Shown here: one piece after another, positions 1-64,000 of the stretch | Layout of the letters: every line of letters starts with the position of its first letter | Position numbering within the stretch: the stretch's first letter is position 1 | DNA from: Eubacteriales bacterium | GTDB taxonomy: Bacteria > Bacillota > Clostridia > Oscillospirales > CAG-272 | DNA: 64,000 nucleotides | NCBI GenBank assembly: GCA_045657485.1 | Contig: JAZOTE010000063.1 | Span: 107,395-171,394, forward strand | Direction: 5' to 3' | Position numbers and translations under genes: made by a program | Notes under the pieces: model-generated | What the model saw: only the letters and a program-made list of their open reading frames with translations | Databases searched by the model: none | Told to the model about the DNA's origin: nothing

Positions 1-258
1 AACAAACCCCTCTGTGTTGACAGAAATTTCATCGGTAGTATGAATTTTGTGTTCGGTCTTCGTGCCGTTGACAACTACATAACCATCATCATCAACAGTA
101 ATAACATCATCCTTGTGTGCAATTATTTCGGTAGCAACACCGTTTACAACAACGTAACCGTCATCATTCACGGAAACAGTCGGTTCACCATCTCCGCAGG
201 ACACAAGCGCGAAAACGAGTGCGAGAATTAAAAGAATACAACACAAAAGTTTTTTCAT
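1..258 (-). CDS. Putative lipoprotein, N-terminal 86 codons; gene runs off the left edge of the window
   Basis: ATG (complement of 256-258) follows AAAGGAGA. N-terminus MKKLLCCILLILALVFALVSCGDG has a signal peptide plus lipobox. Frame is open to position 1; absent from the ORF track because there is no stop in the window. Confidence 0.6.
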   Translation of the reverse strand, partial: MKKLLCCILLILALVFALVSCGDGEPTVSVNDDGYVVVNGVATEIIAHKDDVITVDDDGYVVVNGTKTEHKIHTTDEISVNTEGFV

Positions 259-358
259 TGTCTTTCTCCTTTTTGTCTATTGCTGTCATTATAGCATACT
301 GAATGTATTTAGTCAAGAATTATGGCAATATTTAGAGTGCAACTTTTTCGCAAACTCT

Positions 359-430
359 TTAGACACATCATTTACGGAAACATCAAAACGCGTTATAATG
401 TTTTCAGAAAATACGCAAACGATGTGTTCG
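359..430. repeat. H0: degenerate large-loop copy of the TTGGACACATCAT hairpin family
   Basis: Arms tAGACACATCAT (360-371) and ACGATGTGTTCg (419-430). Left flank 333-371 is homologous to the left flank of H6 (22836-22872). Confidence 0.4.
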
Positions 431-532
431 GCGAATGTGATTTTACGATTCAAAAGCTCCATAAGTCTTATTATACAAGACTTTTAAGAAAGTCTCCCCG
501 CTCTGAAGCTCTCCCAAAGCGTCTACTGCAAA

Positions 533-760
533 GAAATGATGGGCTTATACTCCTTACTCGCTACGCCTCTGCGCTTTGTTTGATGCTTGGTGCTACTCAC
601 CTTATTGCGCTACGCCCAACGCTCGAGGAGCAATCTTCGCAGACTCGCTTACAAGCAAGCTTGCAGACTTGCTCTGCGTCGATTATCCGGCGCAGGTAAC
701 AACCCTATGGTCGGTATGACCGTAGCTGTTGCGGTTGATATCGAAGAGGCAAGCAAATAA
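533..760 (+). repeat. Module A: ~150-bp arm, core GGCGCAGGTAAC (689-700), then conserved 23-codon tail ending TAA at 758-760
   Basis: Roughly 228 bp aligns with 16783-17010. The tail translates GAGNNPMVGMTVAVAVDIEEASK*. Confidence 0.75.
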
Positions 761-879
761 TTGAACAAAAAGCGTGATTTTATCAAGTAAATAGCAAGTT
801 TTTATCAAATTTGAAGCAAATTTTGATAAACTCTCTAACAACTTGAAATCATCTTTTTAGGGCTTCCTATAAAAAAGAG

Positions 880-921
880 TTGGACACATCATTTACGTGG
901 ATTACGTGATGATGTGTCTAA
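880..921. repeat. H1 hairpin (terminator-like), family TTGGACACATCAT/ATGATGTGTCCAA
   Basis: A-tract, 13-nt arm 880-892, 16-nt loop, arm 909-921 (one mismatch), then T-rich tail. Loop is nearly identical to the H6 loop. Confidence 0.75.
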
Positions 922-941
922 TTGTTTTTAGGAGAAAAAGT

Positions 942-1034
942 ATGAAAAAACTTAAAATGATGAGTGGCGGTTCGATTACTTCGGAAGATGGATGCAACAA
1001 GTATTTGGATATGCTTGAAGTTGGATATTTTTGA
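942..1034 (+). pseudogene. Tyrosine recombinase 5' stub (30 codons)
   Basis: AGGAG RBS, then MKKLKMMSGGSITSEDGCNKYLD. This matches the starts of the stubs at 2561, 18897 and 22922; homology ends after ...KYLD. Confidence 0.65.
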
Positions 1035-1052
1035 ATAATTCTAAAAATATGG

Positions 1053-1081
1053 TTTACAGCATGAAAAAAATATGTTACAAT
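1053..1081 (+). promoter_or_regulatory. Sigma-A-type promoter for the GH-A gene
   Basis: TTTACA-N17-TACAAT with an upstream TG (extended -10). Confidence 0.5.
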
Positions 1082-1164
1082 CATTAATAGAGATTTGTAA
1101 TGAGAAATATGGGTCAATAAATTACCAAAGATATTCAATAATTAGTACAAAGAGGAGATGCGCA

Positions 1165-2250
1165 ATGAGAGAAAGGTGGACAATCGAACAGGCCAATGAA
1201 TGGTACTTAAAGCAAGGTTGGCTTCGCGGATGCAATTTTATAGGTAGTGACTGCGCTAACCGTCTTGATATGTTTCAAAGTTACAAGTCTGAGGAGAAGC
1301 TTAAAACCGCCGAGCGTGAATTGGCGTTGGCACAGAAAATCGGCTTTAATACGGTTCGTATTTGGGCAAATTTTGACGTATATTACGCCGAGCCAGAATC
1401 ATATATGGAGATATTTGAAAGATACATAGAGCTTTGCTCCAAATACAACCAAAAGGTTATGGTCGTGCTCACTCACGAGGAAGATCTTCCGAGAGGAGAC
1501 GTTTTCGTTCCTAAGCCAATGGGTGAGCAAAATTATGCTCTTGGTTATCATCAGGGAAGATTTCCCCTGACTGAGGAAGAGGCAAGCACTCCGATACGTC
1601 ACTATTATGAATACCCGGACGTCAGGCCGGTTTTCCTCGAGTTTATCAGAAAAACAATAAATAAGTACAAAAACGACGAGAGAATATTGTGTTGGAATCT
1701 TTACAACGAGCCGAGCCACGACCTTTCCGACGATAGAAGCGGTGAGATACTCGATGCGGTGTACAATATAGCGCGCGAGGAGGATCCAATACAACCGTTG
1801 ACCGTTGACCTGTGGCGCGGATTTGTCGATGGACGTCCAAAGACCGCAGAACAACAGAGGGCGCTTGAGATGTCCGACGTTATCAGCTTCCATTCATATG
1901 ATTCCTATGAGCGAGTAGTGGAGGATATTGATATTCTTAAAAGAGAAAATCGACCTTTGCTGCTGACGGAGTGGCTTCACAGAGTGAAGCATAACAACGT
2001 GTTTGATATATATCCGCTCTTGTATATAACCAACGTCGCAAATTATTGTTGGGGATTTGTTGCCGGAAAAACACAGACCACAGAGCCGTGGGAGGATATA
2101 TGGCAGAAGTGGAACGAGGGTGTTGATTGGGGATTCGATTTTACAAAGTGGCAGCACGATCTTTTCCGTCCTAATTTACGCCCTTATGATCCAAAAGAAA
2201 TCAAGTTGATAGAGAAATTCAACAAATTGGCTGCTGATGGAGATAGGTAG
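1165..2250 (+). CDS. Clan GH-A (GH5-like) glycoside hydrolase, cytoplasmic
   Basis: AGAGGAG RBS lies before ATG 1165; the track start at 1072 has none. WNLYNEP (acid/base Glu) and LLLTEW (nucleophile Glu) motifs are present. No signal peptide. Confidence 0.65.
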   Translation: MRERWTIEQANEWYLKQGWLRGCNFIGSDCANRLDMFQSYKSEEKLKTAERELALAQKIGFNTVRIWANFDVYYAEPESYMEIFERYIELCSKYNQKVMVVLTHEEDLPRGDVFVPKPMGEQNYALGYHQGRFPLTEEEASTPIRHYYEYPDVRPVFLEFIRKTINKYKNDERILCWNLYNEPSHDLSDDRSGEILDAVYNIAREEDPIQPLTVDLWRGFVDGRPKTAEQQRALEMSDVISFHSYDSYERVVEDIDILKRENRPLLLTEWLHRVKHNNVFDIYPLLYITNVANYCWGFVAGKTQTTEPWEDIWQKWNEGVDWGFDFTKWQHDLFRPNLRPYDPKEIKLIEKFNKLAADGDR

Positions 2251-2269
2251 ATAGAAGGAAAAATTCTCT

Positions 2270-2368
2270 ATGCGCTTCATGTATTTTATTCTCACGGGCG
2301 CAGGTAACACCCCACAGGCTTTAATGACTGTTGCAGTTGCAGTTGCTGTTAAGGAAGCGAGCAAATAA
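2270..2368 (+). CDS. 32-aa micro-ORF MRFMYFILTGAGNTPQALMTVAVAVAVKEASK (module B; core GGCGCAGGTAAC at 2297-2308)
   Basis: GAAGGA sits 10 nt upstream of the ATG. The C-terminal 23 codons are homologous to the tails at 689, 16939 and 18550. It may be only an att-associated gene end rather than a real gene. Confidence 0.35.
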   Translation: MRFMYFILTGAGNTPQALMTVAVAVAVKEASK

Positions 2369-2487
2369 TTTTGAATCTGCTGCAAAATAAACCCAATATT
2401 TTTAAATTCTCATTTGAATTACAAAAAATATACCGGGTTTTATTATAGCATTGTAAAAGTCTTTTTACGAAAATACAAAACAAAAAG

Positions 2488-2530
2488 TTGGACACATCAT
2501 TTTAAGGCTTTGTGCCTATGATGTGTCCAA
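2488..2530. repeat. H2 hairpin, perfect 13-bp stem
   Basis: TTGGACACATCAT (2488-2500), 17-nt loop, ATGATGTGTCCAA (2518-2530). A-tract before and T-tract after. Confidence 0.8.
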
Positions 2531-2560
2531 TGTTTTTTGTTTTTAAGGAGGGCTTTTGCA

Positions 2561-2734
2561 ATGAAAAAGCTTAAAATGAAGGTGGCGACAACACTTACCT
2601 TTGAGGAAGGTTGCAACCTTTATCTGAATAATTGCCGTGAACGATATTTGAGAGAAGGCACTGTTAGACATTACAGACAAAGTTATGACCGGTTTTACAA
2701 ATATTACGATAGAGATATCTTAGACGTTAGTTAA
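2561..2734 (+). pseudogene. Tyrosine recombinase 5' stub (57 codons, N-terminal core-binding/SAM-like domain only)
   Basis: AAGGAGG RBS, then MKKLKMKVATTLTFEEGCNLYLNNCRERYLREGTVRHYRQSYDRFYKYY. The stub ends where the convergent gene 2720-3886 ends. Confidence 0.7.
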
Positions 2735-3886
2735 ATTCTCCTTTGTGACAATCTCAACTTCGCCGTCAATCTGCAAAAACGGAATGAGCTCACCGAGTTC
2801 ACTCTTTTGCGATATATCTCGAAGCCTTAACTTTTTTACAGTTACGTTCTCATCTACCGTAAGGAATGGAGTAGGATAGCATTTTTCCACTCTTCGCGCA
2901 TTGTAAATGCTAAGTCCGTCAACATCAAGTCCTTTTTGCACCCATATTATCGGGCGTTTGCCGCTCTCAACGTCGACTGTTCCCGTGCAGGTCTCTGCAA
3001 AGAGATTTTCTATAGTTATGTTTTCTATTTTCCCACGCTCATCGTCACCGCCGTGATACTTTGTTAAACCGATGCAATAGGTGTAGTAAGAGCCGAAAAC
3101 GTTGCGTATTGTGACGTTCTTAACAGGCACACCGTGGGATAGTATTCTGATAGCACTATGTGAGCCCTCTGAATAGATACCGTCAACAACAATATTTTCA
3201 ATAGGTCCGTAAAGTATATCGTCAGCGGTCAAGGCAAGAAGGTCATCGTGGCACGCGCCCTTTAAATTCGTAATGTAGCCGTTTCTGCAATTTCCTTCAA
3301 TGTGGACGCCATCCATATTCCAAAGCTTAGGACTTCCCTCGGTGTAGTCAAATATAATATCCTGAACGGTGAAGTCCTCTATGTAGCCCAAATGAACTCC
3401 GTAAACCACGGGGTTTCTAAAGGTTATATTCTTCAAAATGAAGCGGCGAACTCGACAGAAACGCATACACATTCCCGTATATGCACCTCTTATAAAGCTC
3501 TTACAAGTAGAAAGAGCCGACCAATCCCTATATCCGATGCCTATTTTCTCAAACCAATACTTGCCATCATCGTCGGGGAAATGATAAGGATTTGGCCACT
3601 GGTTATTATGATTCATATCCCAGATTCCGCCATCGATACAGATATTCTCCGAATAGGTCTCAAAATTGTCGTTTTCTATCATCTCGCAATTTGCCTTATC
3701 CGCAAGTTTTATCACGGCAAATCTTGGCAAACGGAGGGTCTGTCCGCCGTGAATCTTCAGCGTCTTACTGATAACGTAAAACTTCTCCGGCGCAGGCAAA
3801 GCAACCTCGCATATAAGCGAATCGAGCATTTCCTGTATAGCGGGATAGTCGTCGTGAATTCCGTCCCCGTATAATCTGTGTTTCAT
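2720..3886 (-). CDS. Pectate-lyase-superfamily / GH28-related right-handed beta-helix protein
   Basis: N-terminal GDGIHDDYPAIQEML opener and repetitive beta-helix rungs. No signal peptide. Confidence 0.55.
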   Translation of the reverse strand: MKHRLYGDGIHDDYPAIQEMLDSLICEVALPAPEKFYVISKTLKIHGGQTLRLPRFAVIKLADKANCEMIENDNFETYSENICIDGGIWDMNHNNQWPNPYHFPDDDGKYWFEKIGIGYRDWSALSTCKSFIRGAYTGMCMRFCRVRRFILKNITFRNPVVYGVHLGYIEDFTVQDIIFDYTEGSPKLWNMDGVHIEGNCRNGYITNLKGACHDDLLALTADDILYGPIENIVVDGIYSEGSHSAIRILSHGVPVKNVTIRNVFGSYYTYCIGLTKYHGGDDERGKIENITIENLFAETCTGTVDVESGKRPIIWVQKGLDVDGLSIYNARRVEKCYPTPFLTVDENVTVKKLRLRDISQKSELGELIPFLQIDGEVEIVTKENLTNV

Positions 3887-3971
3887 AATAACTCCCTAAT
3901 AAAATCTGTTTATCCTAATAATTATAACACAATTCAAATAAAAAATCAATGATTGCAATTCATAATCAATA

Positions 3972-4721
3972 CTATCTCCAGGCGTCAGTAATGGAAAGGG
4001 CAAAATCGTCGGCGGTTCCGAAAACAGGAGCTAACGAGAATATCGCGTATAGTCCTCCCTCAACAAAATCAATATAGAGCCTGTTGTAAATGTTTTCAAC
4101 AGAGTCTATCCTTACACCTGCAACATATCGAAAGGTTTCATCCTTTACGGGAAATGAGAGATAGTATTCTCCGTGCTCCGTAGGTCTTGCCTAGGCATAG
4201 AGCTTGTTTTCTGCTTCCAACAGATCAACACTATTCCAAACCGCAGGCATAGAGGATGCGCCCGAAAGGTGAGGCGAGGTGCGAATAATAATTCCTGCGA
4301 TGTAAAAGCCCTCTCGCTCGGTTATAGTTACGGTTGGGGGTTCAGAGGTTTTATTCTTTTCAAGATTTACAAGAGGGTTCGGTGCTGGCGGCCGGTGAGA
4401 GCCAACGCGTTGCCTGTATTTCTCGGGGGAGTAGGAGTAAACCTTTTTGAATGCCTTTGAAAAACCGCTGTGAGATTCAAAGCCGTATTCAAGGGCGACA
4501 TCTATTATACGCTTTCCTGCGCAAATATCATATGCGGCTCTTGCAAGGCGCGCACGGCGTATATATTCCATAATCGGCATTCCTACATAAAACAAAAAAA
4601 TCTTGCAGAAATGATAGGTGGAAAATCCCGCCCTTTGCGCAAGCATCTTGGAGGAAAGAGGCGACGATAGATTTTTTGTTATAAAATCGACTGTTTGGTT
4701 TATAATCTTCTGATAGTGCAT
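3972..4721 (-). pseudogene. AraC-type HTH + GyrI-like effector-domain regulator interrupted by one in-frame TAG (complement of 4191-4193)
   Basis: The HTH region reads ...EYGFESHSGFSKAFKKVYSYSPEKYR. The same frame continues past the TAG for 72 more codons (ARPTEHGEYYLSFPVKDETFRYVAGVRIDS...ITDAWR*) and completes the GyrI-like domain. Confidence 0.7.
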
Positions 4722-4863
4722 GCCGTCCTCCTTTTTTTATATTATAACATATAATTTTGGGTTTCGCTGTTCCAAATTTGCGAAATTAGAGATGTGCTTG
4801 GGATTTTCCGAGCTTTTAAATATGCGGTTTACTCATTCTGGCACAAAATCATAAACAAAAAAT

Positions 4864-4890
4864 TTGGCACATCACAATTTGTTTTTATAG
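4864..4890. repeat. H3: degenerate half-copy of the hairpin family
   Basis: AAAAAATTTGGCACATCACaatttgttttt resembles the A-tract plus left arm. Confidence 0.3.
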
Positions 4891-5036
4891 CAATCAAAAG
4901 CATAGTGTAAGTTTTTTGGACTTTTTTGTTCTGTTTTCGCTTTTGTCTGCGGAGATTTTTTCGCATATCGAAAAAGATATTAATCATTATAGGCAGAGCT
5001 ATAATATTTTTGCATTCGGAAATTTTCCGGCAAAAA

Positions 5037-5077
5037 ACGGATATATTATAATGGCGTGCCCAAAATGATATATCCGT
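5037..5077. terminator. Bidirectional rho-independent terminator-like hairpin
   Basis: ACGGATATAT...ATATATCCGT 10-bp stem flanked by an A-run and a T-run. Confidence 0.5.
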
Positions 5078-5237
5078 CTTTTATTAAGTATATAGCTTTC
5101 CGTTGTATCGGTTAACTATATTTTTATTTAAAGGTTAAATATATTTTGCTTTGAATTTTAAATAAACCATTTTTCGCTTTGCGAGGCTGATCTATTCGTG
5201 CGAAAAATTTATTAATTTAGTTGAGGGATTATTGATT

Positions 5238-6191
5238 TCAGCGCGAGAATTTGCGAATTGCATCCGCATACGAGGAAACGTCAAAGTCACCGTAGAGTTC
5301 GTGGTAATCGTCACCGAGATAGCAGGCAAAGGACGTGAGCCAATCAAATCCCAGCTCGGCGTATTTTTCCACATCGTTTCGCATCAGCTGCTCATCGAGG
5401 GTGAATTTTTTCGGGGGTCTTACTCTGCCCGAGAAAATGGAGTTATCAAACCAATATTCAAGCACCTTGGGCGATTCGGAATTAAAGGTTTTCATCAAAG
5501 GCTCAAGCATTTTTCTTTCGCGCTCTTTCTTTGCCTCAGCATCGTCGCCCACAGCGGTGTATTTTTCAAAGGGTGCGTACTCAAGAAAGACGCCTTTATC
5601 GGGAAGAATTTTTGCGGGCGGAACAATGCTATCGAAATATGCAAGGTATGCCATTTTTGCATTAGGAACGGATTTTTTGATCTCTTTGAGCATTGCGTTA
5701 ACAACGATCATTTGCTGCTCGGACGGAGAATATTTTCTGCAATTTTCGCAAGAGCAATGTGTGTCTCTGCCATCGTCCATCCAAAAATAGAAATTCGGCT
5801 CAGTGCCATAGAGCATTGAGGCAAGTCTCGCCGCTCTTCTAACGCAGAGGGCAAGGGCATCAGGATTTGTGACGCAGAAGTTCCAATCGTTTACTCTTTC
5901 GCCCTCGGAATTCATTCTGAAGTATTCCGGGTGTTCGCCGATCAGATCTCTTGGAACAAGATAACCTGCGGCGTGAAGCTCGTACTCGATTTTAACCCCG
6001 CGAGACTTAGCGTAGTCTATAAGCTCTCGATAGTCCTTTGTTGCAACAAGCTCCTCCAGCTCAAAAACAAATTTATAAGCTTCCTTTCCGCCTTCGGAAT
6101 GAATACCGAGAATATCAAGCCCGGCATCTGCCATTCGGTCTATCCATCTTTTTGAAAGATCCTGCGGATTTATAATAAGTCCTGAAGTCAT
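5238..6191 (-). CDS. DUF4838/GH20-like TIM-barrel protein
   Basis: FWMDDGRDTHCSCENCRKYS (CxCxxC block) and overall layout. Last gene of a tight 4-gene operon. Confidence 0.45.
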   Translation of the reverse strand: MTSGLIINPQDLSKRWIDRMADAGLDILGIHSEGGKEAYKFVFELEELVATKDYRELIDYAKSRGVKIEYELHAAGYLVPRDLIGEHPEYFRMNSEGERVNDWNFCVTNPDALALCVRRAARLASMLYGTEPNFYFWMDDGRDTHCSCENCRKYSPSEQQMIVVNAMLKEIKKSVPNAKMAYLAYFDSIVPPAKILPDKGVFLEYAPFEKYTAVGDDAEAKKERERKMLEPLMKTFNSESPKVLEYWFDNSIFSGRVRPPKKFTLDEQLMRNDVEKYAELGFDWLTSFACYLGDDYHELYGDFDVSSYADAIRKFSR

Positions 6192-6227
6192 ATCGCTTTC
6201 CTTTTCGGTAGTATTTTAAATAATTGC

Positions 6228-8306
6228 TTACAGTTCAAAAACAAGTTTGCCGCCCGCCATAATATCCACTATGTCAATACGGAAATTCTGAATTTCTTTG
6301 CCGTTGAATCTAACGGAGCTTATATATTTTGCTCCCTTATCTATTACGGAAATTTCCAGCGTTTTACCGGATGAAAGGGATATTTGGGCACTCTTTATCA
6401 TTGGCAATCCAACCAGAAATTCTCCGCGTCCGCTTGCAGGGAACAATCCCAAAACGTTCCACACCAAAAGCGATGACAGACCGCCCGAGTCGTTGTTTCC
6501 GGGCAAGCCGCACCGACCTGTGCCAAACGATCTGGTGACACACTCTCGGATTATATCCTCAAGTCTGTCGTGCCGCCCCGCAAAGATATATGCAAAGGGC
6601 GTCTCCATGTCACATTCGTTGTTGAAGCCCTCAAATCTATGATACGCTGTTTTGGCGATGTCCGGGTATGCATCAAGATGCCTTATCGGTTTTATACTCT
6701 CGCCCGTGAAGCCGAAGAAATCGTCAAGAGCCTTGCAAAGCTTTTCTTTGCCGCCGAGAAGGGCAACCCTCTCTTCCATATTATTTTGGATACGGAATGA
6801 GTAGGTGTATCTATCCCCCTCATAATAAGGTGCGTTATCGGACATAAGTCCGTCGTTACCGTATGCGATCTTCCAATTCTCGGAGAGCTTTTTGAGTCTT
6901 TTTGCAAGCTTTTTGCTGTTTGTAATCTTAGCTAAGGCAAGACAAGTGTCCGTAACGTCGAGAATATGTGTGTATCTTTCAAACGAGCCGGAAAGAACGA
7001 AGAGCTTGAAATCATCGCGGCAAAGCTCCCGCTCTGCACATTCCTCAATAAGTGAAACAGTCGCATCTTCAATACCCATATAGTGGGCGTCAACGAGTGT
7101 CAGAACTCCAAGCATTTTTGCTTGCATTTCTGCAGGAAAAATATCCGAAAGACAGAAGCTGCAGGGTATACTTCCAAGTACTCTGCTTATATTACCGATT
7201 GTGCGGACAAGCTTACCGCCCATTTCGGGGTATGCAAAGTAAATCAAGGGATATGCTGTCTTGTATTGATCCCAGAGGGTTGCAAGATCCACGACCGTGT
7301 CTTGCGCAACTCCGAGAACACATTCACCCGTCATATCAACCGGTTTCACGAGCGAGTGATAAAGATTTGAATAAAACTTTCCGAGAAGCTCATCCGACTC
7401 AGCTTCAATTTTGAATTTTGAGAGATGCTCGTTCCAGATTTCATATGCTTTTGATCTTGCGCTGTCAAAATCAAGCTCGGCAGAAAGAAGCTCTTCTTTT
7501 GCTCTCTTTGCTGATACTGTGGAATAGGCAACGGCAATTTCGCATACGTTTCCGTCGGCGTTGAATACCGCCTGCATCGGAAGATTAGCACTTTCGGCTT
7601 TGAGTGTTTTTTTGTCGTTTTTTTTGCTATCTTGGCATAAATATGCGACCCGTGTCGAGTTTTTTGCACGAGCTACAAAGTAAAGCCTTATTCCGGAGAA
7701 GATTCCCGAAAATGAAATTTCGCCTTCCTCTTCAAGCAAAAGGGTACAATCCTTGATTGTTCCCCGATACTTTTTATCGAAAGCCGTACTTAAACCGTCG
7801 TTTGAAAAATCTATGGCAACCTTTCCGCCTGTATTGGGAAAGCTGTATCTATGAAGTGCGACGCCTCCGCTTACTGTCATTTCGCACTTTATGCCGCCAA
7901 GCTCCGCAGAGTAGTAACCGGGGACCGCAAACTCATTTTTGATGGGGTGATACACCCTGCTGTTTTTTTCGTCACCGAAAAAGGGTGTTGTGAGAGCGTA
8001 ATTATAGAAAAATTGAATGTCTCCGGTTCCGCTTTGGTGAAGATGGGTAAATCCCACAGCAAGCATTTCATCGGAAAGCTTGCGTATTCCGCCGCAGGAA
8101 TTGGGATAATGAGTGCCATATCCTGTGGGGTAAGCCCCGCTGTACGCGCCAACGGACATTTTTCCAAACGGAAGTGTTGCGTGGGGAATCGTATTGCCAC
8201 ATTGCGCTTTTATGTAAAACCATTTTGACGCAAGTCCTTCGTCAAAAAATCTGTCGGTTTCACCGTTTCCCATAAAAACGTCTACGTGTTTGCAAATGTC
8301 AATCAT
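6228..8306 (-). CDS. GH92-like alpha-mannosidase
   Basis: GFTHLHQSGTG and GLPGNNDSGGLSS correspond to conserved GH92 blocks. No signal peptide. Confidence 0.65.
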   Translation of the reverse strand: MIDICKHVDVFMGNGETDRFFDEGLASKWFYIKAQCGNTIPHATLPFGKMSVGAYSGAYPTGYGTHYPNSCGGIRKLSDEMLAVGFTHLHQSGTGDIQFFYNYALTTPFFGDEKNSRVYHPIKNEFAVPGYYSAELGGIKCEMTVSGGVALHRYSFPNTGGKVAIDFSNDGLSTAFDKKYRGTIKDCTLLLEEEGEISFSGIFSGIRLYFVARAKNSTRVAYLCQDSKKNDKKTLKAESANLPMQAVFNADGNVCEIAVAYSTVSAKRAKEELLSAELDFDSARSKAYEIWNEHLSKFKIEAESDELLGKFYSNLYHSLVKPVDMTGECVLGVAQDTVVDLATLWDQYKTAYPLIYFAYPEMGGKLVRTIGNISRVLGSIPCSFCLSDIFPAEMQAKMLGVLTLVDAHYMGIEDATVSLIEECAERELCRDDFKLFVLSGSFERYTHILDVTDTCLALAKITNSKKLAKRLKKLSENWKIAYGNDGLMSDNAPYYEGDRYTYSFRIQNNMEERVALLGGKEKLCKALDDFFGFTGESIKPIRHLDAYPDIAKTAYHRFEGFNNECDMETPFAYIFAGRHDRLEDIIRECVTRSFGTGRCGLPGNNDSGGLSSLLVWNVLGLFPASGRGEFLVGLPMIKSAQISLSSGKTLEISVIDKGAKYISSVRFNGKEIQNFRIDIVDIMAGGKLVFEL

Positions 8307-8326
8307 TAAGCTTTACCTTTCCGTTT

Positions 8327-10444
8327 TTATCTTAAGAACTTGAACACAGGCTCGTTTCTGTCAACAGCCGTATCGGGGTCGTATACGAATCTTTCGCCCC
8401 TCGCGTCCGACTCCTCGATGTTGGAAAGAAGCTCCCAAAGGTATTCAAGGTTGATAGTCATCATTCTTAGGGTCTGGTGTCTGATAGATTCAAGACGGGA
8501 GTTTTCAACGAGGAGCATATGGCTCATTCTCGCCTCAATAAGTTCGCGAACACGTGCGATCATCTCTGTATTTGTGAGCTTTCCCTCCTTCGAATCTTTA
8601 TATAAACCGTAAAGGGTAAGCGCTTCAAACGCATAGGATTTTTGCTCGTTAATCGTTGCAACGAAGTTTTCGTTTACAACCGAGGTTTTTGCCTTATCGC
8701 TGTTAAAGAATTTAAGTGACTCCGAGCTTCTTGAAAGAATATCGTGAAGAAAGGTTACGTACCTATACTCATTCGACTCGATCTTTTTGATTATTTCCGC
8801 GATGTGATTTCTCGGGAAAGCAAGATCGGCTTTCTGGTAGCTGTAAATGTACTGTGCAAACTCGGAGATCGACGGCGGATTTTCGTCGTAGTTGTAGGAA
8901 TGCAATCTATGGCGAATGATCTGCCAGCTTTGATCTGCCTCTCTTCCGTGTAAGGGATAATTTATTTCGAAATATTTCTCGGCAAAATCAATTATTGCCT
9001 GTTCGGGATCGGTGATCGGATTCCAGTTGCCTTCTGCGAGAAAGGCGTAGTTATAGTCAAGCGCAGGCTCGTAGGTGGAATAGGAGATCATTCCCTCGTA
9101 GTTCAGCTCATTTGCCTTTTGTGCGCAATAGGCGATATTGAGCGTAGTGTCCGACCATCCCTGCCAATGCCAATAGCCGGACATAGGCTTTATAACAGCC
9201 TTTTCAAACGAATTGTTAAGCTTACCGCTAAGACCGCGGAAGAAGTCAACGCGAGCGCCGTAGTTCCACCAGTCCATAACGGTAACGTCGTAAACGCCCC
9301 CGTCCTTAAACTTTTGAGCGAGGTTTTCGTCAAGATTATCGAAGATATAAAGGTACATATCGTCATAAATGTAAACGTCCTTCATTCCTCTTTGCTTGAG
9401 GTGCTTAACGAGTTTTATTGCGTGCTCGGTGAAAATTTCGGGCTTCGATCTGTTTTTACACTTGTCACATTTGCAGAAGGCAGCGTCGCTGACCTCGTCA
9501 AGACCGACCGCAAATGAGGTGATACCATTAGGAGCGAGGTATCTGTCTATAATCTCGTCGTAAAGCGTGTAAAGAGTTTCATACACCTGCTCGTTTGCCG
9601 TGCAGAAGCCGCTGTTCGTAGGCTTTCCATCCGCGTCAAGAGCGGAAAGTTCGGGCTTTACACGAGGAAGCAGAGTGTTATGACCGAAGCTGTTAAAGAG
9701 GGGGAATACCTCAACGTTTTTGGTTTTACCGTATTTCACGACCTCGCCAAAGAAGTCCTTTTCGTACATTTCGGGCAGGGTGAAGGGAATATTCACCCAT
9801 TTGCCCTGCTTGACGGAATAGTATTTTCTGGGTTTGGGATTGCGGAATTCGGGCATGGATTTGAAGGGAATATATTGCTGCTCGGATTTCATATCGTCGT
9901 ACTGTTTTGACCACGAGCCGTAAACCGCAACCTCCATTTTGTTCAATTTGAGCTTTGCGAAATCGTCAATAGCCGCCTTGTAGTCCTCAAGGGTCATAAA
10001 GTCGTTGTAGCGGCTCTCAATAAGTACACCGCGCTTTGTGAATCTGGGGTAGTCGACTATCTCGCAAAGTGGAAGATATATCGAAGCACCCTTTACTTCA
10101 ACAAGCTCCATAAGAGTTACAGCGGCATAGTATGCGGACTTTTCGGCAGAGCAAACAAGCTCAGCGCAATTTTCCGAGATCTTAACGGCGTAAGCCTCGT
10201 CTCCCTTGCCCGAGATGCGTGCGTCGGCACTGTCGATAGAAAGAGAGATCTTGAAGCTCCCCTCAAAAGGCGGATATATCGCACATTTATTATTAAATTC
10301 CGATGCAATAAAATCAAGAGCCGAGGTGATGATCTCGCCCGAGCAGTTCGAGCAAACGGTGAAATCGGCGGATGAGATCGAGCCGATCTTAACAAGACCG
10401 CCAAAATCCTTTACTTCTCTTGGTGTTGGGAAAAACTTTTTCAT
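8327..10444 (-). CDS. GH20-like (hexosaminidase-related) protein
   Basis: Start moved to the ATG at 10444, preceded by GGAGGA. Contains FPTPREV N-terminus, NSFGHN, VGLDEV and FCKCDKCK blocks. Confidence 0.45.
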   Translation of the reverse strand: MKKFFPTPREVKDFGGLVKIGSISSADFTVCSNCSGEIITSALDFIASEFNNKCAIYPPFEGSFKISLSIDSADARISGKGDEAYAVKISENCAELVCSAEKSAYYAAVTLMELVEVKGASIYLPLCEIVDYPRFTKRGVLIESRYNDFMTLEDYKAAIDDFAKLKLNKMEVAVYGSWSKQYDDMKSEQQYIPFKSMPEFRNPKPRKYYSVKQGKWVNIPFTLPEMYEKDFFGEVVKYGKTKNVEVFPLFNSFGHNTLLPRVKPELSALDADGKPTNSGFCTANEQVYETLYTLYDEIIDRYLAPNGITSFAVGLDEVSDAAFCKCDKCKNRSKPEIFTEHAIKLVKHLKQRGMKDVYIYDDMYLYIFDNLDENLAQKFKDGGVYDVTVMDWWNYGARVDFFRGLSGKLNNSFEKAVIKPMSGYWHWQGWSDTTLNIAYCAQKANELNYEGMISYSTYEPALDYNYAFLAEGNWNPITDPEQAIIDFAEKYFEINYPLHGREADQSWQIIRHRLHSYNYDENPPSISEFAQYIYSYQKADLAFPRNHIAEIIKKIESNEYRYVTFLHDILSRSSESLKFFNSDKAKTSVVNENFVATINEQKSYAFEALTLYGLYKDSKEGKLTNTEMIARVRELIEARMSHMLLVENSRLESIRHQTLRMMTINLEYLWELLSNIEESDARGERFVYDPDTAVDRNEPVFKFLR

Positions 10445-11880
10445 TATTTTGTCCTCCGGCAATCATAAACTATTCTGCCGTCCGCCTCCCAAATTCCCTT
10501 TTCAGTTTTTTCAGAGGGGATCTCGTCGTAGTGGGCAGAATATTTAATTTCTTTTGCGTCTTCGTTATCGGCAAAAATCACGCCTCGCCTGATATGGACG
10601 CTCTTATTTTTATCATCCAGAAGCGCAAGCGCGCCTACACCGAACATATTTATGTTATTAAGGTAAATATTGTGGGCGAAGTCGCCTTCTCTCATAACGC
10701 TGAAATCTATAAGCTGTGAGTTTTCCTTGCTTGAAGGACGGAAATAAACGTCGGAAACGGTTAGGTTCTCGATCTTAGCTCCGCTTTTAGCACTTGCCCA
10801 GCCGTCGGGTGTTGTTGCGATAACCGACTTGCAGGCATCCGCCGCATAAACGCCGGATACGAGAGAATCACGCAAGGTGGACTGAATATACACCGCTCTT
10901 GTGCTATACTTCGCATTGATATTTCGAATTGTGATATTATATGTTTCTCCAAGTATTGAATGGCGAATCGCTGCGTAGTAATTATTACCTACTGCAACGA
11001 GAGCATAACGCTCAAAGTTGTCGTTTGCCGCAGGCCGAATAAAATCTGTATCTCTTATATTTTCAATATTGATGTTATAAAGCTTCGCGCCGTTGTGGTT
11101 TCTGAGCGCGACCAGTGGGTGACGTACAGCCGCGCCGCTGATATTTCTTATGGTGACGTCGTGGATATCCCAATCGTGACCTTCAACGACAACGGGATAG
11201 TCAATATTAAAGCCAACCTTTCTATCCGTATCAATGGCGGAAAGGGCGATCATATCGTCGCCTGTTTGACCGTGGATATTTTCGATCAGAATATCGTGGC
11301 AGCCGTTACGGAGATTTATACCGTCCTGATTTCTTCTGTCTTGTTTGACGCTAAAGAATATATCGCGAATGATTCCTTTTGAGCAAAATTGGAATCTCAT
11401 ACCCCAATATCTTTGATTTATAATGGAAATGTTTTCGACCTTGAAGCCCTCAACGTTAATAAAGAAAATTGGGGTGTTGAGGCGGACGGGTACGCCAAGC
11501 TCCTTCTGGGTTGCCTCGTTAAGAGCTGTTGGGTTTCCGCCGTCGAGAACAGCGACTCCCTTACCGTGAATGTTGATGCCATACATACGCTCTTCGAGCT
11601 TTGTTCCTCGCTCTGTGAAAAGATTATCCGAGCAGAAGAAACCGCCTACAACGTCGTCTGCCATAACCATATAGCAGTTATCAAGCTCGATGCACATTTC
11701 GGAGGGGAGACGGATAGTTTTGTTTATCACCCACTCTGTCTCGCCTCGCCTTGCGTTGAGTCTTGGAATAACGACCTTGTTAATTCCTCGCTTTGCGGCG
11801 AGATCAACGGCGTTCTGAATTGATTCGGAGTCGGTTTTACCGATTGTATCATTCGGTGAAATGAAGTTTAAAATTTCCAT
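10444..11880 (-). CDS. GH28-like beta-helix glycosidase
   Basis: NQDGINL and GDDMIAL catalytic-type motifs. The TAA stop overlaps the next ATG (TAATG), suggesting translational coupling. Confidence 0.55.
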   Translation of the reverse strand: MEILNFISPNDTIGKTDSESIQNAVDLAAKRGINKVVIPRLNARRGETEWVINKTIRLPSEMCIELDNCYMVMADDVVGGFFCSDNLFTERGTKLEERMYGINIHGKGVAVLDGGNPTALNEATQKELGVPVRLNTPIFFINVEGFKVENISIINQRYWGMRFQFCSKGIIRDIFFSVKQDRRNQDGINLRNGCHDILIENIHGQTGDDMIALSAIDTDRKVGFNIDYPVVVEGHDWDIHDVTIRNISGAAVRHPLVALRNHNGAKLYNINIENIRDTDFIRPAANDNFERYALVAVGNNYYAAIRHSILGETYNITIRNINAKYSTRAVYIQSTLRDSLVSGVYAADACKSVIATTPDGWASAKSGAKIENLTVSDVYFRPSSKENSQLIDFSVMREGDFAHNIYLNNINMFGVGALALLDDKNKSVHIRRGVIFADNEDAKEIKYSAHYDEIPSEKTEKGIWEADGRIVYDCRRTK

Positions 11881-11995
11881 AAAAGCCGCCTAAGTTTATT
11901 TTGCTAAAATAAATAAATTATCTTCTTGACATTATTGTACATTTAAAGTATAATTAAAACAAGGGTACTTTTTGCTTTTTTTAGGGGCGATTTTT

Positions 11996-12874
11996 ATGAA
12001 TATTACAAAAAACATAGCTGAATATATCAGCGCGTTGTATAGCATTCATGATGCAGGAACTCAAACGGAGATACATAGGCACGACAATGCGCTGGGCGGA
12101 TCGGACTTTGAGCTCGTCTACGTTGTTTCGGGATACGCTAAAAACGTTATAACAGGACAAGAACCCAAAAGCATCTCGGCGGGAGATTATTTTTTCCTTG
12201 ACGGAGGAATAGAGCATTGCTATCTCGTTGAAGAGGGCGAAGATCTCATGATCATAAATCTTATTTTTGATAACAGAGCCGTGGACCTCTGGCACAAGAG
12301 GGTGAATTCACTTGCAGAGCTTGCTTCCTTCTACGGAATAAATCCGAAAACCGACGACAACCGTGTACGCTACGATTTTTACTTTAAGGACGACAAGGAC
12401 GAATCTGTCAAAAGGCTCTTTACCGAGATAGACTCAGAGCTTTCCGCGAGACTTCCCGGATATTACGAGGCTGTTCGTTGCAGGCTGATGGAGATACTTA
12501 TAAAGGGATTTCGACAATATTTCAACAGGGATACGACGATCCAATGCTCACCGGACGTAAGGTACGTGATCAACTATCTTACGGCATTTTATATGGAGAG
12601 CACCACTCTTTCTTCGCTTGCAAAAGAACTACGTTTAAGCCTGCCTTATCTATCAAAGAAATTCAAGGAAGAGGTTGGTCAAACGTACCTTGAGTATCTT
12701 CACGCAAGAAGGATAAGCGAAAGCTGTCGCATGCTCTCAACCTCGGATGTTCCAATCGAGAGCATTGCGGAATTTATAGGTTATTCCGACTCGAAAAAAT
12801 ATCGGGAAAAATTCAAGGAGATAGTGGGAATTTCTCCGCGGGAATACAGAAAAAGACGTCGCGATCAAAATTAA
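11996..12874 (+). CDS. AraC family transcriptional regulator (cupin + double HTH)
   Basis: C-terminal HTH region reads ...ESIAEFIGYSDSKKYREKFKEIVGISPREYRK. Divergent from the GH operon. Confidence 0.8.
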   Translation: MNITKNIAEYISALYSIHDAGTQTEIHRHDNALGGSDFELVYVVSGYAKNVITGQEPKSISAGDYFFLDGGIEHCYLVEEGEDLMIINLIFDNRAVDLWHKRVNSLAELASFYGINPKTDDNRVRYDFYFKDDKDESVKRLFTEIDSELSARLPGYYEAVRCRLMEILIKGFRQYFNRDTTIQCSPDVRYVINYLTAFYMESTTLSSLAKELRLSLPYLSKKFKEEVGQTYLEYLHARRISESCRMLSTSDVPIESIAEFIGYSDSKKYREKFKEIVGISPREYRKRRRDQN

Positions 12875-12915
12875 TTAAAATGTTTTAGATCGGATGTGCA
12901 AAACACAGCGATAGT

Positions 12916-13003
12916 AAAAGAGCAAGAACAAAAGGATACTGCGTCACCTCAAAAGCGTATTGCCTTGGGGTCAAGCTCATAATCCTTTTATTCTTGCTCT
13001 TTT
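12916..13003. terminator. Long inverted repeat between convergent genes
   Basis: AAAAGAGCAAGAACAAAAGGAT ... ATCCTTTTATTCTTGCTCTTTT. Confidence 0.45.
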
Positions 13004-13033
13004 TGCGTCGCGCGACGAATTTCGCCCTAAAAA

Positions 13034-14572
13034 TTACAGTCCCTTTATGTATTTATCTATTTCAAACAACCTGTTTGCAGTACCTATCAGGCAATTGATC
13101 CACAATTCGCCGCCCGTTTCTCTGCAATCCTTCGTTCTCCAGTGAGTAGGTATCAATCCGGTTTTTGTGTTTTGCATTCTTGTGATAGAATCAGCCAAGG
13201 CCTTTGCCTTTTCTAAATAAATCGGATATTTGGTAAGCTTATGCATATTTAGAAACGACGACATAATTCCCGCGGTTGAGGAATCGATCGGGACGTACCA
13301 CGCGTATTGCTCAAGACCGGCAGGGTACGACCAATTATCCGTGTTGTCGTGCTTATGATACTTTAATGGTTTATCCCAAACGACAAACTGGTCCTCTATG
13401 TACCTCATCAACTCCTTGGCACACTCGATTTTTTCGGGGTCGTCTCCGTGGTGGTTGGCGATGTCTCTGATAATTGCGCTTGCGGTGAAATGGGTCATAT
13501 TGGAATAATGCTGTGATAGGACCGCATCCTCAAACTGACCCTCCCAATGGAAGTCCTTGATGGTGTTTTTCCAAATATATTCCATTCCGCCTTCTGCGAG
13601 AGCTTTATATTTCTTGTCGTTTGTAATTGCGTACGCCTTGTATAAGAATCCGCAAATTCCGGACGGTACGCTGTATTGCGGTACGAGCGAATCGCCCGTG
13701 TCAACGGAAAGCATTTGATGCCAGGTGCCGTTTTCACAAACGTGGGCTTTATAATACTCCGCGATTTTAATCGCCGCATCCAGGTATTTTGCGTTGTTGG
13801 TCACACGGTAGAGGTTTAAATAAGCAGATCCTGCGCTGCAAGGATAGATCAGCATGGTAGTATTGAGTCTTTTTCCTACTACGTGGTGACTTTTCATATT
13901 GTTATCAAGATCGGGAATGCAATAATAAGTTGGCGGTAATCCTTCTATGGGTGAACCCTTGGGAGCTGACGCCTGTATCATGAAATCCGCCGCGTTTTTT
14001 GCGATAGTCATAGCCTTTTCGGCATTTTCCGGACTTAATTTAGAATAGTTAATCATGGCGTCTATGATGGCGGAATTCATTTTGGTCAAGAATATACCGA
14101 GATGATAGTCTGTGTTGTATTTTCCTTCAGCCCAATCGCTGATATAAGGATCTGTCAATAAATAATCGTATACCTTTTTTGCACACGCGCCGTAGTCCAA
14201 AGCCTTGGGAGGATATTCACCGGTGAAGGGCGCGGATTTATGAAAGCTTCTTGCGCCTACCGTTGCGATTCTGTTGCCTTTACTGTCTAATGCATATGCG
14301 TAAAGCTGAATCTGACCTACCTCCAACTCGTTCCAAATAGGAGTTAAAAGGGCGTAGGAATCATCCGTTGCAAAGGAATGCTTCGTTCCGCTTTCGTCCT
14401 CCGCTTCAAACAGATAGCTCGTGCAACCCGAAAGCGGCGCGAAATCAAACGAAGGGCAGTACATAAACGCTTGAGCCTGAATATTCCAAAAGGCGTTACC
14501 GTTTACGCCGCCTCTGCGTATTGCGAAATCCGGATTGTTGTATTCTTCCAGTGCTATTTTTTTAAAATTCAT
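13034..14572 (-). CDS. Hypothetical 512-aa protein (possible polysaccharide-active enzyme); parent of the fragment at 29333-29752
   Basis: Long ORF. Start chosen at MNFKK with AAGGG upstream. No motif I can name. Confidence 0.5.
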   Translation of the reverse strand: MNFKKIALEEYNNPDFAIRRGGVNGNAFWNIQAQAFMYCPSFDFAPLSGCTSYLFEAEDESGTKHSFATDDSYALLTPIWNELEVGQIQLYAYALDSKGNRIATVGARSFHKSAPFTGEYPPKALDYGACAKKVYDYLLTDPYISDWAEGKYNTDYHLGIFLTKMNSAIIDAMINYSKLSPENAEKAMTIAKNAADFMIQASAPKGSPIEGLPPTYYCIPDLDNNMKSHHVVGKRLNTTMLIYPCSAGSAYLNLYRVTNNAKYLDAAIKIAEYYKAHVCENGTWHQMLSVDTGDSLVPQYSVPSGICGFLYKAYAITNDKKYKALAEGGMEYIWKNTIKDFHWEGQFEDAVLSQHYSNMTHFTASAIIRDIANHHGDDPEKIECAKELMRYIEDQFVVWDKPLKYHKHDNTDNWSYPAGLEQYAWYVPIDSSTAGIMSSFLNMHKLTKYPIYLEKAKALADSITRMQNTKTGLIPTHWRTKDCRETGGELWINCLIGTANRLFEIDKYIKGL

Positions 14573-14918
14573 AATAACACACCCTTTGCTTTGATGTTTT
14601 TTATATTTTACCAATATGAATTCTGATTGTGAATATAAAAAGTTAGTTATTTTTTACTTTTACACGGGTTTTAAGTGGGCTATCAATTCCTAATATCACG
14701 CGTGCTGCATTTGCGCGTATACGGTTATTACTATGGCGTGGATATTTAAAACAGTAAAACGGAGTGATATAACGAAATTTTCCTGCGGAAATCCATACCT
14801 CGCATATATCAGCTCGTATCGGTAGGTGGTTATGACAATCGGGTATATGATTTTTGTGGGAGTCGAAAACTGCAAAGCCTATACTATCCAAGATTTTACG
14901 ATCATCTGGGCGTCAGAT

Positions 14919-15446
14919 TCAGGATCGCCTCTTTCGCAGCTCCGGTATCACGTCGTAGGTTATCAGAGAATATATGAGAGAGGTGAACGCCAAAGTGTCA
15001 CCGATACACGATCCGATGGCTCCGCTTGATATATTGTATATAAAGCAAAACGGACAGCATATCAGGGATAGTATTCTGATGCTTTTTTCGTTTTTCAGCC
15101 AAAGTGCATCCGTCTGAAGCGCAACTCCTGCTATTAGAAAAAGGCTGAATACGTTCTGATAAAGCAAAAGTCCCGTACCTATGATCACTATATTGTTAAC
15201 CGTAAATATCAGAGGCTTGTGCTTTTTTAGTTTCGGCCGCTCGATGTTTTGAGCGACAAAGGTTGAAACCGCACCGACAACGTCAAGAACCGCTCCCGCA
15301 AAAGCGCCTAAAAGTACGTACTGAACTATATATAGTAAGCGCGAGCTGAGATTAAGGGCGAGTATGTAGCTTCTTTTCTTTTGCAAATAACCTAAAAGAA
15401 AGAGGGCAACCGCCAAAATACCGGCAATAAAAGCAATCTTTTCCAT
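14919..15446 (-). CDS. YgjV-like inner membrane protein
   Basis: Multi-TM, 175 aa. Paralogous to 35435-35971 and to the fragment at 16437. Confidence 0.55.
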   Translation of the reverse strand: MEKIAFIAGILAVALFLLGYLQKKRSYILALNLSSRLLYIVQYVLLGAFAGAVLDVVGAVSTFVAQNIERPKLKKHKPLIFTVNNIVIIGTGLLLYQNVFSLFLIAGVALQTDALWLKNEKSIRILSLICCPFCFIYNISSGAIGSCIGDTLAFTSLIYSLITYDVIPELRKRRS

Positions 15447-15666
15447 TATTTCACCTGTGATTGTAGTTTAAAAAGAGAATATGCGAAATAGGGCACTTAA
15501 AAAAAGAGAGGGAAGAAATGTTTGTTTTTCGTTATAACGAAAACAGTATTCGATCCTTCAAAATAACTGTTGTACTTATTATACCAAGCTTTTTGACTTT
15601 TGTAAATAAGTTTGTCGATTTTTCTCTGATATACGGGCAAGCAGATGAATATAATCCGCAAACGTC

Positions 15667-15695
15667 TTGCAATAGCTTTACAAAAGTGCTATAAT
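15667..15695 (+). promoter_or_regulatory. Sigma-A-type promoter
   Basis: TTGCAA-N17-TATAAT. Confidence 0.5.
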
Positions 15696-15762
15696 ACGAT
15701 ATGTAACGGGGACTCTCACCGCTTTTGCGGTTCTTCGTTTAATAAATAAGGCTGGCGGTTGT

Positions 15763-16398
15763 ATGATAGGCTGTAATTTTAGGAAAACAAATTATAATAC
15801 CAAAATTTACGGAATAGATCAGAGAGGGGAAGTGCGGCTTCGCCGCGCAGCGATTTTTTCCGCTTTGATGTTTGGTTGGATATTGATCTGGGCATTGGTA
15901 TTTAAACTTGGAAGCGAGATCTTAATGCTCCGAAATTACCACAATTTAAAGGATATGACCATCGGGGAGAGATTGATTTGGGATTTAATTCCCTTTAACT
16001 ACCGTGGGGATGAGTATTGGATAATGCGTCAGAAGATTGATACCGTCCTCAACTGTTTCGTGTTTAGTCCATTTGGCGTGTTTTTCTCCTACGCTTTTAA
16101 AAAGGGCAGAATAATTTACGGATTGCCCCTTTGCTTCGCTATTTGCGTCACGGTGGAAATTTTGCAATTATTCACTTTACTCGGAAACTTTGCCACCGAG
16201 GATTTCATCACCAATATTGCCGGATATTTTATAGGACTGATAATTTATCTTATCATTTTCAAACGATTGAGTGTCACACAAAGTACCGCTTTTTTCAGAG
16301 TGATAAACGTACTTCTCGCTATCTTAACGATCTTTTCGGTAGGTACGATTATTTATACTCGCGACGTGATAGTGGGAATAATTACACGTGCTTTCTGA
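15763..16398 (+). CDS. VanZ-like family membrane protein
   Basis: Blocks ...NCFVFSPFG...VEILQLF...EDFITNIAGYFIG. Confidence 0.55.
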   Translation: MIGCNFRKTNYNTKIYGIDQRGEVRLRRAAIFSALMFGWILIWALVFKLGSEILMLRNYHNLKDMTIGERLIWDLIPFNYRGDEYWIMRQKIDTVLNCFVFSPFGVFFSYAFKKGRIIYGLPLCFAICVTVEILQLFTLLGNFATEDFITNIAGYFIGLIIYLIIFKRLSVTQSTAFFRVINVLLAILTIFSVGTIIYTRDVIVGIITRAF

Positions 16399-16436
16399 TA
16401 GTTTTGAAAAAATCGTAAACTTACTAAGGATTAATA

Positions 16437-16510
16437 TGAACGTACCTGCATTAATCACCGGACTTCTGGGTGTTGCGCTCTATCTTCTGTGCTTTCAGCT
16501 AAAGGATGCA
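16437..16510 (+). pseudogene. 5' fragment of a YgjV-like gene
   Basis: MNVPALITGLLGVALYLLCFQLKD matches the N-terminus of 35435-35971 at both nucleotide and protein level. Similarity stops at about 16510. Confidence 0.55.
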
Positions 16511-16782
16511 AAGGCTAGGACTTCTGCAACCGTGCCTAAAGCACAACACCCACGAGATAAATAAGATAATTGAGATTATGATGAAAAATCTTAGGGGCTA
16601 TAATGGTGGCATTGCTTGGGAGAGTGCTATGAAAGAAGTAAACCAATTGATAGCTGAGTGCGAAGCAAAAGGTATTATGAAGAGGTTATAATGTTATGGG
16701 TGAAGTATTTTTAAAAAGATAATAGATAGAGAGTTTGAGACACTAACGGTTGATGAACTGAAGGTAAGACAACTTTACGTCG

Positions 16783-17010
16783 AAATGATGGGACTCATAC
16801 TCACGACGAGCTACGCCTCTGCGCTACGCTTGAGGCTGTGTGCTTTGCACCTTGTTGTGTTACACGCAACGCTCGTGGAGCAATCTTCACAGATTTGCTT
16901 GCAAGCGAGCTTGCAGACTCGCTCTCTGTCGATTATTCGGCGCAGGTAACAACCCCATGGTAGGAATGATCGTTGCCGTTGCAGTTGCTATCGAAGAGGC
17001 ATCCAAGTAA
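16783..17010 (+). repeat. Module C: arm + core GGCGCAGGTAAC (16939-16950) + tail GAGNNPMVGMIVAVAVAIEEASK*
   Basis: Aligns with module A over about 228 bp. Tail differences from A are mostly synonymous. Confidence 0.75.
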
Positions 17011-17098
17011 TGCCTTGATTTTCAAGGTTTTTTGAGATTTATAGAGCTTTATGTGAGCTTTGTAAAAATCATTTCGCCCAAAATCTCAAATAAAAAAG

Positions 17099-17125
17099 TT
17101 GGACACATCATAAACGTATTTCCGC
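17099..17125. repeat. H4: left arm and part of the loop of the hairpin (same subtype as H5), truncated
   Basis: TTGGACACATCATAAACGTATTT is identical to the H5 left half. The right arm is missing. Confidence 0.6.
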
Positions 17126-17165
17126 AGGTGAAGAATACATAATTCGCTTCTTCGGCATTATTCAT
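17121..17165 (-). pseudogene. 5' stub of an unknown gene (RBS + ~15 codons) fused to the H4 loop
   Basis: GGAGGAAGG, then ATG MNNAEEANYVFFTCG, after which the frame runs through the hairpin arm. Confidence 0.3.
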
Positions 17166-17498
17166 GTGGAGCCTTCCTCCTTGAATGACAGTTTTGAGCT
17201 CAACATAACTATACCAAATTCTGCCAGCGAATACGAGAGTTGAACATATACTGTTTCAAATTAAAACTATCACAAACAGGACGAAAATCTCACTCAATTC
17301 ATCCCCTCTTTTGGATTTTTATTTGATGATTCCCATTGCCAAAAGGGCGTAAAGATGGTATCATACACGCGCGGACAAAAATAAATTCGTCCACATTGTG
17401 TCCACAAAGGCACAAACAAAAAAGCGTTAAAAACTAACCAATAAGAGATTTGAAGAGGACTTTTTCTTCGTAATTCACCGCGCGTCCAACGCGCGTTC

Positions 17499-17510
17499 GG
17501 CGTAGGTAAC
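17499..17510 (+). repeat. Decayed fifth copy of the core (GGCGTAGGTAAC)
   Basis: The left flank ttcGGCG.AGGTAAC matches module C. The right flank is only weakly similar to the tail. Confidence 0.35.
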
Positions 17511-17625
17511 TATGCCGTCGGGCTTCGCGCTCGCTTTGCCTTGTCTTGAACGATTTCTCCGAATCAGCATAATCGCCTTGTCTTACTTTTGCTTTATTTC
17601 AATAAAAACATTTTAGGAGTCCACT

Positions 17626-18438
17626 ATGAATTTTGATAACGTAAAATTTGATATTATCCTGCTTGCAGGTCAATCTAACGCGGAAGGCTCCGGCTATGGG
17701 CCGCTTGTAGAGGAGCATCTGCCGGATGGCGTTTTATACCGTATGTCCGGTCTCGGAAAGGGCGATGGATATATTGAGGGAATGTGGCATCTTTCTCTTC
17801 CTGTAGACGTCACGATCGAGGAAGTGGATTCTCGTGAAAAATACGATTTCGCCGTTTCCTTTGCGCGCGAGTACCGTCGCTTGGGACTTCTCGCAGAGGA
17901 TCGCAAGCTCCTCATTCTCCACACCGCGCTTGGCGCTACGTCGTTTATGGCCGAGCAGTGGACGCCGATGGGGCTCTGCTATCGCCGTATGCTCTATCTT
18001 CTGGACTGCGCCTTAAATCTGAACCCCGAAAACCGCGTGGTTGCGATGCTTTGGCATCAGGGCGAATCGGATGCCTCGCGCGGTGCTACGGAGCAGATGC
18101 ATTATAAAAATCTCTGCTATCTTTTTGAAAATACGAGAAAGCGCGTAGGCAATAATATTCCAATCATCACGGCAGACTTCTGCGCCGATTGGAAGAGCGA
18201 AAAAGCGGAGGCCTGTGCTCCCATCGTGGCGGCCATTCGCCGCGCAACCGAAGCGTTCGGCGGTGTATTCATCGAAACCGCAGACCTCCCCTCCAACGCG
18301 CAGGACAAGGCCGATCCCGAGGATCATATCCATTTTTCCGGAAAATCTCTTGAAATTCTCGGAAAACGATATTTTGAAGCATTCAATATGATAAGAAGTA
18401 AATCGTCAGAGCCCTTGCAGGCAAAGAGCGTGTCATGA
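17626..18438 (+). CDS. SASA-type (sialate O-acetylesterase-like, SGNH) carbohydrate esterase
   Basis: [10 protein letters not shown] and LWHQGESD motifs. Confidence 0.7.
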
Positions 18439-18549
18439 AGGCTTATGAAGAAGCGGTAAAGGAGGAGTATCGTTTCTTCTCCTTCGGCGACGCGATGCTG
18501 ATTGTATAAATCGCCCAATACTGCGTTGAAGCATCGACTTGTCGCCCTC

Positions 18550-18621
18550 GGCATAGGTAACAACCCGCAGGTTTTAATGACTGATGCAGTAGCTGTTGCT
18601 ATCGAAGAGGCAAGCAAGTAA
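18550..18621 (+). repeat. Module D: core GGCATAGGTAAC + tail GIGNNPQVLMTDAVAVAIEEASK*
   Basis: 24 codons in frame, with the stop at 18619-18621. Confidence 0.7.
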
Positions 18622-18823
18622 TTCGCAGCGCGAATTACAATGAATTGCCCTTGTGGGCATGAATTGATAACTACATTATCGTGAATTGGCTAACGCCATA
18701 AATTGTGCTGCGGCGCATGAGTGGCAATTCAATTCATGGAGATAAGCGAGAAATCATGACGCAACGCGTCAATTCATGCAATCGAAGATTGCAAATCATT
18801 GTATAATCGTATAATAAAAAGAG

Positions 18824-18865
18824 TTGGACACATCATAAACGTATTTTCGCTTATGATGTGTCCAA
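18824..18865. repeat. H5 hairpin, perfect 13-bp stem
   Basis: TTGGACACATCAT, 16-nt loop, ATGATGTGTCCAA. A-tract and T-tract flanks. Confidence 0.8.
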
Positions 18866-18896
18866 TATTATTTTGTTTTTAGGGAGGATTTTCAAG

Positions 18897-19244
18897 GTGA
18901 AAAAGATCAAAATGTCAAGAGGTGTAACGCTCACTTTTGAGGAAGGCTGCAACAAGTATTTAGAGAATTGTCGGCAACGAAATTTAAGAGAAGGCACTAT
19001 CGAGCATTATCGACAAAGCTACGTGCAGTTCTATAAGTTCTTCGATCCTAAAATGCCTATTGAGGACATTGATGATCAGCTCTATAAGAACTATGTTCTG
19101 CATTTGAAATCGGCTTTGGATAATGATGTCAGTATCAATTCTTATTTGAGAGATTTGATTAGGCGTATTTCGCAGCTCTCACCCCAAGGGGTTCTCCGAC
19201 GGCTCGGTTTTATAGTCATTATGCGTCTATCAGAGCCTACGTAA
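18897..19244 (+). pseudogene. Tyrosine recombinase 5' stub (~95 homologous codons; no catalytic domain)
   Basis: AGGGAGG RBS and GTG start. Reads VKKIKMSRGVTLTFEEGCNKYLENCRQRNLREGTIEHYRQSYVQFYKFF...SINSYLRDLI, then an unrelated tail. The convergent GH89-like gene ends at 19276. Confidence 0.7.
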
Positions 19245-19275
19245 TATCTACACCGTAAAGGCAAAAACCTAACTT

Positions 19276-21534
19276 TTAGCCTTCTTTTTTCAACTCGCCG
19301 ATAAACTTCTTTGCCTGCTCTGCCACCTCGGCAAGCGGCATGCTCTCACGCTTCATTTCGGCAAGCGGCGTTTCAAAGTAAACGGCACGGATCTTCGCAA
19401 AATCTGCCGTCAGCCCCTTGGTATCCAGCGGAATACCTGCCTTTGCTGCCACAATAGCCGCGCTCAGCCAAAGCCTCGTTTCAGGCAGATAGAGATATAC
19501 TGCATTTTCATAAATATGTGCTCGGTTGTAGTCACATTCCGCATTGTTTTTGAGCGTTTTTTCAAAATTCGGGTTGGTATCTGTTTCCGTTTTCAGCCTC
19601 TCGAGCGATGCGAGCAGAGAATAATCCTCATGTCCGCCCAGAAGCAGGCAAAAGGCCTCGAGGAGCGAAATGGAAATCTGTGATGCCTTTTCAACGCCGC
19701 CCGCATCCCCGTTTGCAAAGCAGAGCTCGGCGTGGAGAATTGCCGCATTGATGAATCGGCTTATCACAGTTCTTGCAATATCGTAGGCGTCTCTTCTCGT
19801 TTTTTCATCGTCAAGCGAGATTTGCGTGAGCGTCGAAAGGATCTGCAAAGCAGCATCCTTCGTTTCCATAAAATATGCGAGGATTGTCTCGTTCTTTTTT
19901 ATTTCCGCGGAATTGAAGAGGGCGTTTTCTTGAATATGCTCAAAAAGATCGTCGCAGGGAAGAGTTCCATCGGTCGGTCCTGTCCAAGACATCAGCCTTG
20001 CAATAGGAAGTATTTTCTTCCATATCGAAAGCATTGCGCCGGCATTTTCCTTTTCGTATCTTTCCTCGCAGAAGCCCTCAAGAAGTGCATCTATAGAGGG
20101 TGTGTCCTCCTCCCAGGCATTTTTTGAAAGATAATAAAGATTGAGCGGGTTGCCGTGCGAGAATTCAGGCCAGAAAACCATACCGCGGCACATAGCATCC
20201 TTCTTGGCAAGCGAAAGTCTTTCATTCATCAGCGCAAAGTTACCGCGTATATCGTGGTGCTTTTCAAGTCCGCCGAAAATGCCGAAGATCCATGGAAATT
20301 TGCCTAAAAGGTTCCATTTCGTAAAGTCGTTGCCGCTTTCTGCCTCGGAGGTGTAATCAAAGAAAATGGTTTGATTAGGGTCCAGCTCTGCAAGCAAAGC
20401 CTTTGCCTCCTCGGGTGTATAACGCATCCAAATATCCCAACTCGCCAGCAAAAGAGGCGCATTTGGATATTTTTTGCGAAGATTTTCCGCAATTCTACGG
20501 TAGGTGAAAAGCTTCATTCGCAGATTTTCTGCCCTATCCCTTGAGTACATTCGCTCGGCAAGTCCAATTGTGTGGAAGATCTCACCCTTGCCGTATTCCT
20601 TTACGTGCGTGTCTGTCAATTGCTCGTAATATTCCATATTTTTCTTCTCGCGAATATCAAAAACAAGCCCCGTCTGCTCGCTGTATCCCTTCGTGGTCTG
20701 CGAAAGTAGCGTGGGCTTTTTCTTTTCAAGAAAGGCGATCGGCGTGCGCGAATACCAGTGTGTCATTGTGCCTGCATCGTCAGGGTGCATCAGATCACGC
20801 TCGAATGCGTATTGCAGGATTTTCTTGCGAAGCTCTCCGCGATATTCAAGCGACCAGAAAAGGTTACGGTCATCATATCCATTAGCCGATTCGGGAAGAG
20901 GGAGATCGCGGTCGGGATACGGAACGATATCGGGAAATGCCTTTTGAAAAAGATCGTCCGCTCCGATACGAAGCATAAAGAGATTAAGTCGGCTTTTCAA
21001 GAGCCAATTGATCTCGCGTTTCCAGTCCTCAAACCCCCATTGCTCGGCCTGAAAGCGGTGGAGGCTGCGGTGTGCAAAATAGCGGATGCCGCGATATTCA
21101 AAGCGCGGCGCTTCACAAATAGAAATATCGGCAAATGGCAAATCCACACAAGGAATACGGTCTCCGTCCCAAAACCAGCGGCAACCGCAGAATTTTTCAA
21201 AATAGCGGTAAACCGCATAAATGGTTGAGCGCGGACGTCCGCCCGCCAAAATCAGATATTCCGTTTCGTCGATTTTTTCGCTTCTCACCGTGTAGCCGTC
21301 CGTACCGTAGCGGAAACCAAGCGGTGAAATCTTGCCATCAAGTAAAAATGCGGCAAGTACGTCGTTTACGCTATCGTTTCCGATAATAACAGCTTGCTTC
21401 GGCTTTTCTTCAAGAGCGAGAAACTCTGCGTCCGTTATCGTTTCAGCACCGCACTTTGCAAGGGCAACAAATTCGTCTGCCGCAATTTTGTATGCCGTGT
21501 GTGAATTTTGGGGGTAAACAACAAAGATATTCAT
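19276..21534 (-). CDS. GH89-like (alpha-N-acetylglucosaminidase/NAGLU-like) protein
   Basis: Start at MNIFVVY with AAAGGAAG RBS. W..W.REINW...LNLFML and FPWIFGIFGG blocks resemble the NAGLU TIM barrel; the similarity is distant. Confidence 0.5.
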   Translation of the reverse strand: MNIFVVYPQNSHTAYKIAADEFVALAKCGAETITDAEFLALEEKPKQAVIIGNDSVNDVLAAFLLDGKISPLGFRYGTDGYTVRSEKIDETEYLILAGGRPRSTIYAVYRYFEKFCGCRWFWDGDRIPCVDLPFADISICEAPRFEYRGIRYFAHRSLHRFQAEQWGFEDWKREINWLLKSRLNLFMLRIGADDLFQKAFPDIVPYPDRDLPLPESANGYDDRNLFWSLEYRGELRKKILQYAFERDLMHPDDAGTMTHWYSRTPIAFLEKKKPTLLSQTTKGYSEQTGLVFDIREKKNMEYYEQLTDTHVKEYGKGEIFHTIGLAERMYSRDRAENLRMKLFTYRRIAENLRKKYPNAPLLLASWDIWMRYTPEEAKALLAELDPNQTIFFDYTSEAESGNDFTKWNLLGKFPWIFGIFGGLEKHHDIRGNFALMNERLSLAKKDAMCRGMVFWPEFSHGNPLNLYYLSKNAWEEDTPSIDALLEGFCEERYEKENAGAMLSIWKKILPIARLMSWTGPTDGTLPCDDLFEHIQENALFNSAEIKKNETILAYFMETKDAALQILSTLTQISLDDEKTRRDAYDIARTVISRFINAAILHAELCFANGDAGGVEKASQISISLLEAFCLLLGGHEDYSLLASLERLKTETDTNPNFEKTLKNNAECDYNRAHIYENAVYLYLPETRLWLSAAIVAAKAGIPLDTKGLTADFAKIRAVYFETPLAEMKRESMPLAEVAEQAKKFIGELKKEG

Positions 21535-21793
21535 AATCTTTCTTCCTTTCGAAATCAAAATCAAAGGTCCAAACAATATCACTGCAAGGATGTCCTCTCA
21601 AAAACTAAAAAATAGGTGAGAAAACGCATCTTTTCATCCAAACAGGAATTTCAGTATAAGTGTATCACAAAAAAATCCAATGAGAAACGCATTTTTTCGC
21701 CAAAAAGGTGGATTTTTTCGTCACAGTATGATATAATAACTTCAAATGTCGTATTAATGCAAGTGGGGCATCTTCGCTTCGTTGGAGGAAAAT

Positions 21794-22537
21794 ATGATAT
21801 ACAATTTCGACACACTTTCATTTGAGATACTTTCAATATTTCCATCTCGTCACAAAGACGGATATTTTTTCGTCAAACCTCGGCCGTATGCCGCGCTCGC
21901 TATCCGTCTTGGCGGATGCGGAGAATTTAATATCGCGGGAAACCGTATGCCGTTTTCTTCAGGGGATATCGTCTTTCTGCCATCAAACATGGCATACGAC
22001 GTTAAATATTCTGATAACGAAACCGTTGTCGTGCATCTTATTAATTGCAATTATAGCGAGCCTGAAATCTTTCATCCCGAAAATCCTGCGTTTTTCCGCA
22101 CTGCTTTTCTTCAGCTATTGGAAGGGTGGAACAAAAATCATTCAGTCAATTATGCAAAATCAAAAATCTATGAAATCCTTGAAAAAATGGCAAGCGAAAA
22201 AAGGCAAGATCACAATGGAGGGCCGTTCGATGCTTGCCTTGCCTATATGGAAGCGCATTTTTTTGATCCGGATCTTGAAATCAGCAAAATTTGCGCGGTT
22301 GGCTTCATGAGCCAATCCAGTCTGCTAAGAGGCTTTCACCAGCGCTTTGGCATGTCGCCAAAGGCCTATCTATCAAAGCTTCGCATCCATCGCGCAATGG
22401 AGCTTTTGCTCTCCCAAAATCAATCCGTCAAGGAGATCGCTTTCGCCTGCGGTTTTTCGGACGAAAAGTTTTTCTCCCGCGTGTTCAAGAAAAAATACGG
22501 CTTTTCACCCTCTCAACTGAAAAAAGAATGTAGGTAA
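21794..22537 (+). CDS. AraC family transcriptional regulator
   Basis: Cupin N-terminus. C-terminal HTH reads ...IAFACGFSDEKFFSRVFKKKYGFSPSQLKK. Confidence 0.8.
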   Translation: MIYNFDTLSFEILSIFPSRHKDGYFFVKPRPYAALAIRLGGCGEFNIAGNRMPFSSGDIVFLPSNMAYDVKYSDNETVVVHLINCNYSEPEIFHPENPAFFRTAFLQLLEGWNKNHSVNYAKSKIYEILEKMASEKRQDHNGGPFDACLAYMEAHFFDPDLEISKICAVGFMSQSSLLRGFHQRFGMSPKAYLSKLRIHRAMELLLSQNQSVKEIAFACGFSDEKFFSRVFKKKYGFSPSQLKKECR

Positions 22538-22553
22538 GAGAATAAAAATACTT

Positions 22554-22835
22554 TTGATAATGGCAAGCCAAAATCATATAATTCTACGGTCGTGTATAAG
22601 AGGTATGCAGACTCCACGAAGCAGTAAAAATGGCGGCTTAAAAGCTAACGAAGAAATGACCAATAGTCATAAAAAAGTGTGGTGGAAATGCTCGCAGGGG
22701 CATGAGTGGCAGGCTGATATTGGCGGGCGTAACAGAGGCAACGGATGTCCCGAGTGTGCCAAGGAAAAACGCAAAAAGGCAAAACAAGGCAAATGCACCT
22801 CCGCCAAAAGCGTTGGTGCATTTTTTCTTCATTAA
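22554..22835 (+). CDS. Zinc-ribbon (treble-clef) domain protein, probably a gene fragment
   Basis: KKVWWKCSQGHEWQADIGGRNRGNGCPECA is a single repeat of a normally multi-repeat family. Confidence 0.4.
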   Translation: MIMASQNHIILRSCIRGMQTPRSSKNGGLKANEEMTNSHKKVWWKCSQGHEWQADIGGRNRGNGCPECAKEKRKKAKQGKCTSAKSVGAFFLH

Positions 22836-22859
22836 GATTGCAACATTTCCGCAAACTCT

Positions 22860-22901
22860 TTGACCACATCATTTACGCGGATTACGTGATGATGTGTCCA
22901 A
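22860..22901. repeat. H6 hairpin (one arm mismatch)
   Basis: TTGACCACATCAT, 16-nt loop, ATGATGTGTCCAA. Same loop subtype as H1. Confidence 0.75.
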
Positions 22902-22921
22902 TTTGTATTTAGGAGAAAAAG

Positions 22922-23035
22922 ATGAAAAAACTACGGATGGTAAAGTCAAATTCAATCACTTTGTAAGAAGGCTGCAACAAGTATTTGGATAACTGCCGAG
23001 CAGGGAATTTGCGCGAAGAAACTATCAATCACTGC
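22922..23035 (+). pseudogene. Tyrosine recombinase 5' stub with an in-frame TAA at codon 15
   Basis: MKKLRMVKSNSITL*EGCNKYLDNCRAGNLREETINH. Homology to the other stubs ends at about 23035. Confidence 0.65.
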
Positions 23036-23074
23036 ATACTTGATAAAAGTTGTTACAAAGTTGCTGGAAGATGC

Positions 23075-23103
23075 TTGACTTTTGATACGAAACAATCTAT
23101 AAT
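23075..23103 (+). promoter_or_regulatory. Near-consensus sigma-A promoter
   Basis: TTGACT-N17-TATAAT, immediately after the recombinase stub. Confidence 0.6.
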
Positions 23104-23277
23104 GTGTACTGAAATACATCTGAATGATGTGTTCATCTCTTAAAATATTTATGGAAAGGCTTCTTCGTAAGACAACTTTACGTAGAGCTATGGAGTCTGC
23201 ATTCGCCCAGACGAGTGCGGGAAAATTTATAAATACCGATTTTAAACGAAAGCATCAGTTGTGGGAGGTAAGCTTCA

Positions 23278-24978
23278 ATGAATGACGTACTAATTTCATA
23301 TCTTGACAGATCGGTGCTTCAAGCCGACAGAATAAGCACGGAATTGACCGCTGATACGTGGCAGGTGATACCGTATGAGGCAGGGGACGTAAAGGGAAAC
23401 CTTCTTCTTTCGGGAGAAATGTCCGCCTCTCCTGAAGTTACCTTGCATCTGGGACTTTCGGGATGGTACAAAATATTTGTTGCCACGGTTAACTTTAGGA
23501 GTCAGAATTATTTCGCCCTGCGCTTGAAGAGCGATGCAGGATTTACCGGTATGCGCTCCCCATCTTGCGGAAGCACTCATCACTGGTCGAGGGTGGAATG
23601 CTTCCAGGAATTTTTCTGGAAGGCGGCACGACTCGACGGTGAGGACTTAATATTGAGAAAGCCCAATGCCTATTTCTCAAACGCGGCGGCTCTTGCGTGG
23701 ATAAGATGCGTTCCTATGACCGTGGAGGAGATATCCGCCGAGGGTGCGAAGGGATGTATGAGAATACATACTCATATTGATGAAGAGCCTAATTTTGAGG
23801 ACGACGTCGATTGTGACGAGGGGCTTCTCACACGAGTTTACCCGATCACAAAGGGTGACGTTACCGATTGCTCGCTGGAAATCTCATTTGATTACGACGT
23901 TCCCGAATATGAAAGCGCTCTGCGCGCCAAGAGTAGCGAACTCGGTCGTGAAAAAAAGGACGAGGCATTTTACAAGGTGCGCGAAAGAGCGTACAGAGTT
24001 CGTATAGACGAGCTTCACAGCAAGGGAATAAAGGCGTACGCCACCAACCGTATGTCCGTCGCCGCATTCACGCTTCCCTACGGCAATTCGAGATGGACCA
24101 GGCGCACCTTCGTTGAAGAGCATCCCGAGCTTTATTGCAAAACGCGTGACGGCAGAACCCTGCCCGTATGCTCCTACGCCTTCAAAGAAACGCGTGAGTT
24201 CGTTTTGGATACCCTCACGTCTTATATGAAATACGGCTTTGACGGAGTATCGCTCATATTCCACAGAGGCTTGCATATTCACTTCGAAGAGCCGGTTATA
24301 TCCCGTTTTTCAGAGCTTTATCCCGGCGTTGACGCGCGCCGCGTTCCCGCATCAGATCCGCGCCTGCACGGTGTATGGTGCGATATGATGACAGAATTTA
24401 TGGTTGAGCTCAGAAAAAGGCTCGGCAATCTGACAATAAACGTAATTACGGAGTACTCCCCTAAGACCGCCAAGCACTTCGGCATAGACGTCGAAGGATG
24501 GGCAAAGGCGGGGCTTATCGACGGAGTTTACCAAGGAATTATGGAAACGGTAGAGCGCCTTGACGGCTGTATGGCGGACGACGGTCTTATCGACCTGTCC
24601 TTATACGAAAGCAAGCTGAAAAGAGAGCCTATACTTTCCAGATACCACACGACCGATATTGAAAAAACGTTGGACGGCGCAAGAGAGTATCTCGACGTTC
24701 TGAAGGGCACCGACGTTACCTTTGCCGCCACGCTTCCGTGGTCGCACAGCCACTCTCCCGAGGGGTGCATCGAATGGAAGGAGAAGGTTGCCGCTCTCGG
24801 CATCCGCGACCTTTTGTGCTGGAACACCAATCATTTAATGTACGACCTGCCCGAGCTATATTCCGTCATATACAGCGCTGACGCGCTTACCGAGGAAAAA
24901 TATACCCAGAAGAGCTATCGAACGCTCTCTCTTGCAGGTAGCGATATATCTACCTTTGACGTAAACTGGAGAGGATAA
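23278..24978 (+). CDS. Hypothetical 566-aa protein (possible glycoside-hydrolase-like TIM barrel)
   Basis: Long ORF with GGGAGG RBS. No motif I can name with confidence. Confidence 0.5.
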   Translation: MNDVLISYLDRSVLQADRISTELTADTWQVIPYEAGDVKGNLLLSGEMSASPEVTLHLGLSGWYKIFVATVNFRSQNYFALRLKSDAGFTGMRSPSCGSTHHWSRVECFQEFFWKAARLDGEDLILRKPNAYFSNAAALAWIRCVPMTVEEISAEGAKGCMRIHTHIDEEPNFEDDVDCDEGLLTRVYPITKGDVTDCSLEISFDYDVPEYESALRAKSSELGREKKDEAFYKVRERAYRVRIDELHSKGIKAYATNRMSVAAFTLPYGNSRWTRRTFVEEHPELYCKTRDGRTLPVCSYAFKETREFVLDTLTSYMKYGFDGVSLIFHRGLHIHFEEPVISRFSELYPGVDARRVPASDPRLHGVWCDMMTEFMVELRKRLGNLTINVITEYSPKTAKHFGIDVEGWAKAGLIDGVYQGIMETVERLDGCMADDGLIDLSLYESKLKREPILSRYHTTDIEKTLDGAREYLDVLKGTDVTFAATLPWSHSHSPEGCIEWKEKVAALGIRDLLCWNTNHLMYDLPELYSVIYSADALTEEKYTQKSYRTLSLAGSDISTFDVNWRG

Positions 24979-25202
24979 TAGACCGACTATGCTCTACCGC
25001 GAGCTTTGACGCGTGCCTAGAGATAATCAACAGCTCAGGTTCCTTCATACAAAAACTTGTTCAAAAAAACAGCTTTCATTTTTGTTTCTTATATGTTAAA
25101 ATAGGATTTGGACAGACCGTTTTGCAGTGAAAACAACAAAATGAGTAAAAAAGGTAACAAACCGAACTTGTCCGTATTGTACAAAAAAAACGGAGGATTA
25201 CC

Positions 25203-26444
25203 ATGACGTTTAATATTCTCGATTACGGCGCGACCGTGGGCGAAAAGCTGTGTACCCGTGAGATCCAAAAAACCATAGACGATTGCTTCTTAAACGGTGG
25301 CGGAGAGGTTATAGTGCCTAAGGGAAGATATCTTGTCGGCGGTTTGCGCTTGCGATCCAACGTTACGCTTCATCTTCTTGAGGACGCCGTTTTGCTGGGA
25401 AGCGTTGATCCGGATGATTATTGCACTTATCTTGACGATATGGTTGAACCGATTTCCGAATCTGAGAGGGAATCCTTTTCTCCCACTATTAATGTTGGAT
25501 ATAAGCCCAGCAGCTGCGTATATCCTCATTCCAGATGGAATAACGCAATAATCCGAGCAATAAACGCTAAAAATATAGCGATAATCGGCGAGCGCGGCTC
25601 CGAGATCGACGGTCAAAATTGCTTTGACGAGGTGGGTGAGGAGAATTACAGAGGTCCCCACGCCATCAATATGTGGTATTGCGAGAACATCGTTCTTCGC
25701 GGCTATACGGTTCGCGACAGCGGAAACTGGGCTCACGCTATCCAAAACAGTAAGAATATTTCTATTAGCGAGGTTACCGTTCTTGCCGGTCACGACGGCT
25801 TTGACGTGCGTACCTGCGATGATATCTTGATCGAAAATTGCAGATTTATTACCGGTGACGATTGTATCGCTGGATTTGATAATATAGGCGTTACCGTTCG
25901 TAATTGCTATTTTGAGAGCGCATGCAGTATTTTACGTTTTGGCGGTACCGACGTGCTCGTCGAAAATTGCGAGGGAATCGCCCCCGCAACCTACGGACAC
26001 CGATGCAATCTTTCCGATGAAGAAAAGCGTGCACGGCAAGATACGACCGAAGCCTGCCGCCACAACACCCTCAACGTATTTTTGTATTATTGTGATAATC
26101 GCGCAAAGATTAGAAAAACTCCGGGAAATATCTTGATCAGAAACTGCCGATTTAAAAATCCCGATGCCATAATGAGCATCCCATTCGGTCATATATGGTG
26201 CTGTAACCGTTCACTTGCGGATATAACGTTTGAAAACTGCGTGTTTGAGGGACTTCGACATCCTTCGGAGATTTCAGCTCCCGATAACGAGCCTCTCACC
26301 TTCCGTATGAAAAACTGCGCTGTATCCACCGGAGAGGGCTGTGAGAATATTCCTTTTATCACGGGCAAGAACGTCAAAAGTGTAGAGCTTACCGAAACGT
26401 CTATTAAAGGTTTTATCGAGCCTCGCATTCTTTGTGAACCGTAA
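25203..26444 (+). CDS. GH28 family glycosidase (polygalacturonase-like)
   Basis: GHDGFDV and GDDCIAGF motifs on a beta-helix layout. No signal peptide. Confidence 0.65.
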   Translation: MTFNILDYGATVGEKLCTREIQKTIDDCFLNGGGEVIVPKGRYLVGGLRLRSNVTLHLLEDAVLLGSVDPDDYCTYLDDMVEPISESERESFSPTINVGYKPSSCVYPHSRWNNAIIRAINAKNIAIIGERGSEIDGQNCFDEVGEENYRGPHAINMWYCENIVLRGYTVRDSGNWAHAIQNSKNISISEVTVLAGHDGFDVRTCDDILIENCRFITGDDCIAGFDNIGVTVRNCYFESACSILRFGGTDVLVENCEGIAPATYGHRCNLSDEEKRARQDTTEACRHNTLNVFLYYCDNRAKIRKTPGNILIRNCRFKNPDAIMSIPFGHIWCCNRSLADITFENCVFEGLRHPSEISAPDNEPLTFRMKNCAVSTGEGCENIPFITGKNVKSVELTETSIKGFIEPRILCEP

Positions 26445-26499
26445 GCCTTCAGTATTCAAGAGCATAAACCCTTCGTATATGCTCTAATGCTCAGAAAAA

Positions 26500-26535
26500 G
26501 ACACGTCGTTTCGTTCTACCTATTACGATGTGTTC
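26500..26535. repeat. H7: degenerate hairpin-family copy
   Basis: AAAAAGACACGTCGT...ACGATGTGTTCgatttgttttt. Confidence 0.3.
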
Positions 26536-26655
26536 GATTTGTTTTTCGATAAAAGTGGAAAAGATATGTTTTATTAAAAGGTTTTCACGCTTTTGTGGAG
26601 AAATGAAAAATATAATGTAAAATGTGTGATTCTTAATAAAATTTCACGCGAAAAG

Positions 26656-26684
26656 TTGACAACCGAGATAAAAACTGCTATAAT
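26656..26684 (+). promoter_or_regulatory. Consensus sigma-A promoter
   Basis: TTGACA-N17-TATAAT. Confidence 0.65.
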
Positions 26685-26747
26685 CTTGAAATACGAACGG
26701 TGCTGCATAGACGCACAAAACCTAAACTGCTTTTTGGAGAATATGAT

Positions 26748-27767
26748 ATGAGAAAGTATTTGTTACCCAACAAAAATTCGTATAAAGCAAACCTGCACAT
26801 GCACTCAACGTTTTCTGACGGCAAAATGACGCCGGAGGAAATAAAGGAGCATTATCTTGCAAACGGTTATTCCATAGTAGCGTTTACTGACCACGAGGCT
26901 ATTACGCCGCACAACGAGCTGCGCGACGAGAAATTTCTTCCCATAACGAGCTATGAGCTCGCAATAAACGGTAGCCCGGACGGAAAGCTGTACAGATATA
27001 GCAAAACGTACCACCTGAACTTTTTTGCCAAAGATCCGGAATGCACGTTTTCTTCGGCTTTTTCATATAGCCGTATGCGTTGGGCGCAGGGAAGAGCGAG
27101 CGTCCCCGCGGATAAGGTGGGCTATGAATGTCCCGGCAAAGAATATAGCGTAGAGTGCATAAACCGTCTTATAGCGCAAGCTCGCGAAGAGGGCTTTCTC
27201 GTTTCGTATAATCACCCCGTATGGTCGCAACAGGCATATCCCGATTACATAGGCTTGAAGGGACTGTTTGGAATCGAGATTCACAATTCGGAGTGTAAAT
27301 TACTTGGATACCACGATACCGTGCAGCCTTGGTGCGATCTTTTGAAACAAGGCGAAAGACTCTTTCCTCTTGCAACCGACGATTCCCACTTAATAGAGAG
27401 CTCACTTGGCGGTTGGATATGTATTGCGGCAGACAGGCTTGAGTACAACACCATCTTTGAAGCCTTGGAGAATGGCGACTTTTATGCCTCGACAGGTCCT
27501 GAGATCAAGGAGCTTTACGTAGAGGACGGTATCCTAGTAGTACACACCTCGCCTGCATCTAAGGTAGAGGTTAACACTGATCGCCGTATTGCTTGCTCCT
27601 CCGAGTATTGCGATCCGCCAAAGGACACGTTCTGTTTTGATTTGGCGAAGATTTTGCCGGATAATAACGATCCGCAAAAATCCCTCTATCTCCGTGTAAC
27701 CGTGCGCGATAATAAAGGTATGTGTGCGTGGACTAGGGCGTATTTCCTTGATGAAATCGATCTCTGA
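26748..27767 (+). CDS. PHP-domain metal-dependent phosphoesterase
   Basis: GGAGA RBS. NLHMHSTFSDG and AFTDHE motifs. Confidence 0.65.
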   Translation: MRKYLLPNKNSYKANLHMHSTFSDGKMTPEEIKEHYLANGYSIVAFTDHEAITPHNELRDEKFLPITSYELAINGSPDGKLYRYSKTYHLNFFAKDPECTFSSAFSYSRMRWAQGRASVPADKVGYECPGKEYSVECINRLIAQAREEGFLVSYNHPVWSQQAYPDYIGLKGLFGIEIHNSECKLLGYHDTVQPWCDLLKQGERLFPLATDDSHLIESSLGGWICIAADRLEYNTIFEALENGDFYASTGPEIKELYVEDGILVVHTSPASKVEVNTDRRIACSSEYCDPPKDTFCFDLAKILPDNNDPQKSLYLRVTVRDNKGMCAWTRAYFLDEIDL

Positions 27768-27946
27768 CGGTTAAGCTTACCGTTCCAAATAAATAAGCAA
27801 AAGCAAAAAGGCGGAATTTGCGATCCAAACTGCAAATTCCGTCTTTTAAATATCGAATTGCCGTGATTTTTGCAATAGACAGAGCTTTCATAAGAAAGCA
27901 TGTCGAATATGATTTTCCTAAAATCTACATATCGATACAATAAAAG

Positions 27947-27988
27947 TTGGACACATTGTTTTAAGTTTATCCCGATTGACGTGTCCAA
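27947..27988. repeat. H8 hairpin (shorter stem, no recombinase stub)
   Basis: TTGGACACatt...GACGTGTCCAA with A-tract and T-tract flanks. Confidence 0.6.
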
Positions 27989-28107
27989 TATTTTATTTGA
28001 TCTCATATACTCAGACTCTGTTCAGAAGAATATTCTACGCTTCAAATCCATTTTTAATAACGACGTCAGCACTTCTTTTTATACGCCTTAGAAGGCATTA
28101 TACTCAA

Positions 28108-29130
28108 TTATTGACGAATAAATGCGTCGAAAACATTCCATGCGATATCTGCGTAAAAGCGATGTCCCTCGGAACCGACGACGAGCCTACAGCGATCAGG
28201 CACCCCCGCCTTTTCATAGATACTCTTTACTCTCTCAAATTCTCGCTGTGTAGCCTCAAACGGTTGAAGATGATCGTAAATACCGTTGACCGCGATCAAA
28301 TAACGCGGAGCGATCATCACGGCAAGATCCGCCATCTCAAAGTAATTCAGCATTCCGTAAATATAACTGCATCCGCAGTGGTAAATCCCACCCCACGCAT
28401 CAGTGATCGAACAGAATGAGGAGGACGGCATGGAAACTTTAATCCGTTCATCCATACACGCCGCATAATAGGAAGACGTACCGCCGCCGGAATTCCCCAT
28501 AACACCAATCTTGGATTTATCGATGAAATCAAACGTAGATGTCACGGCAGTAATAGCATTGGAGATGTCATAGATCCTTTGGCCCAGAAGCGTTTTACCT
28601 ACAAGAGCCGCTTGCCAAGAAAGCTCGTGGCAGCAATTATTTCCATCCGATTTATATGATAGTTCTCCAAATCCGCGTTGCTCCAAAGCAAGTGCGGCAT
28701 ATCCGCGCGATACCGCCTGTATGCAGAAATCGCGATCTCCCTCAACTACGATCGGTGCGCGCGATGGATAGCGCTCTCTTGCCAAGGAAACGTGCATTCC
28801 CGTAGAATGTCCTTGTAGGCAAATGACAAGCGGAATGGGCTCCTTTATCTGCTTTGGGAAAATAAGGTGTGCGGGAATAAAGAAGCCGGGCTCGCTCTCA
28901 AACAGAAAACGCACCTCGTCAAAGCGCGGATCATCCGTGTAGGTTTCTGGCGAAATTGCATAGCACACGTCAAGCGGTGTCGGCATTGAAATAAGATTTC
29001 GCAGCTTTTCGGATATCTTCCGTTTTTGACTGTCGAAATTCCCGCATGGGTCAAACCTCATGCTTTGATTGACCTGCTTTAATTTGTTATAGTTGAATGA
29101 AAACGGATCGGTAGGCTTGATAATGCTCAT
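28108..29130 (-). CDS. Alpha/beta hydrolase, acetyl-xylan-esterase-like
   Basis: AGGAG RBS before MSIIKP. GNSGGG nucleophile elbow. Confidence 0.6.
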   Translation of the reverse strand: MSIIKPTDPFSFNYNKLKQVNQSMRFDPCGNFDSQKRKISEKLRNLISMPTPLDVCYAISPETYTDDPRFDEVRFLFESEPGFFIPAHLIFPKQIKEPIPLVICLQGHSTGMHVSLARERYPSRAPIVVEGDRDFCIQAVSRGYAALALEQRGFGELSYKSDGNNCCHELSWQAALVGKTLLGQRIYDISNAITAVTSTFDFIDKSKIGVMGNSGGGTSSYYAACMDERIKVSMPSSSFCSITDAWGGIYHCGCSYIYGMLNYFEMADLAVMIAPRYLIAVNGIYDHLQPFEATQREFERVKSIYEKAGVPDRCRLVVGSEGHRFYADIAWNVFDAFIRQ

Positions 29131-29332
29131 GGCAACCACTCCTAGCATTTAAAATAATAGCATTATATCATAAATAAAAGCAACGATAGCGTCGGCGACG
29201 AAATGGATCACGTTTCAATAAATATCTGATTACACCGTGTCGACATTGTCGGATATCAATTGACTTTATTATATCACAAATTCGTTGTTTTTGCAATCGT
29301 TTATGAGAACGTTTTGTTAGATAACGATATCG

Positions 29333-29752
29333 TCAGCTTTGACAACGGTCGCGTCTTAATAATATGATAGCATTGCCGGCATTGCAAGGATAGATCAGCA
29401 TAGTTCTGTTCAATCTCTTGCTTACTACGTGATGATAATGCATCTGATTATCAATTCCCGGAACAGAGTAGTAAGTCGGTGGAAGTTCATCTATAGGCGA
29501 GCCACTTGGCGCAGAAACATTTATCATAAAATCTGCCGCGTTTTTTACAATTGATATTGCGATTTCTGCATTTTCCGAACTCAATTTAGCATAGTTCACC
29601 ATTGCGCCTATAATCGACGAATTCATCTTAGTCAAGAAAATACCGAGATGATAGTCGGTATTATATTTTCCCTCTGCCCACGCGCTGATACCTTCATTTT
29701 TAGCTGCAATTTCACACCCCTTACTAGTTATTTTCCTATATTTTAACATCAC
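29333..29752 (-). pseudogene. Internally deleted, 3'-truncated paralog of 13034-14572
   Basis: AEGKYNTDYHLGIFLTKMNSSIIGAMVNYAKLSSENAE...LIYPCNAG aligns to the parent. The 5' leader region is also similar. Confidence 0.65.
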
Positions 29753-29914
29753 GGAATGGAATTGTAAATGGAAAAAAGTGAGGTTTTTATGTGTTTAATC
29801 CATTTTGCGTGCCGTTTAATTTCTTTGCTGCCGCCTATTCTATAATTATCTCGCGCAGAACTTTCTCTCTCGGTAAGGCAGACGTTTTTCGTCACCGGGG
29901 AATAAATACGTTTT

Positions 29915-30772
29915 TCAGAGTATTTTTTTCTTATACTCGGACGGAGTGAGCTCCGTGTATTTTTTAAATACCTTAGTAAAGTACGTTGGACTCTCGAACT
30001 GCAGCTTTGATGAAACGGCGGAGGGGGAATATCCCTCGCGTAAAAGCTTCTTCGCCTCTTCTATCTTTATCATATTGTAATACTGCATAATAGAGTGTTC
30101 GGTGTTTTTTCTGAATATTACGTTTAGGAAAGTTTTGCTGTAATAGCTTTGCCGACTGATATCGTCTAGAGATAGCCTTTCGTATACGCTTGCCTTTAGC
30201 AGAGTGATGATATCGTTGACGAGATTGTTTTCCAGCTCTATGCTGTTCATCACGAATTTTATGTTCATATTACTGTTTGATTCGTTTCTGACAAGGCTGA
30301 CGAGCAATCGCTCTATATTATTTTCCACGAGCTGCTGCGCGCCGAAAAGGGGAGCTGAAAGCAGCTTTAACTTTCTGTTAAACGGAAACGTAAAGGCGTT
30401 TTTTGATTCCTTTATTATATCGTAAATTATAGCCTTGGTTTCCTTGTTCAGAGCGATTCTTTTGTCGAGTATAGAAAGCGTTTCGGCGCTTGACCTGAAG
30501 CACACTATGAATATTGATGCGGTAGCATTGCGTTTCGCCTCGTAGGAGTGCTCTCTTTCGGGCGGTATCAGATAGAAATCGCTCTGCTTTAATTCAAGCC
30601 TTTCCTCACCTACGTTACATATTATAGCGCCGGAATCTATATAAACGAATTCATAAAAATCGTGTATTTCGGCAGGGTAGGTAAAGCTCTGCGATATATC
30701 AAGCGATTCTATAGTTACCAGACTTTCCACCACCACCGCTTTTTTTATCTTATGGTTAAAGTATTTTTTCAT
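29915..30772 (-). CDS. AraC family transcriptional regulator
   Basis: AAAGGAGA RBS before MKKYF. C-terminal HTH reads ...VSSKLQFESPTYFTKVFKKYTELTPSEYKK. Confidence 0.8.
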   Translation of the reverse strand: MKKYFNHKIKKAVVVESLVTIESLDISQSFTYPAEIHDFYEFVYIDSGAIICNVGEERLELKQSDFYLIPPEREHSYEAKRNATASIFIVCFRSSAETLSILDKRIALNKETKAIIYDIIKESKNAFTFPFNRKLKLLSAPLFGAQQLVENNIERLLVSLVRNESNSNMNIKFVMNSIELENNLVNDIITLLKASVYERLSLDDISRQSYYSKTFLNVIFRKNTEHSIMQYYNMIKIEEAKKLLREGYSPSAVSSKLQFESPTYFTKVFKKYTELTPSEYKKKIL

Positions 30773-30960
30773 TTTTTTCTCCTTTATCTCAAGTATATCA
30801 GACCAAAGCGGTAAAATCAAGCAATGCGGTCAAAAAAATGGAAAAAAACATATTCTACTCTACCTTACTTTTATAAATTACCATTTCTGTTTTATTTTTT
30901 ACCTTGTTGAAGAAAAAACAGTATGCTAAAATAAAGGAGAAAAAACAGGGAGGCAAAAAA

Positions 30961-32355
30961 ATGAAGGTTATAGTAGCATCCTTTCAGTGTGAATCAAACA
31001 GCAGAGCAGGGCTGCATCCCACCCGATCGGATTTTGAATATTTCTCCGGTGAGGATATATTTCGCAAGCTCGTGGTCCGTGACGTATTCACCGACGCCGG
31101 AATAGAGGTTATTCCGTCTATCTACGCAAATGCGCTGCCGTCGGCAACGGTGGAGCGTGACGTTTACGAGTATTACAAAAATCAGATTATCAATACCGTC
31201 AGACAGCATCCCGATGCGGACGGTATATATATCTACGTCCACGGCAGTATGGAGGTGGACGGCATTGGCAGCGGAGAATTACAGCTTGTTCGTGAAATAC
31301 GTGATATAGTAAGTCCCGAATGTCTAATAGCGTTTACTATGGATCTGCACGCAAATATTACCGACGAACTTTCAAGCTTCGTAAACATAATATGCGGCTA
31401 CAAAACCGCGCCCCACGTTGATCAGACGGAGAGTCAACTCCGTGCCGCGCGAGCGCTCGTCTACTGTCTTAAAAATAACGTGAAACCCAAAACATACGTG
31501 CAGAAAATACCAATGCTTGTCAAGGGAGATACTATGCTCACGGCAAACGAGCCTCTTAAAACACTTGAGAGAGAAACGGCTGAGCTTGAGAAGAGGGAAG
31601 ATATATTCGGCGTGAATATGTTCTTCGGTCACTGCTGGATTGATGCTCCAAACACGTCAGCGTCTGTCGTTGTATCGGCAAATAGCGAAAATACGGCGGA
31701 GCAAATTGCGAAAGAATACGGAAATAAACTGTGGCAGACAAGGCGCGAATATAAATTTCTTATTGAAGCGGAGTCGGCTGAGGAGTGCGTTAGACGAGCA
31801 ATATCCGGTACCGAACATCGCATATTCATCACCGATAGCGGAGATAACACCACTGCAGGCGCGGAGGGCAATACCGTAGAGCTTCTCGCCGAGATTCTTC
31901 GGGCAAAGCCTGAGAAAAAAACCTGCGTTGCAGGTATAACCGATAAAAATTTAGTAGAAAAAGGCTACAGCCTTGAAATAGGCTCGCCGATAGACATCGG
32001 TATAGACGGCGCAGCCGGCGCTACCGTTTCGTCAAAGGGCGTGATTTTGGGATGGGCAAAGGAGATAATAGGCAGAAGCCTTACCGTTACGGTCGGTAAC
32101 GTCGATATAATTTACACGGAGCTTCGCTCGGCATTTATTGAGAAGGGTAATTTTGATAAGGCAAACGCTGATCTTCTTTCCTACAGAATAGTCGTCGTAA
32201 AGCTTGGATATCTCTTTGAGGAGCTGAAGCCATACGCGGACAGAGAGCTTTTCGCTCTCACTGACGGCGCCAGCTGCGTGGAGCTCGCCAGACTTGGCTT
32301 GAAGCGTATCGTGCGGCCTATGTTTCCGCTTGACGATTTCGAATGGGAGGCGTAA
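30961..32355 (+). CDS. M81 family (MlrC-like) metallopeptidase
   Basis: GGGAGG RBS. N-terminus MKVIVASFQCESNS resembles the MlrC/DUF1485 opener. Confidence 0.55.
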   Translation: MKVIVASFQCESNSRAGLHPTRSDFEYFSGEDIFRKLVVRDVFTDAGIEVIPSIYANALPSATVERDVYEYYKNQIINTVRQHPDADGIYIYVHGSMEVDGIGSGELQLVREIRDIVSPECLIAFTMDLHANITDELSSFVNIICGYKTAPHVDQTESQLRAARALVYCLKNNVKPKTYVQKIPMLVKGDTMLTANEPLKTLERETAELEKREDIFGVNMFFGHCWIDAPNTSASVVVSANSENTAEQIAKEYGNKLWQTRREYKFLIEAESAEECVRRAISGTEHRIFITDSGDNTTAGAEGNTVELLAEILRAKPEKKTCVAGITDKNLVEKGYSLEIGSPIDIGIDGAAGATVSSKGVILGWAKEIIGRSLTVTVGNVDIIYTELRSAFIEKGNFDKANADLLSYRIVVVKLGYLFEELKPYADRELFALTDGASCVELARLGLKRIVRPMFPLDDFEWEA

Positions 32356-32408
32356 TACCTCCGCGCTTGTATTTTATCTAAAAAATTTATACATAAAGGA
32401 GTAAAACA

Positions 32409-33581
32409 ATGGCTTATTACAACAAAAAGGAAACCGACGAAAGAGTTGCAAAGGTGGTTAAGCTTTTGAACGAACGCGATACGGATATCGCTGTCATATA
32501 TTTCGACGAGCTTAACGTAGCTAACGGCTGGTATCTCACCGGCTGGTGCGGTCAGTTTGAGAAGGGAGCTGTGCTCGTAGGACGCGACGGTACCACTATG
32601 CTTCTCGGAGGTCCGGAAAGTGAACCCTTCGCTAAGCAGGATTCGGCTATAACCGACGTTCGTTGCTTCCCTGTATTTATGGTGCCCGATGAGGAATATC
32701 CTCTCGCTACCATTATTTCCTTCGCTGATCTTTTCAAGGAGCTTTCTGCTAAATTCCCCGTAAAGAGAGTCGGTCTTGTTGGTATTACAGATATGCCCTA
32801 CGCAGTGCATCGCGATCTTTCCGCAGGCTTTGAGGGCTGCGAGATCGTAGACCTTACAGACGATTATCTTAAATTCAGATACGTTAAGAGTGATTGGGAG
32901 GTAGAGCAGGCGAGAGCTGCTACCCGACTCGCTTGCAAAGCGTATAAGGCTATGGCTGAAAAGGTTAAGGCCGGAAATAAGGAGTACGAGGTTGCCGCGG
33001 CCGGCGAGACGGTTTGCCGTGAGGCAGGCGCAGACAGCTTTGCTTACAGAACCATCGTAGGCAGCGGTATACGCTCAAACGCCGTCGTTCCCACGGCCAC
33101 GAACAAGGTGATGGAGGACGGTGAGATGGTTATGCTCGGTATTGCTCCCCGTATCAACGGCTACGCAGGTACCTTCGGTCATACCGTTCCCGTAAGCGGC
33201 GAGTACACCCCTGAGCAGAGAAAGTGCCTTATCGATATGATCGAGGTTATGAAGGTTACCAAGTCTATGCTCAAGATCGGCAAGAGCGGCCGTGAAATCG
33301 ACGCTGAGGGCAGAAAGCTCTATGAAAAGGGCGGGTATCTCAAGTATCTCGTTTGCCCCTTCGCGCACACGATGGGTCTTATGGAAGCAGAGGCTCCGTT
33401 CTTCGGTCCTAACAGCGACGACGTGTTGGAGAAAAATATGATAATCAACGTTGACGTGTCCTTCTTCGGCCATCCCACTCTCAACGGTTTGCGTGTAGAA
33501 ACCTGCTACGTTATTACCGAAAACGGCGCAGAGCCCCTTTGCCCCGAATTTGAAGAAGAGCTTTTCAACTACGTAAAGTAA
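32409..33581 (+). CDS. M24 family metallopeptidase (Xaa-Pro peptidase/creatinase-like)
   Basis: Pita-bread C-terminal domain layout (...MVMLGIAPRINGYAGTFGHT...INVDVSFF...ETCYVITENG). Confidence 0.6.
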   Translation: MAYYNKKETDERVAKVVKLLNERDTDIAVIYFDELNVANGWYLTGWCGQFEKGAVLVGRDGTTMLLGGPESEPFAKQDSAITDVRCFPVFMVPDEEYPLATIISFADLFKELSAKFPVKRVGLVGITDMPYAVHRDLSAGFEGCEIVDLTDDYLKFRYVKSDWEVEQARAATRLACKAYKAMAEKVKAGNKEYEVAAAGETVCREAGADSFAYRTIVGSGIRSNAVVPTATNKVMEDGEMVMLGIAPRINGYAGTFGHTVPVSGEYTPEQRKCLIDMIEVMKVTKSMLKIGKSGREIDAEGRKLYEKGGYLKYLVCPFAHTMGLMEAEAPFFGPNSDDVLEKNMIINVDVSFFGHPTLNGLRVETCYVITENGAEPLCPEFEEELFNYVK

Positions 33582-33594
33582 GGAGGACATAGAG

Positions 33595-33957
33595 ATGAAC
33601 GGTAAGAAAAACTGGGTCTTCTGTGACGGAGATCTTCCGCCTCACGGAGATAATCCCGATTTCCTTGGTCACGAGGCTCTTATGATCACCAACGTAGGTA
33701 AAAAGGATGCGAAAATTCGCATAAAGGTGCTTTTTGAGGATAAGCCTCCATACGATAATATTACTATCGATCTTCCTGCAGAGCGCACGACCTGTCTACG
33801 TCTTGATTATCCTATTGGCAAGGAACAGTATCAGATTCCATTCGGTCAGTACGCCCTCCATATCAAATCTAACGTCCCCGTCTGCGCGTGCTTTGGCAGA
33901 CTGGACGTCAGACAGACCAATATGGCGTATTACTCTCTAGCAGGCTATTCGTTCTAA
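33595..33957 (+). CDS. Sensory-rhodopsin-transducer (ASRT) family protein
   Basis: 120 aa. The W..CDG.LPPHG..P.F.GHE.L.I.N.G..DA...I...FED..P......LPAERT...RLD...IP...YA..I.SNVP...FGRLD.RQ pattern matches ASRT as I remember it. Confidence 0.55.
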   Translation: MNGKKNWVFCDGDLPPHGDNPDFLGHEALMITNVGKKDAKIRIKVLFEDKPPYDNITIDLPAERTTCLRLDYPIGKEQYQIPFGQYALHIKSNVPVCACFGRLDVRQTNMAYYSLAGYSF

Positions 33958-34243
33958 AAAATTCAGCATAAGCGAAAAGCATAACGCCACATTCGCTGAA
34001 TAACTTTGCAAGTAATTAAATTTTAAAGAGGAGTATGGGTTAGCGTGATAATCTTAACGGAGCATCACGCAACTCTATTCGCCTTTGGAGAGTTCTGTTG
34101 CTACGCTGTTATATTCGGCTTACGCTGAGTAGTATTTGCTTCGCAAGTTTTATGGCGAATAGAATATCACTGAAGCTATAAGGATTGAATGTCACTGTCG
34201 CTGTGCGACGATATCACTCTTTGCGTCAGCAAATAATATTATT

Positions 34244-35168
34244 TTATACTAACAAAAAAAGAGCAGACGTACAAGATTTGTATCTTGCGTGTTTGCTCTT
34301 TCTGCTTGTTAAGGGGTTCGCCGATACGGTCAGAGTGAAGTGTTCGCTTACACTTGCGTAAGCTTTTGCAGAGGATACTCTGAAATGGAAAGGAACTCGT
34401 ACGCCGTCACTCGTTAAAAGCCGTCTTGTAATAACGTCGCTCCATTCTCCAAGCTTGATGATCGGAGCATTTTTTGCTTCTGTTTCATCTGTTCCGATAC
34501 GAACTCCGTCCGATTCGGTGACAATGATCCATTTATGCTCCTCCACCTCTTCGATTCTATATCTTTTGTCGGCATATATCGGGGAGAAGCTGTATACTCC
34601 TCGGCTTAAGATATTATACGAACTCTCGCCTTCGATTTTTGTCCATGCGCCACCGGCCTTTGTCTTAACCATATCTACGGTTTTGGCCAAATTCTCGTTT
34701 GTAAAAAAATGTTGTGGAATACCTGAAATATAAGTTTCCGCAGGGCAAGCATCGGGAGTGATGGTGACACCGCCTAAAACCTGTAAAACACCGTCGCATT
34801 TGGCAGGAGCCGAGCTCGGTACGTCTAGTATCAAAGATCTCTTTCCGATTTTTGCAGCAGCCTCCCAGAATCTTTCGACGTAAATATTTGAGCTGTGATA
34901 AGGAGTTACGTAATTTGTTGGAAACGTGCCGTCAATATGCACTTGATGACATAAAGCACCGTTAACCGATGGCACAGATCCACTGGAAATCGCGGTCCAA
35001 CAGGTCGGTGTGATGCTTGGAAAGACCGTCATACAGTCATTAAAGAAAACACCCCGCTTTATAAATAAGCTTGGCAAATCCGGGGAGTAATCCGCGATCA
35101 ACGGCATCCTTTATGTATCCGGGAGAGGCACCGTCTATACCGAAAATCAAGAGTTCAGGATATTTCAT
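34244..35168 (-). pseudogene. Alkaline-phosphatase-superfamily (phosphodiesterase-like) gene, frameshifted near codon 40 and 3'-truncated
   Basis: GGAG RBS, then MKYPELLIFGIDGASPGYIKDAVDRGLLPGFAKLIYKAGCFL* in one frame. It continues as ...GVFFNDCMTVFPSITPTCWTAISSGS in another frame. Sense is lost after ...PFHFRV (~34376). Confidence 0.6.
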
Positions 35169-35434
35169 TACTCAAATCTCCTTTTTGAAAATACGTTTTG
35201 ATTTTATCATACTAGCATATACGTTGTAAATATAAAATTGTAAAAATGTTATCCGATACAGCGAACGATAATATCAGAAAAGGAAAGCATCGCTATTATC
35301 GTTCACGACTATTCACTGTTAGGTGGTTGACAGGCATTTCACAAAAAATAATGTTAAAAAAACTTGATTTTTTCAACGGAAAGTGATATAATCTTTAAGC
35401 ACTAAAAAATCGTAGAGAAAATCGGCGGTAATTA

Positions 35435-35971
35435 ATGAAAACAATAGCACTTATTTCGGGAATTTCAGGAGTCGCGCTATATCTTTTGTGTTTTCAGCTA
35501 AAGGATGGCAAAAGGATCATAGCTTGCAAGCTTCTTTCCAGCATTCTGTACGTTATACAGTATTTTCTGCTCGGAGCATTCGTAGGCGCGGCTATGGACA
35601 CGGCGGCATTCATTGCCTCGGCTTTTGCATATAAGAAAAACACTCCGCTTATCCGCAAATATAAAACACCTATAATTATTGCAACGTCAATAGTAATAAT
35701 CACCGTAGGCTTAATGCTCTACGTCGATCCTATCAGCCTATTGCCTATAGCCGGAGTTCTCTTTGAAACTGCTGCAAGCTGGATGGAGAGGGAGAAGATG
35801 ATACGCATTGTATCACTGTTCTCGGTGCCGTGTTGGCTTGTATATAATTTTGTTTCGGGCGCATACGGTTCTGCTGTGGGTAGCGTTTTATCCTTTGTCT
35901 CTATCGTGACGGCTCTTATCCGTTACTCAAAGCTAAATAAAAAGCAAAGCGATGCGCAGCAAAATTCGTGA
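35435..35971 (+). CDS. YgjV-like inner membrane protein
   Basis: Paralog of 14919-15446. Confidence 0.55.
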   Translation: MKTIALISGISGVALYLLCFQLKDGKRIIACKLLSSILYVIQYFLLGAFVGAAMDTAAFIASAFAYKKNTPLIRKYKTPIIIATSIVIITVGLMLYVDPISLLPIAGVLFETAASWMEREKMIRIVSLFSVPCWLVYNFVSGAYGSAVGSVLSFVSIVTALIRYSKLNKKQSDAQQNS

Positions 35972-36399
35972 TGTCCTTAACGGAGAATTTTTACTTTGAC
36001 AACGGCGTGAGCATCGAATTTGACCGGTCAAATTCTTTATGGGCAAAGCCCAAACTCATATACGTGAACCTCTGAGCCTCGGTTTTTGGCTCAGTGACCC
36101 ATAAACAAGCAGAGCAGAGCAAGAGCGGAAGGAAATTCTTCTATTCTTGCTCTGTTCGTTTTATGTATGAATTGATGCTGACGCATCACGAATCGGCTTT
36201 GCTATGATTTCTCTCTTCGCTCCGTGAATTGAATAGCAACGGGTTTTATGTTCGTAGGGTATGCAGTTTACTACAATTCACGCAGCACCGTTGCAATTCA
36301 TTACGCGTTCTCCGTTAATGATAACACGCGCATTGCCGTCTGTCGTTTGTTTTGAATAAAAACGATCAAAAACGCAGCCCAGAAAGAGCCGTTTTGTTA

Positions 36400-36428
36400 T
36401 TGACAGCGCAGTGTGTGTATGATACAAT
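36400..36428 (+). promoter_or_regulatory. Sigma-A-type promoter
   Basis: TTGACA-N17-TACAAT. Confidence 0.55.
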
Positions 36429-36492
36429 AAGGCTGTAGCTTAACATGCTTTGTTGATCTGCTGCGAAATATAATAGAATATATGGAGGCAAA

Positions 36493-38010
36493 ATGATAAA
36501 TATAGGTTCTAGACGCGAAGTGTTTTTTGATAATTTTCTCATAAACGAGAAAAAAACTACGGCAGAGCAGAGAATTCATCATCCTGTTCGTAAGGGTATA
36601 GCGCTTTCTCACGATGAAAAGTGGGAGGGAAACCATTGTCTTTTTTCAAGCGTGTTTTTTGCCGACGGTAAATGGAAGTTCTATTACAGAAGCGGATCCG
36701 GCGAACCCGGTCACTCTACCTATATTTCATACGCCGAGAGTCTAGATGGCATCAGCTGGTATAAGCCGAATCTCGGTCTTGTTGATATAGACGGCTCTAC
36801 GCAAAACAACGCGGTGCTCGATTCGGTTTCGATACAGAAATGGGGGGCAAAGCACTGTAACGACTGCTATGTTTTCTATGATACCAACCCCGCCTGTCCG
36901 CCCGAACAGAAATATAAGGCGGTAATGTCCACCGGAGGCGACGATACCCTTATTTCCCTCGTTAGCCCCGATGGCTTCCACTTTGAGTATTTTGGTTTAA
37001 TGACGGATAAGGGCGCATTTGATTCACTGAATCTTGCATTCTGGAGTGAGGAGCACGGCAAATATTTCTGCTATTTCAGATGGGAGCATATTCCGAATGG
37101 AGAGGCTAATTCCGACGAATACTCATATCTTCAGCCAACGGCGGATAAGCTCTGGGATTGGGACAGCTGGTCAACGCGTCCGGCAGGACCGGAGGATGAG
37201 CCTGCTAAGATGATGCGTGACGTTCACGTTATGGAATCACCGGACTTTATCCATTGGACAAAGAGTCAGCTTATAGGACTAAAGGACGATAGGGTTCAGC
37301 TGTATACCAGTATCGTATCCCCGTATCCACGTGCGCCTCACGTTTTCGTCGCTTTTCCAACCCGATACCACGAGCGTAAGGAATGGACTCCAAACTACGA
37401 TCAGCTCTGCGGAAGAGATGACCGTCTTCGTCGAATAAAAAGACAGTACGCGAGATCGGGTCTTGTTATTACCGACGGTCTGTTTATGTGCTCGCGTGAC
37501 GGCTACAATTTCGAGCGTTACGACGAGGCGTTCCTGCCACCTCCCGTCGAACACCGTTATTCTTGGGTTTACGGTGACTGCTACTTTACCGCAGGACTTA
37601 TAGAAACTAGGTCCGATATTCCGTGGGCAGATAACGAATATTCCCTCTTCGTAGGAGAGAATTATGGCTGCAGTAAGGGTTATGACGTACTTGTGAGATA
37701 TACTATTCGTCTTGACGGCTTTGTTTCACGCCACAGCGGCGATACTGAGAAGCTTCTCGTTACCAAGGACTTTATATATGACGGTAACGATCTCTATGCA
37801 AACCTTGCCACCTCAGCCAAGGGTCACGCATATTTCACCTTGAGATGCGGTGACGAAGAATACCGTTCCTATGAAATATTTGGTAATTCCGTTGATAAAA
37901 AAATCAGCTTTAAGGATCCCGAAGCGGTAAAAAAGCTCTCCGGCAAGCCCGTTATTCTGGAGGTTGAGCTTCTTGATGCGGACATTTACGCGATACGCTT
38001 CGGTGAGTAA
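36493..38010 (+). CDS. Hypothetical 505-aa protein, possible beta-propeller-type glycosidase
   Basis: GGAGG RBS. WEG...YYR...YAESLDGISWYKPNLG pattern. Function uncertain. Confidence 0.45.
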   Translation: MINIGSRREVFFDNFLINEKKTTAEQRIHHPVRKGIALSHDEKWEGNHCLFSSVFFADGKWKFYYRSGSGEPGHSTYISYAESLDGISWYKPNLGLVDIDGSTQNNAVLDSVSIQKWGAKHCNDCYVFYDTNPACPPEQKYKAVMSTGGDDTLISLVSPDGFHFEYFGLMTDKGAFDSLNLAFWSEEHGKYFCYFRWEHIPNGEANSDEYSYLQPTADKLWDWDSWSTRPAGPEDEPAKMMRDVHVMESPDFIHWTKSQLIGLKDDRVQLYTSIVSPYPRAPHVFVAFPTRYHERKEWTPNYDQLCGRDDRLRRIKRQYARSGLVITDGLFMCSRDGYNFERYDEAFLPPPVEHRYSWVYGDCYFTAGLIETRSDIPWADNEYSLFVGENYGCSKGYDVLVRYTIRLDGFVSRHSGDTEKLLVTKDFIYDGNDLYANLATSAKGHAYFTLRCGDEEYRSYEIFGNSVDKKISFKDPEAVKKLSGKPVILEVELLDADIYAIRFGE

Positions 38011-38081
38011 GCATTCCTAAATTGTGTTTATTTGAAGAGCGCCACTGTGTCATAATCCACAGCGGCGCTCTTTCTTATTGA

Positions 38082-38969
38082 TTATATAAACGGACGTCTG
38101 TCCGGCACAAGTCTAAGCGGCTTGTCGGAAACTATCATTCCGGGCAAGGCTGCCTGCAATTCAGCCATACCGCACAGAGTTCTAAACAGCATATGCAGAT
38201 CGTTAAATCTCTCGTTTTTACTAAAGCTCAGCGACGATATTGCATTGATGTGAAACTCCGCAAATTCCGAAAGTATTTCCTTCACCTCGTCATATCTGTG
38301 AGAGGTCTGTCTGGATGCTCGATTCATGCAGTATATATAATCTGCCTCAATAAATCCGGGGATTGTACCGAAATTCACACGAACGCCTACCTGTCTGTAC
38401 ATTTCTATACAAGTGTCGATTATCTTTTCCGCATATCTTAGAGGCATCTTCGCATACTCGTAGTTGAACATATAGTGGAAGCCGCCCGCCATATATGCGT
38501 GCACGGCGTCCGGATTATCGTATCCGTTAGGATGGAGATCGTCGGCGTAGGGCGCTACGTCTGCATATCCGGGTTTCCAGAAGCTTGTCACCGGGTCGCT
38601 GTTTTCCCATAGCCATTCGAAATAATTATTCTGAAGCTCCTCTGTCAGCTCGCCGGAATTTACAAGCGCCGCGTACAATCCGGCGCCCCTGTGGGATTGT
38701 GGCCAGGGATCGTTCCAATCCAAACCGTCGAGAAAAGCTCGCAGAGCATCTCGGCTCATATATTTGTGCAGACCGCGAACGGGATAAAGTGGCTTTGTGT
38801 CAAATAGCTCAATGGAAGCAAGGCGGTGCGCCGTAGTATGTATTGTGTGGTGCGTAGCCTCTGTGAGCATACTGGTTTCGGGATCCTGCATAGAGAGAAG
38901 AGCGTTTATTCTCGCTTTTCTCGTTTTGCTGTCGCATCCAAACTCACCGATAGTGTAGAGTATATTCAT
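38082..38969 (-). CDS. Hypothetical protein, possibly 5'-truncated
   Basis: The frame stays open for 25 codons upstream of the first ATG, with no alternative start. Confidence 0.4.
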   Translation of the reverse strand: MNILYTIGEFGCDSKTRKARINALLSMQDPETSMLTEATHHTIHTTAHRLASIELFDTKPLYPVRGLHKYMSRDALRAFLDGLDWNDPWPQSHRGAGLYAALVNSGELTEELQNNYFEWLWENSDPVTSFWKPGYADVAPYADDLHPNGYDNPDAVHAYMAGGFHYMFNYEYAKMPLRYAEKIIDTCIEMYRQVGVRVNFGTIPGFIEADYIYCMNRASRQTSHRYDEVKEILSEFAEFHINAISSLSFSKNERFNDLHMLFRTLCGMAELQAALPGMIVSDKPLRLVPDRRPFI

Positions 38970-39156
38970 AGCGTCGGCGCAGCCGTACTCGTTTTTACCG
39001 AGATCTCTCGTGACGCGCTCATCCTGCCAAGCCCATCTGCAGTATTATCCCAGAGTATTCAGCACGTGTTATTTTACTATTTCGTATGCGGCGTTTATTA
39101 TAGGTCTTATATCCAATTTTTTATATTCATTGCCTTTTCCGCGGCGTATTAGTAAG

Positions 39157-40314
39157 TCATTTTTTCAGAGAAGCCGTAACATCTCTCTCGAATTTCTGAC
39201 CGGTAATACCGCAACCGCCACTGTCATATCGTGAATTTTTCAAATATATCGCAGTAATATCGTTTTTCGGATCAATGAAGAAGTGTGTTCCGTATGCACC
39301 GCTCCAACCGTATGATCCCGGTGTAAGATTTTGGTTTCCTTCGGTTCTTATGCTTACCGCAAGCCCCCATATATCCGTCGCTCCGTTCTTCATTGCGCTT
39401 TTCTTTACCTTGGGGGTCCTCATTTTTTTCACCGACTCCGAAGATATTATCCTCTTGCCGTTATATTCGCCACCGCGTCGCAGCATTTCCGCGAATTTGA
39501 AATAATCTGCCTTCGTACCAACCAGACCGGCACCTGCGCAGGTGTATTCCAGCGGAAACCACGCAAAAGTATGCTTGCCCATATCTACGTTCTTGATCTT
39601 TCCGCTCTCATCGCGATCGGTCATTTTGACGAGCTTTTCCCATGTGTCGTCAGTAGGGTTATACGTGGTTTCGAACATTTCAAGTGGGTCAAGAACGTAC
39701 CTACGCATAAAGTCCGCGTATTTCATACCGATCTTATCTTCGATAATGAGAGCGATGAAGTCAAAAGCTTGATACGCGCTGTAACCGGTGCTTTCGGTAG
39801 GTTCGAGTGTCAGACATGTGTTATTTATTACGTAATCCACTGCCGCGCGATTGCTTCTGTATGCGTCTCGCGGTATTTTTGCTTCCTCCACTGAGCAGAG
39901 CGGGGAATTGCTCATAAATCCGGAGGTGTGGGAGAGGAAATGATAAAGCCTGAGCTCTTCCTTAGGCTTATGGTCGGGCACAACTATTCCGTTTTCCAGC
40001 CGTCCCACCTGCATTTTTTCAACGTCCGGGAAATAGTTCTTTGCTTTATCGTCAAGCGAAAACAGTCCCATTTCCTCAGCTACCAGAGCGCAAACCGCAG
40101 TTATAGGCTTCGTCATAGAGGCAAGACGGAATACGGAATCATCCCGAAGCGGAATACCTGCAATTTTATCCGAGAAACCAAAGCATTCGTTGAAAATTAT
40201 CCTTCCGCACTGCGCAACCAAGATTGATGCACCGGCGATGGTATTATTCTCCAGATCCTTTTCTGCGCTTTCGGTCAGCTTTTTACTTAGCTTTTCCTCA
40301 TCTATATAATTCAT
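39157..40314 (-). CDS. Serine hydrolase, beta-lactamase/PBP family
   Basis: SMTK (SxxK) active-site motif in ...FRLASMTKPITAV. Confidence 0.7.
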   Translation of the reverse strand: MNYIDEEKLSKKLTESAEKDLENNTIAGASILVAQCGRIIFNECFGFSDKIAGIPLRDDSVFRLASMTKPITAVCALVAEEMGLFSLDDKAKNYFPDVEKMQVGRLENGIVVPDHKPKEELRLYHFLSHTSGFMSNSPLCSVEEAKIPRDAYRSNRAAVDYVINNTCLTLEPTESTGYSAYQAFDFIALIIEDKIGMKYADFMRRYVLDPLEMFETTYNPTDDTWEKLVKMTDRDESGKIKNVDMGKHTFAWFPLEYTCAGAGLVGTKADYFKFAEMLRRGGEYNGKRIISSESVKKMRTPKVKKSAMKNGATDIWGLAVSIRTEGNQNLTPGSYGWSGAYGTHFFIDPKNDITAIYLKNSRYDSGGCGITGQKFERDVTASLKK

Positions 40315-40425
40315 GTTTTTCTCCTAGCGTGCTGCGCATCGATGTTTTTATTTAATTATAAGATATCCTTAAGAAAAAGTAAATGGCAAAAATTGACCAA
40401 ACAACGCATTTTGCGTGCAGTACTT

Positions 40426-41523
40426 TCAGAACCCAAGCGATTTTATTTTAGCTTCCATTCTACAGGCGGACTGAGCGTCCAGAAGTCCTGTTTCAAGGTG
40501 ATAGCAAACGGTTTCACCCTTGTTGAGATACCGTCCATAGCCTTTTTCACGGCAGTATTTCAAGCCTTTATGTTCAGCGGTAGCGGGAAGCACCATTCCC
40601 ATTGCGTCCTCGTCCTCTGTTCTGGATATCCATCGTACACCGAAGGGAAGCTCCTCAGGCCTGTGTATAACGTAAGTGGCTGTTCCGTCGGGGTTTTTCT
40701 GCATTGTGTACGCTCGTCCGTCAGAGTCGCTCCGATAGCTACAGCAGAATACGATCTCAGGCGCGTAGGATTGATCCTTTCCGCCTACTACGTCCATCAA
40801 ACCCGGATCCTTGTCGAGACGGTCGAGATAGTCGTTCGTGGCTTTAGCAATTGACTGAGAGAAATAATTTTCCGGAACCTCGTGATTAACTATGATACTG
40901 TCACGTGGGGCTGTATACATAAGGTGCGCGTCGTCTACGGGCCTATGATTTATGTGGCAGAGGTAATAATACTCTAAAGGTATATCCTTGTGATTTGTAA
41001 AGCTTGCCGTAATTTCAACGGAGGTTCGACCCTCATACAGCTTGACAAGAGGAGAAAAAACGTAGTTTGCTTCATAGCATCGCTTGTGAGAATACACACC
41101 GCCAAGACCTACGTACCGCCCCCCTTCATCCTCGCCCGATACTACGTACGCACAATCGTAATGGGCTATAGGCAGCTCGCCGTGGGGCAGGTGGGAATCC
41201 TCTGCGGTGGGGTTACCCATTGCGGTAAGACCGCAGTGCATCAGAAAGCAACCATAGGTTTCACCGAAAACCTGCTTCGCAGGCATAGGCTCGTCATAAA
41301 TTGATTTCATTGCCAGCTCCTTGCCGTCAAACTCGCACCGCCATATCATCTGCCCCATAAACGGAAGCATAACGAGATTGCCGCGGTCGTTACATAGTCT
41401 GACTGCCTGAACTCCGGTAGAATAGGTAAATGCTGCAGCAGAAAGCTTGCCTGAGTCCAGGAGCTTTTGCTCGCCGACTTCAAAATGCGATTCTCTGAGA
41501 TAAAATTTCGTTTCCATATTCAA
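40426..41523 (-). CDS. Aldose-1-epimerase-like / DUF4432-type protein
   Basis: Size and sequence pattern suggest a mutarotase-like fold. Moderate confidence only. Confidence 0.45.
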   Translation of the reverse strand: MNMETKFYLRESHFEVGEQKLLDSGKLSAAAFTYSTGVQAVRLCNDRGNLVMLPFMGQMIWRCEFDGKELAMKSIYDEPMPAKQVFGETYGCFLMHCGLTAMGNPTAEDSHLPHGELPIAHYDCAYVVSGEDEGGRYVGLGGVYSHKRCYEANYVFSPLVKLYEGRTSVEITASFTNHKDIPLEYYYLCHINHRPVDDAHLMYTAPRDSIIVNHEVPENYFSQSIAKATNDYLDRLDKDPGLMDVVGGKDQSYAPEIVFCCSYRSDSDGRAYTMQKNPDGTATYVIHRPEELPFGVRWISRTEDEDAMGMVLPATAEHKGLKYCREKGYGRYLNKGETVCYHLETGLLDAQSACRMEAKIKSLGF

Positions 41524-41721
41524 TCTCCGATAATAAGTGATAAATTAAATTTATCATTTAACGTATGAAAAGTCAATACAAAATCGTAAATATATAAACC
41601 ATTGTATACCGACGATTATGCACCGATTTTTTTATTAACGGTTGTTTTTTGGGTAGCTTAGTTGCTTTGTGCGTAACAGCACTTGCTTGAAAATAATTTT
41701 TGCTTTCAAAAAATAAATTTG

Positions 41722-41750
41722 TTGAAAACGTCGATATGATGTGATATAAT
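41722..41750 (+). promoter_or_regulatory. Sigma-A-type promoter with a long leader (~240 nt)
   Basis: TTGAAA-N17-TATAAT. Confidence 0.4.
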
Positions 41751-41992
41751 ATGATTTGGTGATGTACAAAAGCTTTTAAATATGCCTAATTGGCGCCGCG
41801 TGCTCTTTTTGCACCTGCGTCTTTAGAGAATTTAGTTCATAAAATGCAATGTTTGTGGCAACTTTAGCCATTTACTTTGTCATAAAAAAAGCTTATAATG
41901 TAACTGTAAACTTACGCGCGCAATCGTAAATGCAATGCGTAAATATTTTACGCTGCACAATGATAGAATCACTGCGCGCAGATGGAGAATAT

Positions 41993-42895
41993 ATGGCTAA
42001 ATTTATATTATCGGCATTCGCAGATGAGGCTTCCCCTGTTTTAGATGAACAGATAAGAGCGCTTACCGAGAACGGTATCGCATACATAGAGCCGAGAATT
42101 ATCGAAGGCAAGGGTATAATTACGTTGACTGACAGCGAGCTTCGCGAGGTAAGACGTAAGCTGGATGCTGCGGGAATAACCGTCGGCTCTCTCGGCTCTC
42201 CTATTGGAAAGTTCAGCATAGAGGACGATTTCGAGGGTCAGCTTCAGACCTTTGAGCGTGCATTGACAGCCTGCGAGATACTCGGAACTTGTAGGATGAG
42301 AATATTCAGCTTCTACTTAGACCGCAATAATATGGCTGCATATCGCGGCGAGGTTATCAGACGCCTCAGTGTTATGGTAAAGATAGCCGCAGAGCGCGGT
42401 ATAACGCTTTGTCACGAGAACGAGGCGAAAATCTACGGTCAGATGCCTGAGGACGTTGAGGATCTTTTAAACTCTGTTGACGGAATTCGCGGTATATTCG
42501 ACGCGGCTAACTACTGCGTAGTTGGCGGAGATCCGGTGAAGGGCGTTGACGTTACTTTGCCTTATCTTGAATATCTGCATATCAAAGACGCGCTGATGGA
42601 CGGGACTCCCGGAACCGAAAACGGTATGGTTATAGTGCCTGCCGGTCAGGGACACGGACACATCGGTGAGGCGCTTGATAAGGTAAACGCTGTCAGGGAT
42701 GGCGACGTTATACTTACCTTGGAGCCTCATCTCTATTCTGCAAACTCACTTAAGGGTGTGGAAAGCAGAACTATCGGAGGCGTAGTCACTTTCGAGAACG
42801 AGCGCTCGGCGTTCGATGCGGGCGTTGCCGCGCTTAAAAAGCTGTTGTCCGACTTCGGCTATGCGGAAGTTAATGGAAAGTACGTTAAGAAATGA
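41993..42895 (+). CDS. Sugar phosphate isomerase/epimerase (xylose-isomerase-like TIM barrel)
   Basis: GGAGA RBS. ...RMRIFSF...CHENE...LHIKD blocks. Confidence 0.65.
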   Translation: MAKFILSAFADEASPVLDEQIRALTENGIAYIEPRIIEGKGIITLTDSELREVRRKLDAAGITVGSLGSPIGKFSIEDDFEGQLQTFERALTACEILGTCRMRIFSFYLDRNNMAAYRGEVIRRLSVMVKIAAERGITLCHENEAKIYGQMPEDVEDLLNSVDGIRGIFDAANYCVVGGDPVKGVDVTLPYLEYLHIKDALMDGTPGTENGMVIVPAGQGHGHIGEALDKVNAVRDGDVILTLEPHLYSANSLKGVESRTIGGVVTFENERSAFDAGVAALKKLLSDFGYAEVNGKYVKK

Positions 42896-42905
42896 GGGAA
42901 TTAAA

Positions 42906-43904
42906 ATGGCAAAACACTACAGAGTTGCGCTGATAGGCTGTGGAAGCGTATCGGGAAATCATCTGACCGCGCTTAAAAATATAGGCAACAACACCGTTGT
43001 CGCGCTTTGCGATACGAAGCCCGAACGCGCTGAGGCGTCACGGGAAAAATTCGGTCTTAATTCGAAAATATACACTGATTATCTTGAAATGTACGATACT
43101 GAAAAGCCTGATGCAGTACATATATGCACGCCACATTATCTGCATTGCGAGATGACTGTAGAGGCTCTTAAGAGGGGAATATTCGTATTTCTCGAAAAGC
43201 CCTTGTGCATAAATACCGAGCAAATGGAGATGATGCTTGAGGCAGAGCGCAATAGCTCCGCATCCGTGGCGGTAAGCTTCCAGAACAGGTTTACTCCATC
43301 GGTAGTTAAGGCGAGAGAGATAGTGGAGGCTGATGGCGGTATAGTATCGGCATTCGGTTCTCTTTTCTGGGACAGAGGAGAGAAATACTACACCGAAAGC
43401 GGCTGGCGCGGCACGTTCGCTACTGAGGGCGGCGGAGTTATGATAAATCAGGCAATACATATGATGGACCTGCTTATACAGTTTGGCGGTCGTCCCGTTT
43501 CTCTGCGCGCAAATACCGAAAATTATCATCTTCGCGACGTAATTGAGGTAGAGGACAGCTGCAGCGGATACATCACTCACGAAAGCGGAATACACACTAC
43601 CTTCTACGCTACCAATACCGCGAGCGGCTTATGGTTTACCGATATACAGCTAAAGACCGCTCATCATATCATAGAAATAAACAACTACAAGCTGTACGTT
43701 GATAAGGAATTCGTTGATACGGATGAGCATACTAACTACGCAGGTAAGGCTTGCTACGGAAACGGTCACGAGCCGCTTATAGAGAGATTTTATCAATGTA
43801 TTGAAAGCGGTGTGGAAATGCCTGTAACTATGGAGAGCGCTAAGTGGGCTGTAAGACTGCTGCTTGCCGCATACAAATCGCACGGTCAGGACACAGAGAT
43901 ATAA
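42906..43904 (+). CDS. Gfo/Idh/MocA family oxidoreductase
   Basis: N-terminal Rossmann motif VALIGCGSVSGNH. EKP motif (FLEKPLC). Confidence 0.75.
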   Translation: MAKHYRVALIGCGSVSGNHLTALKNIGNNTVVALCDTKPERAEASREKFGLNSKIYTDYLEMYDTEKPDAVHICTPHYLHCEMTVEALKRGIFVFLEKPLCINTEQMEMMLEAERNSSASVAVSFQNRFTPSVVKAREIVEADGGIVSAFGSLFWDRGEKYYTESGWRGTFATEGGGVMINQAIHMMDLLIQFGGRPVSLRANTENYHLRDVIEVEDSCSGYITHESGIHTTFYATNTASGLWFTDIQLKTAHHIIEINNYKLYVDKEFVDTDEHTNYAGKACYGNGHEPLIERFYQCIESGVEMPVTMESAKWAVRLLLAAYKSHGQDTEI

Positions 43905-44021
43905 GTCGGTATAGGATCGTATCTCCATATCTCTCATTTTTACAGAGGCGGAATATTTGAATACGGCAAAACAAAAGGCTATCGAAGTAGGATAAACCCT
44001 CTTTCGATAGCCTTTATTAAA

Positions 44022-45824
44022 TCAGAAGCCGCCCTGCTCGGTAATGGGCGCGCAAATTCCGAGATCCTCTCTGTCAAAGAATTCTACGGATAAAGTATCT
44101 GTGCTGTCAGACTCGAAAACGATTATTTCGTTTTCACCGATTTTCAGTATCGGTGCAGGAACGTAGAGCGTTTTTTGCGGTCCCGCATCATTAAAATATC
44201 TGCCAACGTTAAATCCGTTTATTTTGACGAAACCTTTATGGAAGCCGTCAAGTCTTATGAACGTATCCGCCGGCTCTTCGTTGATTTGGAGAAATCCTCG
44301 CAGAAACGTAGGTTTTCTTATAGAGTTTCTTTCGGCCTTTTTGAATTGCAGGCCCTCAAGCTCCTTTTCCATGGGTAAGCAGTACGTTTCCCAACCGAAG
44401 TGGTGCTGATCGTTTAACTTCACAGCGCTAAGTCCCTTGCGGTCGAGAAGCTTTGGACCGTAGTTGACACGTCCCATATTTTCAACCAATAGATCAAGCT
44501 GTACACGTTCATCAAAATCCGGTGCAACGGTCACAAGCTCATCTTTCTTTGGCTTTGCCCAGCGGCAATAAGTGCCCTTATGCTCGCCGTCTATAAATAT
44601 TTGAACTCTGTCGTGTATTTTATCAAACTCAATGCCTCTTTTTTCGGCTGGCCCTTGGATTTTCGAACGGTACAGAATATATCCGTATGATTGCCCCAGG
44701 TCCTCCATAAATTTCGGGGCAGCAGAGAACACGGGCGTAGAAATGTTACCGATATTATCAAACAGATCTGCCGTTTCCAGAAGCTCTACCTTGCCGTACG
44801 CCGCCTTTTTTGATTCTGTAGCGGTAAGCAGCGGTACGCTTCCGTAGTATTTCTTTACGAGATCCCGTATTGCGTAATAGGTAGGTGTACGGTCACCGGC
44901 TTCGTTCAGGGGGGCGCAATAATCGTAGCTTGTAGTGGTAGGCGCGTAACCGTTTGCGTCGCAATTTGCTCCGTTCATAAAGCCAAAGTTGGTTCCACCG
45001 TGGAACATATAGAAGTTAAACGATGCGCCTATTTCAAAGAATTCCTCAAAATCCGAAACTACCTCTTCCGGAGTACGCGTATGATGATATTCAAACCAGT
45101 GGTCAAACCAACCGCACCAATATTCACCGCACATAAGAGGTTGATTCGGTCGGAAATTTTTGAGTAGTGCTAATCTTTCCTTTGGCTTTGAACCGAAGTT
45201 TGCTACGGCGAGATACTCGTCAAGAGTGCCGCCGTTCAGCATATAATACGTAGGTCCGTCAGATGTAAAATACAGACAGTCCATACCGTTTTTCCTATAT
45301 ATTTCCGCTACCCGACGCAGATATCCTTTGTCGTCGCCGTAGCTTCCGTATTCGTTTTCCACCTGTATCATAGTAATACAGCCGCCATTTGAGGAAAGGT
45401 AAGGCCTTACCCTTGGTAAGAGCTGATCGTAATATCTCTCGACCTTAGAGAGAAATTCATCATTATTGCATCGTAGTGCCATTTTTTCATACTTCAGAAG
45501 CCAGGCGGGCAGACCGCCGAACTCCCACTCGGAGCATATGTACGGACCGGGTCGCAGTATAAGATCAAGTCCAAGCTCCTGCGCCGTAGCAATAAAAGCA
45601 GCTATATCCAGATTTCCGGAAAAGTCAAACTCGTTCTCCTGCGGCTCGTGCAGATTCCAAGCGGTATATGTTTCCACGGTGTTAAATCCGCATTCCTTTA
45701 ATTTCAGAAGCCTATCGTACCAGTATTCGCGCGGAATACGGAAGTAATGTATTGCGCCCGAAAGAATTGTATGCTTTTTTCCGTTTTTATAGAAGCTGTT
45801 ACCCTTGTAGGTGAGATTTCCCAT
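44022..45824 (-). CDS. GH35 beta-galactosidase
   Basis: SGAIHYFRIPREYWYDRLLKLKECGFNTVETY..WNLHEP...RPGPYICSEWEFGGLPAWL are typical GH35 blocks. Confidence 0.8.
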   Translation of the reverse strand: MGNLTYKGNSFYKNGKKHTILSGAIHYFRIPREYWYDRLLKLKECGFNTVETYTAWNLHEPQENEFDFSGNLDIAAFIATAQELGLDLILRPGPYICSEWEFGGLPAWLLKYEKMALRCNNDEFLSKVERYYDQLLPRVRPYLSSNGGCITMIQVENEYGSYGDDKGYLRRVAEIYRKNGMDCLYFTSDGPTYYMLNGGTLDEYLAVANFGSKPKERLALLKNFRPNQPLMCGEYWCGWFDHWFEYHHTRTPEEVVSDFEEFFEIGASFNFYMFHGGTNFGFMNGANCDANGYAPTTTSYDYCAPLNEAGDRTPTYYAIRDLVKKYYGSVPLLTATESKKAAYGKVELLETADLFDNIGNISTPVFSAAPKFMEDLGQSYGYILYRSKIQGPAEKRGIEFDKIHDRVQIFIDGEHKGTYCRWAKPKKDELVTVAPDFDERVQLDLLVENMGRVNYGPKLLDRKGLSAVKLNDQHHFGWETYCLPMEKELEGLQFKKAERNSIRKPTFLRGFLQINEEPADTFIRLDGFHKGFVKINGFNVGRYFNDAGPQKTLYVPAPILKIGENEIIVFESDSTDTLSVEFFDREDLGICAPITEQGGF

Positions 45825-45954
45825 AATTTTTACCTTCCTGATTTAGCGGAAATAACTTTCTGAATGAATTATACCATATCATAAACGGCAAATCAATAGT
45901 TTCATAAAAACAGTTGAATGAATTAGTGAAGAGTGAATAGTGAATAGTGAGAAA

Positions 45955-45990
45955 GTAAAAATCGACAAGCTTCTGGCGAAACTTGTCGAT
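45955..45990 (-). terminator. Rho-independent terminator downstream of tRNA-Arg
   Basis: ATCGACAAG...CTTGTCGAT stem followed by a T-tract on the minus strand. Confidence 0.7.
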
Positions 45991-45993
45991 TTT

Positions 45994-46070
45994 TGGCCTA
46001 CCCGATAGGATTCGAACCTACGGCCTTCAGAGTCGGAGTCTGACGCGCTATCCAGCTGTGCCACGGGTAG
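45994..46070 (-). tRNA. tRNA-Arg (anticodon CCG), CCA encoded
   Basis: Hand-folded. Acceptor CTACCCG/CGGGTAG; anticodon stem TCAGA/TCTGA with loop CTCCGAC; T-arm GTAGG-TTCGAAT-CCTAT; 77 nt. Confidence 0.9.
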
Positions 46071-46092
46071 ATTTAAATTATTGATTATTTTT

Positions 46093-46282
46093 AGAACCTA
46101 ATTAACTGTTTTCAGAACCTACGTCCCGTCCCGTCGCATAGTCGCCGTGCGTCGCTCGATACACTCGCTCCTACGGCTCGTTGCTTTGGGGACTTCGCAT
46201 CGCAAAAACGATAATCAATCGTTTTTGCTCGCTCACCTTCAAAGTCGGAGTCTGACGCGCTATCCAGCTGTGATATGGGTAG
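46093..46282 (-). pseudogene. tRNA-Arg-like 5' copy (acceptor to variable loop) with a ~110-nt insertion and broken T-arm
   Basis: 46236-46282 matches tRNA positions 1-47 with 5 mismatches. CGTAGGTTC resumes at 46115-46123 and TAGGTTCT repeats at 46093-46100. Confidence 0.7.
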
Positions 46283-46304
46283 ATACGTTCTGTATTGCCA
46301 TAAT

Positions 46305-46333
46305 ATTCTATCATTAAATAATCTTTTTGTCAA
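46305..46333 (-). promoter_or_regulatory. Consensus promoter driving the tRNA-like scar plus tRNA-Arg
   Basis: TTGACA-N17-TAGAAT on the minus strand; the -10 ends 22 nt upstream of the tRNA-like 5' end. Confidence 0.6.
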
Positions 46334-46411
46334 TGATTTCTTTGAAAATATTGCTTATATACAGATTATGTGTTATAATGTAATAGAACACATTTCTACC
46401 AGAGGTTTAAT

Positions 46412-47398
46412 ATGTCATCATTTCTTTTTGCGTTAAACGCTGTGACCCCTATCGTATTGATGATGGTCATAGGATATATTCTGAAAAGCATCGGATTTGT
46501 ATCAAAGGATTTTATAAAAATGGCAAACAAGCTCGTTTTTCGCGTGTTTTTGCCTCCAATGCTGTTTCTGAACGTCTATAAAATTGATAATCTCGCCTCC
46601 GTTGATTTTGGTTATATAATATATGCTGTCACTGCTGTGCTTACGATTTTTTTCGTAGTGTACGGTCTTGTTATCGTGTTTACCAAAAATCCCAGACATC
46701 GCGGAGCGTTACTTCAGGCGTCATTCCGTTCCAATTTCGCTCTGATAGGCATTCCGCTCGCAGAATCTCTTTTTGGCTCGGAAGGTGTAGCGATTGCGGC
46801 AGTATTGTCAGCGGTAGCTATTCCTGTGTTTAATATTCTTGCCGTTATAAGCCTCTCTGTATTCTCTGACAGAAAGGAAAAGGTTAAATTCAGCAAGGTG
46901 CTGCTTGGCATTGCAAAAAATCCGCTTATAATAGGTGTATTTGCAGGACTTATAACGCTTAGCATCAGAGCACTCTTCGTAAATCTCGGAGTAGAATTTA
47001 GATTGAGTGATATCCAGCCCATCTATAAGGTGTTGAATTATCTCTCAAATATGGCTACGCCTCTCGCGTTGATAGTTCTTGGCGCGCAGTTCGAGTTCTC
47101 CGCGGTCAAATCCTTGCGCCGTGAGATTATCTTTGGAACAGCGTTGCGCACCGCCGTGGTTCCCATAGCCGTTCTAGGTACAGCTATATTATTCTTTAGA
47201 AGCTCATTCGGCGGGGCACAGTATGCTGCCTTAACCGCGCTCTTTGCAACTCCCGTTGCCGTTTCAAGCGTTCCGATGGCGCAGGAAATGGATTCTGACG
47301 TTACGTTGGCAGGTCAGCTTGTCGTATGGTCTACACTGACCTCGGTTATTACAGTTTTTGTTGCTTCACTTGTTATGAAGCAAGTAGGTATTTTTTGA
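46412..47398 (+). CDS. AEC (auxin efflux carrier) family transporter
   Basis: About 10 TM segments, 328 aa, typical AEC layout. Confidence 0.65.
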   Translation: MSSFLFALNAVTPIVLMMVIGYILKSIGFVSKDFIKMANKLVFRVFLPPMLFLNVYKIDNLASVDFGYIIYAVTAVLTIFFVVYGLVIVFTKNPRHRGALLQASFRSNFALIGIPLAESLFGSEGVAIAAVLSAVAIPVFNILAVISLSVFSDRKEKVKFSKVLLGIAKNPLIIGVFAGLITLSIRALFVNLGVEFRLSDIQPIYKVLNYLSNMATPLALIVLGAQFEFSAVKSLRREIIFGTALRTAVVPIAVLGTAILFFRSSFGGAQYAALTALFATPVAVSSVPMAQEMDSDVTLAGQLVVWSTLTSVITVFVASLVMKQVGIF

Positions 47399-47455
47399 TA
47401 TCGAAGGCTTCATAGGAGTAATCCAATCATTGTTCTGCTCATAAATATATACTAA

Positions 47456-47500
47456 AAACAACAAATCAAGGCATTTTTTGCTTTGGTTTGTTGTTTTGCT
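47456..47500 (+). terminator. Rho-independent terminator
   Basis: AAACAACAAATCAAGGC...GCTTTGGTTTGTTGTTT plus a T-run. Confidence 0.6.
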
Positions 47501-47744
47501 TGTTTATGAAGTTAAGTATATATCCAAATCACCGCATAAACGATATAAAACGGTGTTTTACCTTTGTCTTGTATTCGCAGTAACTCACCGTTGGGTAGTG
47601 TGAAAGCGAACAAATACCGTGTGATATCTTAGCTTTATCATGCGATTTCATGAACTTCGTGAGTACGCTAACATAAAATATTGCACCCAATTTGCACCAA
47701 AAATCACACCAACAGTCAACGTTGTTTGACTCTACAATTGGAAT

Positions 47745-47924
47745 TTATAAATCTTCAATTGGAGTAACTATCGGTTTACCATCTTTGTCCAACAAAACTG
47801 TTAAACCACCCGCGTAACCACCTGTATGAAACAAATAATTAATACCCGTTTCTCTATCTACCCAAATCTCTGTAGAACCTAACTCTTGAGTATAAATTTT
47901 CACAAATCTTTTTTCTTTAGCCAT
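47745..47924 (-). CDS. Small DUF6440-like protein
   Basis: MAKEKRFVKIYTQELGSTEIWVDRETGINYLFHTGGYAGGLTVLLDKDGKP. Confidence 0.45.
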   Translation of the reverse strand: MAKEKRFVKIYTQELGSTEIWVDRETGINYLFHTGGYAGGLTVLLDKDGKPIVTPIEDL

Positions 47925-48047
47925 TGTAATAACCCCCGCCAAATTCAAGTTTATCGATTAGATACATAACCAAGGTAATTATACCATAATTTTTCCAAAA
48001 AGTAAATAGGACGGCGAGGTTCTTTACAAATTGAACCGCCACATTTG

Positions 48048-48188
48048 TTAAAGCAAATCGTGCTCAATTGATTCAGCCATCTTGGCTTTGTATTCTTTGA
48101 AAATATGAACGTAGATATTAGAGGTGATTTCGGTGTTACAATGTCCGAGGTGCTCAGAAATAGCCTTAACGTCAAATCCGTAGAAAAA
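48048..48188 (-). pseudogene. Tyrosine recombinase 3' remnant (last ~46 codons)
   Basis: ...GFDVKAISEHLGHCNTEITSNIYVHIFKEYKAKMAESIEHDLL* carries the LGH...Y catalytic-Tyr region. Confidence 0.7.
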
Positions 48189-48189
48189 C

Positions 48190-48258
48190 AAAAAGCCCTG
48201 CCGAAGCAGAGCTTTTTGTATATCGAAATAATCCCGAATGGGTAATTATCTCTTGGAG
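48190..48258 (-). repeat. Direct repeat copy 1: rpsI last codons + stop + terminator
   Basis: 69 bp matching 50271-50339 with one mismatch. Confidence 0.8.
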
Positions 48259-48270
48259 TTTTGAGAGTAC

Positions 48271-48368
48271 CGTTTGATATCGTGAATATCGTTAAATATC
48301 GTATGATTTCGTAGCTTTATCGTGTGATTTCGTGCGATATCGTGAATATCGTGAGTATCGTCGCATAA
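48271..48368. repeat. Degenerate 10-bp tandem array, about 10 units, consensus CGTGAATAT(C)
   Basis: CGT recurs at 48271, 281, 290, 300, 310, 321, 331, 341, 350 and 359. Confidence 0.75.
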
Positions 48369-48408
48369 AGTGTTGCACCAAATTTGCACCAAAATCACAC
48401 CGAGATTT

Positions 48409-48996
48409 TCAAGCATTCAAAGTCCTAAATAACAGCTTCTTGTTTCGCAAAAGGTTCATGCTAAGCAAAAATACAATTACGCACACGGCAGAGCCGAGGG
48501 TAGCGTTCATAATTACAATTTCTGCTTCGGTCATTCCCTCGAATGAAACAAGCATTGAGCGTTGCAATGCGAATATCGATACGAAAGCATCCGCAAAGGA
48601 TATGTTTCGTAGTGTGATAAGTGTTGCCGACGTACTGCGACGGGCTTTTACGAGTTTTATTGTCGCAAGCGTGATTTTTGTAAAGGCATATACCGCCATA
48701 GCTAACATTACAATCATATGTAGCTTGAGTCCTCTATCTCGCACTACCGAAAGTATAACAGTTCCGGCAAGCGGTATGGATAATAGCATCAACATCCAGC
48801 CTGTAAACTTGGTAACAAAACGCTCTTGATTTTTGGAGCGTAGTACCACAAAGCGTACAATACTTAAAACAAGGTAGTACGAGCCAAGCGTTAATAACCA
48901 CCACGAGCTCGTAATCAATCCCAAAATAAGATGATAGCTTGCAAACGCTATGTTGAATGATAGACTTGCGAGAGCGAGTTTCAAATTCCTATCCAT
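48409..48996 (-). CDS. Multi-pass membrane protein, unknown function
   Basis: Five to six hydrophobic segments. Overlaps the TetR gene stop by 8 nt. Confidence 0.5.
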   Translation of the reverse strand: MDRNLKLALASLSFNIAFASYHLILGLITSSWWLLTLGSYYLVLSIVRFVVLRSKNQERFVTKFTGWMLMLLSIPLAGTVILSVVRDRGLKLHMIVMLAMAVYAFTKITLATIKLVKARRSTSATLITLRNISFADAFVSIFALQRSMLVSFEGMTEAEIVIMNATLGSAVCVIVFLLSMNLLRNKKLLFRTLNA

Positions 48997-49585
48997 TGAT
49001 ATTCCTCTCGCCCATCACGCAATCAATAATGATCTTAATAATCATTTTCATATCGTCCGAACAATTCTTATTGAGCCATTCCATAATAATAGCAAAAACG
49101 CCAGTTAGATAGAATTTCATCACATAGGCACGCTCTTTTTCGGGAACGTGGAAGCGTTCAAGAATAGGATTGAAGATGTGTTCAAACATTCTGCCATACA
49201 CCTCATTCATATTAAATGAGTTAAACTGCTTGATAGACACCTTGAACAAACGCTGATTGTCTTTGATAAATTTCAAATAGGGCACAAGATACTCGTCTGT
49301 GATAAACAAAAGCTCATCACACTTGCAGGTTTCAAATTGCAGAGCAATGCGTGTCTTGTCTATTTCATAGTATGCGAGATGTTTGTCAATGATATAACGT
49401 GTAGTTTCCTTTAGCAAATCCGAGGTGTTCTCGTAATGTAGGTAAAAGGTGGAACGGTTTACCCCTGCCGTATCACATATCTCCTTAATGGTGATATACT
49501 CAAAGTCCTTCTTTTCAAGTAGCGTAATGAGGGCTTCGTCCATACGTATCGCCGTGTTGAAGTATTTACTTTCGTTCTTGTTCAT
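48989..49585 (-). CDS. TetR/AcrR family transcriptional regulator
   Basis: N-terminal HTH ...ITIKEICDTAGVNRSTFYLHYENTSDLL. Confidence 0.8.
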   Translation of the reverse strand: MNKNESKYFNTAIRMDEALITLLEKKDFEYITIKEICDTAGVNRSTFYLHYENTSDLLKETTRYIIDKHLAYYEIDKTRIALQFETCKCDELLFITDEYLVPYLKFIKDNQRLFKVSIKQFNSFNMNEVYGRMFEHIFNPILERFHVPEKERAYVMKFYLTGVFAIIMEWLNKNCSDDMKMIIKIIIDCVMGERNING

Positions 49586-49606
49586 AAGACCGCCCTCCGT
49601 GAATAC

Positions 49607-49951
49607 TTATTTACCCTCGCTAATCTCTCTCGCAAGCTCCACAATCTCATATGCGTACTTCTTTTTGCCCTTTTCGAGCATTTTTGTGTAAATAGGGTAA
49701 TTCACACCGCAACCAATCATACCAATGATACCGATTAGAATACCAAGCACCATATTGCTTCCGATAACCTGCATAGCAAGACTCATTCCTGTGCCAAATA
49801 TAAGAGCAAAAACGATGCCCCACGTATATGTGAAAATAGTTGCAGGGAGCTTTGCCTTTGCATCAAGCTTACGAAGTGCTATGAGTTTGGATTTGTCTTT
49901 AGGAGCGTACTCTTTTGCGATGGATTCTGCGTAAATTTTGTCTGTGTTCAT
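49607..49951 (-). CDS. Small two-TM membrane protein
   Basis: 114 aa with a hydrophobic core, GIVFALIFGTGMSLAMQ...GILIGIIGMIGCG. Confidence 0.5.
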   Translation of the reverse strand: MNTDKIYAESIAKEYAPKDKSKLIALRKLDAKAKLPATIFTYTWGIVFALIFGTGMSLAMQVIGSNMVLGILIGIIGMIGCGVNYPIYTKMLEKGKKKYAYEIVELAREISEGK

Positions 49952-50123
49952 TTTGTTTCTCCTTTTCGGTTGTTTTTTTGTTGTGACTTTATTATACCAA
50001 CCGACAAAGTGAAACGGAACAACAAGATTTGCGTAATGTGTTGATTTAAGTAAATTATATCACAAAATCCCCAAAATTGAAATAGGACGGCGAGGTTCTT
50101 TACAAATTGAACCGCCACATTTG

Positions 50124-50195
50124 TTAAAGCAAATCGTGTTCGATAGATTCAGCCATCTTGGCTTTGTATTCTTTGAAAATATGAACGTAGATATT
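50124..50195 (-). pseudogene. Tyrosine recombinase 3' remnant (last ~22 codons)
   Basis: ...NIYVHIFKEYKAKMAESIEHDLL*. Part of the 116-bp repeat 50080-50195, which equals 48004-48119. Confidence 0.65.
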
Positions 50196-50270
50196 CGTAG
50201 GGGCGATTCACGAATCGCCCGACATATAATGCGAAAAAATGGGCGATTCGTGAATCGCACCTACAATAAC

Positions 50271-50339
50271 AAAAAGCTCTGCCGAAGCAGAGCTTTTTGT
50301 ATATCGAAATAATCCCGAATGGGTAATTATCTCTTGGAG
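50271..50339 (-). repeat. Direct repeat copy 2 (genuine rpsI 3' end + bidirectional terminator AGCTCTGC-cgaa-GCAGAGCT)
   Basis: See copy 1. Confidence 0.8.
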
Positions 50340-50728
50340 AACTGAGGTGCACGACGAGCGCCCTTGAGACCGTACTTCTTTCTCTCCTTCATACGAGGAT
50401 CACGAGTAAGGAATCCAGCCTTCTTGAGAAGGGGCTTGTAGTTTTCATCAGCAGAAAGAAGAGCGCGAGCAACACCGTGACGGATCGCGCCTGCCTGACC
50501 GGAGAAGCCACCGCCCTGAACGTTAGCTACAACGTCGAACTTGCCAACGGTATCAGTAACACCGAAGGGCTGATTAACAATATACTTCAAGGTTTCCAGG
50601 CCGAAGTAGTCGGAAACATCTCTGCCGTTAACGGTAACAGCACCGGTACCGGGATACAGACGAACTCTGGCTACAGACTTCTTTCTTCTGCCTGTGCCGT
50701 AGAAATAGGGCTTTGCACTAGTATACAT
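50327..50728 (-). CDS. rpsI: 30S ribosomal protein S9
   Basis: [13 protein letters not shown]...[17 protein letters not shown]...RDPR.KERKKYG...ARR.PQFSKR. Confidence 0.95.
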
Positions 50729-50746
50729 TACACATTTCCTCCCTTA

Positions 50747-51172
50747 TTAGTCAACTACGATAGGCTTCTGAGCAGCCTGCTTGTGAGATGCGTCTGCGTA
50801 TACGTGCAGACGGGTGAAGGACTTATCACCGATGTGGTTGTGAGGGAGCATACCCTTAACTGCGAGCTCCATAGCCTTCTCAGGATTGGTAGCCATAAGG
50901 GTCTTGTAATTAACTTCCTTAAGTCCGCCGATGTAACCGGAGTGATGACGGTAGAACTTCTGCTCCAGCTTCTTGCCGGTCAGAACTGCCTTTGCAGCGT
51001 TTACAATGATAACGTACTCACCGCAGTCAGCGTGGGGAGTGAACTCAGGTCTGTGCTTGCCGCGAAGAATATCAGCAGCCTTAACAGCGGTCTTGCCAAG
51101 GGGCTTGCCTGCTGCATCAATAACAAACCATCTGCGTTCGATGTTGTTTGCATTTGCCATGAATGTAGACAT
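50747..51172 (-). CDS. rplM: 50S ribosomal protein L13
   Basis: GGAGG RBS. MSTFMANANNIERRWFVIDAAGKPLGKTA...YRHHSGY.GGLK. Confidence 0.95.
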   Translation of the reverse strand: MSTFMANANNIERRWFVIDAAGKPLGKTAVKAADILRGKHRPEFTPHADCGEYVIIVNAAKAVLTGKKLEQKFYRHHSGYIGGLKEVNYKTLMATNPEKAMELAVKGMLPHNHIGDKSFTRLHVYADASHKQAAQKPIVVD

Positions 51173-51233
51173 TTTAATTTCCTCCAATATTTAGTTTGAC
51201 GTACCTATGTACGTGCGTTTTCAAAGCCTACAT

Positions 51234-51262
51234 ATTATAGCATATATTTCAAAGCTTGTCAA
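51234..51262 (-). promoter_or_regulatory. Consensus promoter of rplM-rpsI; the short leader contains an ACGTAC-atag-GTACGT hairpin
   Basis: TTGACA-N17-TATAAT on the minus strand. Confidence 0.65.
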
Positions 51263-51544
51263 CACTTTTTTGCATATTTTTTCGAAAAAATCAATTTGAA
51301 AAACTAAAGCTCCCTAAATCTCCCAAAAGCTCTCAAAAGCTCGTAAATCCTCGATGGAGATATATCGATTATTTTTTCGTAAAACCGTTTTTTTAAAATA
51401 AGTGTTTGCAGTTGTTGTGGATAAAACGTATTGTCAAATGCGGCGCTCGCTGTTAGGTGAGTGTTATAAATCGCCGTTTGAAAAATTATTAAAACGGCGG
51501 ACGGGTTTTGCTTCCGTCCGCCTTAAATTATATTTTTCGTTTTA

Positions 51545-52441
51545 TCAGAGCATATCGCCGTTAATAAATCCAACCATCTTGCCTATATGCCCGCCGTCCG
51601 ACAGATACTTCTTATATGCGCGCATCAGCGAGGATTCTTCGGGAAGCGTGGACGGATCGCCGTTGTAGCCGTTTACGTAGAATATGCGCCACAGATCTCC
51701 GTCTGCCACCTCGTAGCTGTCCGGGTCAAGCTCAAAATCGTCGAGAAATGATCTGATATTTGATCCCTCCGGCAGTATTTCACGGTGTATGGTATTCAGA
51801 AGCCACGTTCCGCACCTGAAGATAACTTTACCGTCCGGAACTATGTTCCTATAATATCTTTCCGCGCGCACGTATGAGCTGCGGCGGTTTTCGGGACTGA
51901 ACGGAGTTCTGTTATCGGATGGAATATGTATGGTTACCACCGTTTGTCCCTTGCTGACGTCTACAGTCTTGCCTTTAAAGGTACGCTCGGATTCCAGGAG
52001 ATTATACTGCAATCTTCCAAATGCTATTCTGTCAGCGGTGAAAAAGCGCTTATGCCATTCTGTGCTTATTCCCCATATTCCGAACCGCTTACGGTTTTCG
52101 CGTAGCTTCCATTTAAAATCTATCATAGAGTCATACCATTCGTCCATACCGAGTCCGCGACGTTCAAAGTAGGGAAGAGCGAAGCTGGAAAGTGATGCCA
52201 TATGTATAAATCCTGACTCCATCTCGCTTATACCGGCTGTCGTCGCTGCCAAAGAAATAGCCTCGCGCAGTCCGTCGTAGTCAAAGGTTCCGTTTCGGTA
52301 AAGCTCAATGTAGGAATTAAGTCTTTTTTCAATATCCGGATATTTTAATAGCTTATTTGCATTGGAGAGTGCACTCTCTCTGATTTCTTTTTCATAATCA
52401 AAATAATCGAGATGATTTGTCAGATTGCTTATCAGGTCCAT
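51545..52441 (-). CDS. Conserved hypothetical protein (resembles NAT_N/GNAT_C-type acyltransferase-domain proteins)
   Basis: 298-aa ORF abutting the upstream gene. Similarity is recalled, not tested. Confidence 0.4.
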   Translation of the reverse strand: MDLISNLTNHLDYFDYEKEIRESALSNANKLLKYPDIEKRLNSYIELYRNGTFDYDGLREAISLAATTAGISEMESGFIHMASLSSFALPYFERRGLGMDEWYDSMIDFKWKLRENRKRFGIWGISTEWHKRFFTADRIAFGRLQYNLLESERTFKGKTVDVSKGQTVVTIHIPSDNRTPFSPENRRSSYVRAERYYRNIVPDGKVIFRCGTWLLNTIHREILPEGSNIRSFLDDFELDPDSYEVADGDLWRIFYVNGYNGDPSTLPEESSLMRAYKKYLSDGGHIGKMVGFINGDML

Positions 52442-53209
52442 TTATTCGTTCTCGCTTTCGTCTATTTTTCCTGCATCAGGATATCTGCCGCACAGCTTAA
52501 AGCCGTCGATTTCTCCCTTGCACATAGCGTTAAATATACGGTGCTTTACTCCCTTGTTGTCTTTTTCTAGCATCGTCAACAAATTTTTTATGTTCTCGCG
52601 CTCGGTTGCCTTATCCTCAGGGCAGAGATTTTTTACTACGGGTAACTCTCTGCGCCTCGCAAAATACTGCACGTCCTTTTCCGTTGCGTATAAGAGCGGT
52701 CTTATCAGCGTGAGCCTTCTGTTAGAAAGATAGCTCTTAGGGGAGAAGCAACCCAGCCGTCCCTCGAAGAACAGATTCATCATAAAGGTTTCTACCGCGT
52801 CATCGTAGTGATGACCCAGCGCAACCTTATTGCAGCCGTGGACTTGCGCCGCGGCGTGAAGTGATCCTCTGCGCATTTTTGCGCACAGCGAGCAGGGATT
52901 TGGCTCTTTTCTGACGTCAAAGATAATCTTTGCGATTTCGGTTTTTTCTATCGCATACTCAATGCTTTTCTCTTTGCAAAAGGCCATAATGGGTGAATAA
53001 TCCATTCCCTCAAATCCCATATCTACCGTTATGGCTATGATATCGTATTTTTTGGGATAGAAGCGCCTCATCTCAGAGAGTGCGTACAGTAGCGCGAGTG
53101 AATCCTTTCCGCCAGATACTCCGACGGCAATTCTGTCGCCCTCATCTATCATATTATAGTCGTCTACTGCCCGCCTGACGAAGCTGAGCAGTCTTTTCAT
53201 TTCATTCAT
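52442..53209 (-). CDS. PP-loop ATPase, TtcA-family tRNA thiolation enzyme
   Basis: SGGKDS PP-loop and CSLCAKMRRG motif. Confidence 0.7.
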   Translation of the reverse strand: MNEMKRLLSFVRRAVDDYNMIDEGDRIAVGVSGGKDSLALLYALSEMRRFYPKKYDIIAITVDMGFEGMDYSPIMAFCKEKSIEYAIEKTEIAKIIFDVRKEPNPCSLCAKMRRGSLHAAAQVHGCNKVALGHHYDDAVETFMMNLFFEGRLGCFSPKSYLSNRRLTLIRPLLYATEKDVQYFARRRELPVVKNLCPEDKATERENIKNLLTMLEKDNKGVKHRIFNAMCKGEIDGFKLCGRYPDAGKIDESENE

Positions 53210-53273
53210 AATCTAAAATCCGATCGTTGCATAGACTTTTAATACAGTATAAATATAATTAAGGAAGGTACTT

Positions 53274-53843
53274 ATGGCAATAAAAATTTATATAGACCAA
53301 GGTCACAACCCAAAAGACTATAATACGGGAGCCGAGGGAAACGGACTTTACGAGCAGGACATAACCTACGAAATAGGCAGAAGACTGTATAATCTTTTTC
53401 TTGCAAATCCGGAGATCGAGCCGCGACTCTCACGTCCAACACCCGATACAGTGAAGGGAACCAATAACGCAACAAGTCTTAGCGAAAGGGTAAATGAAGC
53501 CAATTCCTGGGGCGCTGATATATTCCTCTCCCTCCATAATAATGCGGCTGAAAATCCGAACGCCACGGGTAATGAAGCGCTGGTATACAGTCCCGGCTCT
53601 ACCGTCGCCGTCGCCCTTGGAGAACAAATCCTTGAGCAGCTTACTCTTACCACCGGCCTTAGAAACCGCGGTATAGTGTATCGTCCCGGCCTTTACGTTC
53701 TTAAGGAAACGGTTATGCCGGCAGTACTTGTTGAAATGGGATTTATTACAAACCCATACGATGCGGAATTGCTTAGCGAATCACCGTATTTGTTCTCTAC
53801 AGGAATATATAGAGGAGTACTAAAATATTACGGTCTGCTTTGA
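53274..53843 (+). CDS. N-acetylmuramoyl-L-alanine amidase (Amidase_3)
   Basis: IYIDQGHN...GAEG...E...SLHNNA...GNEALVY. Confidence 0.75.
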   Translation: MAIKIYIDQGHNPKDYNTGAEGNGLYEQDITYEIGRRLYNLFLANPEIEPRLSRPTPDTVKGTNNATSLSERVNEANSWGADIFLSLHNNAAENPNATGNEALVYSPGSTVAVALGEQILEQLTLTTGLRNRGIVYRPGLYVLKETVMPAVLVEMGFITNPYDAELLSESPYLFSTGIYRGVLKYYGLL

Positions 53844-53892
53844 TTTATATCCGAAAATTATAAAATTTGCAATTCGATATCTTGGGGTGTGA

Positions 53893-54552
53893 TTATTTCA
53901 GTACTATCTCTTGGATATCCAAATACTCTTCCGCTATAGTTGGGGTGGTAGCGTAGAAGGTATAGGTAGCACCGCACCGTTCGCAGTATACCTGAACGCC
54001 GCCGTCACAGAAGCGCAGATCGTAATTTCCGTCGCCGCAGGGACAACTGAGCTTTCCGCTTTCTTCCAGGTCACGCACCAAAAAGCGCAGGATATCGTAT
54101 ACGGCAGGGTCGGGAAGTATTTCATCTTCGTTCATCTCCGTAGGCTGTATATCGGATAGTTCCTCAGCTTCCAGCGCGACCATAAGCTGTCTTATCTCTT
54201 TTTCGGTACGTTCAAGCTGCGTCCCAATTTCTGCTTCATCACCGATAAAAGCTATATCCATACCTGAGTAAGGGCAGTTGAGCAGAAATAGCTCTCTGTC
54301 AAAAAACACTCCCTCGCTTACGGTGTAGTTGTGATTTTGTTTGCAAAATACACATGGTACTGACAGCTTAATTTTTCCGTCGGATCCCATCTTGATATCT
54401 AAAGGCGCTCCTTCGCCGCAGGTGCATTTTAAACGCAGCAGATTTGCCGCCAGCGCAAATTTGCCCACCAGACCGATTACCGCGCTTCCACATTCGGGAC
54501 AGCGGTATGCTATATTTCTTTTTCTTGGCTCAATTACCATATTGATCTCCAT
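53893..54552 (-). CDS. Zinc-ribbon-containing hypothetical protein
   Basis: Several CxxC pairs (CPECG, CTCGEG, CPCGDG, CERCG). Confidence 0.45.
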   Translation of the reverse strand: MEINMVIEPRKRNIAYRCPECGSAVIGLVGKFALAANLLRLKCTCGEGAPLDIKMGSDGKIKLSVPCVFCKQNHNYTVSEGVFFDRELFLLNCPYSGMDIAFIGDEAEIGTQLERTEKEIRQLMVALEAEELSDIQPTEMNEDEILPDPAVYDILRFLVRDLEESGKLSCPCGDGNYDLRFCDGGVQVYCERCGATYTFYATTPTIAEEYLDIQEIVLK

Positions 54553-54671
54553 TATGTTCCATAGGTTTTTGCATATTGCAAAAGGGTATCGTCAATCATT
54601 GCCGAAGATGCAGCTATCTTGGCGTTTGCTTGCCTTGCTTTCGAAAAGACGAACAACGTTCAGCGGGAATT

Positions 54672-55211
54672 TTACCGCTCCATAACTGCCGAGGATAGCT
54701 CCGCGGCTTTCTGTGCGCTTACGGAAATGGAAACCAGCTCCTCCGCAAATTTCAGCGATACACCCATACCTTTAGCAGTCGTAACGTTACCGTCGGTCAC
54801 GACACTCTCGCCCGTTACGGTAGCGCCGATCAGCTCTCCTTCAAATCCCGGATAGCAAGTTGCGCGCTTTCCGTTAAGCAATCCTCTGCGACCGAGCACC
54901 AGCGGTGCCGCGCAGATAGCTGCCAGATGGCCGCCGCGGGAAACTACGGAATCTATTATCCGATCCGTAAAATCGGAGCTGTCAAGATTCAGCGCGCCGG
55001 GCATTCCACCGGGAAAAACTACCATTTCAACGTCGTTTGGATTCACTTCATCCGCCGCTATATCGCATATAACGTCAATACCGTGTGAGCCATGGGCAAT
55101 TTTGCCGCTTATTCCCACTGTTTTCACGTCCTTGCCTGCGCGACGAAGCATATCTACGGGGGTGAGCGCCTCTATTTCTTCAAATCCATCTGCGAGTAAT
55201 ACAGCTATCAT
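54672..55211 (-). CDS. DJ-1/PfpI family protein
   Basis: GGAAGGA RBS before MIAVLLADGFEE. Nucleophile elbow AAICAAP. Confidence 0.8.
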   Translation of the reverse strand: MIAVLLADGFEEIEALTPVDMLRRAGKDVKTVGISGKIAHGSHGIDVICDIAADEVNPNDVEMVVFPGGMPGALNLDSSDFTDRIIDSVVSRGGHLAAICAAPLVLGRRGLLNGKRATCYPGFEGELIGATVTGESVVTDGNVTTAKGMGVSLKFAEELVSISVSAQKAAELSSAVMER

Positions 55212-55307
55212 CTTGTTTTCCTTCCAAATAATCATGGAGTCCCGAACGCTTGTCCATCCGGGACTCCTTTCGGTTTAAAGCTGCGAATAGCCGAAAGGCT
55301 CGTCGCA

Positions 55308-58300
55308 TCAGTCTATCATTGTTCTTGCAAGCTTTTCTCTCCACTCGTCAGATGAGATAAGCACGTCACGGGGCTTCTGACCGTTGGAATCTCCGACGAT
55401 ACCCATATCGTACATTATATCAATGAATTTAGCGGCCTTACCGTATCCGATAGACAGCTTTCTTTGTAGCAGGGAGGTGGATATCTTGCTGGAGTTAACG
55501 GCAACCTCAACTGCGTCGAGGAACTGACGGTCGTTGAGATAACCCTCTCCGCCGCCTTCATCGTCACGGTCGTCATCGTCGCCGCCGTTCTTCTTGGAGA
55601 TCCTGTCGGTTTCGCGTTTAATTCCCTCGATAACGCTTTCATCGTACGTATTACCGTCGCTGAACTGCTTTAGATAATCCATTACGGCGTCAACCTCGGT
55701 ATCGTTAACGTATGTGCACTGAACTCGCTGAGGCTTCGGTGCACTCGCGAAAGCCACCAGCATATCGCCCTTGTCGAGAAGTCTTTCCGCGCCCGCTTGA
55801 TCAAATATAAGTATAGAGTCGCGATTTGACAGAACCTTACAGGACATCTTAGTAGGAATGTTTGATTTGATCAAACCGGTAATAACCTCTTTTACGGGCT
55901 TCTGAGTACCTATGATCAGATGTATACCGGCAGCTCTTGCTTTCTGAGCAATTCTGATAACCAGGCTTTCTACAGGATTTTTCACCTGCATAATCAGCTC
56001 TGCAAACTCATCTATAACTATAATGATACGGTGCATAGGCTCTCCAACCGACGGGTCGGATGCAACCTTTTCGTTATACGAGTCTATATTTTTTACCAAC
56101 GCCTCCTGGAGCACGGAGTATCTGCGCTCCATTTCCTCTACAGCCCACTGCAGAGCGCCTGCCGCCTGCTTTACGTCCGTTACTATGGGTACGAGAAGAT
56201 GGGGAATGCCGTTGTACATAGTAAACTCAACTTGCTTCGGGTCGATCATAATGAATTTAACCTCGTCGGGACGAGCCTTGAAGAGCATACTGATCATAAG
56301 CGAGTTGATGCACACCGATTTACCCATACCGGTTGCTCCGGCAATAAGAGCGTGGGGCATTTTGGCAATATCCGCAAAGATAGGCTGACCTGCTACGTCC
56401 TTACCCATACAAACGGTGGTCTTTGATCTTGCGCTTCTGAATTCTTCAGTATCCAAAAGCTCCCTGAGCCTTACGGTAGAAGCTTTCTTGTTAGGAATCT
56501 CAACGCCGACCGCGGACTTGCCGGGGATGGGAGCTTCCATACGGATGCTCTCGGCGGCAAGGTTAAGCGCGATATCGTCCTGCAGACCGAGAACACGGCT
56601 GACCTTAACACCCTTTGCGGGTACGACCTCGTATCTGGTAATTCGCGGACCTCTGTCAACACCCTTGATAGAGGCGGTAACTTCAAACGAAGCGAGAGTT
56701 TCTATAAGCTTATCTGCGTTTTCCTGAATTTCTTCCTTTTCGCCAAGATCCACTCTGTTTTCGTCTATTCCGAGCAGATCAATGGGAGGAAATTGGAAAT
56801 TTGAAAAATCAGGCTTTTTCTTTTCTTTTTTCTCTTCCTTTGGAGGAGCTTCCTTGACGGGTGCGAACCAATCAAGATCGTCCTTGACGACGGATGCTCT
56901 TGGCAAAACCACGGGAGAGGGAACTGCGTCAAAGGGAGGCACATCCTCCTCCGAGTCGGTAAGATCCTCGTAATCGTTGATTTCTTCCTCGTCGTCGGGA
57001 AGATTTATTATATTATCCTCACTGTTTTCAGTATTGTCGAGGAAAGGGAACATTTCTCTCTGCTTCAGTATTTCAGGGTTCTGCTCTTCGGCAGGGATCT
57101 CCTCATCCGCAGCATCTGTTATTTCCTCGTCCTCAGCGCTGAAAGCAGCTTCGTCCTCGGCAAATATACCGTCCGATTCCACTCCGTCTTCCGTATCGAA
57201 GGCGCCGTTTTCGTCGCCCTCAAATAACGCATCGTTTTTTTCGTCACCGAAAATCAATGCTCCGTCATCAGAATACTCTTCATCAGACTCCTTTTCATCC
57301 ACGGGAACCTCCGAGTCACCGCCAAAGTCGAATACGGTACCGCCGTCGGTTTCATTGGAGGGTGTATCGTCGCTTGTATCCAAAGTCGTAGGCTCAGAGC
57401 CAACAGACCAGCTGAACGAATCGTCCGCAGGCTCTTCCGCGGGCTCCGGAATATCCGTCATCAGAGGCATATCCTCGTCAATAACAGTATATTTGCGATC
57501 TCTCTGCTCTCTAATATCGGAGGCTTCGATATCCGGAGTAGGTGAAATAAGCGTGCGCTCTATCCTCAATTCATTCACAGATGCTACGGGAGCAGGGGGG
57601 CAGTCAACCGTTGGCACTTCGTATGGCTTGAATACCTCATCCGACTTCTCATCTCGGTCGTAGGAAGTGTTGTAGATGTTAATAATCTTTTCAAATCCTG
57701 CGCCGTAATCGTCGTTGCGGACCGCGGCGCTTTCATAAGACGGAGATGCTTCATTCGGTTCAGAATACTCCTTTTTTGTATTCGAAGCATCTTCAACGCT
57801 CGCGGACCACGGTGTGTACTCCGCTTTGTCAACGGATTGGATTTGCCCATCAGAGTAGGATTCTTCTGAAGCCTCATCTGAGATGACATTTTCCGCAGAT
57901 TTTTCCGTACCGGCTTGTGCGTCGGAGAATTCATTAACCACAGCATTTTCTGCAATCGGAGCTTCCTCTGCCACAGCAACGTTCTCAGTTATAGGAGCCT
58001 CATCGGATGCGAAAGCTTCCTCGATTAGCGGTGTATCCTCTGCAATAGGCGCGTTCTCAACCGCCGGAGCATCCACCGTTACGGCAATATCCTCTGCGAT
58101 CGGAGTTTCATCTACTGGATCGTTAACGGTTATCTTCGTGTAAGTATAAGATTTGTTTGCGCTTCTTGCATATCCGGGAGTATTACGCTCAACAACCTCG
58201 GCGACCTTTGCGGCAACGTCAGCCGTTTCGTCGGTTTCGAAGTCAGGCTTATCGAAGGTCATGATCATAGAATCGCTGATGCTGGGAGTGTAGCTTTTGC

Positions 58301-59723
58301 TTTCCTTGGATATGCTGTACGCTACGCTTTTCTCACGCTCAGGTTTTGATATAATCGGCGAGGCCGACGTGCCTGAAATGGAAGAAAAAGTACTCGGCGT
58401 AGATGGAGCATCGCTTTCTGCTTCCTGCGCTCCGCTTATCGAGGCAGAATCCTCGTTTGAGGCTTGCTCTGCGGTATCGCTGTTCTTACCGTGGAGAAGC
58501 TGTCTTTTCCTCTCCTCAAATTCCGCTTGGCGCTTTTGCGCTTCCAGCTCCTTTTTCCGTTTTATGATATCCTCCTCGGTGATGGCGGATAGGGGCGTTG
58601 TATATTCGCTTATTCCTGAGCTTTGTTCTTTCGGTTTAACTCTGCTTGAGGCCTTGTATGAGAGCTTGTCCAACGTTGCGAAGTCAAACGGATCGAACTC
58701 CTTCGTGAAAACTCCGTCAGCGCGTTCATCGATTCCGAGAGGGACACGGCGCGCAGGCGCGGATTGCTTAACGGGCTCCTCAACGATCTCTTCTTTTGCG
58801 TTGGCTTCGGCCAGCATAAGCTCCTCCGTGAAGCCGTACGTCAGATCAACGGGATGTCTTTGCTCCGGTGTTACCACCGCTTTTTCTGTCGCAGGAGCGC
58901 TCTCCGGCTCGTCTGCAACGTCTGTAAACGCCGGCTGAGCCTCACTTTTAGGATGTATTTTAGTCTGTAGAGTAGGGTTACGCTCCAGAGATTCGTCATG
59001 CTTTACCTCATGAATGCCGAGCTCGCGGATCTTCAGCTCCTTCATTCCGTTGTCAACGGCGAAGAATTGGTCGTCTAAAAGCTCGGTGCTTCGCATTTCC
59101 TCTTCGAGCTGCTCCTTTTCCTCCTTTGCGGCTCTTGCGGAGGCGATCATACCCTTGATCCACCGCTCAATTGCGGCAAGCGCGCTGGCAATCCATCCAA
59201 CGCAGGTAACCACGACCCGACTGAAAGCTCCGTCGCCCTTAGTGAAGAAGAAGGTTATGTAAATAGCTATTATTGCAATTGCGAGAATGATTAGTCCAAC
59301 GTTACCGAGCACGGTGGCAATGCCGAATCCGATAACGCTACCGACGAATCCGCCGGAGGACTGTGTCTGATAAAATTCAACGGGAGCGAAAACGAGCTCG
59401 TTCCAGTTGACTATGGCGTATTCAATACATGATACCACGATCACCGATACGGCGGAGAATATAGATCTTGACAGCACCAGGCCCTTGAAATGATCTCCGG
59501 CGTAAAATATGGCGTGGGAAACGAGAAGCACGGGAATTGCGTATGCTCCCGCGGAGAAAAGACCTAAAAGCACTGAAGCGCATACTCCTCCCAACCAACC
59601 GGTTCCGCTGGTTATAAAGCAAACTGCCATAAAGCCCGCGATAGCCGCGAGTATTACCGGTATCGCCCGTTTGAAGCCTGTCAGCTGCTCGTAGTAGCTG
59701 CCGTTTCTGTTGTCGTCATTCAT
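55308..59723 (-). CDS. ftsK: DNA translocase FtsK/SpoIIIE with a very long acidic low-complexity linker (1471 aa)
   Basis: N-terminal TM block, Walker A GATGMGKS, and C-terminal gamma-domain ...LLQRKLSIGYGKAAKFID. Start set at MNDDNRNG after GGAGG. Confidence 0.85.
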   Translation of the reverse strand: MNDDNRNGSYYEQLTGFKRAIPVILAAIAGFMAVCFITSGTGWLGGVCASVLLGLFSAGAYAIPVLLVSHAIFYAGDHFKGLVLSRSIFSAVSVIVVSCIEYAIVNWNELVFAPVEFYQTQSSGGFVGSVIGFGIATVLGNVGLIILAIAIIAIYITFFFTKGDGAFSRVVVTCVGWIASALAAIERWIKGMIASARAAKEEKEQLEEEMRSTELLDDQFFAVDNGMKELKIRELGIHEVKHDESLERNPTLQTKIHPKSEAQPAFTDVADEPESAPATEKAVVTPEQRHPVDLTYGFTEELMLAEANAKEEIVEEPVKQSAPARRVPLGIDERADGVFTKEFDPFDFATLDKLSYKASSRVKPKEQSSGISEYTTPLSAITEEDIIKRKKELEAQKRQAEFEERKRQLLHGKNSDTAEQASNEDSASISGAQEAESDAPSTPSTFSSISGTSASPIISKPEREKSVAYSISKESKSYTPSISDSMIMTFDKPDFETDETADVAAKVAEVVERNTPGYARSANKSYTYTKITVNDPVDETPIAEDIAVTVDAPAVENAPIAEDTPLIEEAFASDEAPITENVAVAEEAPIAENAVVNEFSDAQAGTEKSAENVISDEASEESYSDGQIQSVDKAEYTPWSASVEDASNTKKEYSEPNEASPSYESAAVRNDDYGAGFEKIINIYNTSYDRDEKSDEVFKPYEVPTVDCPPAPVASVNELRIERTLISPTPDIEASDIREQRDRKYTVIDEDMPLMTDIPEPAEEPADDSFSWSVGSEPTTLDTSDDTPSNETDGGTVFDFGGDSEVPVDEKESDEEYSDDGALIFGDEKNDALFEGDENGAFDTEDGVESDGIFAEDEAAFSAEDEEITDAADEEIPAEEQNPEILKQREMFPFLDNTENSEDNIINLPDDEEEINDYEDLTDSEEDVPPFDAVPSPVVLPRASVVKDDLDWFAPVKEAPPKEEKKEKKKPDFSNFQFPPIDLLGIDENRVDLGEKEEIQENADKLIETLASFEVTASIKGVDRGPRITRYEVVPAKGVKVSRVLGLQDDIALNLAAESIRMEAPIPGKSAVGVEIPNKKASTVRLRELLDTEEFRSARSKTTVCMGKDVAGQPIFADIAKMPHALIAGATGMGKSVCINSLMISMLFKARPDEVKFIMIDPKQVEFTMYNGIPHLLVPIVTDVKQAAGALQWAVEEMERRYSVLQEALVKNIDSYNEKVASDPSVGEPMHRIIIVIDEFAELIMQVKNPVESLVIRIAQKARAAGIHLIIGTQKPVKEVITGLIKSNIPTKMSCKVLSNRDSILIFDQAGAERLLDKGDMLVAFASAPKPQRVQCTYVNDTEVDAVMDYLKQFSDGNTYDESVIEGIKRETDRISKKNGGDDDDRDDEGGGEGYLNDRQFLDAVEVAVNSSKISTSLLQRKLSIGYGKAAKFIDIMYDMGIVGDSNGQKPRDVLISSDEWREKLARTMID

Positions 59724-59891
59724 AATGTATATAACCTCCGTGTATTGTCGCATTAACAAAGAGAGCGGGGAACACCATGTCTCCGCAAATCTTTCCACTA
59801 AATATGATATCAAATTTTAACATAAAAAGCAAGAGTACAGCCGCAAAAAATAAAATATTTTACGAAAAAATAATTCGCACGCCCGTAATAC

Positions 59892-59920
59892 TTGACAAAT
59901 TAAAATATTTTTGTTAAAAT
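59892..59920 (+). promoter_or_regulatory. Promoter of cysS
   Basis: TTGACA-N17-TAAAAT. Confidence 0.6.
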
Positions 59921-60009
59921 GATAAACGGACATTTTTGCGCATTTTTTGGAGAGAACGAAAATGCGGACGTAAATAATCAATTAACACAGGCATAGAGGA
60001 GAAGTAAAA

Positions 60010-61452
60010 ATGCTTTTGTACAATTCGTTAACACGGTCAAAGGATGAATTTAAGCCTCGCGTAGAGGGCAAGGTAACGATGTATACCTGCGGTCCTACCG
60101 TTTATCATTTTGCTCATATCGGAAATCTTCGTACCTATACTATGGAGGATGTGCTTGAGAAGTATTTGGCATATCTTGGTAACGACGTAAAGCGCGTAAT
60201 GAACATTACGGACGTCGGCCATCTTTCCAGCGACGGAGATACCGGCGAGGATAAAATGCTTAAGGGAGCTAAAAGAGAGCACAAGACCGTACTTGAGATC
60301 GCAAAGTACTACACCGACGCTTTCTTTGCCGATTGCGATAAGCTTCACATTAAGCGCCCGGAGGTAATAGAGCCTGCGACCAACTGCATTCCGGAGTTTA
60401 TAGAAATGATTGAAACATTGCTTCGCAAGGGATATGCCTACGAGGCAGGAGGAAATATATACTTTGACACCTCGAAGTTAGAGAAGTATTACGTATTCAA
60501 CGATTTCAAGGAAGAGGATCTTGAGGTAGGAGTTCGTGATAGCGTCGAGGAGGACTCCAATAAGAAAAATAAGGCGGATTTCGTTCTTTGGTTCACCAAA
60601 TCAAAGTTTGAGGATCAGGAGCTGAAGTGGGATTCCCCTTGGGGCGTCGGTTATCCCGGTTGGCATATAGAATGCTCCTGTATCGCCGGCAAGCATCTTG
60701 GCGAGTACGTGGATTTACACTGCGGCGGAATCGACAACGCGTTTCCGCACCACACGAACGAAATAGCGCAGAGCGAGGCAACCTACGGACACGAGTGGTG
60801 CAAGTATTGGTTCCACGTTCATCATCTTAATACCAATTCCGGAAAGATGTCAAAATCAAAGGGCGAGTTTCTTACCGTGTCATTGCTGGAAGAGAAGGGA
60901 TACGATCCTTTGGTATATAGATTCTTCTGTATGCAGTCCCACTACAGACGAAATCTCGTGTTCTCCTGGGAGAACCTTGATAATGCGGCGGTGGCATACG
61001 GAAAGCTCATCTCCCGTGTCGCGTCGCTTACAGCTTCGGATGATGAAAGCATTGATACTGCAGCCTTCGAGGAGGGGAAAAAGAAATTTACGGACGCGCT
61101 TGATAATGACCTAAACACCTCTCTTGCCTTAACCGCTCTTTACGATGTTTTCAAGCTCGATACAAACGGCAAAACCAAGCTTGCGCTTATTCGGGATTTC
61201 GAACGTGTGCTTGACCTTGGACTTATTGATGCCGCTGCTAAAGTTAATGAAAACAAGAAAAAAACCGAGGCAGAGAACACGTCTGGAGTTGACTCCGAAC
61301 TTCTTGAATATATAAATGAGCGTATAGAAGCACGTAAGAATGCAAAAAAGAACAAGGATTTTGCGACGGCGGATGCTATTCGTGACGAGCTTCTTGCCAA
61401 GGGAATCACGCTTCTCGACACCAGAGAGGGAACTAAATTTACGATTTCCTGA
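60010..61452 (+). CDS. cysS: Cysteine--tRNA ligase
   Basis: CGPTVYHFAHIGNLR (HIGH region), KMSKS, and the class I CysRS layout. Confidence 0.95.
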   Translation: MLLYNSLTRSKDEFKPRVEGKVTMYTCGPTVYHFAHIGNLRTYTMEDVLEKYLAYLGNDVKRVMNITDVGHLSSDGDTGEDKMLKGAKREHKTVLEIAKYYTDAFFADCDKLHIKRPEVIEPATNCIPEFIEMIETLLRKGYAYEAGGNIYFDTSKLEKYYVFNDFKEEDLEVGVRDSVEEDSNKKNKADFVLWFTKSKFEDQELKWDSPWGVGYPGWHIECSCIAGKHLGEYVDLHCGGIDNAFPHHTNEIAQSEATYGHEWCKYWFHVHHLNTNSGKMSKSKGEFLTVSLLEEKGYDPLVYRFFCMQSHYRRNLVFSWENLDNAAVAYGKLISRVASLTASDDESIDTAAFEEGKKKFTDALDNDLNTSLALTALYDVFKLDTNGKTKLALIRDFERVLDLGLIDAAAKVNENKKKTEAENTSGVDSELLEYINERIEARKNAKKNKDFATADAIRDELLAKGITLLDTREGTKFTIS

Positions 61453-61498
61453 GTTTATACCATATCGCACAAGAAATAAAAAACAGAGAGAAGTTACA

Positions 61499-62716
61499 AT
61501 GAGAGAATTGCTTAGCTGTGCTATGGATATTGGCGAGCAGATGCTTATCAGCGGCGCAGAGGTGCACAGAGTAGAGGACAGTATGAGCAGGATATGCACC
61601 GCCCTCGGAGCTGTGCGCGTAGATTGCTTTATAATAACCAGCAGTATGGTTATTACCGTTCACTCTGCAGACGACCGTGCTTATACCGAAACCAGAAGAA
61701 TTAAATCACTTGGAACTGATTTTGATAAGCTTGATAAGCTTAATGCTCTTTCTCGGCGAATATGCGCGAGCAGATTAAGTTGCGATGAGATCAGACGCGA
61801 GCTTTCGTCTATCGTTAGCGGCAAGGTTTATTCGTTCGGTCTTCAGTGCGCGGCGTATGCGCTTATAGCGTCGGCGTTCACTGCGTTTTTCGGCGGAGAT
61901 TATATGCAGATAATTGCGTCGGCTGCCGTTGGAGCCGTTATCAGCTTCGTAGTGCGTTTGTCGGAGAAGACGATACAGAATATTATTTTTTCCAAGTTCG
62001 TATCAGCTCTATCCGTTACGGTGATGTCATACGTTTTTCTGTGGATAGGAGTCGTATCACGGGTAGACGAGATCATTATAGGCAATATAATGCTCATTAT
62101 TCCCGGTCTTGGCTTTACTAACGCTTTGCGTGATTTGTTCACAGGCGACAGCATAGCCGGTGCTCTCAGATCGCTTGAGGCGGCGATTTCCGCTGTGGCG
62201 ATTTCTGCGGGCTATATTCTCTTCGTCTTCGTCAGCGGAAACGTTTCGGTCAGCGGACACAGCGGCTCGGCTTTTGTTCCGGTGCAGATTGCAGGTGCGT
62301 TTTTGGGTTCTCTCGGCTTTGCCGTTCTTTTTAACTTAAGAGGCCGCAAGCTTTTGGCTACGGCTATGGGCGGCGGTATGGGTTGGATGTTGTTTTTGCT
62401 TTTAAACTCTGTTATCGCCGATGAGGCTATCTGTTATTTTATAGTTGCAATGTCTATTTCGCTTTATTCCGAGATAATGTCACGAGTGCTTAAGGCGCCT
62501 GCGACCATATTCATCGCTCCGTCCCTCATTCCTCTTGTTCCGGGAGCATCGCTATATTATACTATGGCATTTGCCTTGAACGGCGACGGAGGTATGTTTA
62601 CGGAGAGAGCGATAGGAACCTTGAGCCTTTCTGCTGCTTTGGCAATAGGAGTTATCGTATCTGCAATAGCAACTCAGCTTATTCTTAAGCTGCTGAACGG
62701 TCTGCACGCAAAATAA
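61499..62716 (+). CDS. Threonine/serine exporter (ThrE) family membrane protein, fused two-domain form
   Basis: Start at MRELLSCAMDIGEQMLISGAEVHRVEDS, a typical ThrE opener. The track start at 61340 overlaps cysS. Confidence 0.65.
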   Translation: MRELLSCAMDIGEQMLISGAEVHRVEDSMSRICTALGAVRVDCFIITSSMVITVHSADDRAYTETRRIKSLGTDFDKLDKLNALSRRICASRLSCDEIRRELSSIVSGKVYSFGLQCAAYALIASAFTAFFGGDYMQIIASAAVGAVISFVVRLSEKTIQNIIFSKFVSALSVTVMSYVFLWIGVVSRVDEIIIGNIMLIIPGLGFTNALRDLFTGDSIAGALRSLEAAISAVAISAGYILFVFVSGNVSVSGHSGSAFVPVQIAGAFLGSLGFAVLFNLRGRKLLATAMGGGMGWMLFLLLNSVIADEAICYFIVAMSISLYSEIMSRVLKAPATIFIAPSLIPLVPGASLYYTMAFALNGDGGMFTERAIGTLSLSAALAIGVIVSAIATQLILKLLNGLHAK

Positions 62717-62743
62717 TTATCACAAATCGAAAGGAGAGTCACC

Positions 62744-63505
62744 GTGTACGAAAAGCTGGTAGCTGACGTAGAGTTTATGAACGGAAATTATACTGCCGCG
62801 GCGGAAATGTATCACGACGGCGCCAGAGATGGCGATGCGCTTGCAGCATTTAATTACGGCTACTGTCTTTGGCGTGGACTGGGTGCGCCTTACGATCCCA
62901 AGGAGGCGAAAAGCTTTTTCGTTTATTCGAGTGAAGCTGAGGGCGGTGAGGCGTGCTACAATCTTGCTATGCTTTATATGCACGGCGAGGGCGTCAGTCG
63001 GGATTATAAGAAGTGCGCGGAGTATATGAAGAGGGCTGCGGTTCTCGGATGTATAGAGGCTCAGCTCTATCTCGGTATGGCGTACACGTCGGGATGTGTT
63101 TTTGAGCCGGACGTTATCGGAATATCGATGATTCCGTTTCATAAGCCTGAATACAGAGATTCCGTTTCTATGTTGGAGGGGGAAGTGCCTGATTTTGAGG
63201 AGGATGAGGAACAGCGCTATTCTGCGATAAAACAAGACGCTAGGCTGGCTTTTGAGTGGTTCAGAGCGGCGGCTCGTCACGATCCGACCTACGTAGAGGA
63301 GCTTACGGCTAAGGGAAAATATTTGTACGCCAGATGCTATGTGGACGGACTCGGAACAGACTTCGATAGAGAAAAATCAGCAAGGCTGATGCTTGCTGCG
63401 AGCCGCAGCGGATCAGCTGAAGCGACATCGTATATATTAGAAAACGGACTTGCTCCCCTACTTGATGACAGGGGAAAAAACAGGTTAAAGGAGATAGGCG
63501 GATGA
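62744..63505 (+). CDS. Sel1-repeat (TPR-like) protein
   Basis: GTG start after AAAGGAGAG. Repeated ...A..NLAMLYMHGEGV..DY.KA..Y...AA..G units. Confidence 0.7.
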   Translation: MYEKLVADVEFMNGNYTAAAEMYHDGARDGDALAAFNYGYCLWRGLGAPYDPKEAKSFFVYSSEAEGGEACYNLAMLYMHGEGVSRDYKKCAEYMKRAAVLGCIEAQLYLGMAYTSGCVFEPDVIGISMIPFHKPEYRDSVSMLEGEVPDFEEDEEQRYSAIKQDARLAFEWFRAAARHDPTYVEELTAKGKYLYARCYVDGLGTDFDREKSARLMLAASRSGSAEATSYILENGLAPLLDDRGKNRLKEIGG

Positions 63506-63990
63506 GCTTGCCTTTATCAAATTTTACTCGCCCCTTTCGTATTATCCTTATCGTTTTTATCAGCTTGAATCTTTTGTTTATATTTATAAACTCCGCCTTG
63601 CCTATTGAGAAATCGTTGGCGGAGAGTGAAGCAGTCAAGGACGCGGTGATTGACGTTCTTCCTGAGCATACGGCAGTAGTGTCTTTTGTATCGGATAATA
63701 TACGCAGTATTGCTCACTTTGCGGAATATGCGCTTCTCGGATTTCTTTGTACGCTGTATTCGATGCTTTATATCAAACGGACGCCGGTAACCGTTTCATA
63801 TTTGGTTGTGGCGGGGTTGATCATTGGATTTTTAGATGAAACGGTACAGATATTTTCGGGCAGAGGCTCAAGTATTAAAGACGTATGGCTCGATTTCTCC
63901 GGATATTTAACGGCGCTTTTGCTAACGCTTTCCGCTTTTTTATTGCGCAAGTATATCATAGATCGCATCAAGGACAACAACAATGGTTAA
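63502..63990 (+). CDS. VanZ-like family membrane protein
   Basis: HFAEYALLGF and DETVQIFSGRGSSIKDVWLDFSGY blocks. 4-nt overlap with the upstream gene. Confidence 0.6.
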   Translation: MSLPLSNFTRPFRIILIVFISLNLLFIFINSALPIEKSLAESEAVKDAVIDVLPEHTAVVSFVSDNIRSIAHFAEYALLGFLCTLYSMLYIKRTPVTVSYLVVAGLIIGFLDETVQIFSGRGSSIKDVWLDFSGYLTALLLTLSAFLLRKYIIDRIKDNNNG

Positions 63991-64000
63991 AATACAAAAT

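Follow-up and report, generated by a model that had tools for sequence, protein, structure and literature searches.

A probable decayed array of small integrative islands inserted at the end of a GGGtGRT gene

ICESt1 and ICESt3 are integrative elements whose insertion site is the 3’ end of fda. For these Streptococcus thermophilus elements the review PMC5704250, citing Pavlovic 2004 and Bellanger 2011, describes tandem accretion and decay to cis-mobilizable elements (CIMEs). By that account (PMC5704250), they share three traits with the region described here: a tyrosine integrase beside the att site, newcomers that enter a resident element’s att site, and older elements that drop their integration genes and retain att sites and cargo. 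Island accretion with decay to integrase-less remnants is a known bacterial route to accessory genes; we found no report in the literature of GGGtGRT as the target gene for such islands. In its first 28 kb, the window (the whole 64-kb stretch of DNA analysed) very probably contains a decayed head-to-tail array: small, site-specific islands of a single integrative family that entered the end of a conserved gene, GGGtGRT, in succession and were later worn down.

Hairpins, gene-end fragments and integrase stubs in the window

The hairpin set reported for the first 28 kb by the first-pass annotation is real, and 330-27988 holds four near-perfect, two degenerate and three half copies. The exact pattern TTGGACACATCAT-N12-22-ATGATGTGTCCAA matched twice (2488-2530 and 18824-18865) compared to none in 100 shuffles, and at up to two mismatches per arm we observed 15 arm matches where 1.3 were expected. 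The arm matches gave full hairpins at 880-921, 2488-2530, 18824-18865, 22860-22901 and 27947-27988, and left arms alone at 359-371 and 17099-17111. Folded as RNA, the good copies reach between -25 and -30 kcal/mol (z between -7 and -8), the degenerate ones between -12 and -16 kcal/mol. As the annotation had also stated, the other 36 kb lack the element: beyond 28 kb we found no full hairpin, single arms at chance level only (49173, 59287), and a poor pseudo-hairpin without A/T flanks at 36180-36213.

330-376 (+): half hairpin with E-type left flank, left arm (359-371) and the first 6 nt of the loop, after which the sequence is unrelated; 85% identical to 22831-22877
880-921 (+): hairpin A; arm match, -28.6 kcal/mol
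2488-2530 (+): hairpin B; exact pattern, -29.7 kcal/mol
4864-4882: weak lone arm inside the unit B gene block
17099-17125 (+): half hairpin C, left arm and 14 nt of a D-type loop; arm match, repeat comparison
18824-18865 (+): hairpin D; exact pattern, folding
22860-22901 (+): hairpin E, no gene-end fragment upstream; arm match, folding
26500-26534 (+): degenerate (diverged) full hairpin; folding, hairpin scan
27947-27988 (+): degenerate hairpin F; arm match, folding

A 13-nt core, CGGNNNAGGTAAC, has five same-strand copies in the window compared to 1.9 expected, and four of the five extend into the final 24 codons of a gene of the GGGtGRT family (PF14057). Hairpins A-D are preceded by a repeated block that is the C-terminus of GGGtGRT, ending in GAGNNPMVGMTVAVAVDIEEASK and the stop, and the att repeat is this gene end with core CGGNGCAGGTAAC. 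In the following list, and throughout, L numbers denote loci in other genomes.

533-548 (+): X-left A, remnant of GGGtGRT codons EMMGLI (GAAATGATGGGCTTAT)
549-687 (+): inserted module of ~140 nt between X-left and core, copy A; identity 81% with 16799-16937 and 87% with L091
688-760 (+): att core CGGCGCAGGTAAC, then the final 24 GGGtGRT codons and the stop, copy A
2296-2368 (+): att core with GGGtGRT gene-end fragment, copy B, GNTPQALMT variant
16778-16798 (+): X-left C (CGTCGAAATGATGGGACTCAT); all 21 nt match the beginning of the L029 attR gene-end block
16799-16937 (+): inserted module of ~140 nt, copy C; repeat comparison, no Rfam match
16938-17010 (+): att core with GGGtGRT gene-end fragment, copy C
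17293-17510 (+): right-end (P) arm of a lost island, 83% identical to L029 9311-9525, with a promoter-like site (17336-17364), a GC hairpin and core copy CGGCGTAGGTAAC (17498-17510)
18549-18621 (+): att core (CGGCATAGGTAAC) with GGGtGRT gene-end fragment, copy D
23075-23202 (+): island right-end arm after stub E, with TTGACT-17-TATAAT (23075-23103), motif ATGATGTGTTCAT (23124-23136) and X-left remnant ACGTAGAGCTATGGAGTCTGCAT (23180-23202)

The first-pass annotation had missed the att repeat, that is, the gene-end fragments upstream of hairpins A-D. Homology to L029 stops after the core copy at 17498-17510, where L029 continues into a gene-end fragment, and the architecture of the 23075-23202 arm recurs at attR in other loci. 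The 64 kb contain no intact GGGtGRT gene, and the array begins 330 nt from the window edge, adjoining an unrelated minus-strand gene; the link to the target therefore rests on the fragments and on other genomes.

As annotated, four hairpins are followed by an RBS and an ORF for an integrase N-terminus, starting at 942, 2561, 18897 (GTG start) and 22922, and we add a fifth, weak remnant after hairpin F. The longest stub matches Pfam Phage_int_SAM_5 (E = 2.5e-7), in keeping with the domain first proposed for it. Using two full-length relatives as tblastn queries, we recovered only residues 1-22, 1-53, 1-88/100 and 1-37 and no catalytic-domain fragment across the 64 kb, which confirms that this domain is absent after every stub. 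The window holds no intact integrase of the array’s family.

942-1033 (+): integrase stub A, 30 codons long and recognisable over residues 1-22; tblastn
2561-2734 (+): integrase stub B, 57 codons, residues 1-53; tblastn
18897-19244 (+): integrase stub D, residues 1-88 and an unrelated 27-codon tail; Pfam, tblastn
22922-23040 (+): integrase stub E, stop at codon 15; tblastn
28043-28090 (+): weak integrase remnant, about residues 63-85, after hairpin F (KSIFNNDVSTSFY vs LKSALDNDVSINSY); judged by eye, under the tblastn threshold

The carbohydrate-active content also proved correct (GH5, three GH28, GH92, GH20, GH127-like, DUF4838, NAGLU and SASA esterase genes), as did the AraC regulators, four within 1-28 kb and a fifth just past. 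The array further contains YgjV, VanZ, PHP and a 566-aa ORF of no known family, and CAZymes occur beyond it too (GH35 at 44 kb).

1165-2250 (+): GH5 gene, surviving putative cargo of unit A
2720-16398: unit B gene block (GH28, AraC, DUF4838, GH92, GH20, GH28, AraC, GH127-like, YgjV, VanZ)
17626-18438 (+): SASA-family esterase gene, core copies either side (17498, 18549)
19276-22537: NAGLU-family glycosidase (-) and AraC regulator (+), 96% identical in strains L090 and L091
23278-26444 (+): 566-aa ORF of no known family, then a GH28 gene

Intact islands in relatives

Full-length homologues of the stubs, which the annotation had proposed to search for, exist at one chromosomal target, with direct repeats of the target 3’ end and in tandem. 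A genome scan gave 170 relatives, and the best 79 loci, from gut and rumen Clostridia MAGs, contained 80 full-length integrases. All 80 lie just downstream of GGGtGRT: 69 directly after a complete or contig-cut gene, nine after a gene-end fragment, and two at about 0.2-1 kb from a gene copy upstream; GGGtGRT stop and integrase start lie a median of 156 nt apart. A hairpin was seen between gene and integrase in nearly all relatives, and L005 shows the intact layout of GGGtGRT (Pfam E = 5e-159), 50 nt, hairpin and full integrase of 315 aa. At least 22 islands with an intact integrase end in a second gene-end copy 2-11 kb further on (1-10 kb after the integrase), the attL/attR repeat spanning CGTnGArATGATGGG to the stop codon. 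L006 carries two intact tandem islands and a third att copy, and L016, L029, L045 and L055 are likewise arrays. One island is shared by L011 and L012, with attR regions identical up to ATGATGGG and host-specific beyond; the right end in L012 is a gene-end fragment followed by an ordinary terminator, without a hairpin. The gene-adjacent integrases, the flanking gene-end copies and the tandem islands thus indicate insertion into the last ~30 codons of GGGtGRT.

We propose that a Xer-like tyrosine integrase of 300-315 aa would put a circular island into these codons, with a crossover that we infer to lie within or beside the ~25-nt ATGATGGG-NCTNATCGGNGCA-GGTAAC (codons EMMGLIGAGN). The island comprises, in order, a replacement for the last 24-31 codons, a 50-200-nt spacer, the hairpin, the integrase gene, cargo of 1-10 kb (4-10 kb in all islands but one), and a far end with an outward sigma-70-like promoter, a further motif copy ATGATGTGTN and the att site’s left half. 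Integration would preserve GGGtGRT and leave a second gene-end copy on the far side of the island. The hairpin is an internal island part, between the replacement gene end and the integrase.

Among about 100 loci in other genomes, 86 of 126 hairpins precede an integrase start and 95 follow a gene end, 111 adjoining one or the other, and the similarity of the spacer upstream tracks that of the integrase. CACATCAT is invariant among 97 hairpins, in which six of the 12 stem pairs show compensatory changes (one pair is GC in 48 and AU in 44). Hairpin copies are followed by a U-run, and the structure may serve GGGtGRT, which is highly expressed, as a strong intrinsic terminator; this would insulate the integrase gene from read-through. 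Both arms have a motif in common with the target codons EMMGL and are therefore probably also bound by the integrase or by a partner protein, as an arm-type site or an operator.

The 22 intact islands bear resolvase, WYL, restriction-modification and Abi genes but no CAZymes, and we detected no conjugation, relaxase or replication genes in the islands. Since the intact islands bear defence genes, CAZymes are not the usual cargo of the family and their link to it is local; an origin of all CAZyme genes here as island cargo is putative.

Formation of the array and alternative explanations

If each new island hit the same site, islands would stack; integrase genes would then be lost through deletions beginning at random points in their 3’ part, and the residue would be the unit of gene-end fragment, hairpin and integrase stub that punctuates the retained cargo genes. 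The array would thus result from repeated insertion and integrase deletion. The points at which 158 stub clusters are truncated scatter over residues 63-252, the pattern expected of random decay, and stubs recur in other MAGs in similar arrays downstream of GGGtGRT. Stub D compared to intact relatives gave a dN/dS of ~0.05, suggesting that it was functional until recently. The part of the first-pass annotation that invoked serial accretion and recombinase loss therefore stands, with intact tandem relatives and scattered truncations in its favour; the accompanying ‘domestication’ is unsupported, given the stop at codon 15 of stub E and the 30 codons of stub A.

Several junctions in the window and in relatives are at odds with simple accretion and random deletion. 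Breaks fall within hairpin loops (376/377, 17125/17126 and in L004), junctions recur between ..AT and CGG and directly after GGTAAC, hairpin E has no gene-end fragment upstream, and the sister strain L091 has a chimeric hairpin at which 96% identity begins, all sequence upstream being that of another unit. The loop breaks and the chimeric hairpin would suit a cassette platform in which recombination takes place at the hairpin (a pair of inverted integrase half-sites), at the 13-nt core, or at both, and integrase-less gene modules are moved in trans by an intact integrase elsewhere, integron-like. The motif common to hairpin arms and target codons fits this explanation, as do L004, where a right arm only precedes a near-intact integrase away from the GGGtGRT locus, and the SASA gene, which lies between two core copies with flanks circularly permuted relative to L102. 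We nevertheless consider it unlikely: the flanking repeat is the gene end and not the hairpin in at least 22 islands, the hairpin-free right end of L012 agrees with this, and spacer, hairpin and integrase are normally inherited as one. The units have their own promoters and regulators and occur in both orientations, and the random truncation points and the lack of an intact integrase in the window also count against it. Deletion and template switching are known to concentrate at palindromes, and this would account for the breakpoints in the loops. The annotated role of hairpins as unit boundaries or primary recombination sites thus falls to the gene-end att repeat, and as the main mechanism a cassette platform built on a novel boundary site is unsupported, albeit with a minor version kept by the few loop junctions.

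Expression of the ~90-residue core-binding domain as a small DNA-binding protein, which could, for example, occupy hairpin or att sites, block further integration or regulate neighbours, is very improbable. The four stubs keep an RBS and start codon, and metagenomes hold hundreds of stub clusters. Stub D and the same truncated allele in L090 differ by seven synonymous and eight non-synonymous changes, compared to a neutral expectation of ~2.8 and 12.2 (binomial p = 0.013); gene conversion from live integrases would, however, produce an identical pattern. The stub also diverges by 5.7%, compared to 2.5% for the adjoining NAGLU gene, and its tail has five non-synonymous and no synonymous changes. 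The shortness of stubs A and E, the 57 codons of stub B and the scattered truncation points argue likewise, and the stub excess in protein searches is probably assembly and annotation bias, because the genome scan yields at least 80 intact copies.

That the hairpin belongs to a generic class of REP-like repeats or terminators in the genome, behind unrelated genes and without a specific recombinase tie, has next to no probability, although with its A-run, long stem and T-run it looks like an intrinsic terminator that works in both directions, and is already contradicted by its absence from the remaining 36 kb, by the 111 of 126 copies beside an integrase start or gene end, and by a stem sequence invariant far past terminator needs.

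Comparison with known systems

Integrons (IntI, attI and attC hairpins) resemble the array in having a tyrosine recombinase of the Xer-like group and palindromes between units that each comprise one to a few genes. They differ in that the integron-integrase model scores 47.5 bits against a cut-off of 265, the hairpin here precedes each integrase and is not placed after each cassette, the units have their own promoters and regulators and occur in both orientations, and the flanking repeats are the gene end. With XerC, XerD, XerA, IMEX and pdif modules the islands share a ~300-aa protein of SAM-like core-binding and catalytic domains, without a separate arm-binding domain; among solved structures, XerA, a XerC-like protein and XerD come closest. 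The integrase is far under every Xer equivalog cut-off (XerA 133 vs 220, XerC 116 vs 335); unlike in Xer-exploiting elements, its gene is island-borne and the site is not dif-like.

The ssrA-specific islands of Dehalococcoides (PMC3146451) are likewise many small islands at a single conserved target, with an integration module adjoining the site, many members without that module, and cargo of a common metabolic theme that drives diversity among strains. Their target is a tmRNA gene and their cargo reductive dehalogenases (PMC3146451), whereas here the target is protein-coding and the cargo is mixed, with defence genes in intact islands and glycan enzymes in the array. Compared to ICESt1 and ICESt3, the islands here are 6-11 kb and putatively mobile, without detected conjugation, relaxase or replication genes; their target is GGGtGRT, and a conserved hairpin with a target-like motif separates the gene end from the integrase.

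Hairpins, gene-end repeats and integrase stubs of the array

The exact palindrome TTGGACACATCAT-N-ATGATGTGTCCAA occurs twice in the window and in none of 100 shuffles, and 15 arm matches were counted with up to two mismatches per arm, compared to 1.3 expected. These counts bear out the proposal of the first-pass annotation that a palindromic hairpin family is confined to the first 28 kb. Beyond 28 kb of the window we found no real hairpin, only single arms at chance level and one poor pseudo-hairpin (36180-36213).

Hairpin elements of the array (full hairpins have up to two mismatches per arm)
880-921, full hairpin (A)
2488-2530, full hairpin (B)
18824-18865, full hairpin (D)
22860-22901, full hairpin (E)
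27947-27988, full hairpin (F)
359-371, lone left arm
17099-17111, lone left arm
26500-26534, diverged hairpin
4864-4882, weak lone arm

The good copies have folding energies of -25 to -30 kcal/mol (z = -7 to -8) with T-runs, and hairpin D was the top-ranked terminator-like site in the window scan. The predicted fold, a stable stem-loop followed by a U-run, is that of an intrinsic (Rho-independent) terminator. No known RNA family was matched in the array at gathering thresholds, or in the 16.4-19.3 kb region at E up to 1.

Four hairpins are followed, as had been noted, by a ribosome-binding site and an ORF start (942, 2561, 18897 and 22922). The suggested HMM check of the longest of these integrase (int) stubs matched PF13102, the N-terminal SAM-like core-binding domain of tyrosine recombinases (stub D; E = 2.5e-7, 31.4 bits, cut-off 22.3). 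By tblastn with full-length relatives as queries, the window keeps only residues 1-22, 1-53, 1-88/100 and 1-37, and no catalytic-domain fragment was found anywhere in the 64 kb, in agreement with the earlier claim of recombinase stubs that lack this domain. A fifth, very weak int remnant lies downstream of the degenerate hairpin F. The catalytic residues R..HxxR..H/W..Y are present in the related protein P0221 as GVRQRS, HRYRHTF and LGHSNLAITQNY, and PF00589 is recorded on the integrase of L005 (L numbers denote loci from other MAGs or contigs). Since the catalytic domain is absent here and present in relatives, the int copies of the window are pseudogene stubs.

A second repeat family, unnoticed in the first-pass annotation, lies 90-200 nt upstream of hairpins A-D. 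It reads ..GAGNNPMVGMTVAVAVDIEEASK-stop, the C-terminus of a GGGtGRT-family protein (PF14057).

Gene-end repeats and core copies
687-761, gene-end copy A
2295-2369, gene-end copy B
16937-17011, gene-end copy C
18548-18622, gene-end copy D
688, 2296, 16938, 17498 and 18549, 13-nt core CGGNNNAGGTAAC, all on the same strand

Five cores were found in the window against 1.9 expected, and four of them run on into the last 24 codons of the gene. The target-gene 3' end thus forms direct repeats of one orientation in the window, and 22 islands elsewhere carry it as attL and attR, the two island ends. No intact GGGtGRT gene was found anywhere in the 64 kb, and the array starts at the window edge; one is present at the array end in L001, L088 and others.

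Intact islands at the 3' end of GGGtGRT

We scanned species-representative genomes with an integrase alignment, obtaining 170 relatives, and analyzed the best 79 loci. These contain 80 full-length int genes (300-315 aa), the full-length homologs of the stub that the first-pass annotation had proposed to look for, and all of them are in MAGs. Most of these MAGs come from gut or rumen samples, and their record titles read Oscillospiraceae, Acutalibacteraceae, Christensenellaceae, Ca. Fimenecus or 'Clostridia'. Every one of the 80 is tied to GGGtGRT: 69 lie directly behind a complete or contig-cut gene, 9 behind a gene-end fragment, and 2 have the gene ~0.2-1 kb upstream. From the GGGtGRT stop it is 156 nt (median) to the start of int. 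A further gene-end fragment lies 1-10 kb beyond int in 22 islands, and the repeat shared by attL and attR extends from CGTnGArATGATGGG (codons VEMMG) to the stop codon, ~100 nt. L005 shows the arrangement clearly, with an intact GGGtGRT (Pfam E = 5e-159) that stops 50 nt ahead of the hairpin and a 315-aa full-length int behind it. Two intact tandem islands and a third att copy are present in L006, and further arrays in L016, L029, L045 and L055.

Together, these features are the hallmark of a site-specific island whose insertion point is a gene's 3' end, for which it supplies a replacement. To judge from these sequence comparisons, the array is a tandem-accretion array of the CIME type (integrase-less decayed elements), built from islands targeting the GGGtGRT 3' end. 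The serial accretion of related integrative elements suggested at first was therefore the right main interpretation, given intact integrases invariably at one target. The literature search returned no paper linking GGGtGRT to integration.

A phage origin was rejected: the best deposited phage match was 31% identical, and the only close copy in IMG/VR was the L006 array. On L097, an IMG/VR contig classed as viral, a 50%-identical integrase lies directly behind a fragment of GGGtGRT codons 301-316 (8898-10043); phage-borne relatives may share the target. We also observed a 0.75-2 kb insert between hairpin and int in eight loci (L020, L021, L022, L037, L049, L062, L063 and L067), which in L020, the one inspected, appears to hold a minus-strand ORF. 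A second, distant tyrosine recombinase (23-25% identical) was present ~0.6 kb downstream of int in L017 (2593-3441), L028 (~11439-12278) and L068 (~11531-12238).

The crossover is placed, from the att ends of L011 and L012, the junctions of the window and a fusion in L094, within or next to ATGATGGG-NCTNATCGGNGCA-GGTAAC, a segment that these alignments do not narrow to one position. One and the same island (97% identity in the int region) is found in two different hosts, as L011 and L012, and the right-end att copies of the two have one difference over ~150 nt up to ATGATGGG, beyond which they are host-specific. In the window, gene-end homology begins abruptly at CGG(N)GCAGGTAAC in all copies, one remnant of the GGGtGRT codons EMMGLI left of the core ends ..GCAT| (23202), and homology of the core copy at 17498 ends directly after GGTAAC (17510). 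The int stub of L094 is fused at codon 78 straight to TAACAACCCC. The evidence converges on two nearby junctions, ..AT|CGG and GGTAAC|.

The hairpins had been taken as unit boundaries, which misassigned them, the flanking repeats being the GGGtGRT gene end. Nor is the hairpin loop the main place of crossover: what attL and attR repeat is the gene end, and the right end of L012 consists of a gene-end fragment and then an ordinary GC-rich terminator, with the hairpin absent. The latter argues that the hairpin is brought in by the island and that the primary att site lies elsewhere. Among the 126 hairpins in all sequences gathered, 86 lie ahead of an int start, 95 behind a gene end, and 15 have neither neighbor, so that 111 are tied to int or the GGGtGRT end. 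Scatter of the REP/MITE type behind unrelated genes was not seen in these sequences; within the window, copies occur in the array alone. The more alike two int genes are, the more alike, as a rule, are the spacers upstream of their hairpins. In 97 aligned hairpins CACATCAT is invariant, 6 of the 12 outer-stem pairs have compensatory changes (one pair is GC in 48, AU in 44 and GU in 5), and the inner stem, judged by eye, is variable yet still paired.

The arm motif ATGATG(T/G)G(T/A)C also occurs in the target codons EMMGL (ATGATGGGTCT), with which the arms match exactly in L010-L012. In 28 of 35 cases a lone copy of the motif precedes the right-end att by 85-115 nt, and a near-consensus sigma-70 promoter lies ahead of the motif in 19 of the 35 right ends. 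The hairpin probably stops GGGtGRT transcription ahead of int, and its arms, along with the lone motif, are probably binding sites for the integrase or a partner.

The right-end promoters point outward, with the lone motif 25-45 nt later, at window positions 17336-17364 and 23075-23136 and at attR of L006, L008, L011, L012, L019, L045, L069 and others. Those of the window, which are predicted, lie before the SASA-family esterase gene (17626-18438) and a 566-aa ORF and may now drive them.

Decay, cargo and irregular junctions

We aligned 220 stub-like proteins to the full-length sequence. Unrelated tails were present in 158, with break points spread over residues 63-252 and no truncation hotspot, and some stub-like proteins were fused to IS or resolvase fragments. 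An initial statement that stubs vastly outnumber intact genes was dropped: the protein searches run first listed nothing longer than 258 aa, and the genome scan gave at least 80 intact copies. The stub excess is probably a database bias from unannotated MAGs and contigs that break in repeated int genes. In L094 (2070-2366) codon 78 of the int stub continues in frame into the GGGtGRT tail (..LDNDV|NNPMVGMTVAVAVAIEDASK*), the deleted segment having begun within int and ended at the GGTAAC core of the following att copy.

Compared with intact relatives, stub D has saturated dS and dN of ~0.08, suggesting that it was a functional gene until recently. The same truncated allele in the 96%-identical sister strain L090 differs by 7 synonymous and 8 non-synonymous changes (p = 0.013 against neutrality); stub D is more diverged than the adjacent glycosidase gene (NAGLU), and its tail differs by 5 non-synonymous changes only. 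Gene conversion from live int copies would yield the same pattern.

The first-pass annotation described CAZyme-rich units, and the array neighbors are indeed mainly glycoside hydrolases, an esterase and AraC regulators. This is not the usual cargo of the family: 140 ORFs from 22 att-flanked islands with intact int included 0 matches to CAZyme families, and they held resolvase (16), WYL/WCX (8), Macro, restriction-modification, Abi, SIR2 and AriA domains. Elsewhere, intact islands were seen with genes for large surface proteins, for another tyrosine recombinase or for type I restriction-modification. In other MAGs, stub-bearing arrays encode GH2, DUF6259, GH129 and AraC (L001) or GH20, GH39, GH92 and AraC (L086), and also a RiPP-like cluster and a dehydrogenase. 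The CAZyme theme is therefore a trait of some old arrays in glycan-degrading hosts and not of the element family; CAZymes are also present outside the array in the window. The resolvase hits among the 22 att-flanked islands (L006-L084) are small serine recombinases, often accompanied by the WYL/WCX regulator.

Some junctions do not fit neatly with simple accretion and random deletion. Breaks lie within hairpin loops at 376/377 and 17125/17126, and L004 has a right arm only, ahead of a near-intact int and beside an unrelated gene. The sister strains L090 and L091 are 96% identical to the window from hairpin D rightwards; upstream of it they have a different gene-end block, an F-type spacer and an F-like hairpin left arm. 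These contigs and a third, L102, were recovered with proteins P0002 and P0377; exact look-up of GH5, SASA and stub D proteins found none on record, and a metagenome scan with NAGLU gave only 36-37% identical relatives. A 13-nt core copy stands on either side of the SASA gene, CGGCGTAGGTAAC and CGGCATAGGTAAC (17498-18561). L102 (1-900) is 98% identical over the shared ~810 nt, and the 58 nt that follow SASA in the window are directly upstream of it there, with a junction at CTTGTC|TTAC, a circular permutation that reflects either a re-inserted circle or tandem duplication and deletion.

Such junctions could arise by palindrome-stimulated deletion, tandem duplication and gene conversion, or by integrase action at secondary sites. 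In the last case the hairpin, as two inverted target half-sites, and the core would be secondary recombination sites, at which intact integrases of co-resident islands would excise and re-insert integrase-less modules, e.g. single glycan-enzyme genes, in trans. This reading would explain the chimeric sister-strain hairpin, the loop-centered half hairpins, the SASA unit and the recurrent core junctions, and it would mean that gut Clostridia shuffle genes of accessory metabolism in an integron-like way; we consider it improbable.

A ~140-nt module lies exactly between the EMMGLI remnant and the core at 549-687 and 16799-16937 and in L091 (66-213). The copies are 81-87% alike, and have an internal hairpin with a compensatory change (GCAAGCTTGCAGACTTGC / GCGAGCTTGCAGACTCGC) and no Rfam match; short motifs in them recur in a hairpin module of ~50 nt that the right-end arms of L006, L008, L011 and L012 contain. 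A YgjV-like gene-start fragment in the array (16437-16510) is 77% identical to the start of the intact ORF 35435-35971, 19 kb away, the label resting on the array's other such gene (14919-15446). Outside the array, at 45994-46284, tRNA-Arg(CCG) on the minus strand has a 49-nt, 92% partial copy 212 nt away, which resembles an att duplication that some other element left behind. Repeats of 91-93% identity at 47972-48265 and 50048-50346, ~2.1 kb apart, each have a terminator-like hairpin, and a weak match to an integrase C-terminus lies at 48179-48066, minus strand (E = 0.13).

An integrase family that had not been annotated before is identified here in uncultured Clostridia of gut and rumen (record titles include Oscillospiraceae, Acutalibacteraceae and Christensenellaceae), together with the site it targets on the chromosome, the 3' end of GGGtGRT, an abundant but uncharacterized gene. 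The region downstream of GGGtGRT is a gene-gain hotspot, where fresh islands bring phage-defence systems and old arrays keep glycan-degrading enzymes and regulators. The order gene-end core, hairpin, integrase start is a marker that helps to locate such variable regions in MAGs, and the repeats explain short-read assembly breaks downstream of GGGtGRT.

Comparison with known systems

The integrase is Xer-like yet below every curated cut-off, and it does not belong to the integron integrases. Among solved structures, XerA, a XerC-like protein and XerD come closest, whereas scores fall below all NCBIfam equivalog cut-offs (XerA 133 vs 220, XerC 116 vs 335, XerD 111 vs 330). The IntI models gave 47.5 bits against a cut-off of 265 (TIGR02249) and 26 against 435 (PRK15417). 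Integron cassettes are promoterless, of one orientation and end in attC; here, both strands carry genes, AraC regulators and promoter-like sites accompany them, and the hairpin precedes int and follows a gene-end fragment. The array instead fits what is described for ICEs, IMEs and CIMEs, accretion and then decay (PMC5704250), with an integrase gene next to att, intact members at the same target and tandem intact islands in L006, and it is like the stacked Dehalococcoides islands at ssrA (PMC3146451). For other elements, site-specific accretion with later decay is already an established mechanism.

Follow-up and report, generated by a model that had tools for sequence, protein, structure and literature searches.

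Repeated tails of the GGGtGRT gene as probable scars of site-specific integration in a Eubacteriales genome

The four repeated units in a 64,000-nucleotide stretch of DNA from a Eubacteriales bacterium (hereafter the window) are very probably att scars (attL/attR type) left where elements repeatedly integrated, site-specifically, into the 3' end of a GGGtGRT gene (Pfam PF14057), a reading to which we give a probability of about 0.85. The window holds an interior stretch of a tandem array, with at least six decayed elements or relic modules from position 330 to ~28000 (~28 kb), none of which has a working integrase. Among the 11 listed of 13 papers naming the GGGtGRT family, titles and abstract openings make no mention of it, or of PF14057, as an integration site. 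The GGGtGRT gene is a new target for such integration, and the element family is also new, though of a known kind.

The repeat family in the window

The core GGCRYAGGTAAC has five exact occurrences on the plus strand, at 689, 2297, 16939, 17499 and 18550. Allowing at most one mismatch, six matches were found in total against 0.59 expected, a number equalled in none of the shuffles. The tail units A to D form one repeat family, with 71-84% identity to copy C:

689-760, plus strand: tail copy A, the core with the final 23 codons and the stop of the GGGtGRT gene, GAGNNPMVGMTVAVAVDIEEASK; nhmmer E 1e-19
2297-2368, plus strand: tail copy B, GAGNTPQALMTVAVAVAVKEASK and stop, of the Q-type element lineage; nhmmer E 1e-13
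16939-17010, plus strand: tail copy C, GAGNNPMVGMIVAVAVAIEEASK and stop; nhmmer E 3e-20
17300-17510, plus strand: right-end arm of an element with the decayed core GGCGTAGGTAAC at its end (17499-17510), the tail missing
18550-18621, plus strand: tail copy D, GIGNNPQVLMTDAVAVAIEEASK and stop, Q-type, with four unusual residues; nhmmer E 1.5e-15

An nhmmer profile of 132 tails, all taken from loci outside the window, matched only these four copies in the window, the next-best match having an E value of 0.42. An independent profile thus recovers precisely the four units of the initial annotation, and their translations were reproduced as given. The decayed fifth core listed there is likewise upheld: over ~200 nt to its left, the sequence is homologous to the flank left of a complete tail in locus L107, the homology extending through GGCG(C/T)AGGTAAC and ending there, and the right-end arm has a weaker flank homology to L213, core included. 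Judged by these homologies, the core at 17499 is a genuine one. Searches of the window with ARAGORN and Rfam found no tmRNA tag or other known RNA, with a tRNA-Arg at 45994-46070 as the sole match.

Codon comparison of copies A and C gave the 8 synonymous and 2 non-synonymous differences reported at the outset, a serine AGC/TCC switch being among the synonymous ones; other tail pairs are near 1:1 (6-7 synonymous versus 5-7 non-synonymous). This A/C signature, which had been read as purifying selection on the peptide, stands, but selection on the detached peptide does not. Detached tails carry 2.5 unusual residues per tail versus 0.02 in gene-joined ones, and detached copies, all four in the window included, have residues never found in gene-joined tails. 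Copy A has one such residue (D17), and copy B, the most decayed in the window, has five unusual residues. The peptide-level conservation of the window tails is inherited, because the detached copies show relaxed constraint.

The target gene and its fragments

The 23 codons encode the C-terminus of a 332-aa GGGtGRT protein, and this C-terminus is kept across ~100 Clostridia genomes. PF14057 matches L001:2666-3661 over profile positions 1-327 of 327 (E 2.9e-191), and the product of this gene ends in IGAGNNPMVGMTVAVAVAVEEAMK. All 96 gene-joined tails sampled bear the GGGtGRT C-terminus, and the window tails align with residues 302/308-332. The target gene that had been predicted to end in VAVA(I/V)EEASK is therefore found as a PF14057 gene ending in VAVA(I/V)EEA(S/M)K. 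It had also been placed outside the window, in agreement with a tblastn search of the window that returned the four tails only and no intact GGGtGRT gene. Because the intact gene is absent, the anchoring of the window array is drawn from its relatives, where arrays start at the intact gene (L001, L217, L149, L152, L100 and L133); the GGGtGRT gene must be located before position 1, unless it has been separated from the array.

Further gene sequence lies 5' of the core:

532-547, plus strand: GGGtGRT gene fragment GAAATGATGGGCTTAT, codons E-M-M-G-L, which adjoins the core 5' in the intact gene
548-688, plus strand: inserted ~140-nt arm between gene fragment and core, common to copy C and recurring in L149 and L177
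16777-16798, plus strand: GGGtGRT gene fragment CGTCGAAATGATGGGACTCATA (22 nt), a 22/22 match to L075
16799-16938, plus strand: ~140-nt arm, homologue of 548-688 by repeat comparison

Repeat comparison within the window showed that copies A and C have a left arm in common (541-761 and 16791-17011, 81% identity) that is absent from B and D, as had been described. The arm is not unrelated DNA: its first 16-22 nt are gene sequence (codons EMMGL), and the recurrent ~140-nt insertion comes next. In many intact genes, the position immediately 5' of the core gives exact 14-16-nt matches to the fragment GAAATGATGGGCTTAT. The match of CGTCGAAATGATGGGACTCATA in L075 stops 1 nt short of the tail start, and many 20-21/22 matches occur at the same position in other GGGtGRT genes. 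In addition, ~24 nt of gene sequence is also present upstream of the core in many tail copies.

Occupied and empty sites

A 9-kb element in L214 is bordered on both sides by a direct repeat of 96 nt (9772-9867 and 18809-18904, 89.6% identical). The closest relatives of L214 are L017, with 97% gene identity, and L034, with 94%; both bear its distal tail type and distal terminator. L034 presents an empty site, in which the gene is followed by ~200 nt and then by a flanking gene matching the right side of L214. By this comparison, the distal tail and terminator of L214 are evidently native, and the tail joined to its gene is element-borne. The tail had been proposed to be an element-borne replacement 3' end, with the core at insertion boundaries, and both proposals are borne out here, the core region forming the boundary of an element that is missing from L034.

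The attL and attR of L214 are identical over ACGTTGAAATGATGGGTCTCATCGGT (26 nt) and divergent beyond, which places the crossover of L214 within this interval. As ACGTTGAAATGATGGGTCTCATCGGT ends at the third base of the core, the crossover falls outside the remainder of the core. The att-site model of the initial annotation is thus retained with a correction: the core adjoins the crossover interval and is not itself the crossover. The crossover may not be a single point, as the left limits of gene homology vary among tail copies. By our own reading of the table, roughly a dozen lie at about -24, a dozen or so at -8 to 0, the four copies with the 140-nt arm among them, and a handful at +6 or beyond.

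Element architecture and proposed mechanism

In loci L026, L030 and L214 the intact gene is contiguous with the tail, spacer and hairpin and with a full-length Xer-like tyrosine recombinase gene, so that the recombinase-bearing element expected beside the target gene does exist. The recombinases have 310-315 aa with PF00589 and PF13102, and the RHTFA and GH...Y motifs are visible; no arm-binding domain was detected in this short enzyme. The family has the features of a site-specific integrative element, namely a recombinase with a catalytic domain adjoining one end (L030, L026 and L214), target-derived direct repeats (L214 and window copies A to D) and an empty site (L034). IMEX are elements without a recombinase of their own that use the host XerCD at dif; membership was rejected, as the present element encodes its own recombinase and its target lies inside a protein gene.

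The recombinase remnants in the window are N-terminal stubs only (23, 52, 37 and 101 residues), and no C-terminal fragment was found there:

942-1010, plus strand: tyrosine-recombinase stub A, matching residues 1-23 of the stub query
2561-2716, plus strand: recombinase stub B, residues 1-52 by sequence match
18897-19199, plus strand: recombinase stub D, residues 1-101 by sequence match, SAM-like domain only
22922-23032, plus strand: recombinase stub F, residues 1-37 by sequence match, with an in-frame stop

The open reading frame of stub D continues to 19244 in unrelated sequence. Each window tail unit is followed 3' by a spacer of 87-201 nt and a hairpin, with stubs after A, B and D, an arrangement already recognized in the initial annotation. 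By eye, the spacer of copy B appears homologous to that of L149.

The element carries a small Xer-like tyrosine recombinase gene, directly upstream of which lie its own version of the last 23 codons of the target, a stop, a spacer of ~70-200 nt and a strong terminator-like hairpin. We propose that recombination at or just 5' of GGCGCAGGTAAC fuses the gene in frame with the tail brought by the element, which keeps the GGGtGRT protein intact, and displaces the previous tail to the far end of the element. In our reconstruction of the order of events and of why only 5' stubs survive, new elements would enter the regenerated gene-proximal site, and older ones would therefore accumulate distally; integrases would erode from their 3' side until only N-terminal stubs were left, and the cargo would be retained.

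The hairpins

The hairpins 3' of the spacers have the form TTGGACACATCAT-N16/17-ATGATGTGTCCAA and fold at -23 to -31 kcal/mol (z -5 to -8). The 16-17 nt between the arms form an inner helix that is kept by 100 distinct loops, and A and T runs border the stem, consistent with a probable role as terminator. The native terminator of the L214/L017/L034 lineage differs in sequence.

330-431, plus strand: hairpin-like module of an element right end, by repeat comparison; homologues in L004 and L177
879-922, plus strand: hairpin A, terminator-like, with A-run, long stem and T-run; RNA fold -28.9 kcal/mol, z -8.4
2487-2531, plus strand: hairpin B; fold -31.5 kcal/mol, z -7.8
17098-17141, plus strand: hairpin C, left arm perfect, right arm degenerate, loop type as in hairpin D; repeat family D10
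18823-18866, plus strand: hairpin D; fold -25.9 kcal/mol, z -7.7
22831-22902, plus strand: hairpin F, upstream module like 330-376, no tail before the hairpin; repeat families D12 and D18
27946-27989, plus strand: hairpin G, diverged, GTTGGACACATTGT...GACGTGTCCAAT, the final recognisable array unit by repeat comparison

Hairpin C has no recombinase stub downstream. The 330-431 module comprises a left arm TTTAGACACATCAT (358-371), a loop of ~47 nt and the right-arm-like ACGATGTGTTCGG (~419-431); its first part (330-376) is 85% identical to 22831-22877, and its homologues in L004 and L177 lie upstream of tail copies. A promoter-like site is located at 371-399 within it.

These hairpins, with their 13-bp inverted arms, might themselves be the true recombination site, the tails being passengers never joined to the gene. 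The recombinase is Xer-like, and enzymes of this type act at inverted-repeat sites. Moreover, cassette boundaries with a hairpin and no tail are common (22831 and 27946 in the window; 9929 in L001; 9932, 12833 and 19794 in L004), two near-identical 38-nt hairpins border a 6.1-kb cassette in L001, and tandem hairpins occur in L217 at a spacing of 114 nt. Hairpins C and D of the window have a common loop, and the same holds for A and F, despite differing tails and spacers, and direct inspection showed the gene sequence ATGATGGGTCT to be similar to the hairpin arm ATGATGTGTCC. We nevertheless consider this reading improbable. The gene-joined tail of L214 is unlike the native tail of its lineage, which is found at the distal end beside the native terminator, and the exchange therefore took place 5' of the tail and not at the hairpin. 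The inner helix and the A and T runs have the shape of a terminator rather than that of a recombinase site with a 6-8 bp spacer. In most genomes, furthermore, no such hairpin lies downstream of the gene, so that attB would be missing. The boundaries with a hairpin and no tail count against integration at the GGGtGRT 3' end, as does the L001 cassette, which fits the simple model only via secondary deletions or recombination.

Array and cargo

The cargo of the window array includes glycoside hydrolases, an esterase and AraC regulators:

1165-2250, plus strand: glycoside hydrolase with a GH5/GH2-type TIM barrel, by domain annotation
2720-16691: cargo block of GH28, AraC, DUF4838, GH92, GH20, GH28, AraC, GH127-like, YgjV and VanZ
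17626-18438, plus strand: SASA-family carbohydrate esterase
19276-22537: NAGLU-like glycosidase (minus strand) and AraC regulator (plus strand)
22646-22822, plus strand: DUF4379 zinc-ribbon gene fragment, a family also in the cargo of the intact L214 element
23278-27767, plus strand: 566-aa protein without Pfam hit, GH28 and PHP-domain protein

The A-to-B cassette is only 1.6 kb and holds one gene. The Pfam listing of the L214 element, the one complete element so listed, names WYL, DUF4379, resolvase and HTH genes, leaves several ORFs unassigned and includes no relaxase or conjugation genes; two L214 cargo genes scanned against NCBIfam gave no match. No excised circle was seen in the assemblies, where the junction of P-arm and tail would look alike whether it came from a circle or from a tandem array.

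Cassettes as short as A-to-B, together with int-less ones in L031 and L217, also recall an integron-like platform in which one resident recombinase captures promoterless cassettes, with tail and hairpin as attC. The conserved arms and variable centre of the hairpin would suit such a platform, and the recombinase gave weak matches to integron-integrase profiles. These scores are far under the cut-offs (54 bits versus 265; 26-37 bits versus 435), however, the recombinase remnants lie within the cassettes themselves, the cargo occupies both strands with its own AraC regulators, and complete elements have several genes of their own. We regard this reading as highly improbable, and membership among integrons was rejected on the scores below the cut-offs and the recombinase stubs in the modules. 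An autonomous small peptide gene family, or non-specific duplication of GGGtGRT pseudogene fragments, could appeal to the open frame with stop in all four copies and to an upstream ATG in B that gives a 32-aa ORF, but is already contradicted and retains almost no probability, as the copies have no start codon or upstream frame in common, the sequence is the end of a 332-aa protein, the duplication is confined to the last 23-31 codons and always comes with spacer, hairpin and integrase context, and the empty/occupied pair shows site-specific insertion.

Comparison with known systems

Tandem accretion at the 3' end of a protein gene is known for ICESt1, ICESt3 and CIMEs at fda, and streptococcal IMEs at rpsI, rpmG or tRNA-Lys are further examples of accretion of integrative elements (PMC5704250; PMC7563491). 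The present family resembles them in that a tyrosine recombinase adjoins the att site, the element carries a replacement target 3' end, direct repeats of this end separate successive elements, and older elements have decayed to non-autonomous relics. It differs in its target (GGGtGRT, PF14057), its short Xer-like recombinase with no arm-binding domain detected, no relaxase or conjugation genes being seen in the Pfam listing of the one complete element, a cargo mainly of CAZymes, and numerous, very small modules, down to 1.6 kb. PAISt of Streptomyces turgidiscabies is reported to sit at the bacA 3' end and to show modular excision (PMC4057263). It likewise uses a conserved gene 3' end as site, and several att copies delimit modules in one island; its site is an 8-bp palindrome, whereas here ~96 nt including 23 codons are duplicated and the modules are dead.

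Like chromosomal integrons, the arrays are long and made of short cassettes, and the repeated unit has a hairpin whose arms are conserved and whose centre varies. They differ from integrons in that every module bears a recombinase remnant of its own, that part of a host gene's coding sequence is included in the repeated unit, that both strands carry genes, and that scores against IntI-specific profiles stay below the cut-offs. Genomic islands at tRNA and tmRNA genes also occur as tandem arrays, as seen in Islander/TIGER-type surveys. There, as here, the incoming element makes good the 3' part of the target, and the copies that it displaces build up. The target here is protein-coding, unlike in those islands, and the displaced copies therefore show a codon-level conservation signature. 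This signature was the feature first noticed in the window.

The repeated frame is the 3′ end of the GGGtGRT gene

Related contigs were reached by a search with the best-preserved recombinase stub of the window, the N-terminal remnant of an element's tyrosine recombinase that lies downstream of tail D. In one of these contigs, L001, the core GGCGCAGGTAAC was found at position 3593 within an intact 332-aa gene (2666-3664) whose C-terminus reads ...VPAHVEMMGLIGAGNNPMVGMTVAVAVAVEEAMK, followed by the stop. This gene product matches Pfam PF14057 (GGGtGRT protein) from end to end, with an E-value of 2.9e-191. A scan of one genome per species gave 80 GGGtGRT loci, distributed over Acutalibacteraceae, Christensenellaceae, Oscillospiraceae and other Clostridia, the C-termini of which all follow the pattern G[AM]GNNPMVG[MA][TS]VA.AV[AS][IV].E... 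In the window itself, tblastn matched the four tails only, and no GGGtGRT gene body is present. The C-terminus of the L001 gene and the tblastn result thus identify the repeated frame as the 3′ end of the GGGtGRT gene; the initial annotation had indeed proposed that it was the end of a gene absent from the window.

Tails, hairpins and stubs in the window

The degenerate 12-mer GGCRYAGGTAAC has exactly five sites on the plus strand (689, 2297, 16939, 17499 and 18550), and the core with at most one mismatch matches six times, compared to 0.59 expected from shuffles. The 72-nt units A to D (689-760, 2297-2368, 16939-17010 and 18550-18621) form one repeat family. A DNA profile of 132 tails, all from other genomes, matched them with E-values of 3e-20 to 1e-13, the next match in the 64-kb window having an E-value of 0.42. 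Recalculation reproduced the annotated translations of all four tails, the 8 synonymous and 2 non-synonymous codon differences between A and C (including the AGC/TCC serine switch), the left arm common to these two copies (541-761 and 16791-17011, 81% identity) and the spacer and hairpin 3′ of every unit, with spacer lengths of 87-201 nt. For tail pairs other than A/C, the ratio of synonymous to non-synonymous differences is near 1:1. The hairpin arms are 13-14 nt long (TTGGACACATCAT / ATGATGTGTCCAA), and in A, B and D the hairpin is followed by a ribosome-binding site and an ORF beginning MKK(L/I)KM...EGCNKYL.

Organization of the window from left to right
330-431: hairpin-like right-end module
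Next rightward: gene fragment and 140-nt arm, tail A, hairpin A, 23-residue stub
Between stub A and tail B: one GH5-like gene
Right of the GH5-like gene: tail B, hairpin B, 52-residue stub
After stub B: 14-kb cargo (GH28, AraC, DUF4838, GH92, GH20, GH28, AraC, GH127-like, YgjV, VanZ)
After the 14-kb cargo: gene fragment and 140-nt arm, tail C, hairpin C (degenerate right arm)
17499: core without tail, with a right-end arm; flank homologous to the related locus L107
Between the 17499 core and tail D: SASA esterase
After the SASA esterase: tail D, hairpin D, 101-residue stub
After stub D: NAGLU-like and AraC genes, then a DUF4379 fragment
After the DUF4379 fragment: hairpin F and 37-residue stub
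Further right: three genes, then a diverged hairpin at 27946

Queried with a full-length recombinase, the window yielded no C-terminal recombinase fragment. In A and C, the left arm consists of 16-22 nt of gene sequence (the EMMGL codons, directly 5′ of the core) and an insertion of ~140 nt. The inserted arm occurs at 548-688 and 16799-16938 of the window and, on the minus strand, at L149:1418-1560 and L177:4011-4150, and fills the exact interval from the gene fragment ...CTCAT to CGGCGCAGG. The terminal bases of the arm (CTGCGTCG ATTATC) and CGGCGCAG, 6 nt apart, make up an inverted repeat of 8 nt. RNAalifold on these four copies gave only 2 covarying pairs and no convincing RNA structure; the arm may have been left by another element nested at this site. 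A good sigma-70-like promoter match (371-399, TTTACG-17-TATAAT, 10/12) lies inside the long-loop hairpin module and faces tail A.

The element and its recombinase

In the related loci L026 and L030, an intact gene is followed by a spacer, a hairpin and a full-length ORF of 310-312 aa, composed of a SAM-like N-terminal domain (PF13102) and a tyrosine-recombinase catalytic domain (PF00589). Segments 688-934 and 18816-19148 of the window align to the contiguous gene-end, hairpin and recombinase region of L026. A recombinase-bearing element abutting the intact target gene, as had been surmised, is thus found in L026, L030 and a third locus, L214, which carries a complete element with a direct repeat of 89.6% identity (9772-9867 and 18809-18904).

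Organization of the complete element in L214
8868-9866: GGGtGRT gene
~9920-9965: hairpin
10001-10948: recombinase, 315 aa
Cargo: WYL protein, DUF4379 zinc-ribbon protein, resolvase, HTH proteins, small ORFs
18832-18900: second tail

Profile ranking placed XerA, XerC and XerD best for the recombinase, yet well under their cut-offs; it also matches phrog_1, a general phage integrase family. The integron was ruled out, as the recombinase scores far under the integron-integrase cut-offs, and these elements are not an IMEX either. The hairpin pattern had no match in viral contigs, and exact-protein look-ups of window proteins and of the window stub P0001 gave no record.

Direction and place of strand exchange

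Over the gene body, the L214 gene is closest to those of L017 (97.1%) and L034 (94.0%). The L034 site is empty: its gene end is followed by ~200 nt and then by the flanking gene found right of the distal tail in L214. The distal, right-hand tail of L214 (GAGNNPMVGMTVACAVAVEEAMK) and its downstream terminator (CCCTGTTCTCAATGAGAGCAGGG) correspond to those native to L017 and L034; therefore, the gene-joined tail (GMGNNPMVGATVACAVAVEEAMK), which is followed by the GACACATCAT hairpin and the recombinase, is element-borne. The element supplied replacement last 23 codons together with its own terminator, and displaced the native copy by 9 kb.

Comparison of the two ends of the L214 element showed that attL and attR are identical over ACGTTGAAATGATGGGTCTCATCGGT and then differ at core positions 4-6 (ATG versus GCA), which places the exchange within 26 nt ending at core base 3. 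The proposal that the core is the att crossover site stands insofar as this interval reaches the core, but the interval ends at core base 3. The same comparison led us to reject the hairpin as the primary crossover site. The left boundaries of gene homology in detached tails, displaced from the gene, were read off a table as approximate counts: homology ends ~24 nt upstream of the core (|GTAGAGATGATGGG...) in roughly a dozen copies, between -8 and 0 in another dozen or so, among them window copies B and D as well as the four that carry the 140-nt arm, and at +6 or deeper in a handful. Together with L214, these boundaries make a crossover within or adjacent to TCTCATCGG the favoured placement.

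When break points were mapped between loci, a single pair was informative, the metagenomic contigs L110 and L126, with a flank common up to GGCGCAGGTAAC. The shared left flank of 2.2 kb (L110:158-2347 and L126:1539-3728) runs through ...ATCGGCGCAGGTAAC, and the two diverge immediately after, at the right edge of the core, like position 17510 of the window. In L126, the core is followed by 27 nt and a hairpin without a tail. No presence/absence indels were found among the fetched loci at ≥93% identity.

Selection on the tails

Gene-joined tails (n=96) have a mean of 0.02 residues outside the usual set of the family, compared to 2.5 in detached tails (n=32), of which 18 carry at least two; all four window copies carry at least one. 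Some detached copies have an in-frame deletion (L004:3973), and one tail of unclassified status (L169) carries a stop. The synonymous excess between A and C, initially taken as a signature of purifying selection on the peptide, is real but therefore reads as history, given that detached tails drift. The best reading is that every tail once served as a working C-terminus, or derives from one, and has drifted ever since its displacement. A reading of the four copies as independent small-peptide genes was rejected, as was a tmRNA tag peptide. The variant tail NNPQVLMT is restricted to detached copies (window D, L116, L149, L152, L184 and L186), and window B has the related NTPQALMT; NNPQVLMT is accompanied by a spacer type of its own and thus marks an element lineage.

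The hairpin

Folding energies of the hairpins range from -23 to -31 kcal/mol (z of -5.3 to -8.4), and an A-run and a T-run flank them. In 100 distinct metagenome hairpins, the "loop" retains a short inner helix whose sequence varies. A test for inner-stem pairs contiguous with the outer stem was negative, owing to a small intervening internal loop; the inner stem was re-assessed by folding the loop segment, which gave a mean MFE of -2.36 versus -0.24 kcal/mol for shuffles, with 26% of individual shuffles equal or better. A simple terminator scan left the hairpins unflagged because of its limits on loop and stem size, and element-free genomes have unrelated terminators at the gene end. We infer that the hairpin is an element-borne terminator, which may also control recombinase expression, as the recombinase start codon is only ~30-40 nt downstream.

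Exceptions to simple insertion and loss of the recombinase

Several features fall outside simple insertion. Hairpin boundaries without tails occur at 22831 and 27946 of the window and at 9932, 12833 and 19794 of L004. In L001, a 6.1-kb AraC/GH2/DUF6259 cassette is bounded on either side by a 38-nt hairpin, the two hairpins being nearly identical; in L217, two hairpins stand in tandem and a cassette lies between hairpin and stub, and L031 has a cassette without recombinase but with a tail-plus-hairpin unit on each flank. Hairpins C/D and A/F share loops but have different tails and spacers. All these exceptions could stem from secondary deletion and from homologous exchange between conserved hairpin-integrase segments; alternatively, there may be a second, hairpin-directed recombination activity.

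The surviving stubs are all 5′, end between residue 23 and ~294 across loci, and fall into hundreds of 50%-identity clusters. Among the best-listed homologues of two protein searches almost all are short, which is partly an artefact of short metagenomic contigs, but a genuine feature of all long contigs inspected. Possibly, selection acts against deletions that extend toward the hairpin, leaving 5′ stubs. A more far-reaching and, taken jointly, unlikely proposal is that the GGGtGRT 3′ end is a dedicated gene-accretion platform, at which small Xer-like elements would insert serially in uncultured gut and rumen Clostridia, their integrases would then be systematically disarmed from the 3′ side, and the hairpin would provide a second site for recombination or insulation. 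If so, survival of 5′ stubs only would be mechanism rather than chance, and large lineage-specific arrays of carbohydrate-utilization cassettes would be a functional analogue of the integron, made of self-integrating modules.

Comparison with known systems

The tandem accretion of integrative elements at gene 3′ ends is known from streptococcal ICEs, IMEs and CIMEs (PMC5704250, PMC7563491), and the elements described here behave alike. They also match the behaviour described for PAISt at bacA (PMC4057263). In the literature on GGGtGRT accessible in part, no description names it as an integration site; the protein is apparently named only in proteome or gene lists, and recurs in rumen and gut metaproteome papers. 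Within that literature, the 3′ end of this gene is a previously undescribed integration hot spot, used by a family of small Xer-like integrative elements that is widespread among uncultured Clostridia. The array illustrates how gut anaerobes can build up, in successive steps, islands rich in carbohydrate-degrading enzymes; the tail repeats provide a simple sequence marker to delimit such islands and help to explain the frequent breaks of MAG contigs there. Moreover, codon-level conservation in short repeated ORF ends can be an integration fossil rather than the sign of a peptide gene.

Other repeats and insertions

A tRNA-Arg(CCG) gene on the minus strand (45994-46070) has a 49-nt partial copy 212 nt away (46236-46284, 92% identical), a pattern typical of a further integration event that used a tRNA gene. 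Blocks of 148 and 85 nt are repeated ~2.08 kb apart (47972-48265 and 50048-50346, 91-93% identity) with a TetR-family gene and an unassigned ORF between them; a GC hairpin, GCCCTGCCGAAGCAGAGC, lies in the second block. Downstream of the GGGtGRT gene in genomes without recombinase elements (L017:9269-11285 and L032:7727-11045), a different repeat of ~45 nt, GAACCT-hairpin-GAACCTTRTTACTCGC...CGTAATAA, flanks extra segments of 1.9-3.3 kb, which hints at a second kind of insertion at this locus. Within the window, two gene pieces occur as diverged duplicates (74-77% identity), a GH127-like fragment (13823-14122 and 29369-29668) and the 5′-terminal part of a gene for a YgjV-like membrane protein (16448-16508 and 35447-35507), suggesting paralogous cargo or further rearrangement beyond the array.

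Follow-up and report, generated by a model that had tools for sequence, protein, structure and literature searches.

The window analysed here, a stretch of 64,000 nucleotides from an uncultured member of the Eubacteriales, carries the 3' end of the ribosomal protein gene rpsI and its terminator twice, and the locus raises the question of how the second copy came to lie behind the first. The two copies form a 69-nt repeat pair (48190-48258 and 50271-50339) with a single mismatch, where about 1e-30 such pairs would be expected by chance in 64 kb. A second pair of 116 nt (48004-48119 and 50080-50195) contains 3 mismatches, and its similarity reaches 148 nt at 91% identity (47972-48119 and 50048-50195). 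The start-to-start spacing of the repeats is 2076 and 2081 nt. Judged from its anatomy and its counterparts in relatives, the region 47560-50339 very probably represents two IME (integrative mobilizable element) remnants in tandem at the 3' end of rpsI, called unit 2 (adjoining rpsI) and unit 1 below. The original prediction had described the duplicated gene end and terminator with one mismatch, the period of about 2.08 kb, a repeat encoding the C-terminus of a tyrosine recombinase, a TetR gene and two membrane-protein genes between the repeats with a DUF6440-like gene beyond them, and homologous arm blocks sharing a motif. All of these are borne out by the repeat analysis, a Phage_integrase C-terminal profile match, gene calls and Pfam; the four mismatches it gave for the 116-bp repeat are three.

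The target gene rpsI (ribosomal protein S9; Pfam Ribosomal_S9, E = 3.3e-50) lies at 50327..50728 on the minus strand, as do all features described here except for a palindrome pair, to which no strand is assigned. A perfect 16-nt core, CTCCAAGAGATAATTA, composed of the final 12 nt of rpsI (stop codon included) plus TTA, is found exactly twice in the window by exact-match search. The first copy (50324..50339) corresponds to attL of unit 2, and the second (48243..48258) to both attR of unit 2 and attL of unit 1. A degenerate third core, ATACAAGACAAAGGTA (47560..47575), matches at 10 of 16 positions and is in register behind the AACGGT end of the arm in the alignment. Taken alone it is weak evidence for the distal end of the stack, and the distal boundary is soft because of the 10/16 match. 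The units are therefore bounded by direct repeats of the rpsI 3' end, two of them exact and one degenerate. After each perfect core the order is the same: a terminator common to both units, a 3' stump of a tyrosine integrase (23 codons in unit 2 and 47 in unit 1), a promoter, cargo, and an arm block of about 110-145 nt that closes the unit. The left end of unit 2 consists of a replacement spacer and rpsI terminator of type T1, AAAAAGCTCTGC-TTCG-GCAGAGCTTTTT (50269..50323), within the 69-nt repeat. The second spacer and T1 copy (48188..48242), also within the repeat, form the left end of unit 1, and the terminator-like twin hairpin at 48219-48188 has a terminator score with 14 pairs.

In unit 2, the palindrome pair (50197..50264) occupies the place of 24 further integrase codons that are present in unit 1. 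It is followed by the stump, the last 23 codons and stop of the integrase (NIYVHIFKEYKAKMAESIEHDLL; 50124..50195), which is 96% identical in DNA to the unit 1 stump and covers residues 351-374 when compared with the full-length integrase by tblastn. The post-integrase module (50053..50123), 87% identical to that of unit 1, contains a hairpin and an extended -10 promoter, TGTGATATAAT, that is predicted to drive the cargo. Its -10 element at 50054-50059 was read by eye from the sequence and is unlisted by the consensus scan. The cargo (48409..49951) comprises three genes, for a membrane protein of 114 aa (49607-49951, gene call), a TetR regulator (48989-49585, matches to TetR_N and TetR_C_8) and a membrane protein of 195 aa (48409-48996, gene call). 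NCBIfam and PADLOC gave no function for the two membrane proteins, and for the cargo as a whole they yielded nothing past TetR and no sign of a defence system. The arm block (48259..48403), read as the P arm of attP, contains two TTGGTGCAA repeats (48373-48392) and a 10-bp phased array of the CGTGAATAT type (48271-48368).

The unit 1 stump is a 47-codon frame (48048..48191) that matches the C-terminal end of Phage_integrase (profile positions 144-170 of 172). Its homology extends over 43 residues, GFDVKAISEHLGHCNTEITSNIYVHIFKEYKAKMAESIEHDLL and the stop, including the LGH box and the catalytic Tyr, and over these 43 aa it is 98% identical to the full-length integrase of genome G053. The post-integrase module (47972..48047) carries a promoter, TTTACT-17-TATAAT with TG, which the promoter scan placed at 48006-47978 with 10/12 matches. 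The cargo is a single small DUF6440 protein (47745..47948; Pfam PF20037, E = 1.4e-25), also found in arrays of G116, G078, L108 and L052. The arm block (47576..47712) is shorter and more decayed than arm 2, as seen from repeat families D3 and D7 and the alignment. The two blocks are about 80% alike between 47612-47702 and 48294-48394 (families D3 and D7). Exact copies of TTGGTGCAA occur only three times in the 64 kb, all of them within these two arm blocks.

The regular period and the near-identity of core, terminator and stump between the copies could also result from a simple local tandem duplication of a 2.08-kb segment that later diverged, without site-specific recombination. However, the two units carry unrelated cargo, likeness is 98.5% for the terminator but only 74-80% for the arms, and across the genus the same modules flank other cargo in 91 of 213 genomes. 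The comparison with an empty site that the original prediction had proposed points in the same direction: in an uninserted same-genus genome (G022, L028) there is a single core copy and none of the modules, which excludes a pre-existing local duplication. With unrelated cargo and modules spread across the genus, this explanation was rejected as extremely improbable.

Intact elements occupy the same rpsI core in related uncultured gut Clostridia. The full-length integrase ending in AESIEHDLL, for which a search had been suggested, is present in L088, L087, L100 and G053. Together with the uninserted single-core genome, these same-site elements support the predicted reading of tandem decayed integrative islets behind rpsI. 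In L088, the IME begins with rpsI, the core, a terminator, three TTGGTGCAA sites, a gene for a 315-aa protein and one for a 553-aa relaxase-like Rep protein with Rep_OBD (PF01719) and RNA_helicase (PF00910) domains. It continues with ArdA, an 84-aa excisionase-like protein and a 387-aa integrase (Phage_integrase, E = 2e-27; SAM-like and catalytic domains), which lies at the rpsI-distal end and is followed by a promoter, a nitroreductase-like cargo, the arm and the core. The segment common to attL and attR of this element is CTCCAAGAGATAATTA only (13-16 nt), and its arm next to attR is 98% identical to arm 2 of the window. The post-integrase module is also found behind the intact integrase in L088, G053 and G014. 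The G014 element, 8.5 kb at the same site, encodes an integrase that is 42% identical, and at least three integrase families using the rpsI site were seen here. An SSV-type split integrase, with attP inside its own gene, was also considered and rejected, since the integrase of intact integrated elements is unbroken and lies far from the core, and there is no N-terminal integrase part on the arm side.

An encoded integrase and relaxase, present in L088, are absent from the window. Because it contains only integrase stumps and no relaxase, the window holds remnants and not an IME. No cognate integrase was found in the window's own assembly (about 89% complete), where the best match has 29% identity. 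Of the 213 genomes of the genus, G053 alone has a close full-length integrase, and G177 has a partial one. The T1-type terminator that adjoins the stumps was not seen in any intact element found, all of which have a different terminator (type T2), so that the direct parent of the T1-stump junction is missing. For this reason the T1 spacer and terminator, read here as element-borne, could be native or derived by recombination. In G014, a T1-type hairpin is situated at the outer end of the element, adjoining a chromosomal gene.

These arrangements suggest the following course. The tyrosine integrase of a parent IME would recombine the attP core with the identical last 12 nt of rpsI plus TTA, and the element would supply its own stop codon, spacer and terminator, because of which rpsI stays intact. 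In the parent, the integrase would be rpsI-distal, followed by the promoter, a variable cargo slot, the P arm (TTGGTGCAA and the phased 10-bp array) and the core. Each unit would have lost the stretch from the terminator up to integrase codon ~343 (unit 1) or 365 (unit 2), leaving the terminator, integrase stump, promoter, cargo, P arm and core. The stack would then have been built by a second integration into the regenerated core. In their present state the units probably are immobile in this genome and would serve only as promoter-equipped accessory genes, a TetR-controlled membrane-protein pair and a DUF6440 protein.

The truncation junctions bear on when the integrase was lost. The unit 1 type, with T1 joined to CAACGG at residue 343, is common to at least 6 species. 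The unit 2 type, with the REP-like palindrome joined to residue 365 (CCCCTACG joined to AATATCTACG), recurs in at least 8 other species, and a third type, T1 joined to residue 351, in at least 8 species. Identity between units that share a junction is 88-97%, compared with 77-89% for rpsI of the same genomes; for the pair L122 and L132, the unit is 96.9% identical and rpsI 76.8%. Likewise, arm 2 of the window is 96-98% identical (98% for L088, 97% for G081 and G114, 96% for G116) to arms in genomes where rplM-rpsI is only 70-83% identical. Since the junctions recur in other species and the units are more alike than rpsI, the units probably arrived without an integrase. The recombinase had been predicted to have been destroyed after integration; the stump state is confirmed, and destruction in this lineage is not, as the junctions are common to other species. 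The integrases of the window probably were not lost in this lineage, the units having come already truncated, and the truncations most likely are older than their arrival in this genome, because the same junctions exist elsewhere. The three cargo genes of unit 2 are situated behind rpsI in at least 5 other species and are present in several more. The DNA of the TetR cargo is 75-86% identical to these and other copies elsewhere, about the same as rplM-rpsI, and could for that reason be largely vertical.

Alternatively, two intact IMEs might have integrated successively in this lineage and then lost their body and most of the integrase by local deletions. Truncation points range from residue 309 to 377 of 387 among species, and this wide variation indicates that deletions happen repeatedly. 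One TetR cargo is also joined to different junction types in different species, and from this erosion appears to have gone on after a unit was established. Microhomologies (TATTTC, CAACGG) could in principle have given rise to the shared junctions repeatedly rather than once. Such decay in place is nevertheless unlikely: both window junctions are nucleotide-identical in at least 6-8 other species, copies sharing a junction are more similar than rpsI, and the genome has no remaining cognate integrase. The stumps themselves are pseudogenes by their sequence, with stops or frameshifts in relatives L042, L071 and L062.

Units that arrived truncated would probably have spread by travelling with rare intact IMEs, excised as a composite through attL of the IME and the arm and core of the remnant. 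The one sign of such mobilization, an indirect one, is that between species the units resemble one another more than rpsI does. Homologous recombination in the conserved rplM-rpsI flank would be an alternative route. The units keep their cores and P arm but have no counterpart of the P' TTGGTGCAA sites found in the intact elements, and the distal core of unit 1 is degenerate.

The units might instead be functional cassettes that a recombinase encoded elsewhere inserts and excises singly, forming an integron-like array that started at rpsI. Every unit has a core and a conserved arm as its boundaries and its own promoter inside, cargo varies greatly, with 38 protein clusters among 46 units, and the units are far more numerous than the integrases and have spread between species. 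However, because the units lack the P' arm sites of intact elements, it is doubtful that a lambda-type pathway could excise a unit by itself. The stops and frameshifts in the stumps show the units to be deletion products and not cassettes by design, integron integrases and attC-like sites are absent, and a known process, cis-mobilization by intact IMEs, accounts for the same data. An active cassette system is thus quite improbable. Integron cassettes are likewise small tandem units with diverse cargo, each ending in a recombination site, and NCBIfam integron models scored far below their cut-offs for a related integrase. The window differs in that it has no IntI and no attC hairpins, its units end in a linear arm and a gene-end core, every unit carries a promoter of its own, the array sits at the end of a housekeeping gene, and the units are visibly IME deletion products.

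A related reading, less likely than not, is that the integrase-less units behind rpsI are more than debris and form a functioning pool of cassettes. Under selection or by hitch-hiking, the units would then keep the P arm and core needed for composite excision with a rare IME, as well as the private cargo promoter, and units would be shuffled and passed among species of uncultured gut Clostridia. Such a pool would be a Gram-positive functional analogue of the integron, made from IME attachment arms. Unit 2 has two perfect cores and an arm conserved at 98%, and on this view it would still be open to mobilization.

Tyrosine-integrase IMEs that target the 3' end of rpsI, some with a PF01719-helicase relaxase, have been published, as has the model of integration, decay to a CIME and accretion (PMC5704250, PMC5357655, PMC5090054). 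In streptococci, these include IME_SsuTL13_rpsI and IME_Seq35246_rpsI (Rel_PF01719-PF00910) and IMESag-rpsI (Coluzzi 2017, PMC5357655; Guedon 2017, PMC5704250; Lorenzo-Diaz 2016, PMC5090054). The intact relatives here use the same target with a matching layout, a tyrosine integrase with the compact order of relaxase, excisionase and integrase, and a PF01719 and PF00910 protein. The rpsI site is shared by several integrase families in both settings (three reported in streptococci, at least three here), and accretion with decayed elements is frequent in both. In contrast, the host genus belongs to the uncultured gut Clostridia (Oscillospirales-type MAGs) and not to Streptococcus, the comparison covers site and layout, the window contains stumps only without integrase or relaxase, and the MobV relaxase of IMESag-rpsI was not seen here.

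Lacking recombinase and transfer genes but keeping att sequences, each unit resembles a CIME (cis-mobilizable element); no functional integrase or relaxase is encoded, and intact relatives integrate at the same att site. Both CIMEs and accretion in tandem at att sites are described for ICESt1/ICESt3 at fda of Streptococcus thermophilus (Pavlovic 2004 and Bellanger 2011, as cited in PMC5704250). The stacking by site-specific integration into a regenerated att site is the same, and so, presumably, is the spread as passenger of an intact relative. Unlike CIMEs, the window units have also lost the left arm (P') sites, so that only composite excision seems possible; they are very small (0.7 and 2.1 kb), and integrase-less rpsI units far outnumber their parents.

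Among solved structures, the full-length integrase is most closely related to 3nkh (deposited only as 'Integrase') and to 6emy/6en0 ('Int protein'), the latter being Tn1549 Int. The short direct repeats near the core resemble the arm-type sites of heterobivalent integrases of the Tn916/Tn1549 type and are putative sites of this kind, which the integrase would bind. The specificity of Tn916 is low, whereas that of this integrase is strict and directed at a gene end.

The stack in the window is an instance of known tandem accretion of cis-mobilizable remnants, an ordinary form of foreign-gene build-up in gut bacteria, and opens no new mechanism. It extends the rpsI-end integration hotspot, and the cycle of integration, decay and accretion of streptococcal IMEs and ICEs, to an uncultured ruminant-gut Clostridia genus. 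It also ties the widespread integrase-less rpsI cassettes to their parents: the cassette corresponds to the cargo slot that an IME with a PF01719-helicase relaxase has between its integrase and attR, and the integrase stump in each unit is a molecular fossil of this origin. For annotation, this explains many MAG contig breaks just downstream of rpsI and marks the cargo genes as products of horizontal transfer.

Searched against Rfam, the interval 45000-52000 gave only a tRNA-Arg, with no known RNA family matching the hairpins or the arm arrays. The palindrome pair of unit 2, GTAGGTGCG...CGCCCCTAC (inverted repeat I3, 96% complementary), has the GTAG...CTAC palindrome characteristic of REP/BIME elements and is a candidate REP; no match to a Y1 transposase/RAYT (PF01797) was found in the window's own genome. 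One full copy of the pair is present in this genome, with weak others on contig C6, and further copies are found in G036. In relatives, the gap between terminator and stump is occupied by motif-plus-hairpin arrays.

Two tandem units lie behind the rpsI gene (50327–50728, minus strand, identified by a gene match). The original prediction of a repeated rpsI end and terminator was reproduced by repeat comparison within the window, which gave a 69-nt repeat with one mismatch (48190–48258 and 50271–50339); about 1e-30 chance pairs are expected for a repeat of this kind. The second, 116-nt repeat is present at 48004–48119 and 50080–50195, with three mismatches instead of the four first counted, and the similarity reaches 148 nt at 91%. 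The gene content was also as predicted: besides rpsI, there is a reading frame for an integrase C terminus, a TetR gene between two small membrane-protein genes, and a DUF6440 gene beyond the internal repeat. Exactly two perfect copies of the 16-nt core CTCCAAGAGATAATTA, which includes the rpsI stop codon, occur in the 64 kb.

Read along the minus strand, unit 2 begins with core 1 (50339–50324) directly at the rpsI end. A spacer and a terminator of the type designated T1 separate this core from a palindrome pair (50264–50197), which is followed by an integrase stump of 23 codons (50195–50124) and by a hairpin with an extended −10 promoter (50123–50053), whose activity is read from the sequence. 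The cargo consists of a 114-aa membrane protein, TetR, and a 195-aa membrane protein, in that order, and the unit ends with arm 2 (48403–48259). Unit 1 begins directly after this arm with core 2 (48258–48243) and a second T1. Its integrase stump of 47 codons (48191–48048) matches the extreme C terminus of Phage_integrase, and a predicted promoter, TTTACT-17-TATAAT with a TG, lies between the stump and the DUF6440 gene. Arm 1 (47712–47576) follows this cargo gene, and behind it the alignment places a weak, degenerate core, ATACAAGACAAAGGTA (47575–47560, 10/16). The two arm blocks are ~80% alike, and all three exact occurrences of TTGGTGCAA in the window lie within these blocks. The arm sites are presumably bound by the integrase, and the promoters of the units would be active.

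The palindrome pair of unit 2, GTAGGTGCG...CGCCCCTAC, resembles REP elements. The genome itself contains one full copy as well as weak relatives on contig C6 (630–826), and no Y1 or RAYT transposase was found in it. In other species, the same junction carries palindrome variants with other inner hairpins and the same GTAG/CTAC ends.

A bidirectional terminator (47455–47497) separates the stack from a convergent permease gene of the Mem_trans (auxin efflux carrier) family (46412–47398, plus strand). Among 40 relatives searched, no close ortholog of this permease was found, the best match being 58–59% at the amino acid level (genome G078), and genome G003, whose rpsI is 94% identical, gives only ~70% DNA matches. 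The permease gene may be acquired DNA too.

With the full-length integrase of genome G053 as a query, ~8 full-length relatives and more than 50 C-terminal fragments were found. The best solved relatives of this integrase are 3nkh, deposited as "Integrase," and 6emy/6en0, deposited as "Int protein," which we take to be Tn1549 Int. A complete element is present in locus L088 (CAJKPX010000059.1), where rplM, rpsI, and the core are followed by a terminator of a second type, T2, and three TTGGTGCAA sites. The body of the element then codes for a 315-aa protein, a 553-aa protein with Rep_OBD (PF01719) and RNA_helicase (PF00910) domains, ArdA, an 84-aa excisionase-like protein, and a 387-aa integrase ending in ...AESIEHDLL. 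The hairpin and promoter module 3' of the integrase gene is the same as in the window, a nitroreductase-like cargo gene comes next, and the distal end is formed by an arm 98% identical to arm 2, with the core last. The crossover region is defined by CTCCAAGAGATAATTA, because this is the only sequence common to attL and attR in L088. Loci L087 and L100 have the same attL. For the module family of the window, these comparisons identify the parent element and its integrase.

Other integrases use the same site. In genome G014 it is occupied by an 8.5-kb element that codes for a D5-type primase-helicase and an integrase of 42% identity, and for a third family (L098, L099, L056, and genome G018) the integrase gene is convergent on rpsI. 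At least three integrase families thus share the rpsI core: the parent type, the 42% identical type, and the convergent type (39–48% identical). The short direct repeats next to the core are particular to each family, with GATGTCC for the 42% identical type and AATTCGTGGCAA or TTGACCAA for the convergent type. The loci concerned are L056 (1100–1400), L098, L099, L029 (G018), L024 (G014), and L096; L056 has a stack of elements from two families at a single core. The possibility that no intact element targets rpsI is therefore removed by L088, L087, L100, and G014. A simple local duplication, with both repeat copies already present in insertion-free relatives, was not observed either, as a same-genus genome without the modules (G022, locus L028) has only one core, and its rpsI is followed by ordinary chromosomal genes. 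The stack is confirmed, and its interpretation as decayed integrative elements is supported.

Compared with the intact element, the units lack the span from just past the terminator to integrase codon ~343 (unit 1) or ~365 (unit 2), which covers the TTGGTGCAA sites of the P' arm, the relaxase, ArdA, and the excisionase-like gene. Promoter, cargo slot, P arm, and core have been kept in each unit, so that the surviving part is the slot between the integrase and attR. Among 46 such slots in the fetched loci there are 38 protein clusters. By our own reading of the sequences, these would include a 1286-aa restriction-modification-like enzyme, a GNAT acetyltransferase, a deaminase-like protein, a NUDIX protein, lipoproteins, and XRE-type regulators; two more have Pfam matches, DUF4097 (G014) and the TM1586 nitroreductase family (L088). 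At least five other species have the three-gene TetR cargo of the window behind rpsI, and it is present in several more. PADLOC gave no match for it, and NCBIfam nothing beyond TetR.

The truncation junctions fall into classes that are common to different species and identical to the nucleotide. T1 joined to CAACGG at about residue 343, as in unit 1, occurs in at least six species, T1 joined to ATTTCC at residue 351 in at least eight, and GTAG...CCCCTACG joined to AATATCTACG at residue 365, as in unit 2, also in at least eight. The same junctions may have arisen by deletion recurring at microhomology. Units of the same class (terminator, stump, and promoter) are 88–97% identical, compared with 77–89% for rpsI of the same genomes; for the window and locus L113, the values are 90.4 and 77.3%. 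Arm 2 is 96–98% identical to arms of genomes in which rplM-rpsI is 70–83% identical. On the simplest reading, the units were truncated first and moved between species afterwards. The established route for this is cis-mobilization, in which an intact integrative mobilizable element (IME) at the rpsI-proximal core would be excised jointly with the remnant by means of its own attL and the arm plus core of the remnant (model in PMC5704250); homologous recombination in the conserved rplM-rpsI flank is an alternative route. Such cis-mobilization would explain why a P arm and a core are kept in each unit. The stumps of some relatives contain stops or frameshifts, and are thus pseudogenes that are not conserved for coding. 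The T1 terminator adjoining the stumps was not seen in any intact element examined; it may come from the P' arm of an unsampled parent, from native sequence, or from recombination.

The arrangement agrees with streptococcal systems in every structural feature that could be tested, the likeness being structural. In streptococci, three integrase families target rpsI, and tyrosine-integrase IMEs occupy its 3' end, some with a PF01719 plus PF00910 relaxase (IME_SsuTL13_rpsI and IME_Seq35246_rpsI); excision of IMESag-rpsI has been shown experimentally (PMC5704250, PMC5357655, PMC5090054). These IMEs frequently form tandems with decayed elements, through integration, decay to a cis-mobilizable element (CIME), and renewed integration (PMC5704250, PMC5357655, PMC5090054). 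The window itself is not an IME, as integrase and relaxase are absent, and an integron is ruled out by the absence of IntI and attC sites and by the promoter in each unit.

Modules of this kind occur in 91 of the 213 genomes of the genus. Within the genus, G053 alone has a close full-length integrase, G177 has a partial copy, and the window's own assembly (146 contigs, 89% complete) contains no integrase above 29% identity to the parent type. With P' sites missing from both units and the distal core of unit 1 lost, we infer that the stack is immobile in this genome as long as no helper IME enters it. Rescue would be more likely for unit 2, which has two perfect cores and a well-preserved arm. 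Many same-genus metagenomic contigs end 0–1.2 kb downstream of rpsI (G003:C12, G013:C12, G010:C45, G020:C90, G023:C50, G005:C120, G002:C113, G004:C36, and G011:C25). Assembly breaks systematically at this hotspot, as would be predicted for a variable site bounded by repeats, so that arrays and any intact elements will be under-counted in genome surveys.

In many relatives, arrays occupy the stretch from the rpsI terminator to the integrase stump or promoter (for example L154 ~440–512, L009 of G020 100–330, L005 of G003 60–300, and L069 of G119). A constant 7–9-mer (AACTTCAC, AATTCATGA, ATCATAAC, GCTTCAT, or ATTTCAT) alternates 3–5 times with short perfect hairpins, the stems of which vary from unit to unit; in the G003 and G020 arrays the motif is inverted in the left half. 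Seven different integrase codons are found at the junction with the AACTTCAC type, so that one array end is fixed and the other variable. Array loci in the window's own genome are C44:27760–27815, C61:19961–20019, C85:129589–129664, and C92:67640–67695.

An inverted copy of the last 15–22 nt of rpsI (e.g. TTATCTCTCGAGAAC) follows the terminator in L005 (G003), L009 (G020), and L073 (G116), so that the gene end and its inverted copy bracket the terminator hairpin; it is absent from the window. Finally, a ~115-nt insert (46125–46235, minus strand) lies inside a tRNA-Arg-like 5' copy upstream of tRNA-Arg(CCG). It is homologous to a ~125-nt block in four other species (L071 of G145 ~4890–5012, L073 of G116, L027 of G019, and L026 of G021), where the block has the rpsI terminator on one side and a 67-nt duplicate of the 3' end of rpsI on the other. 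Another integrase family, one that generates long direct repeats, has probably left this insert as its final trace, a single arm.
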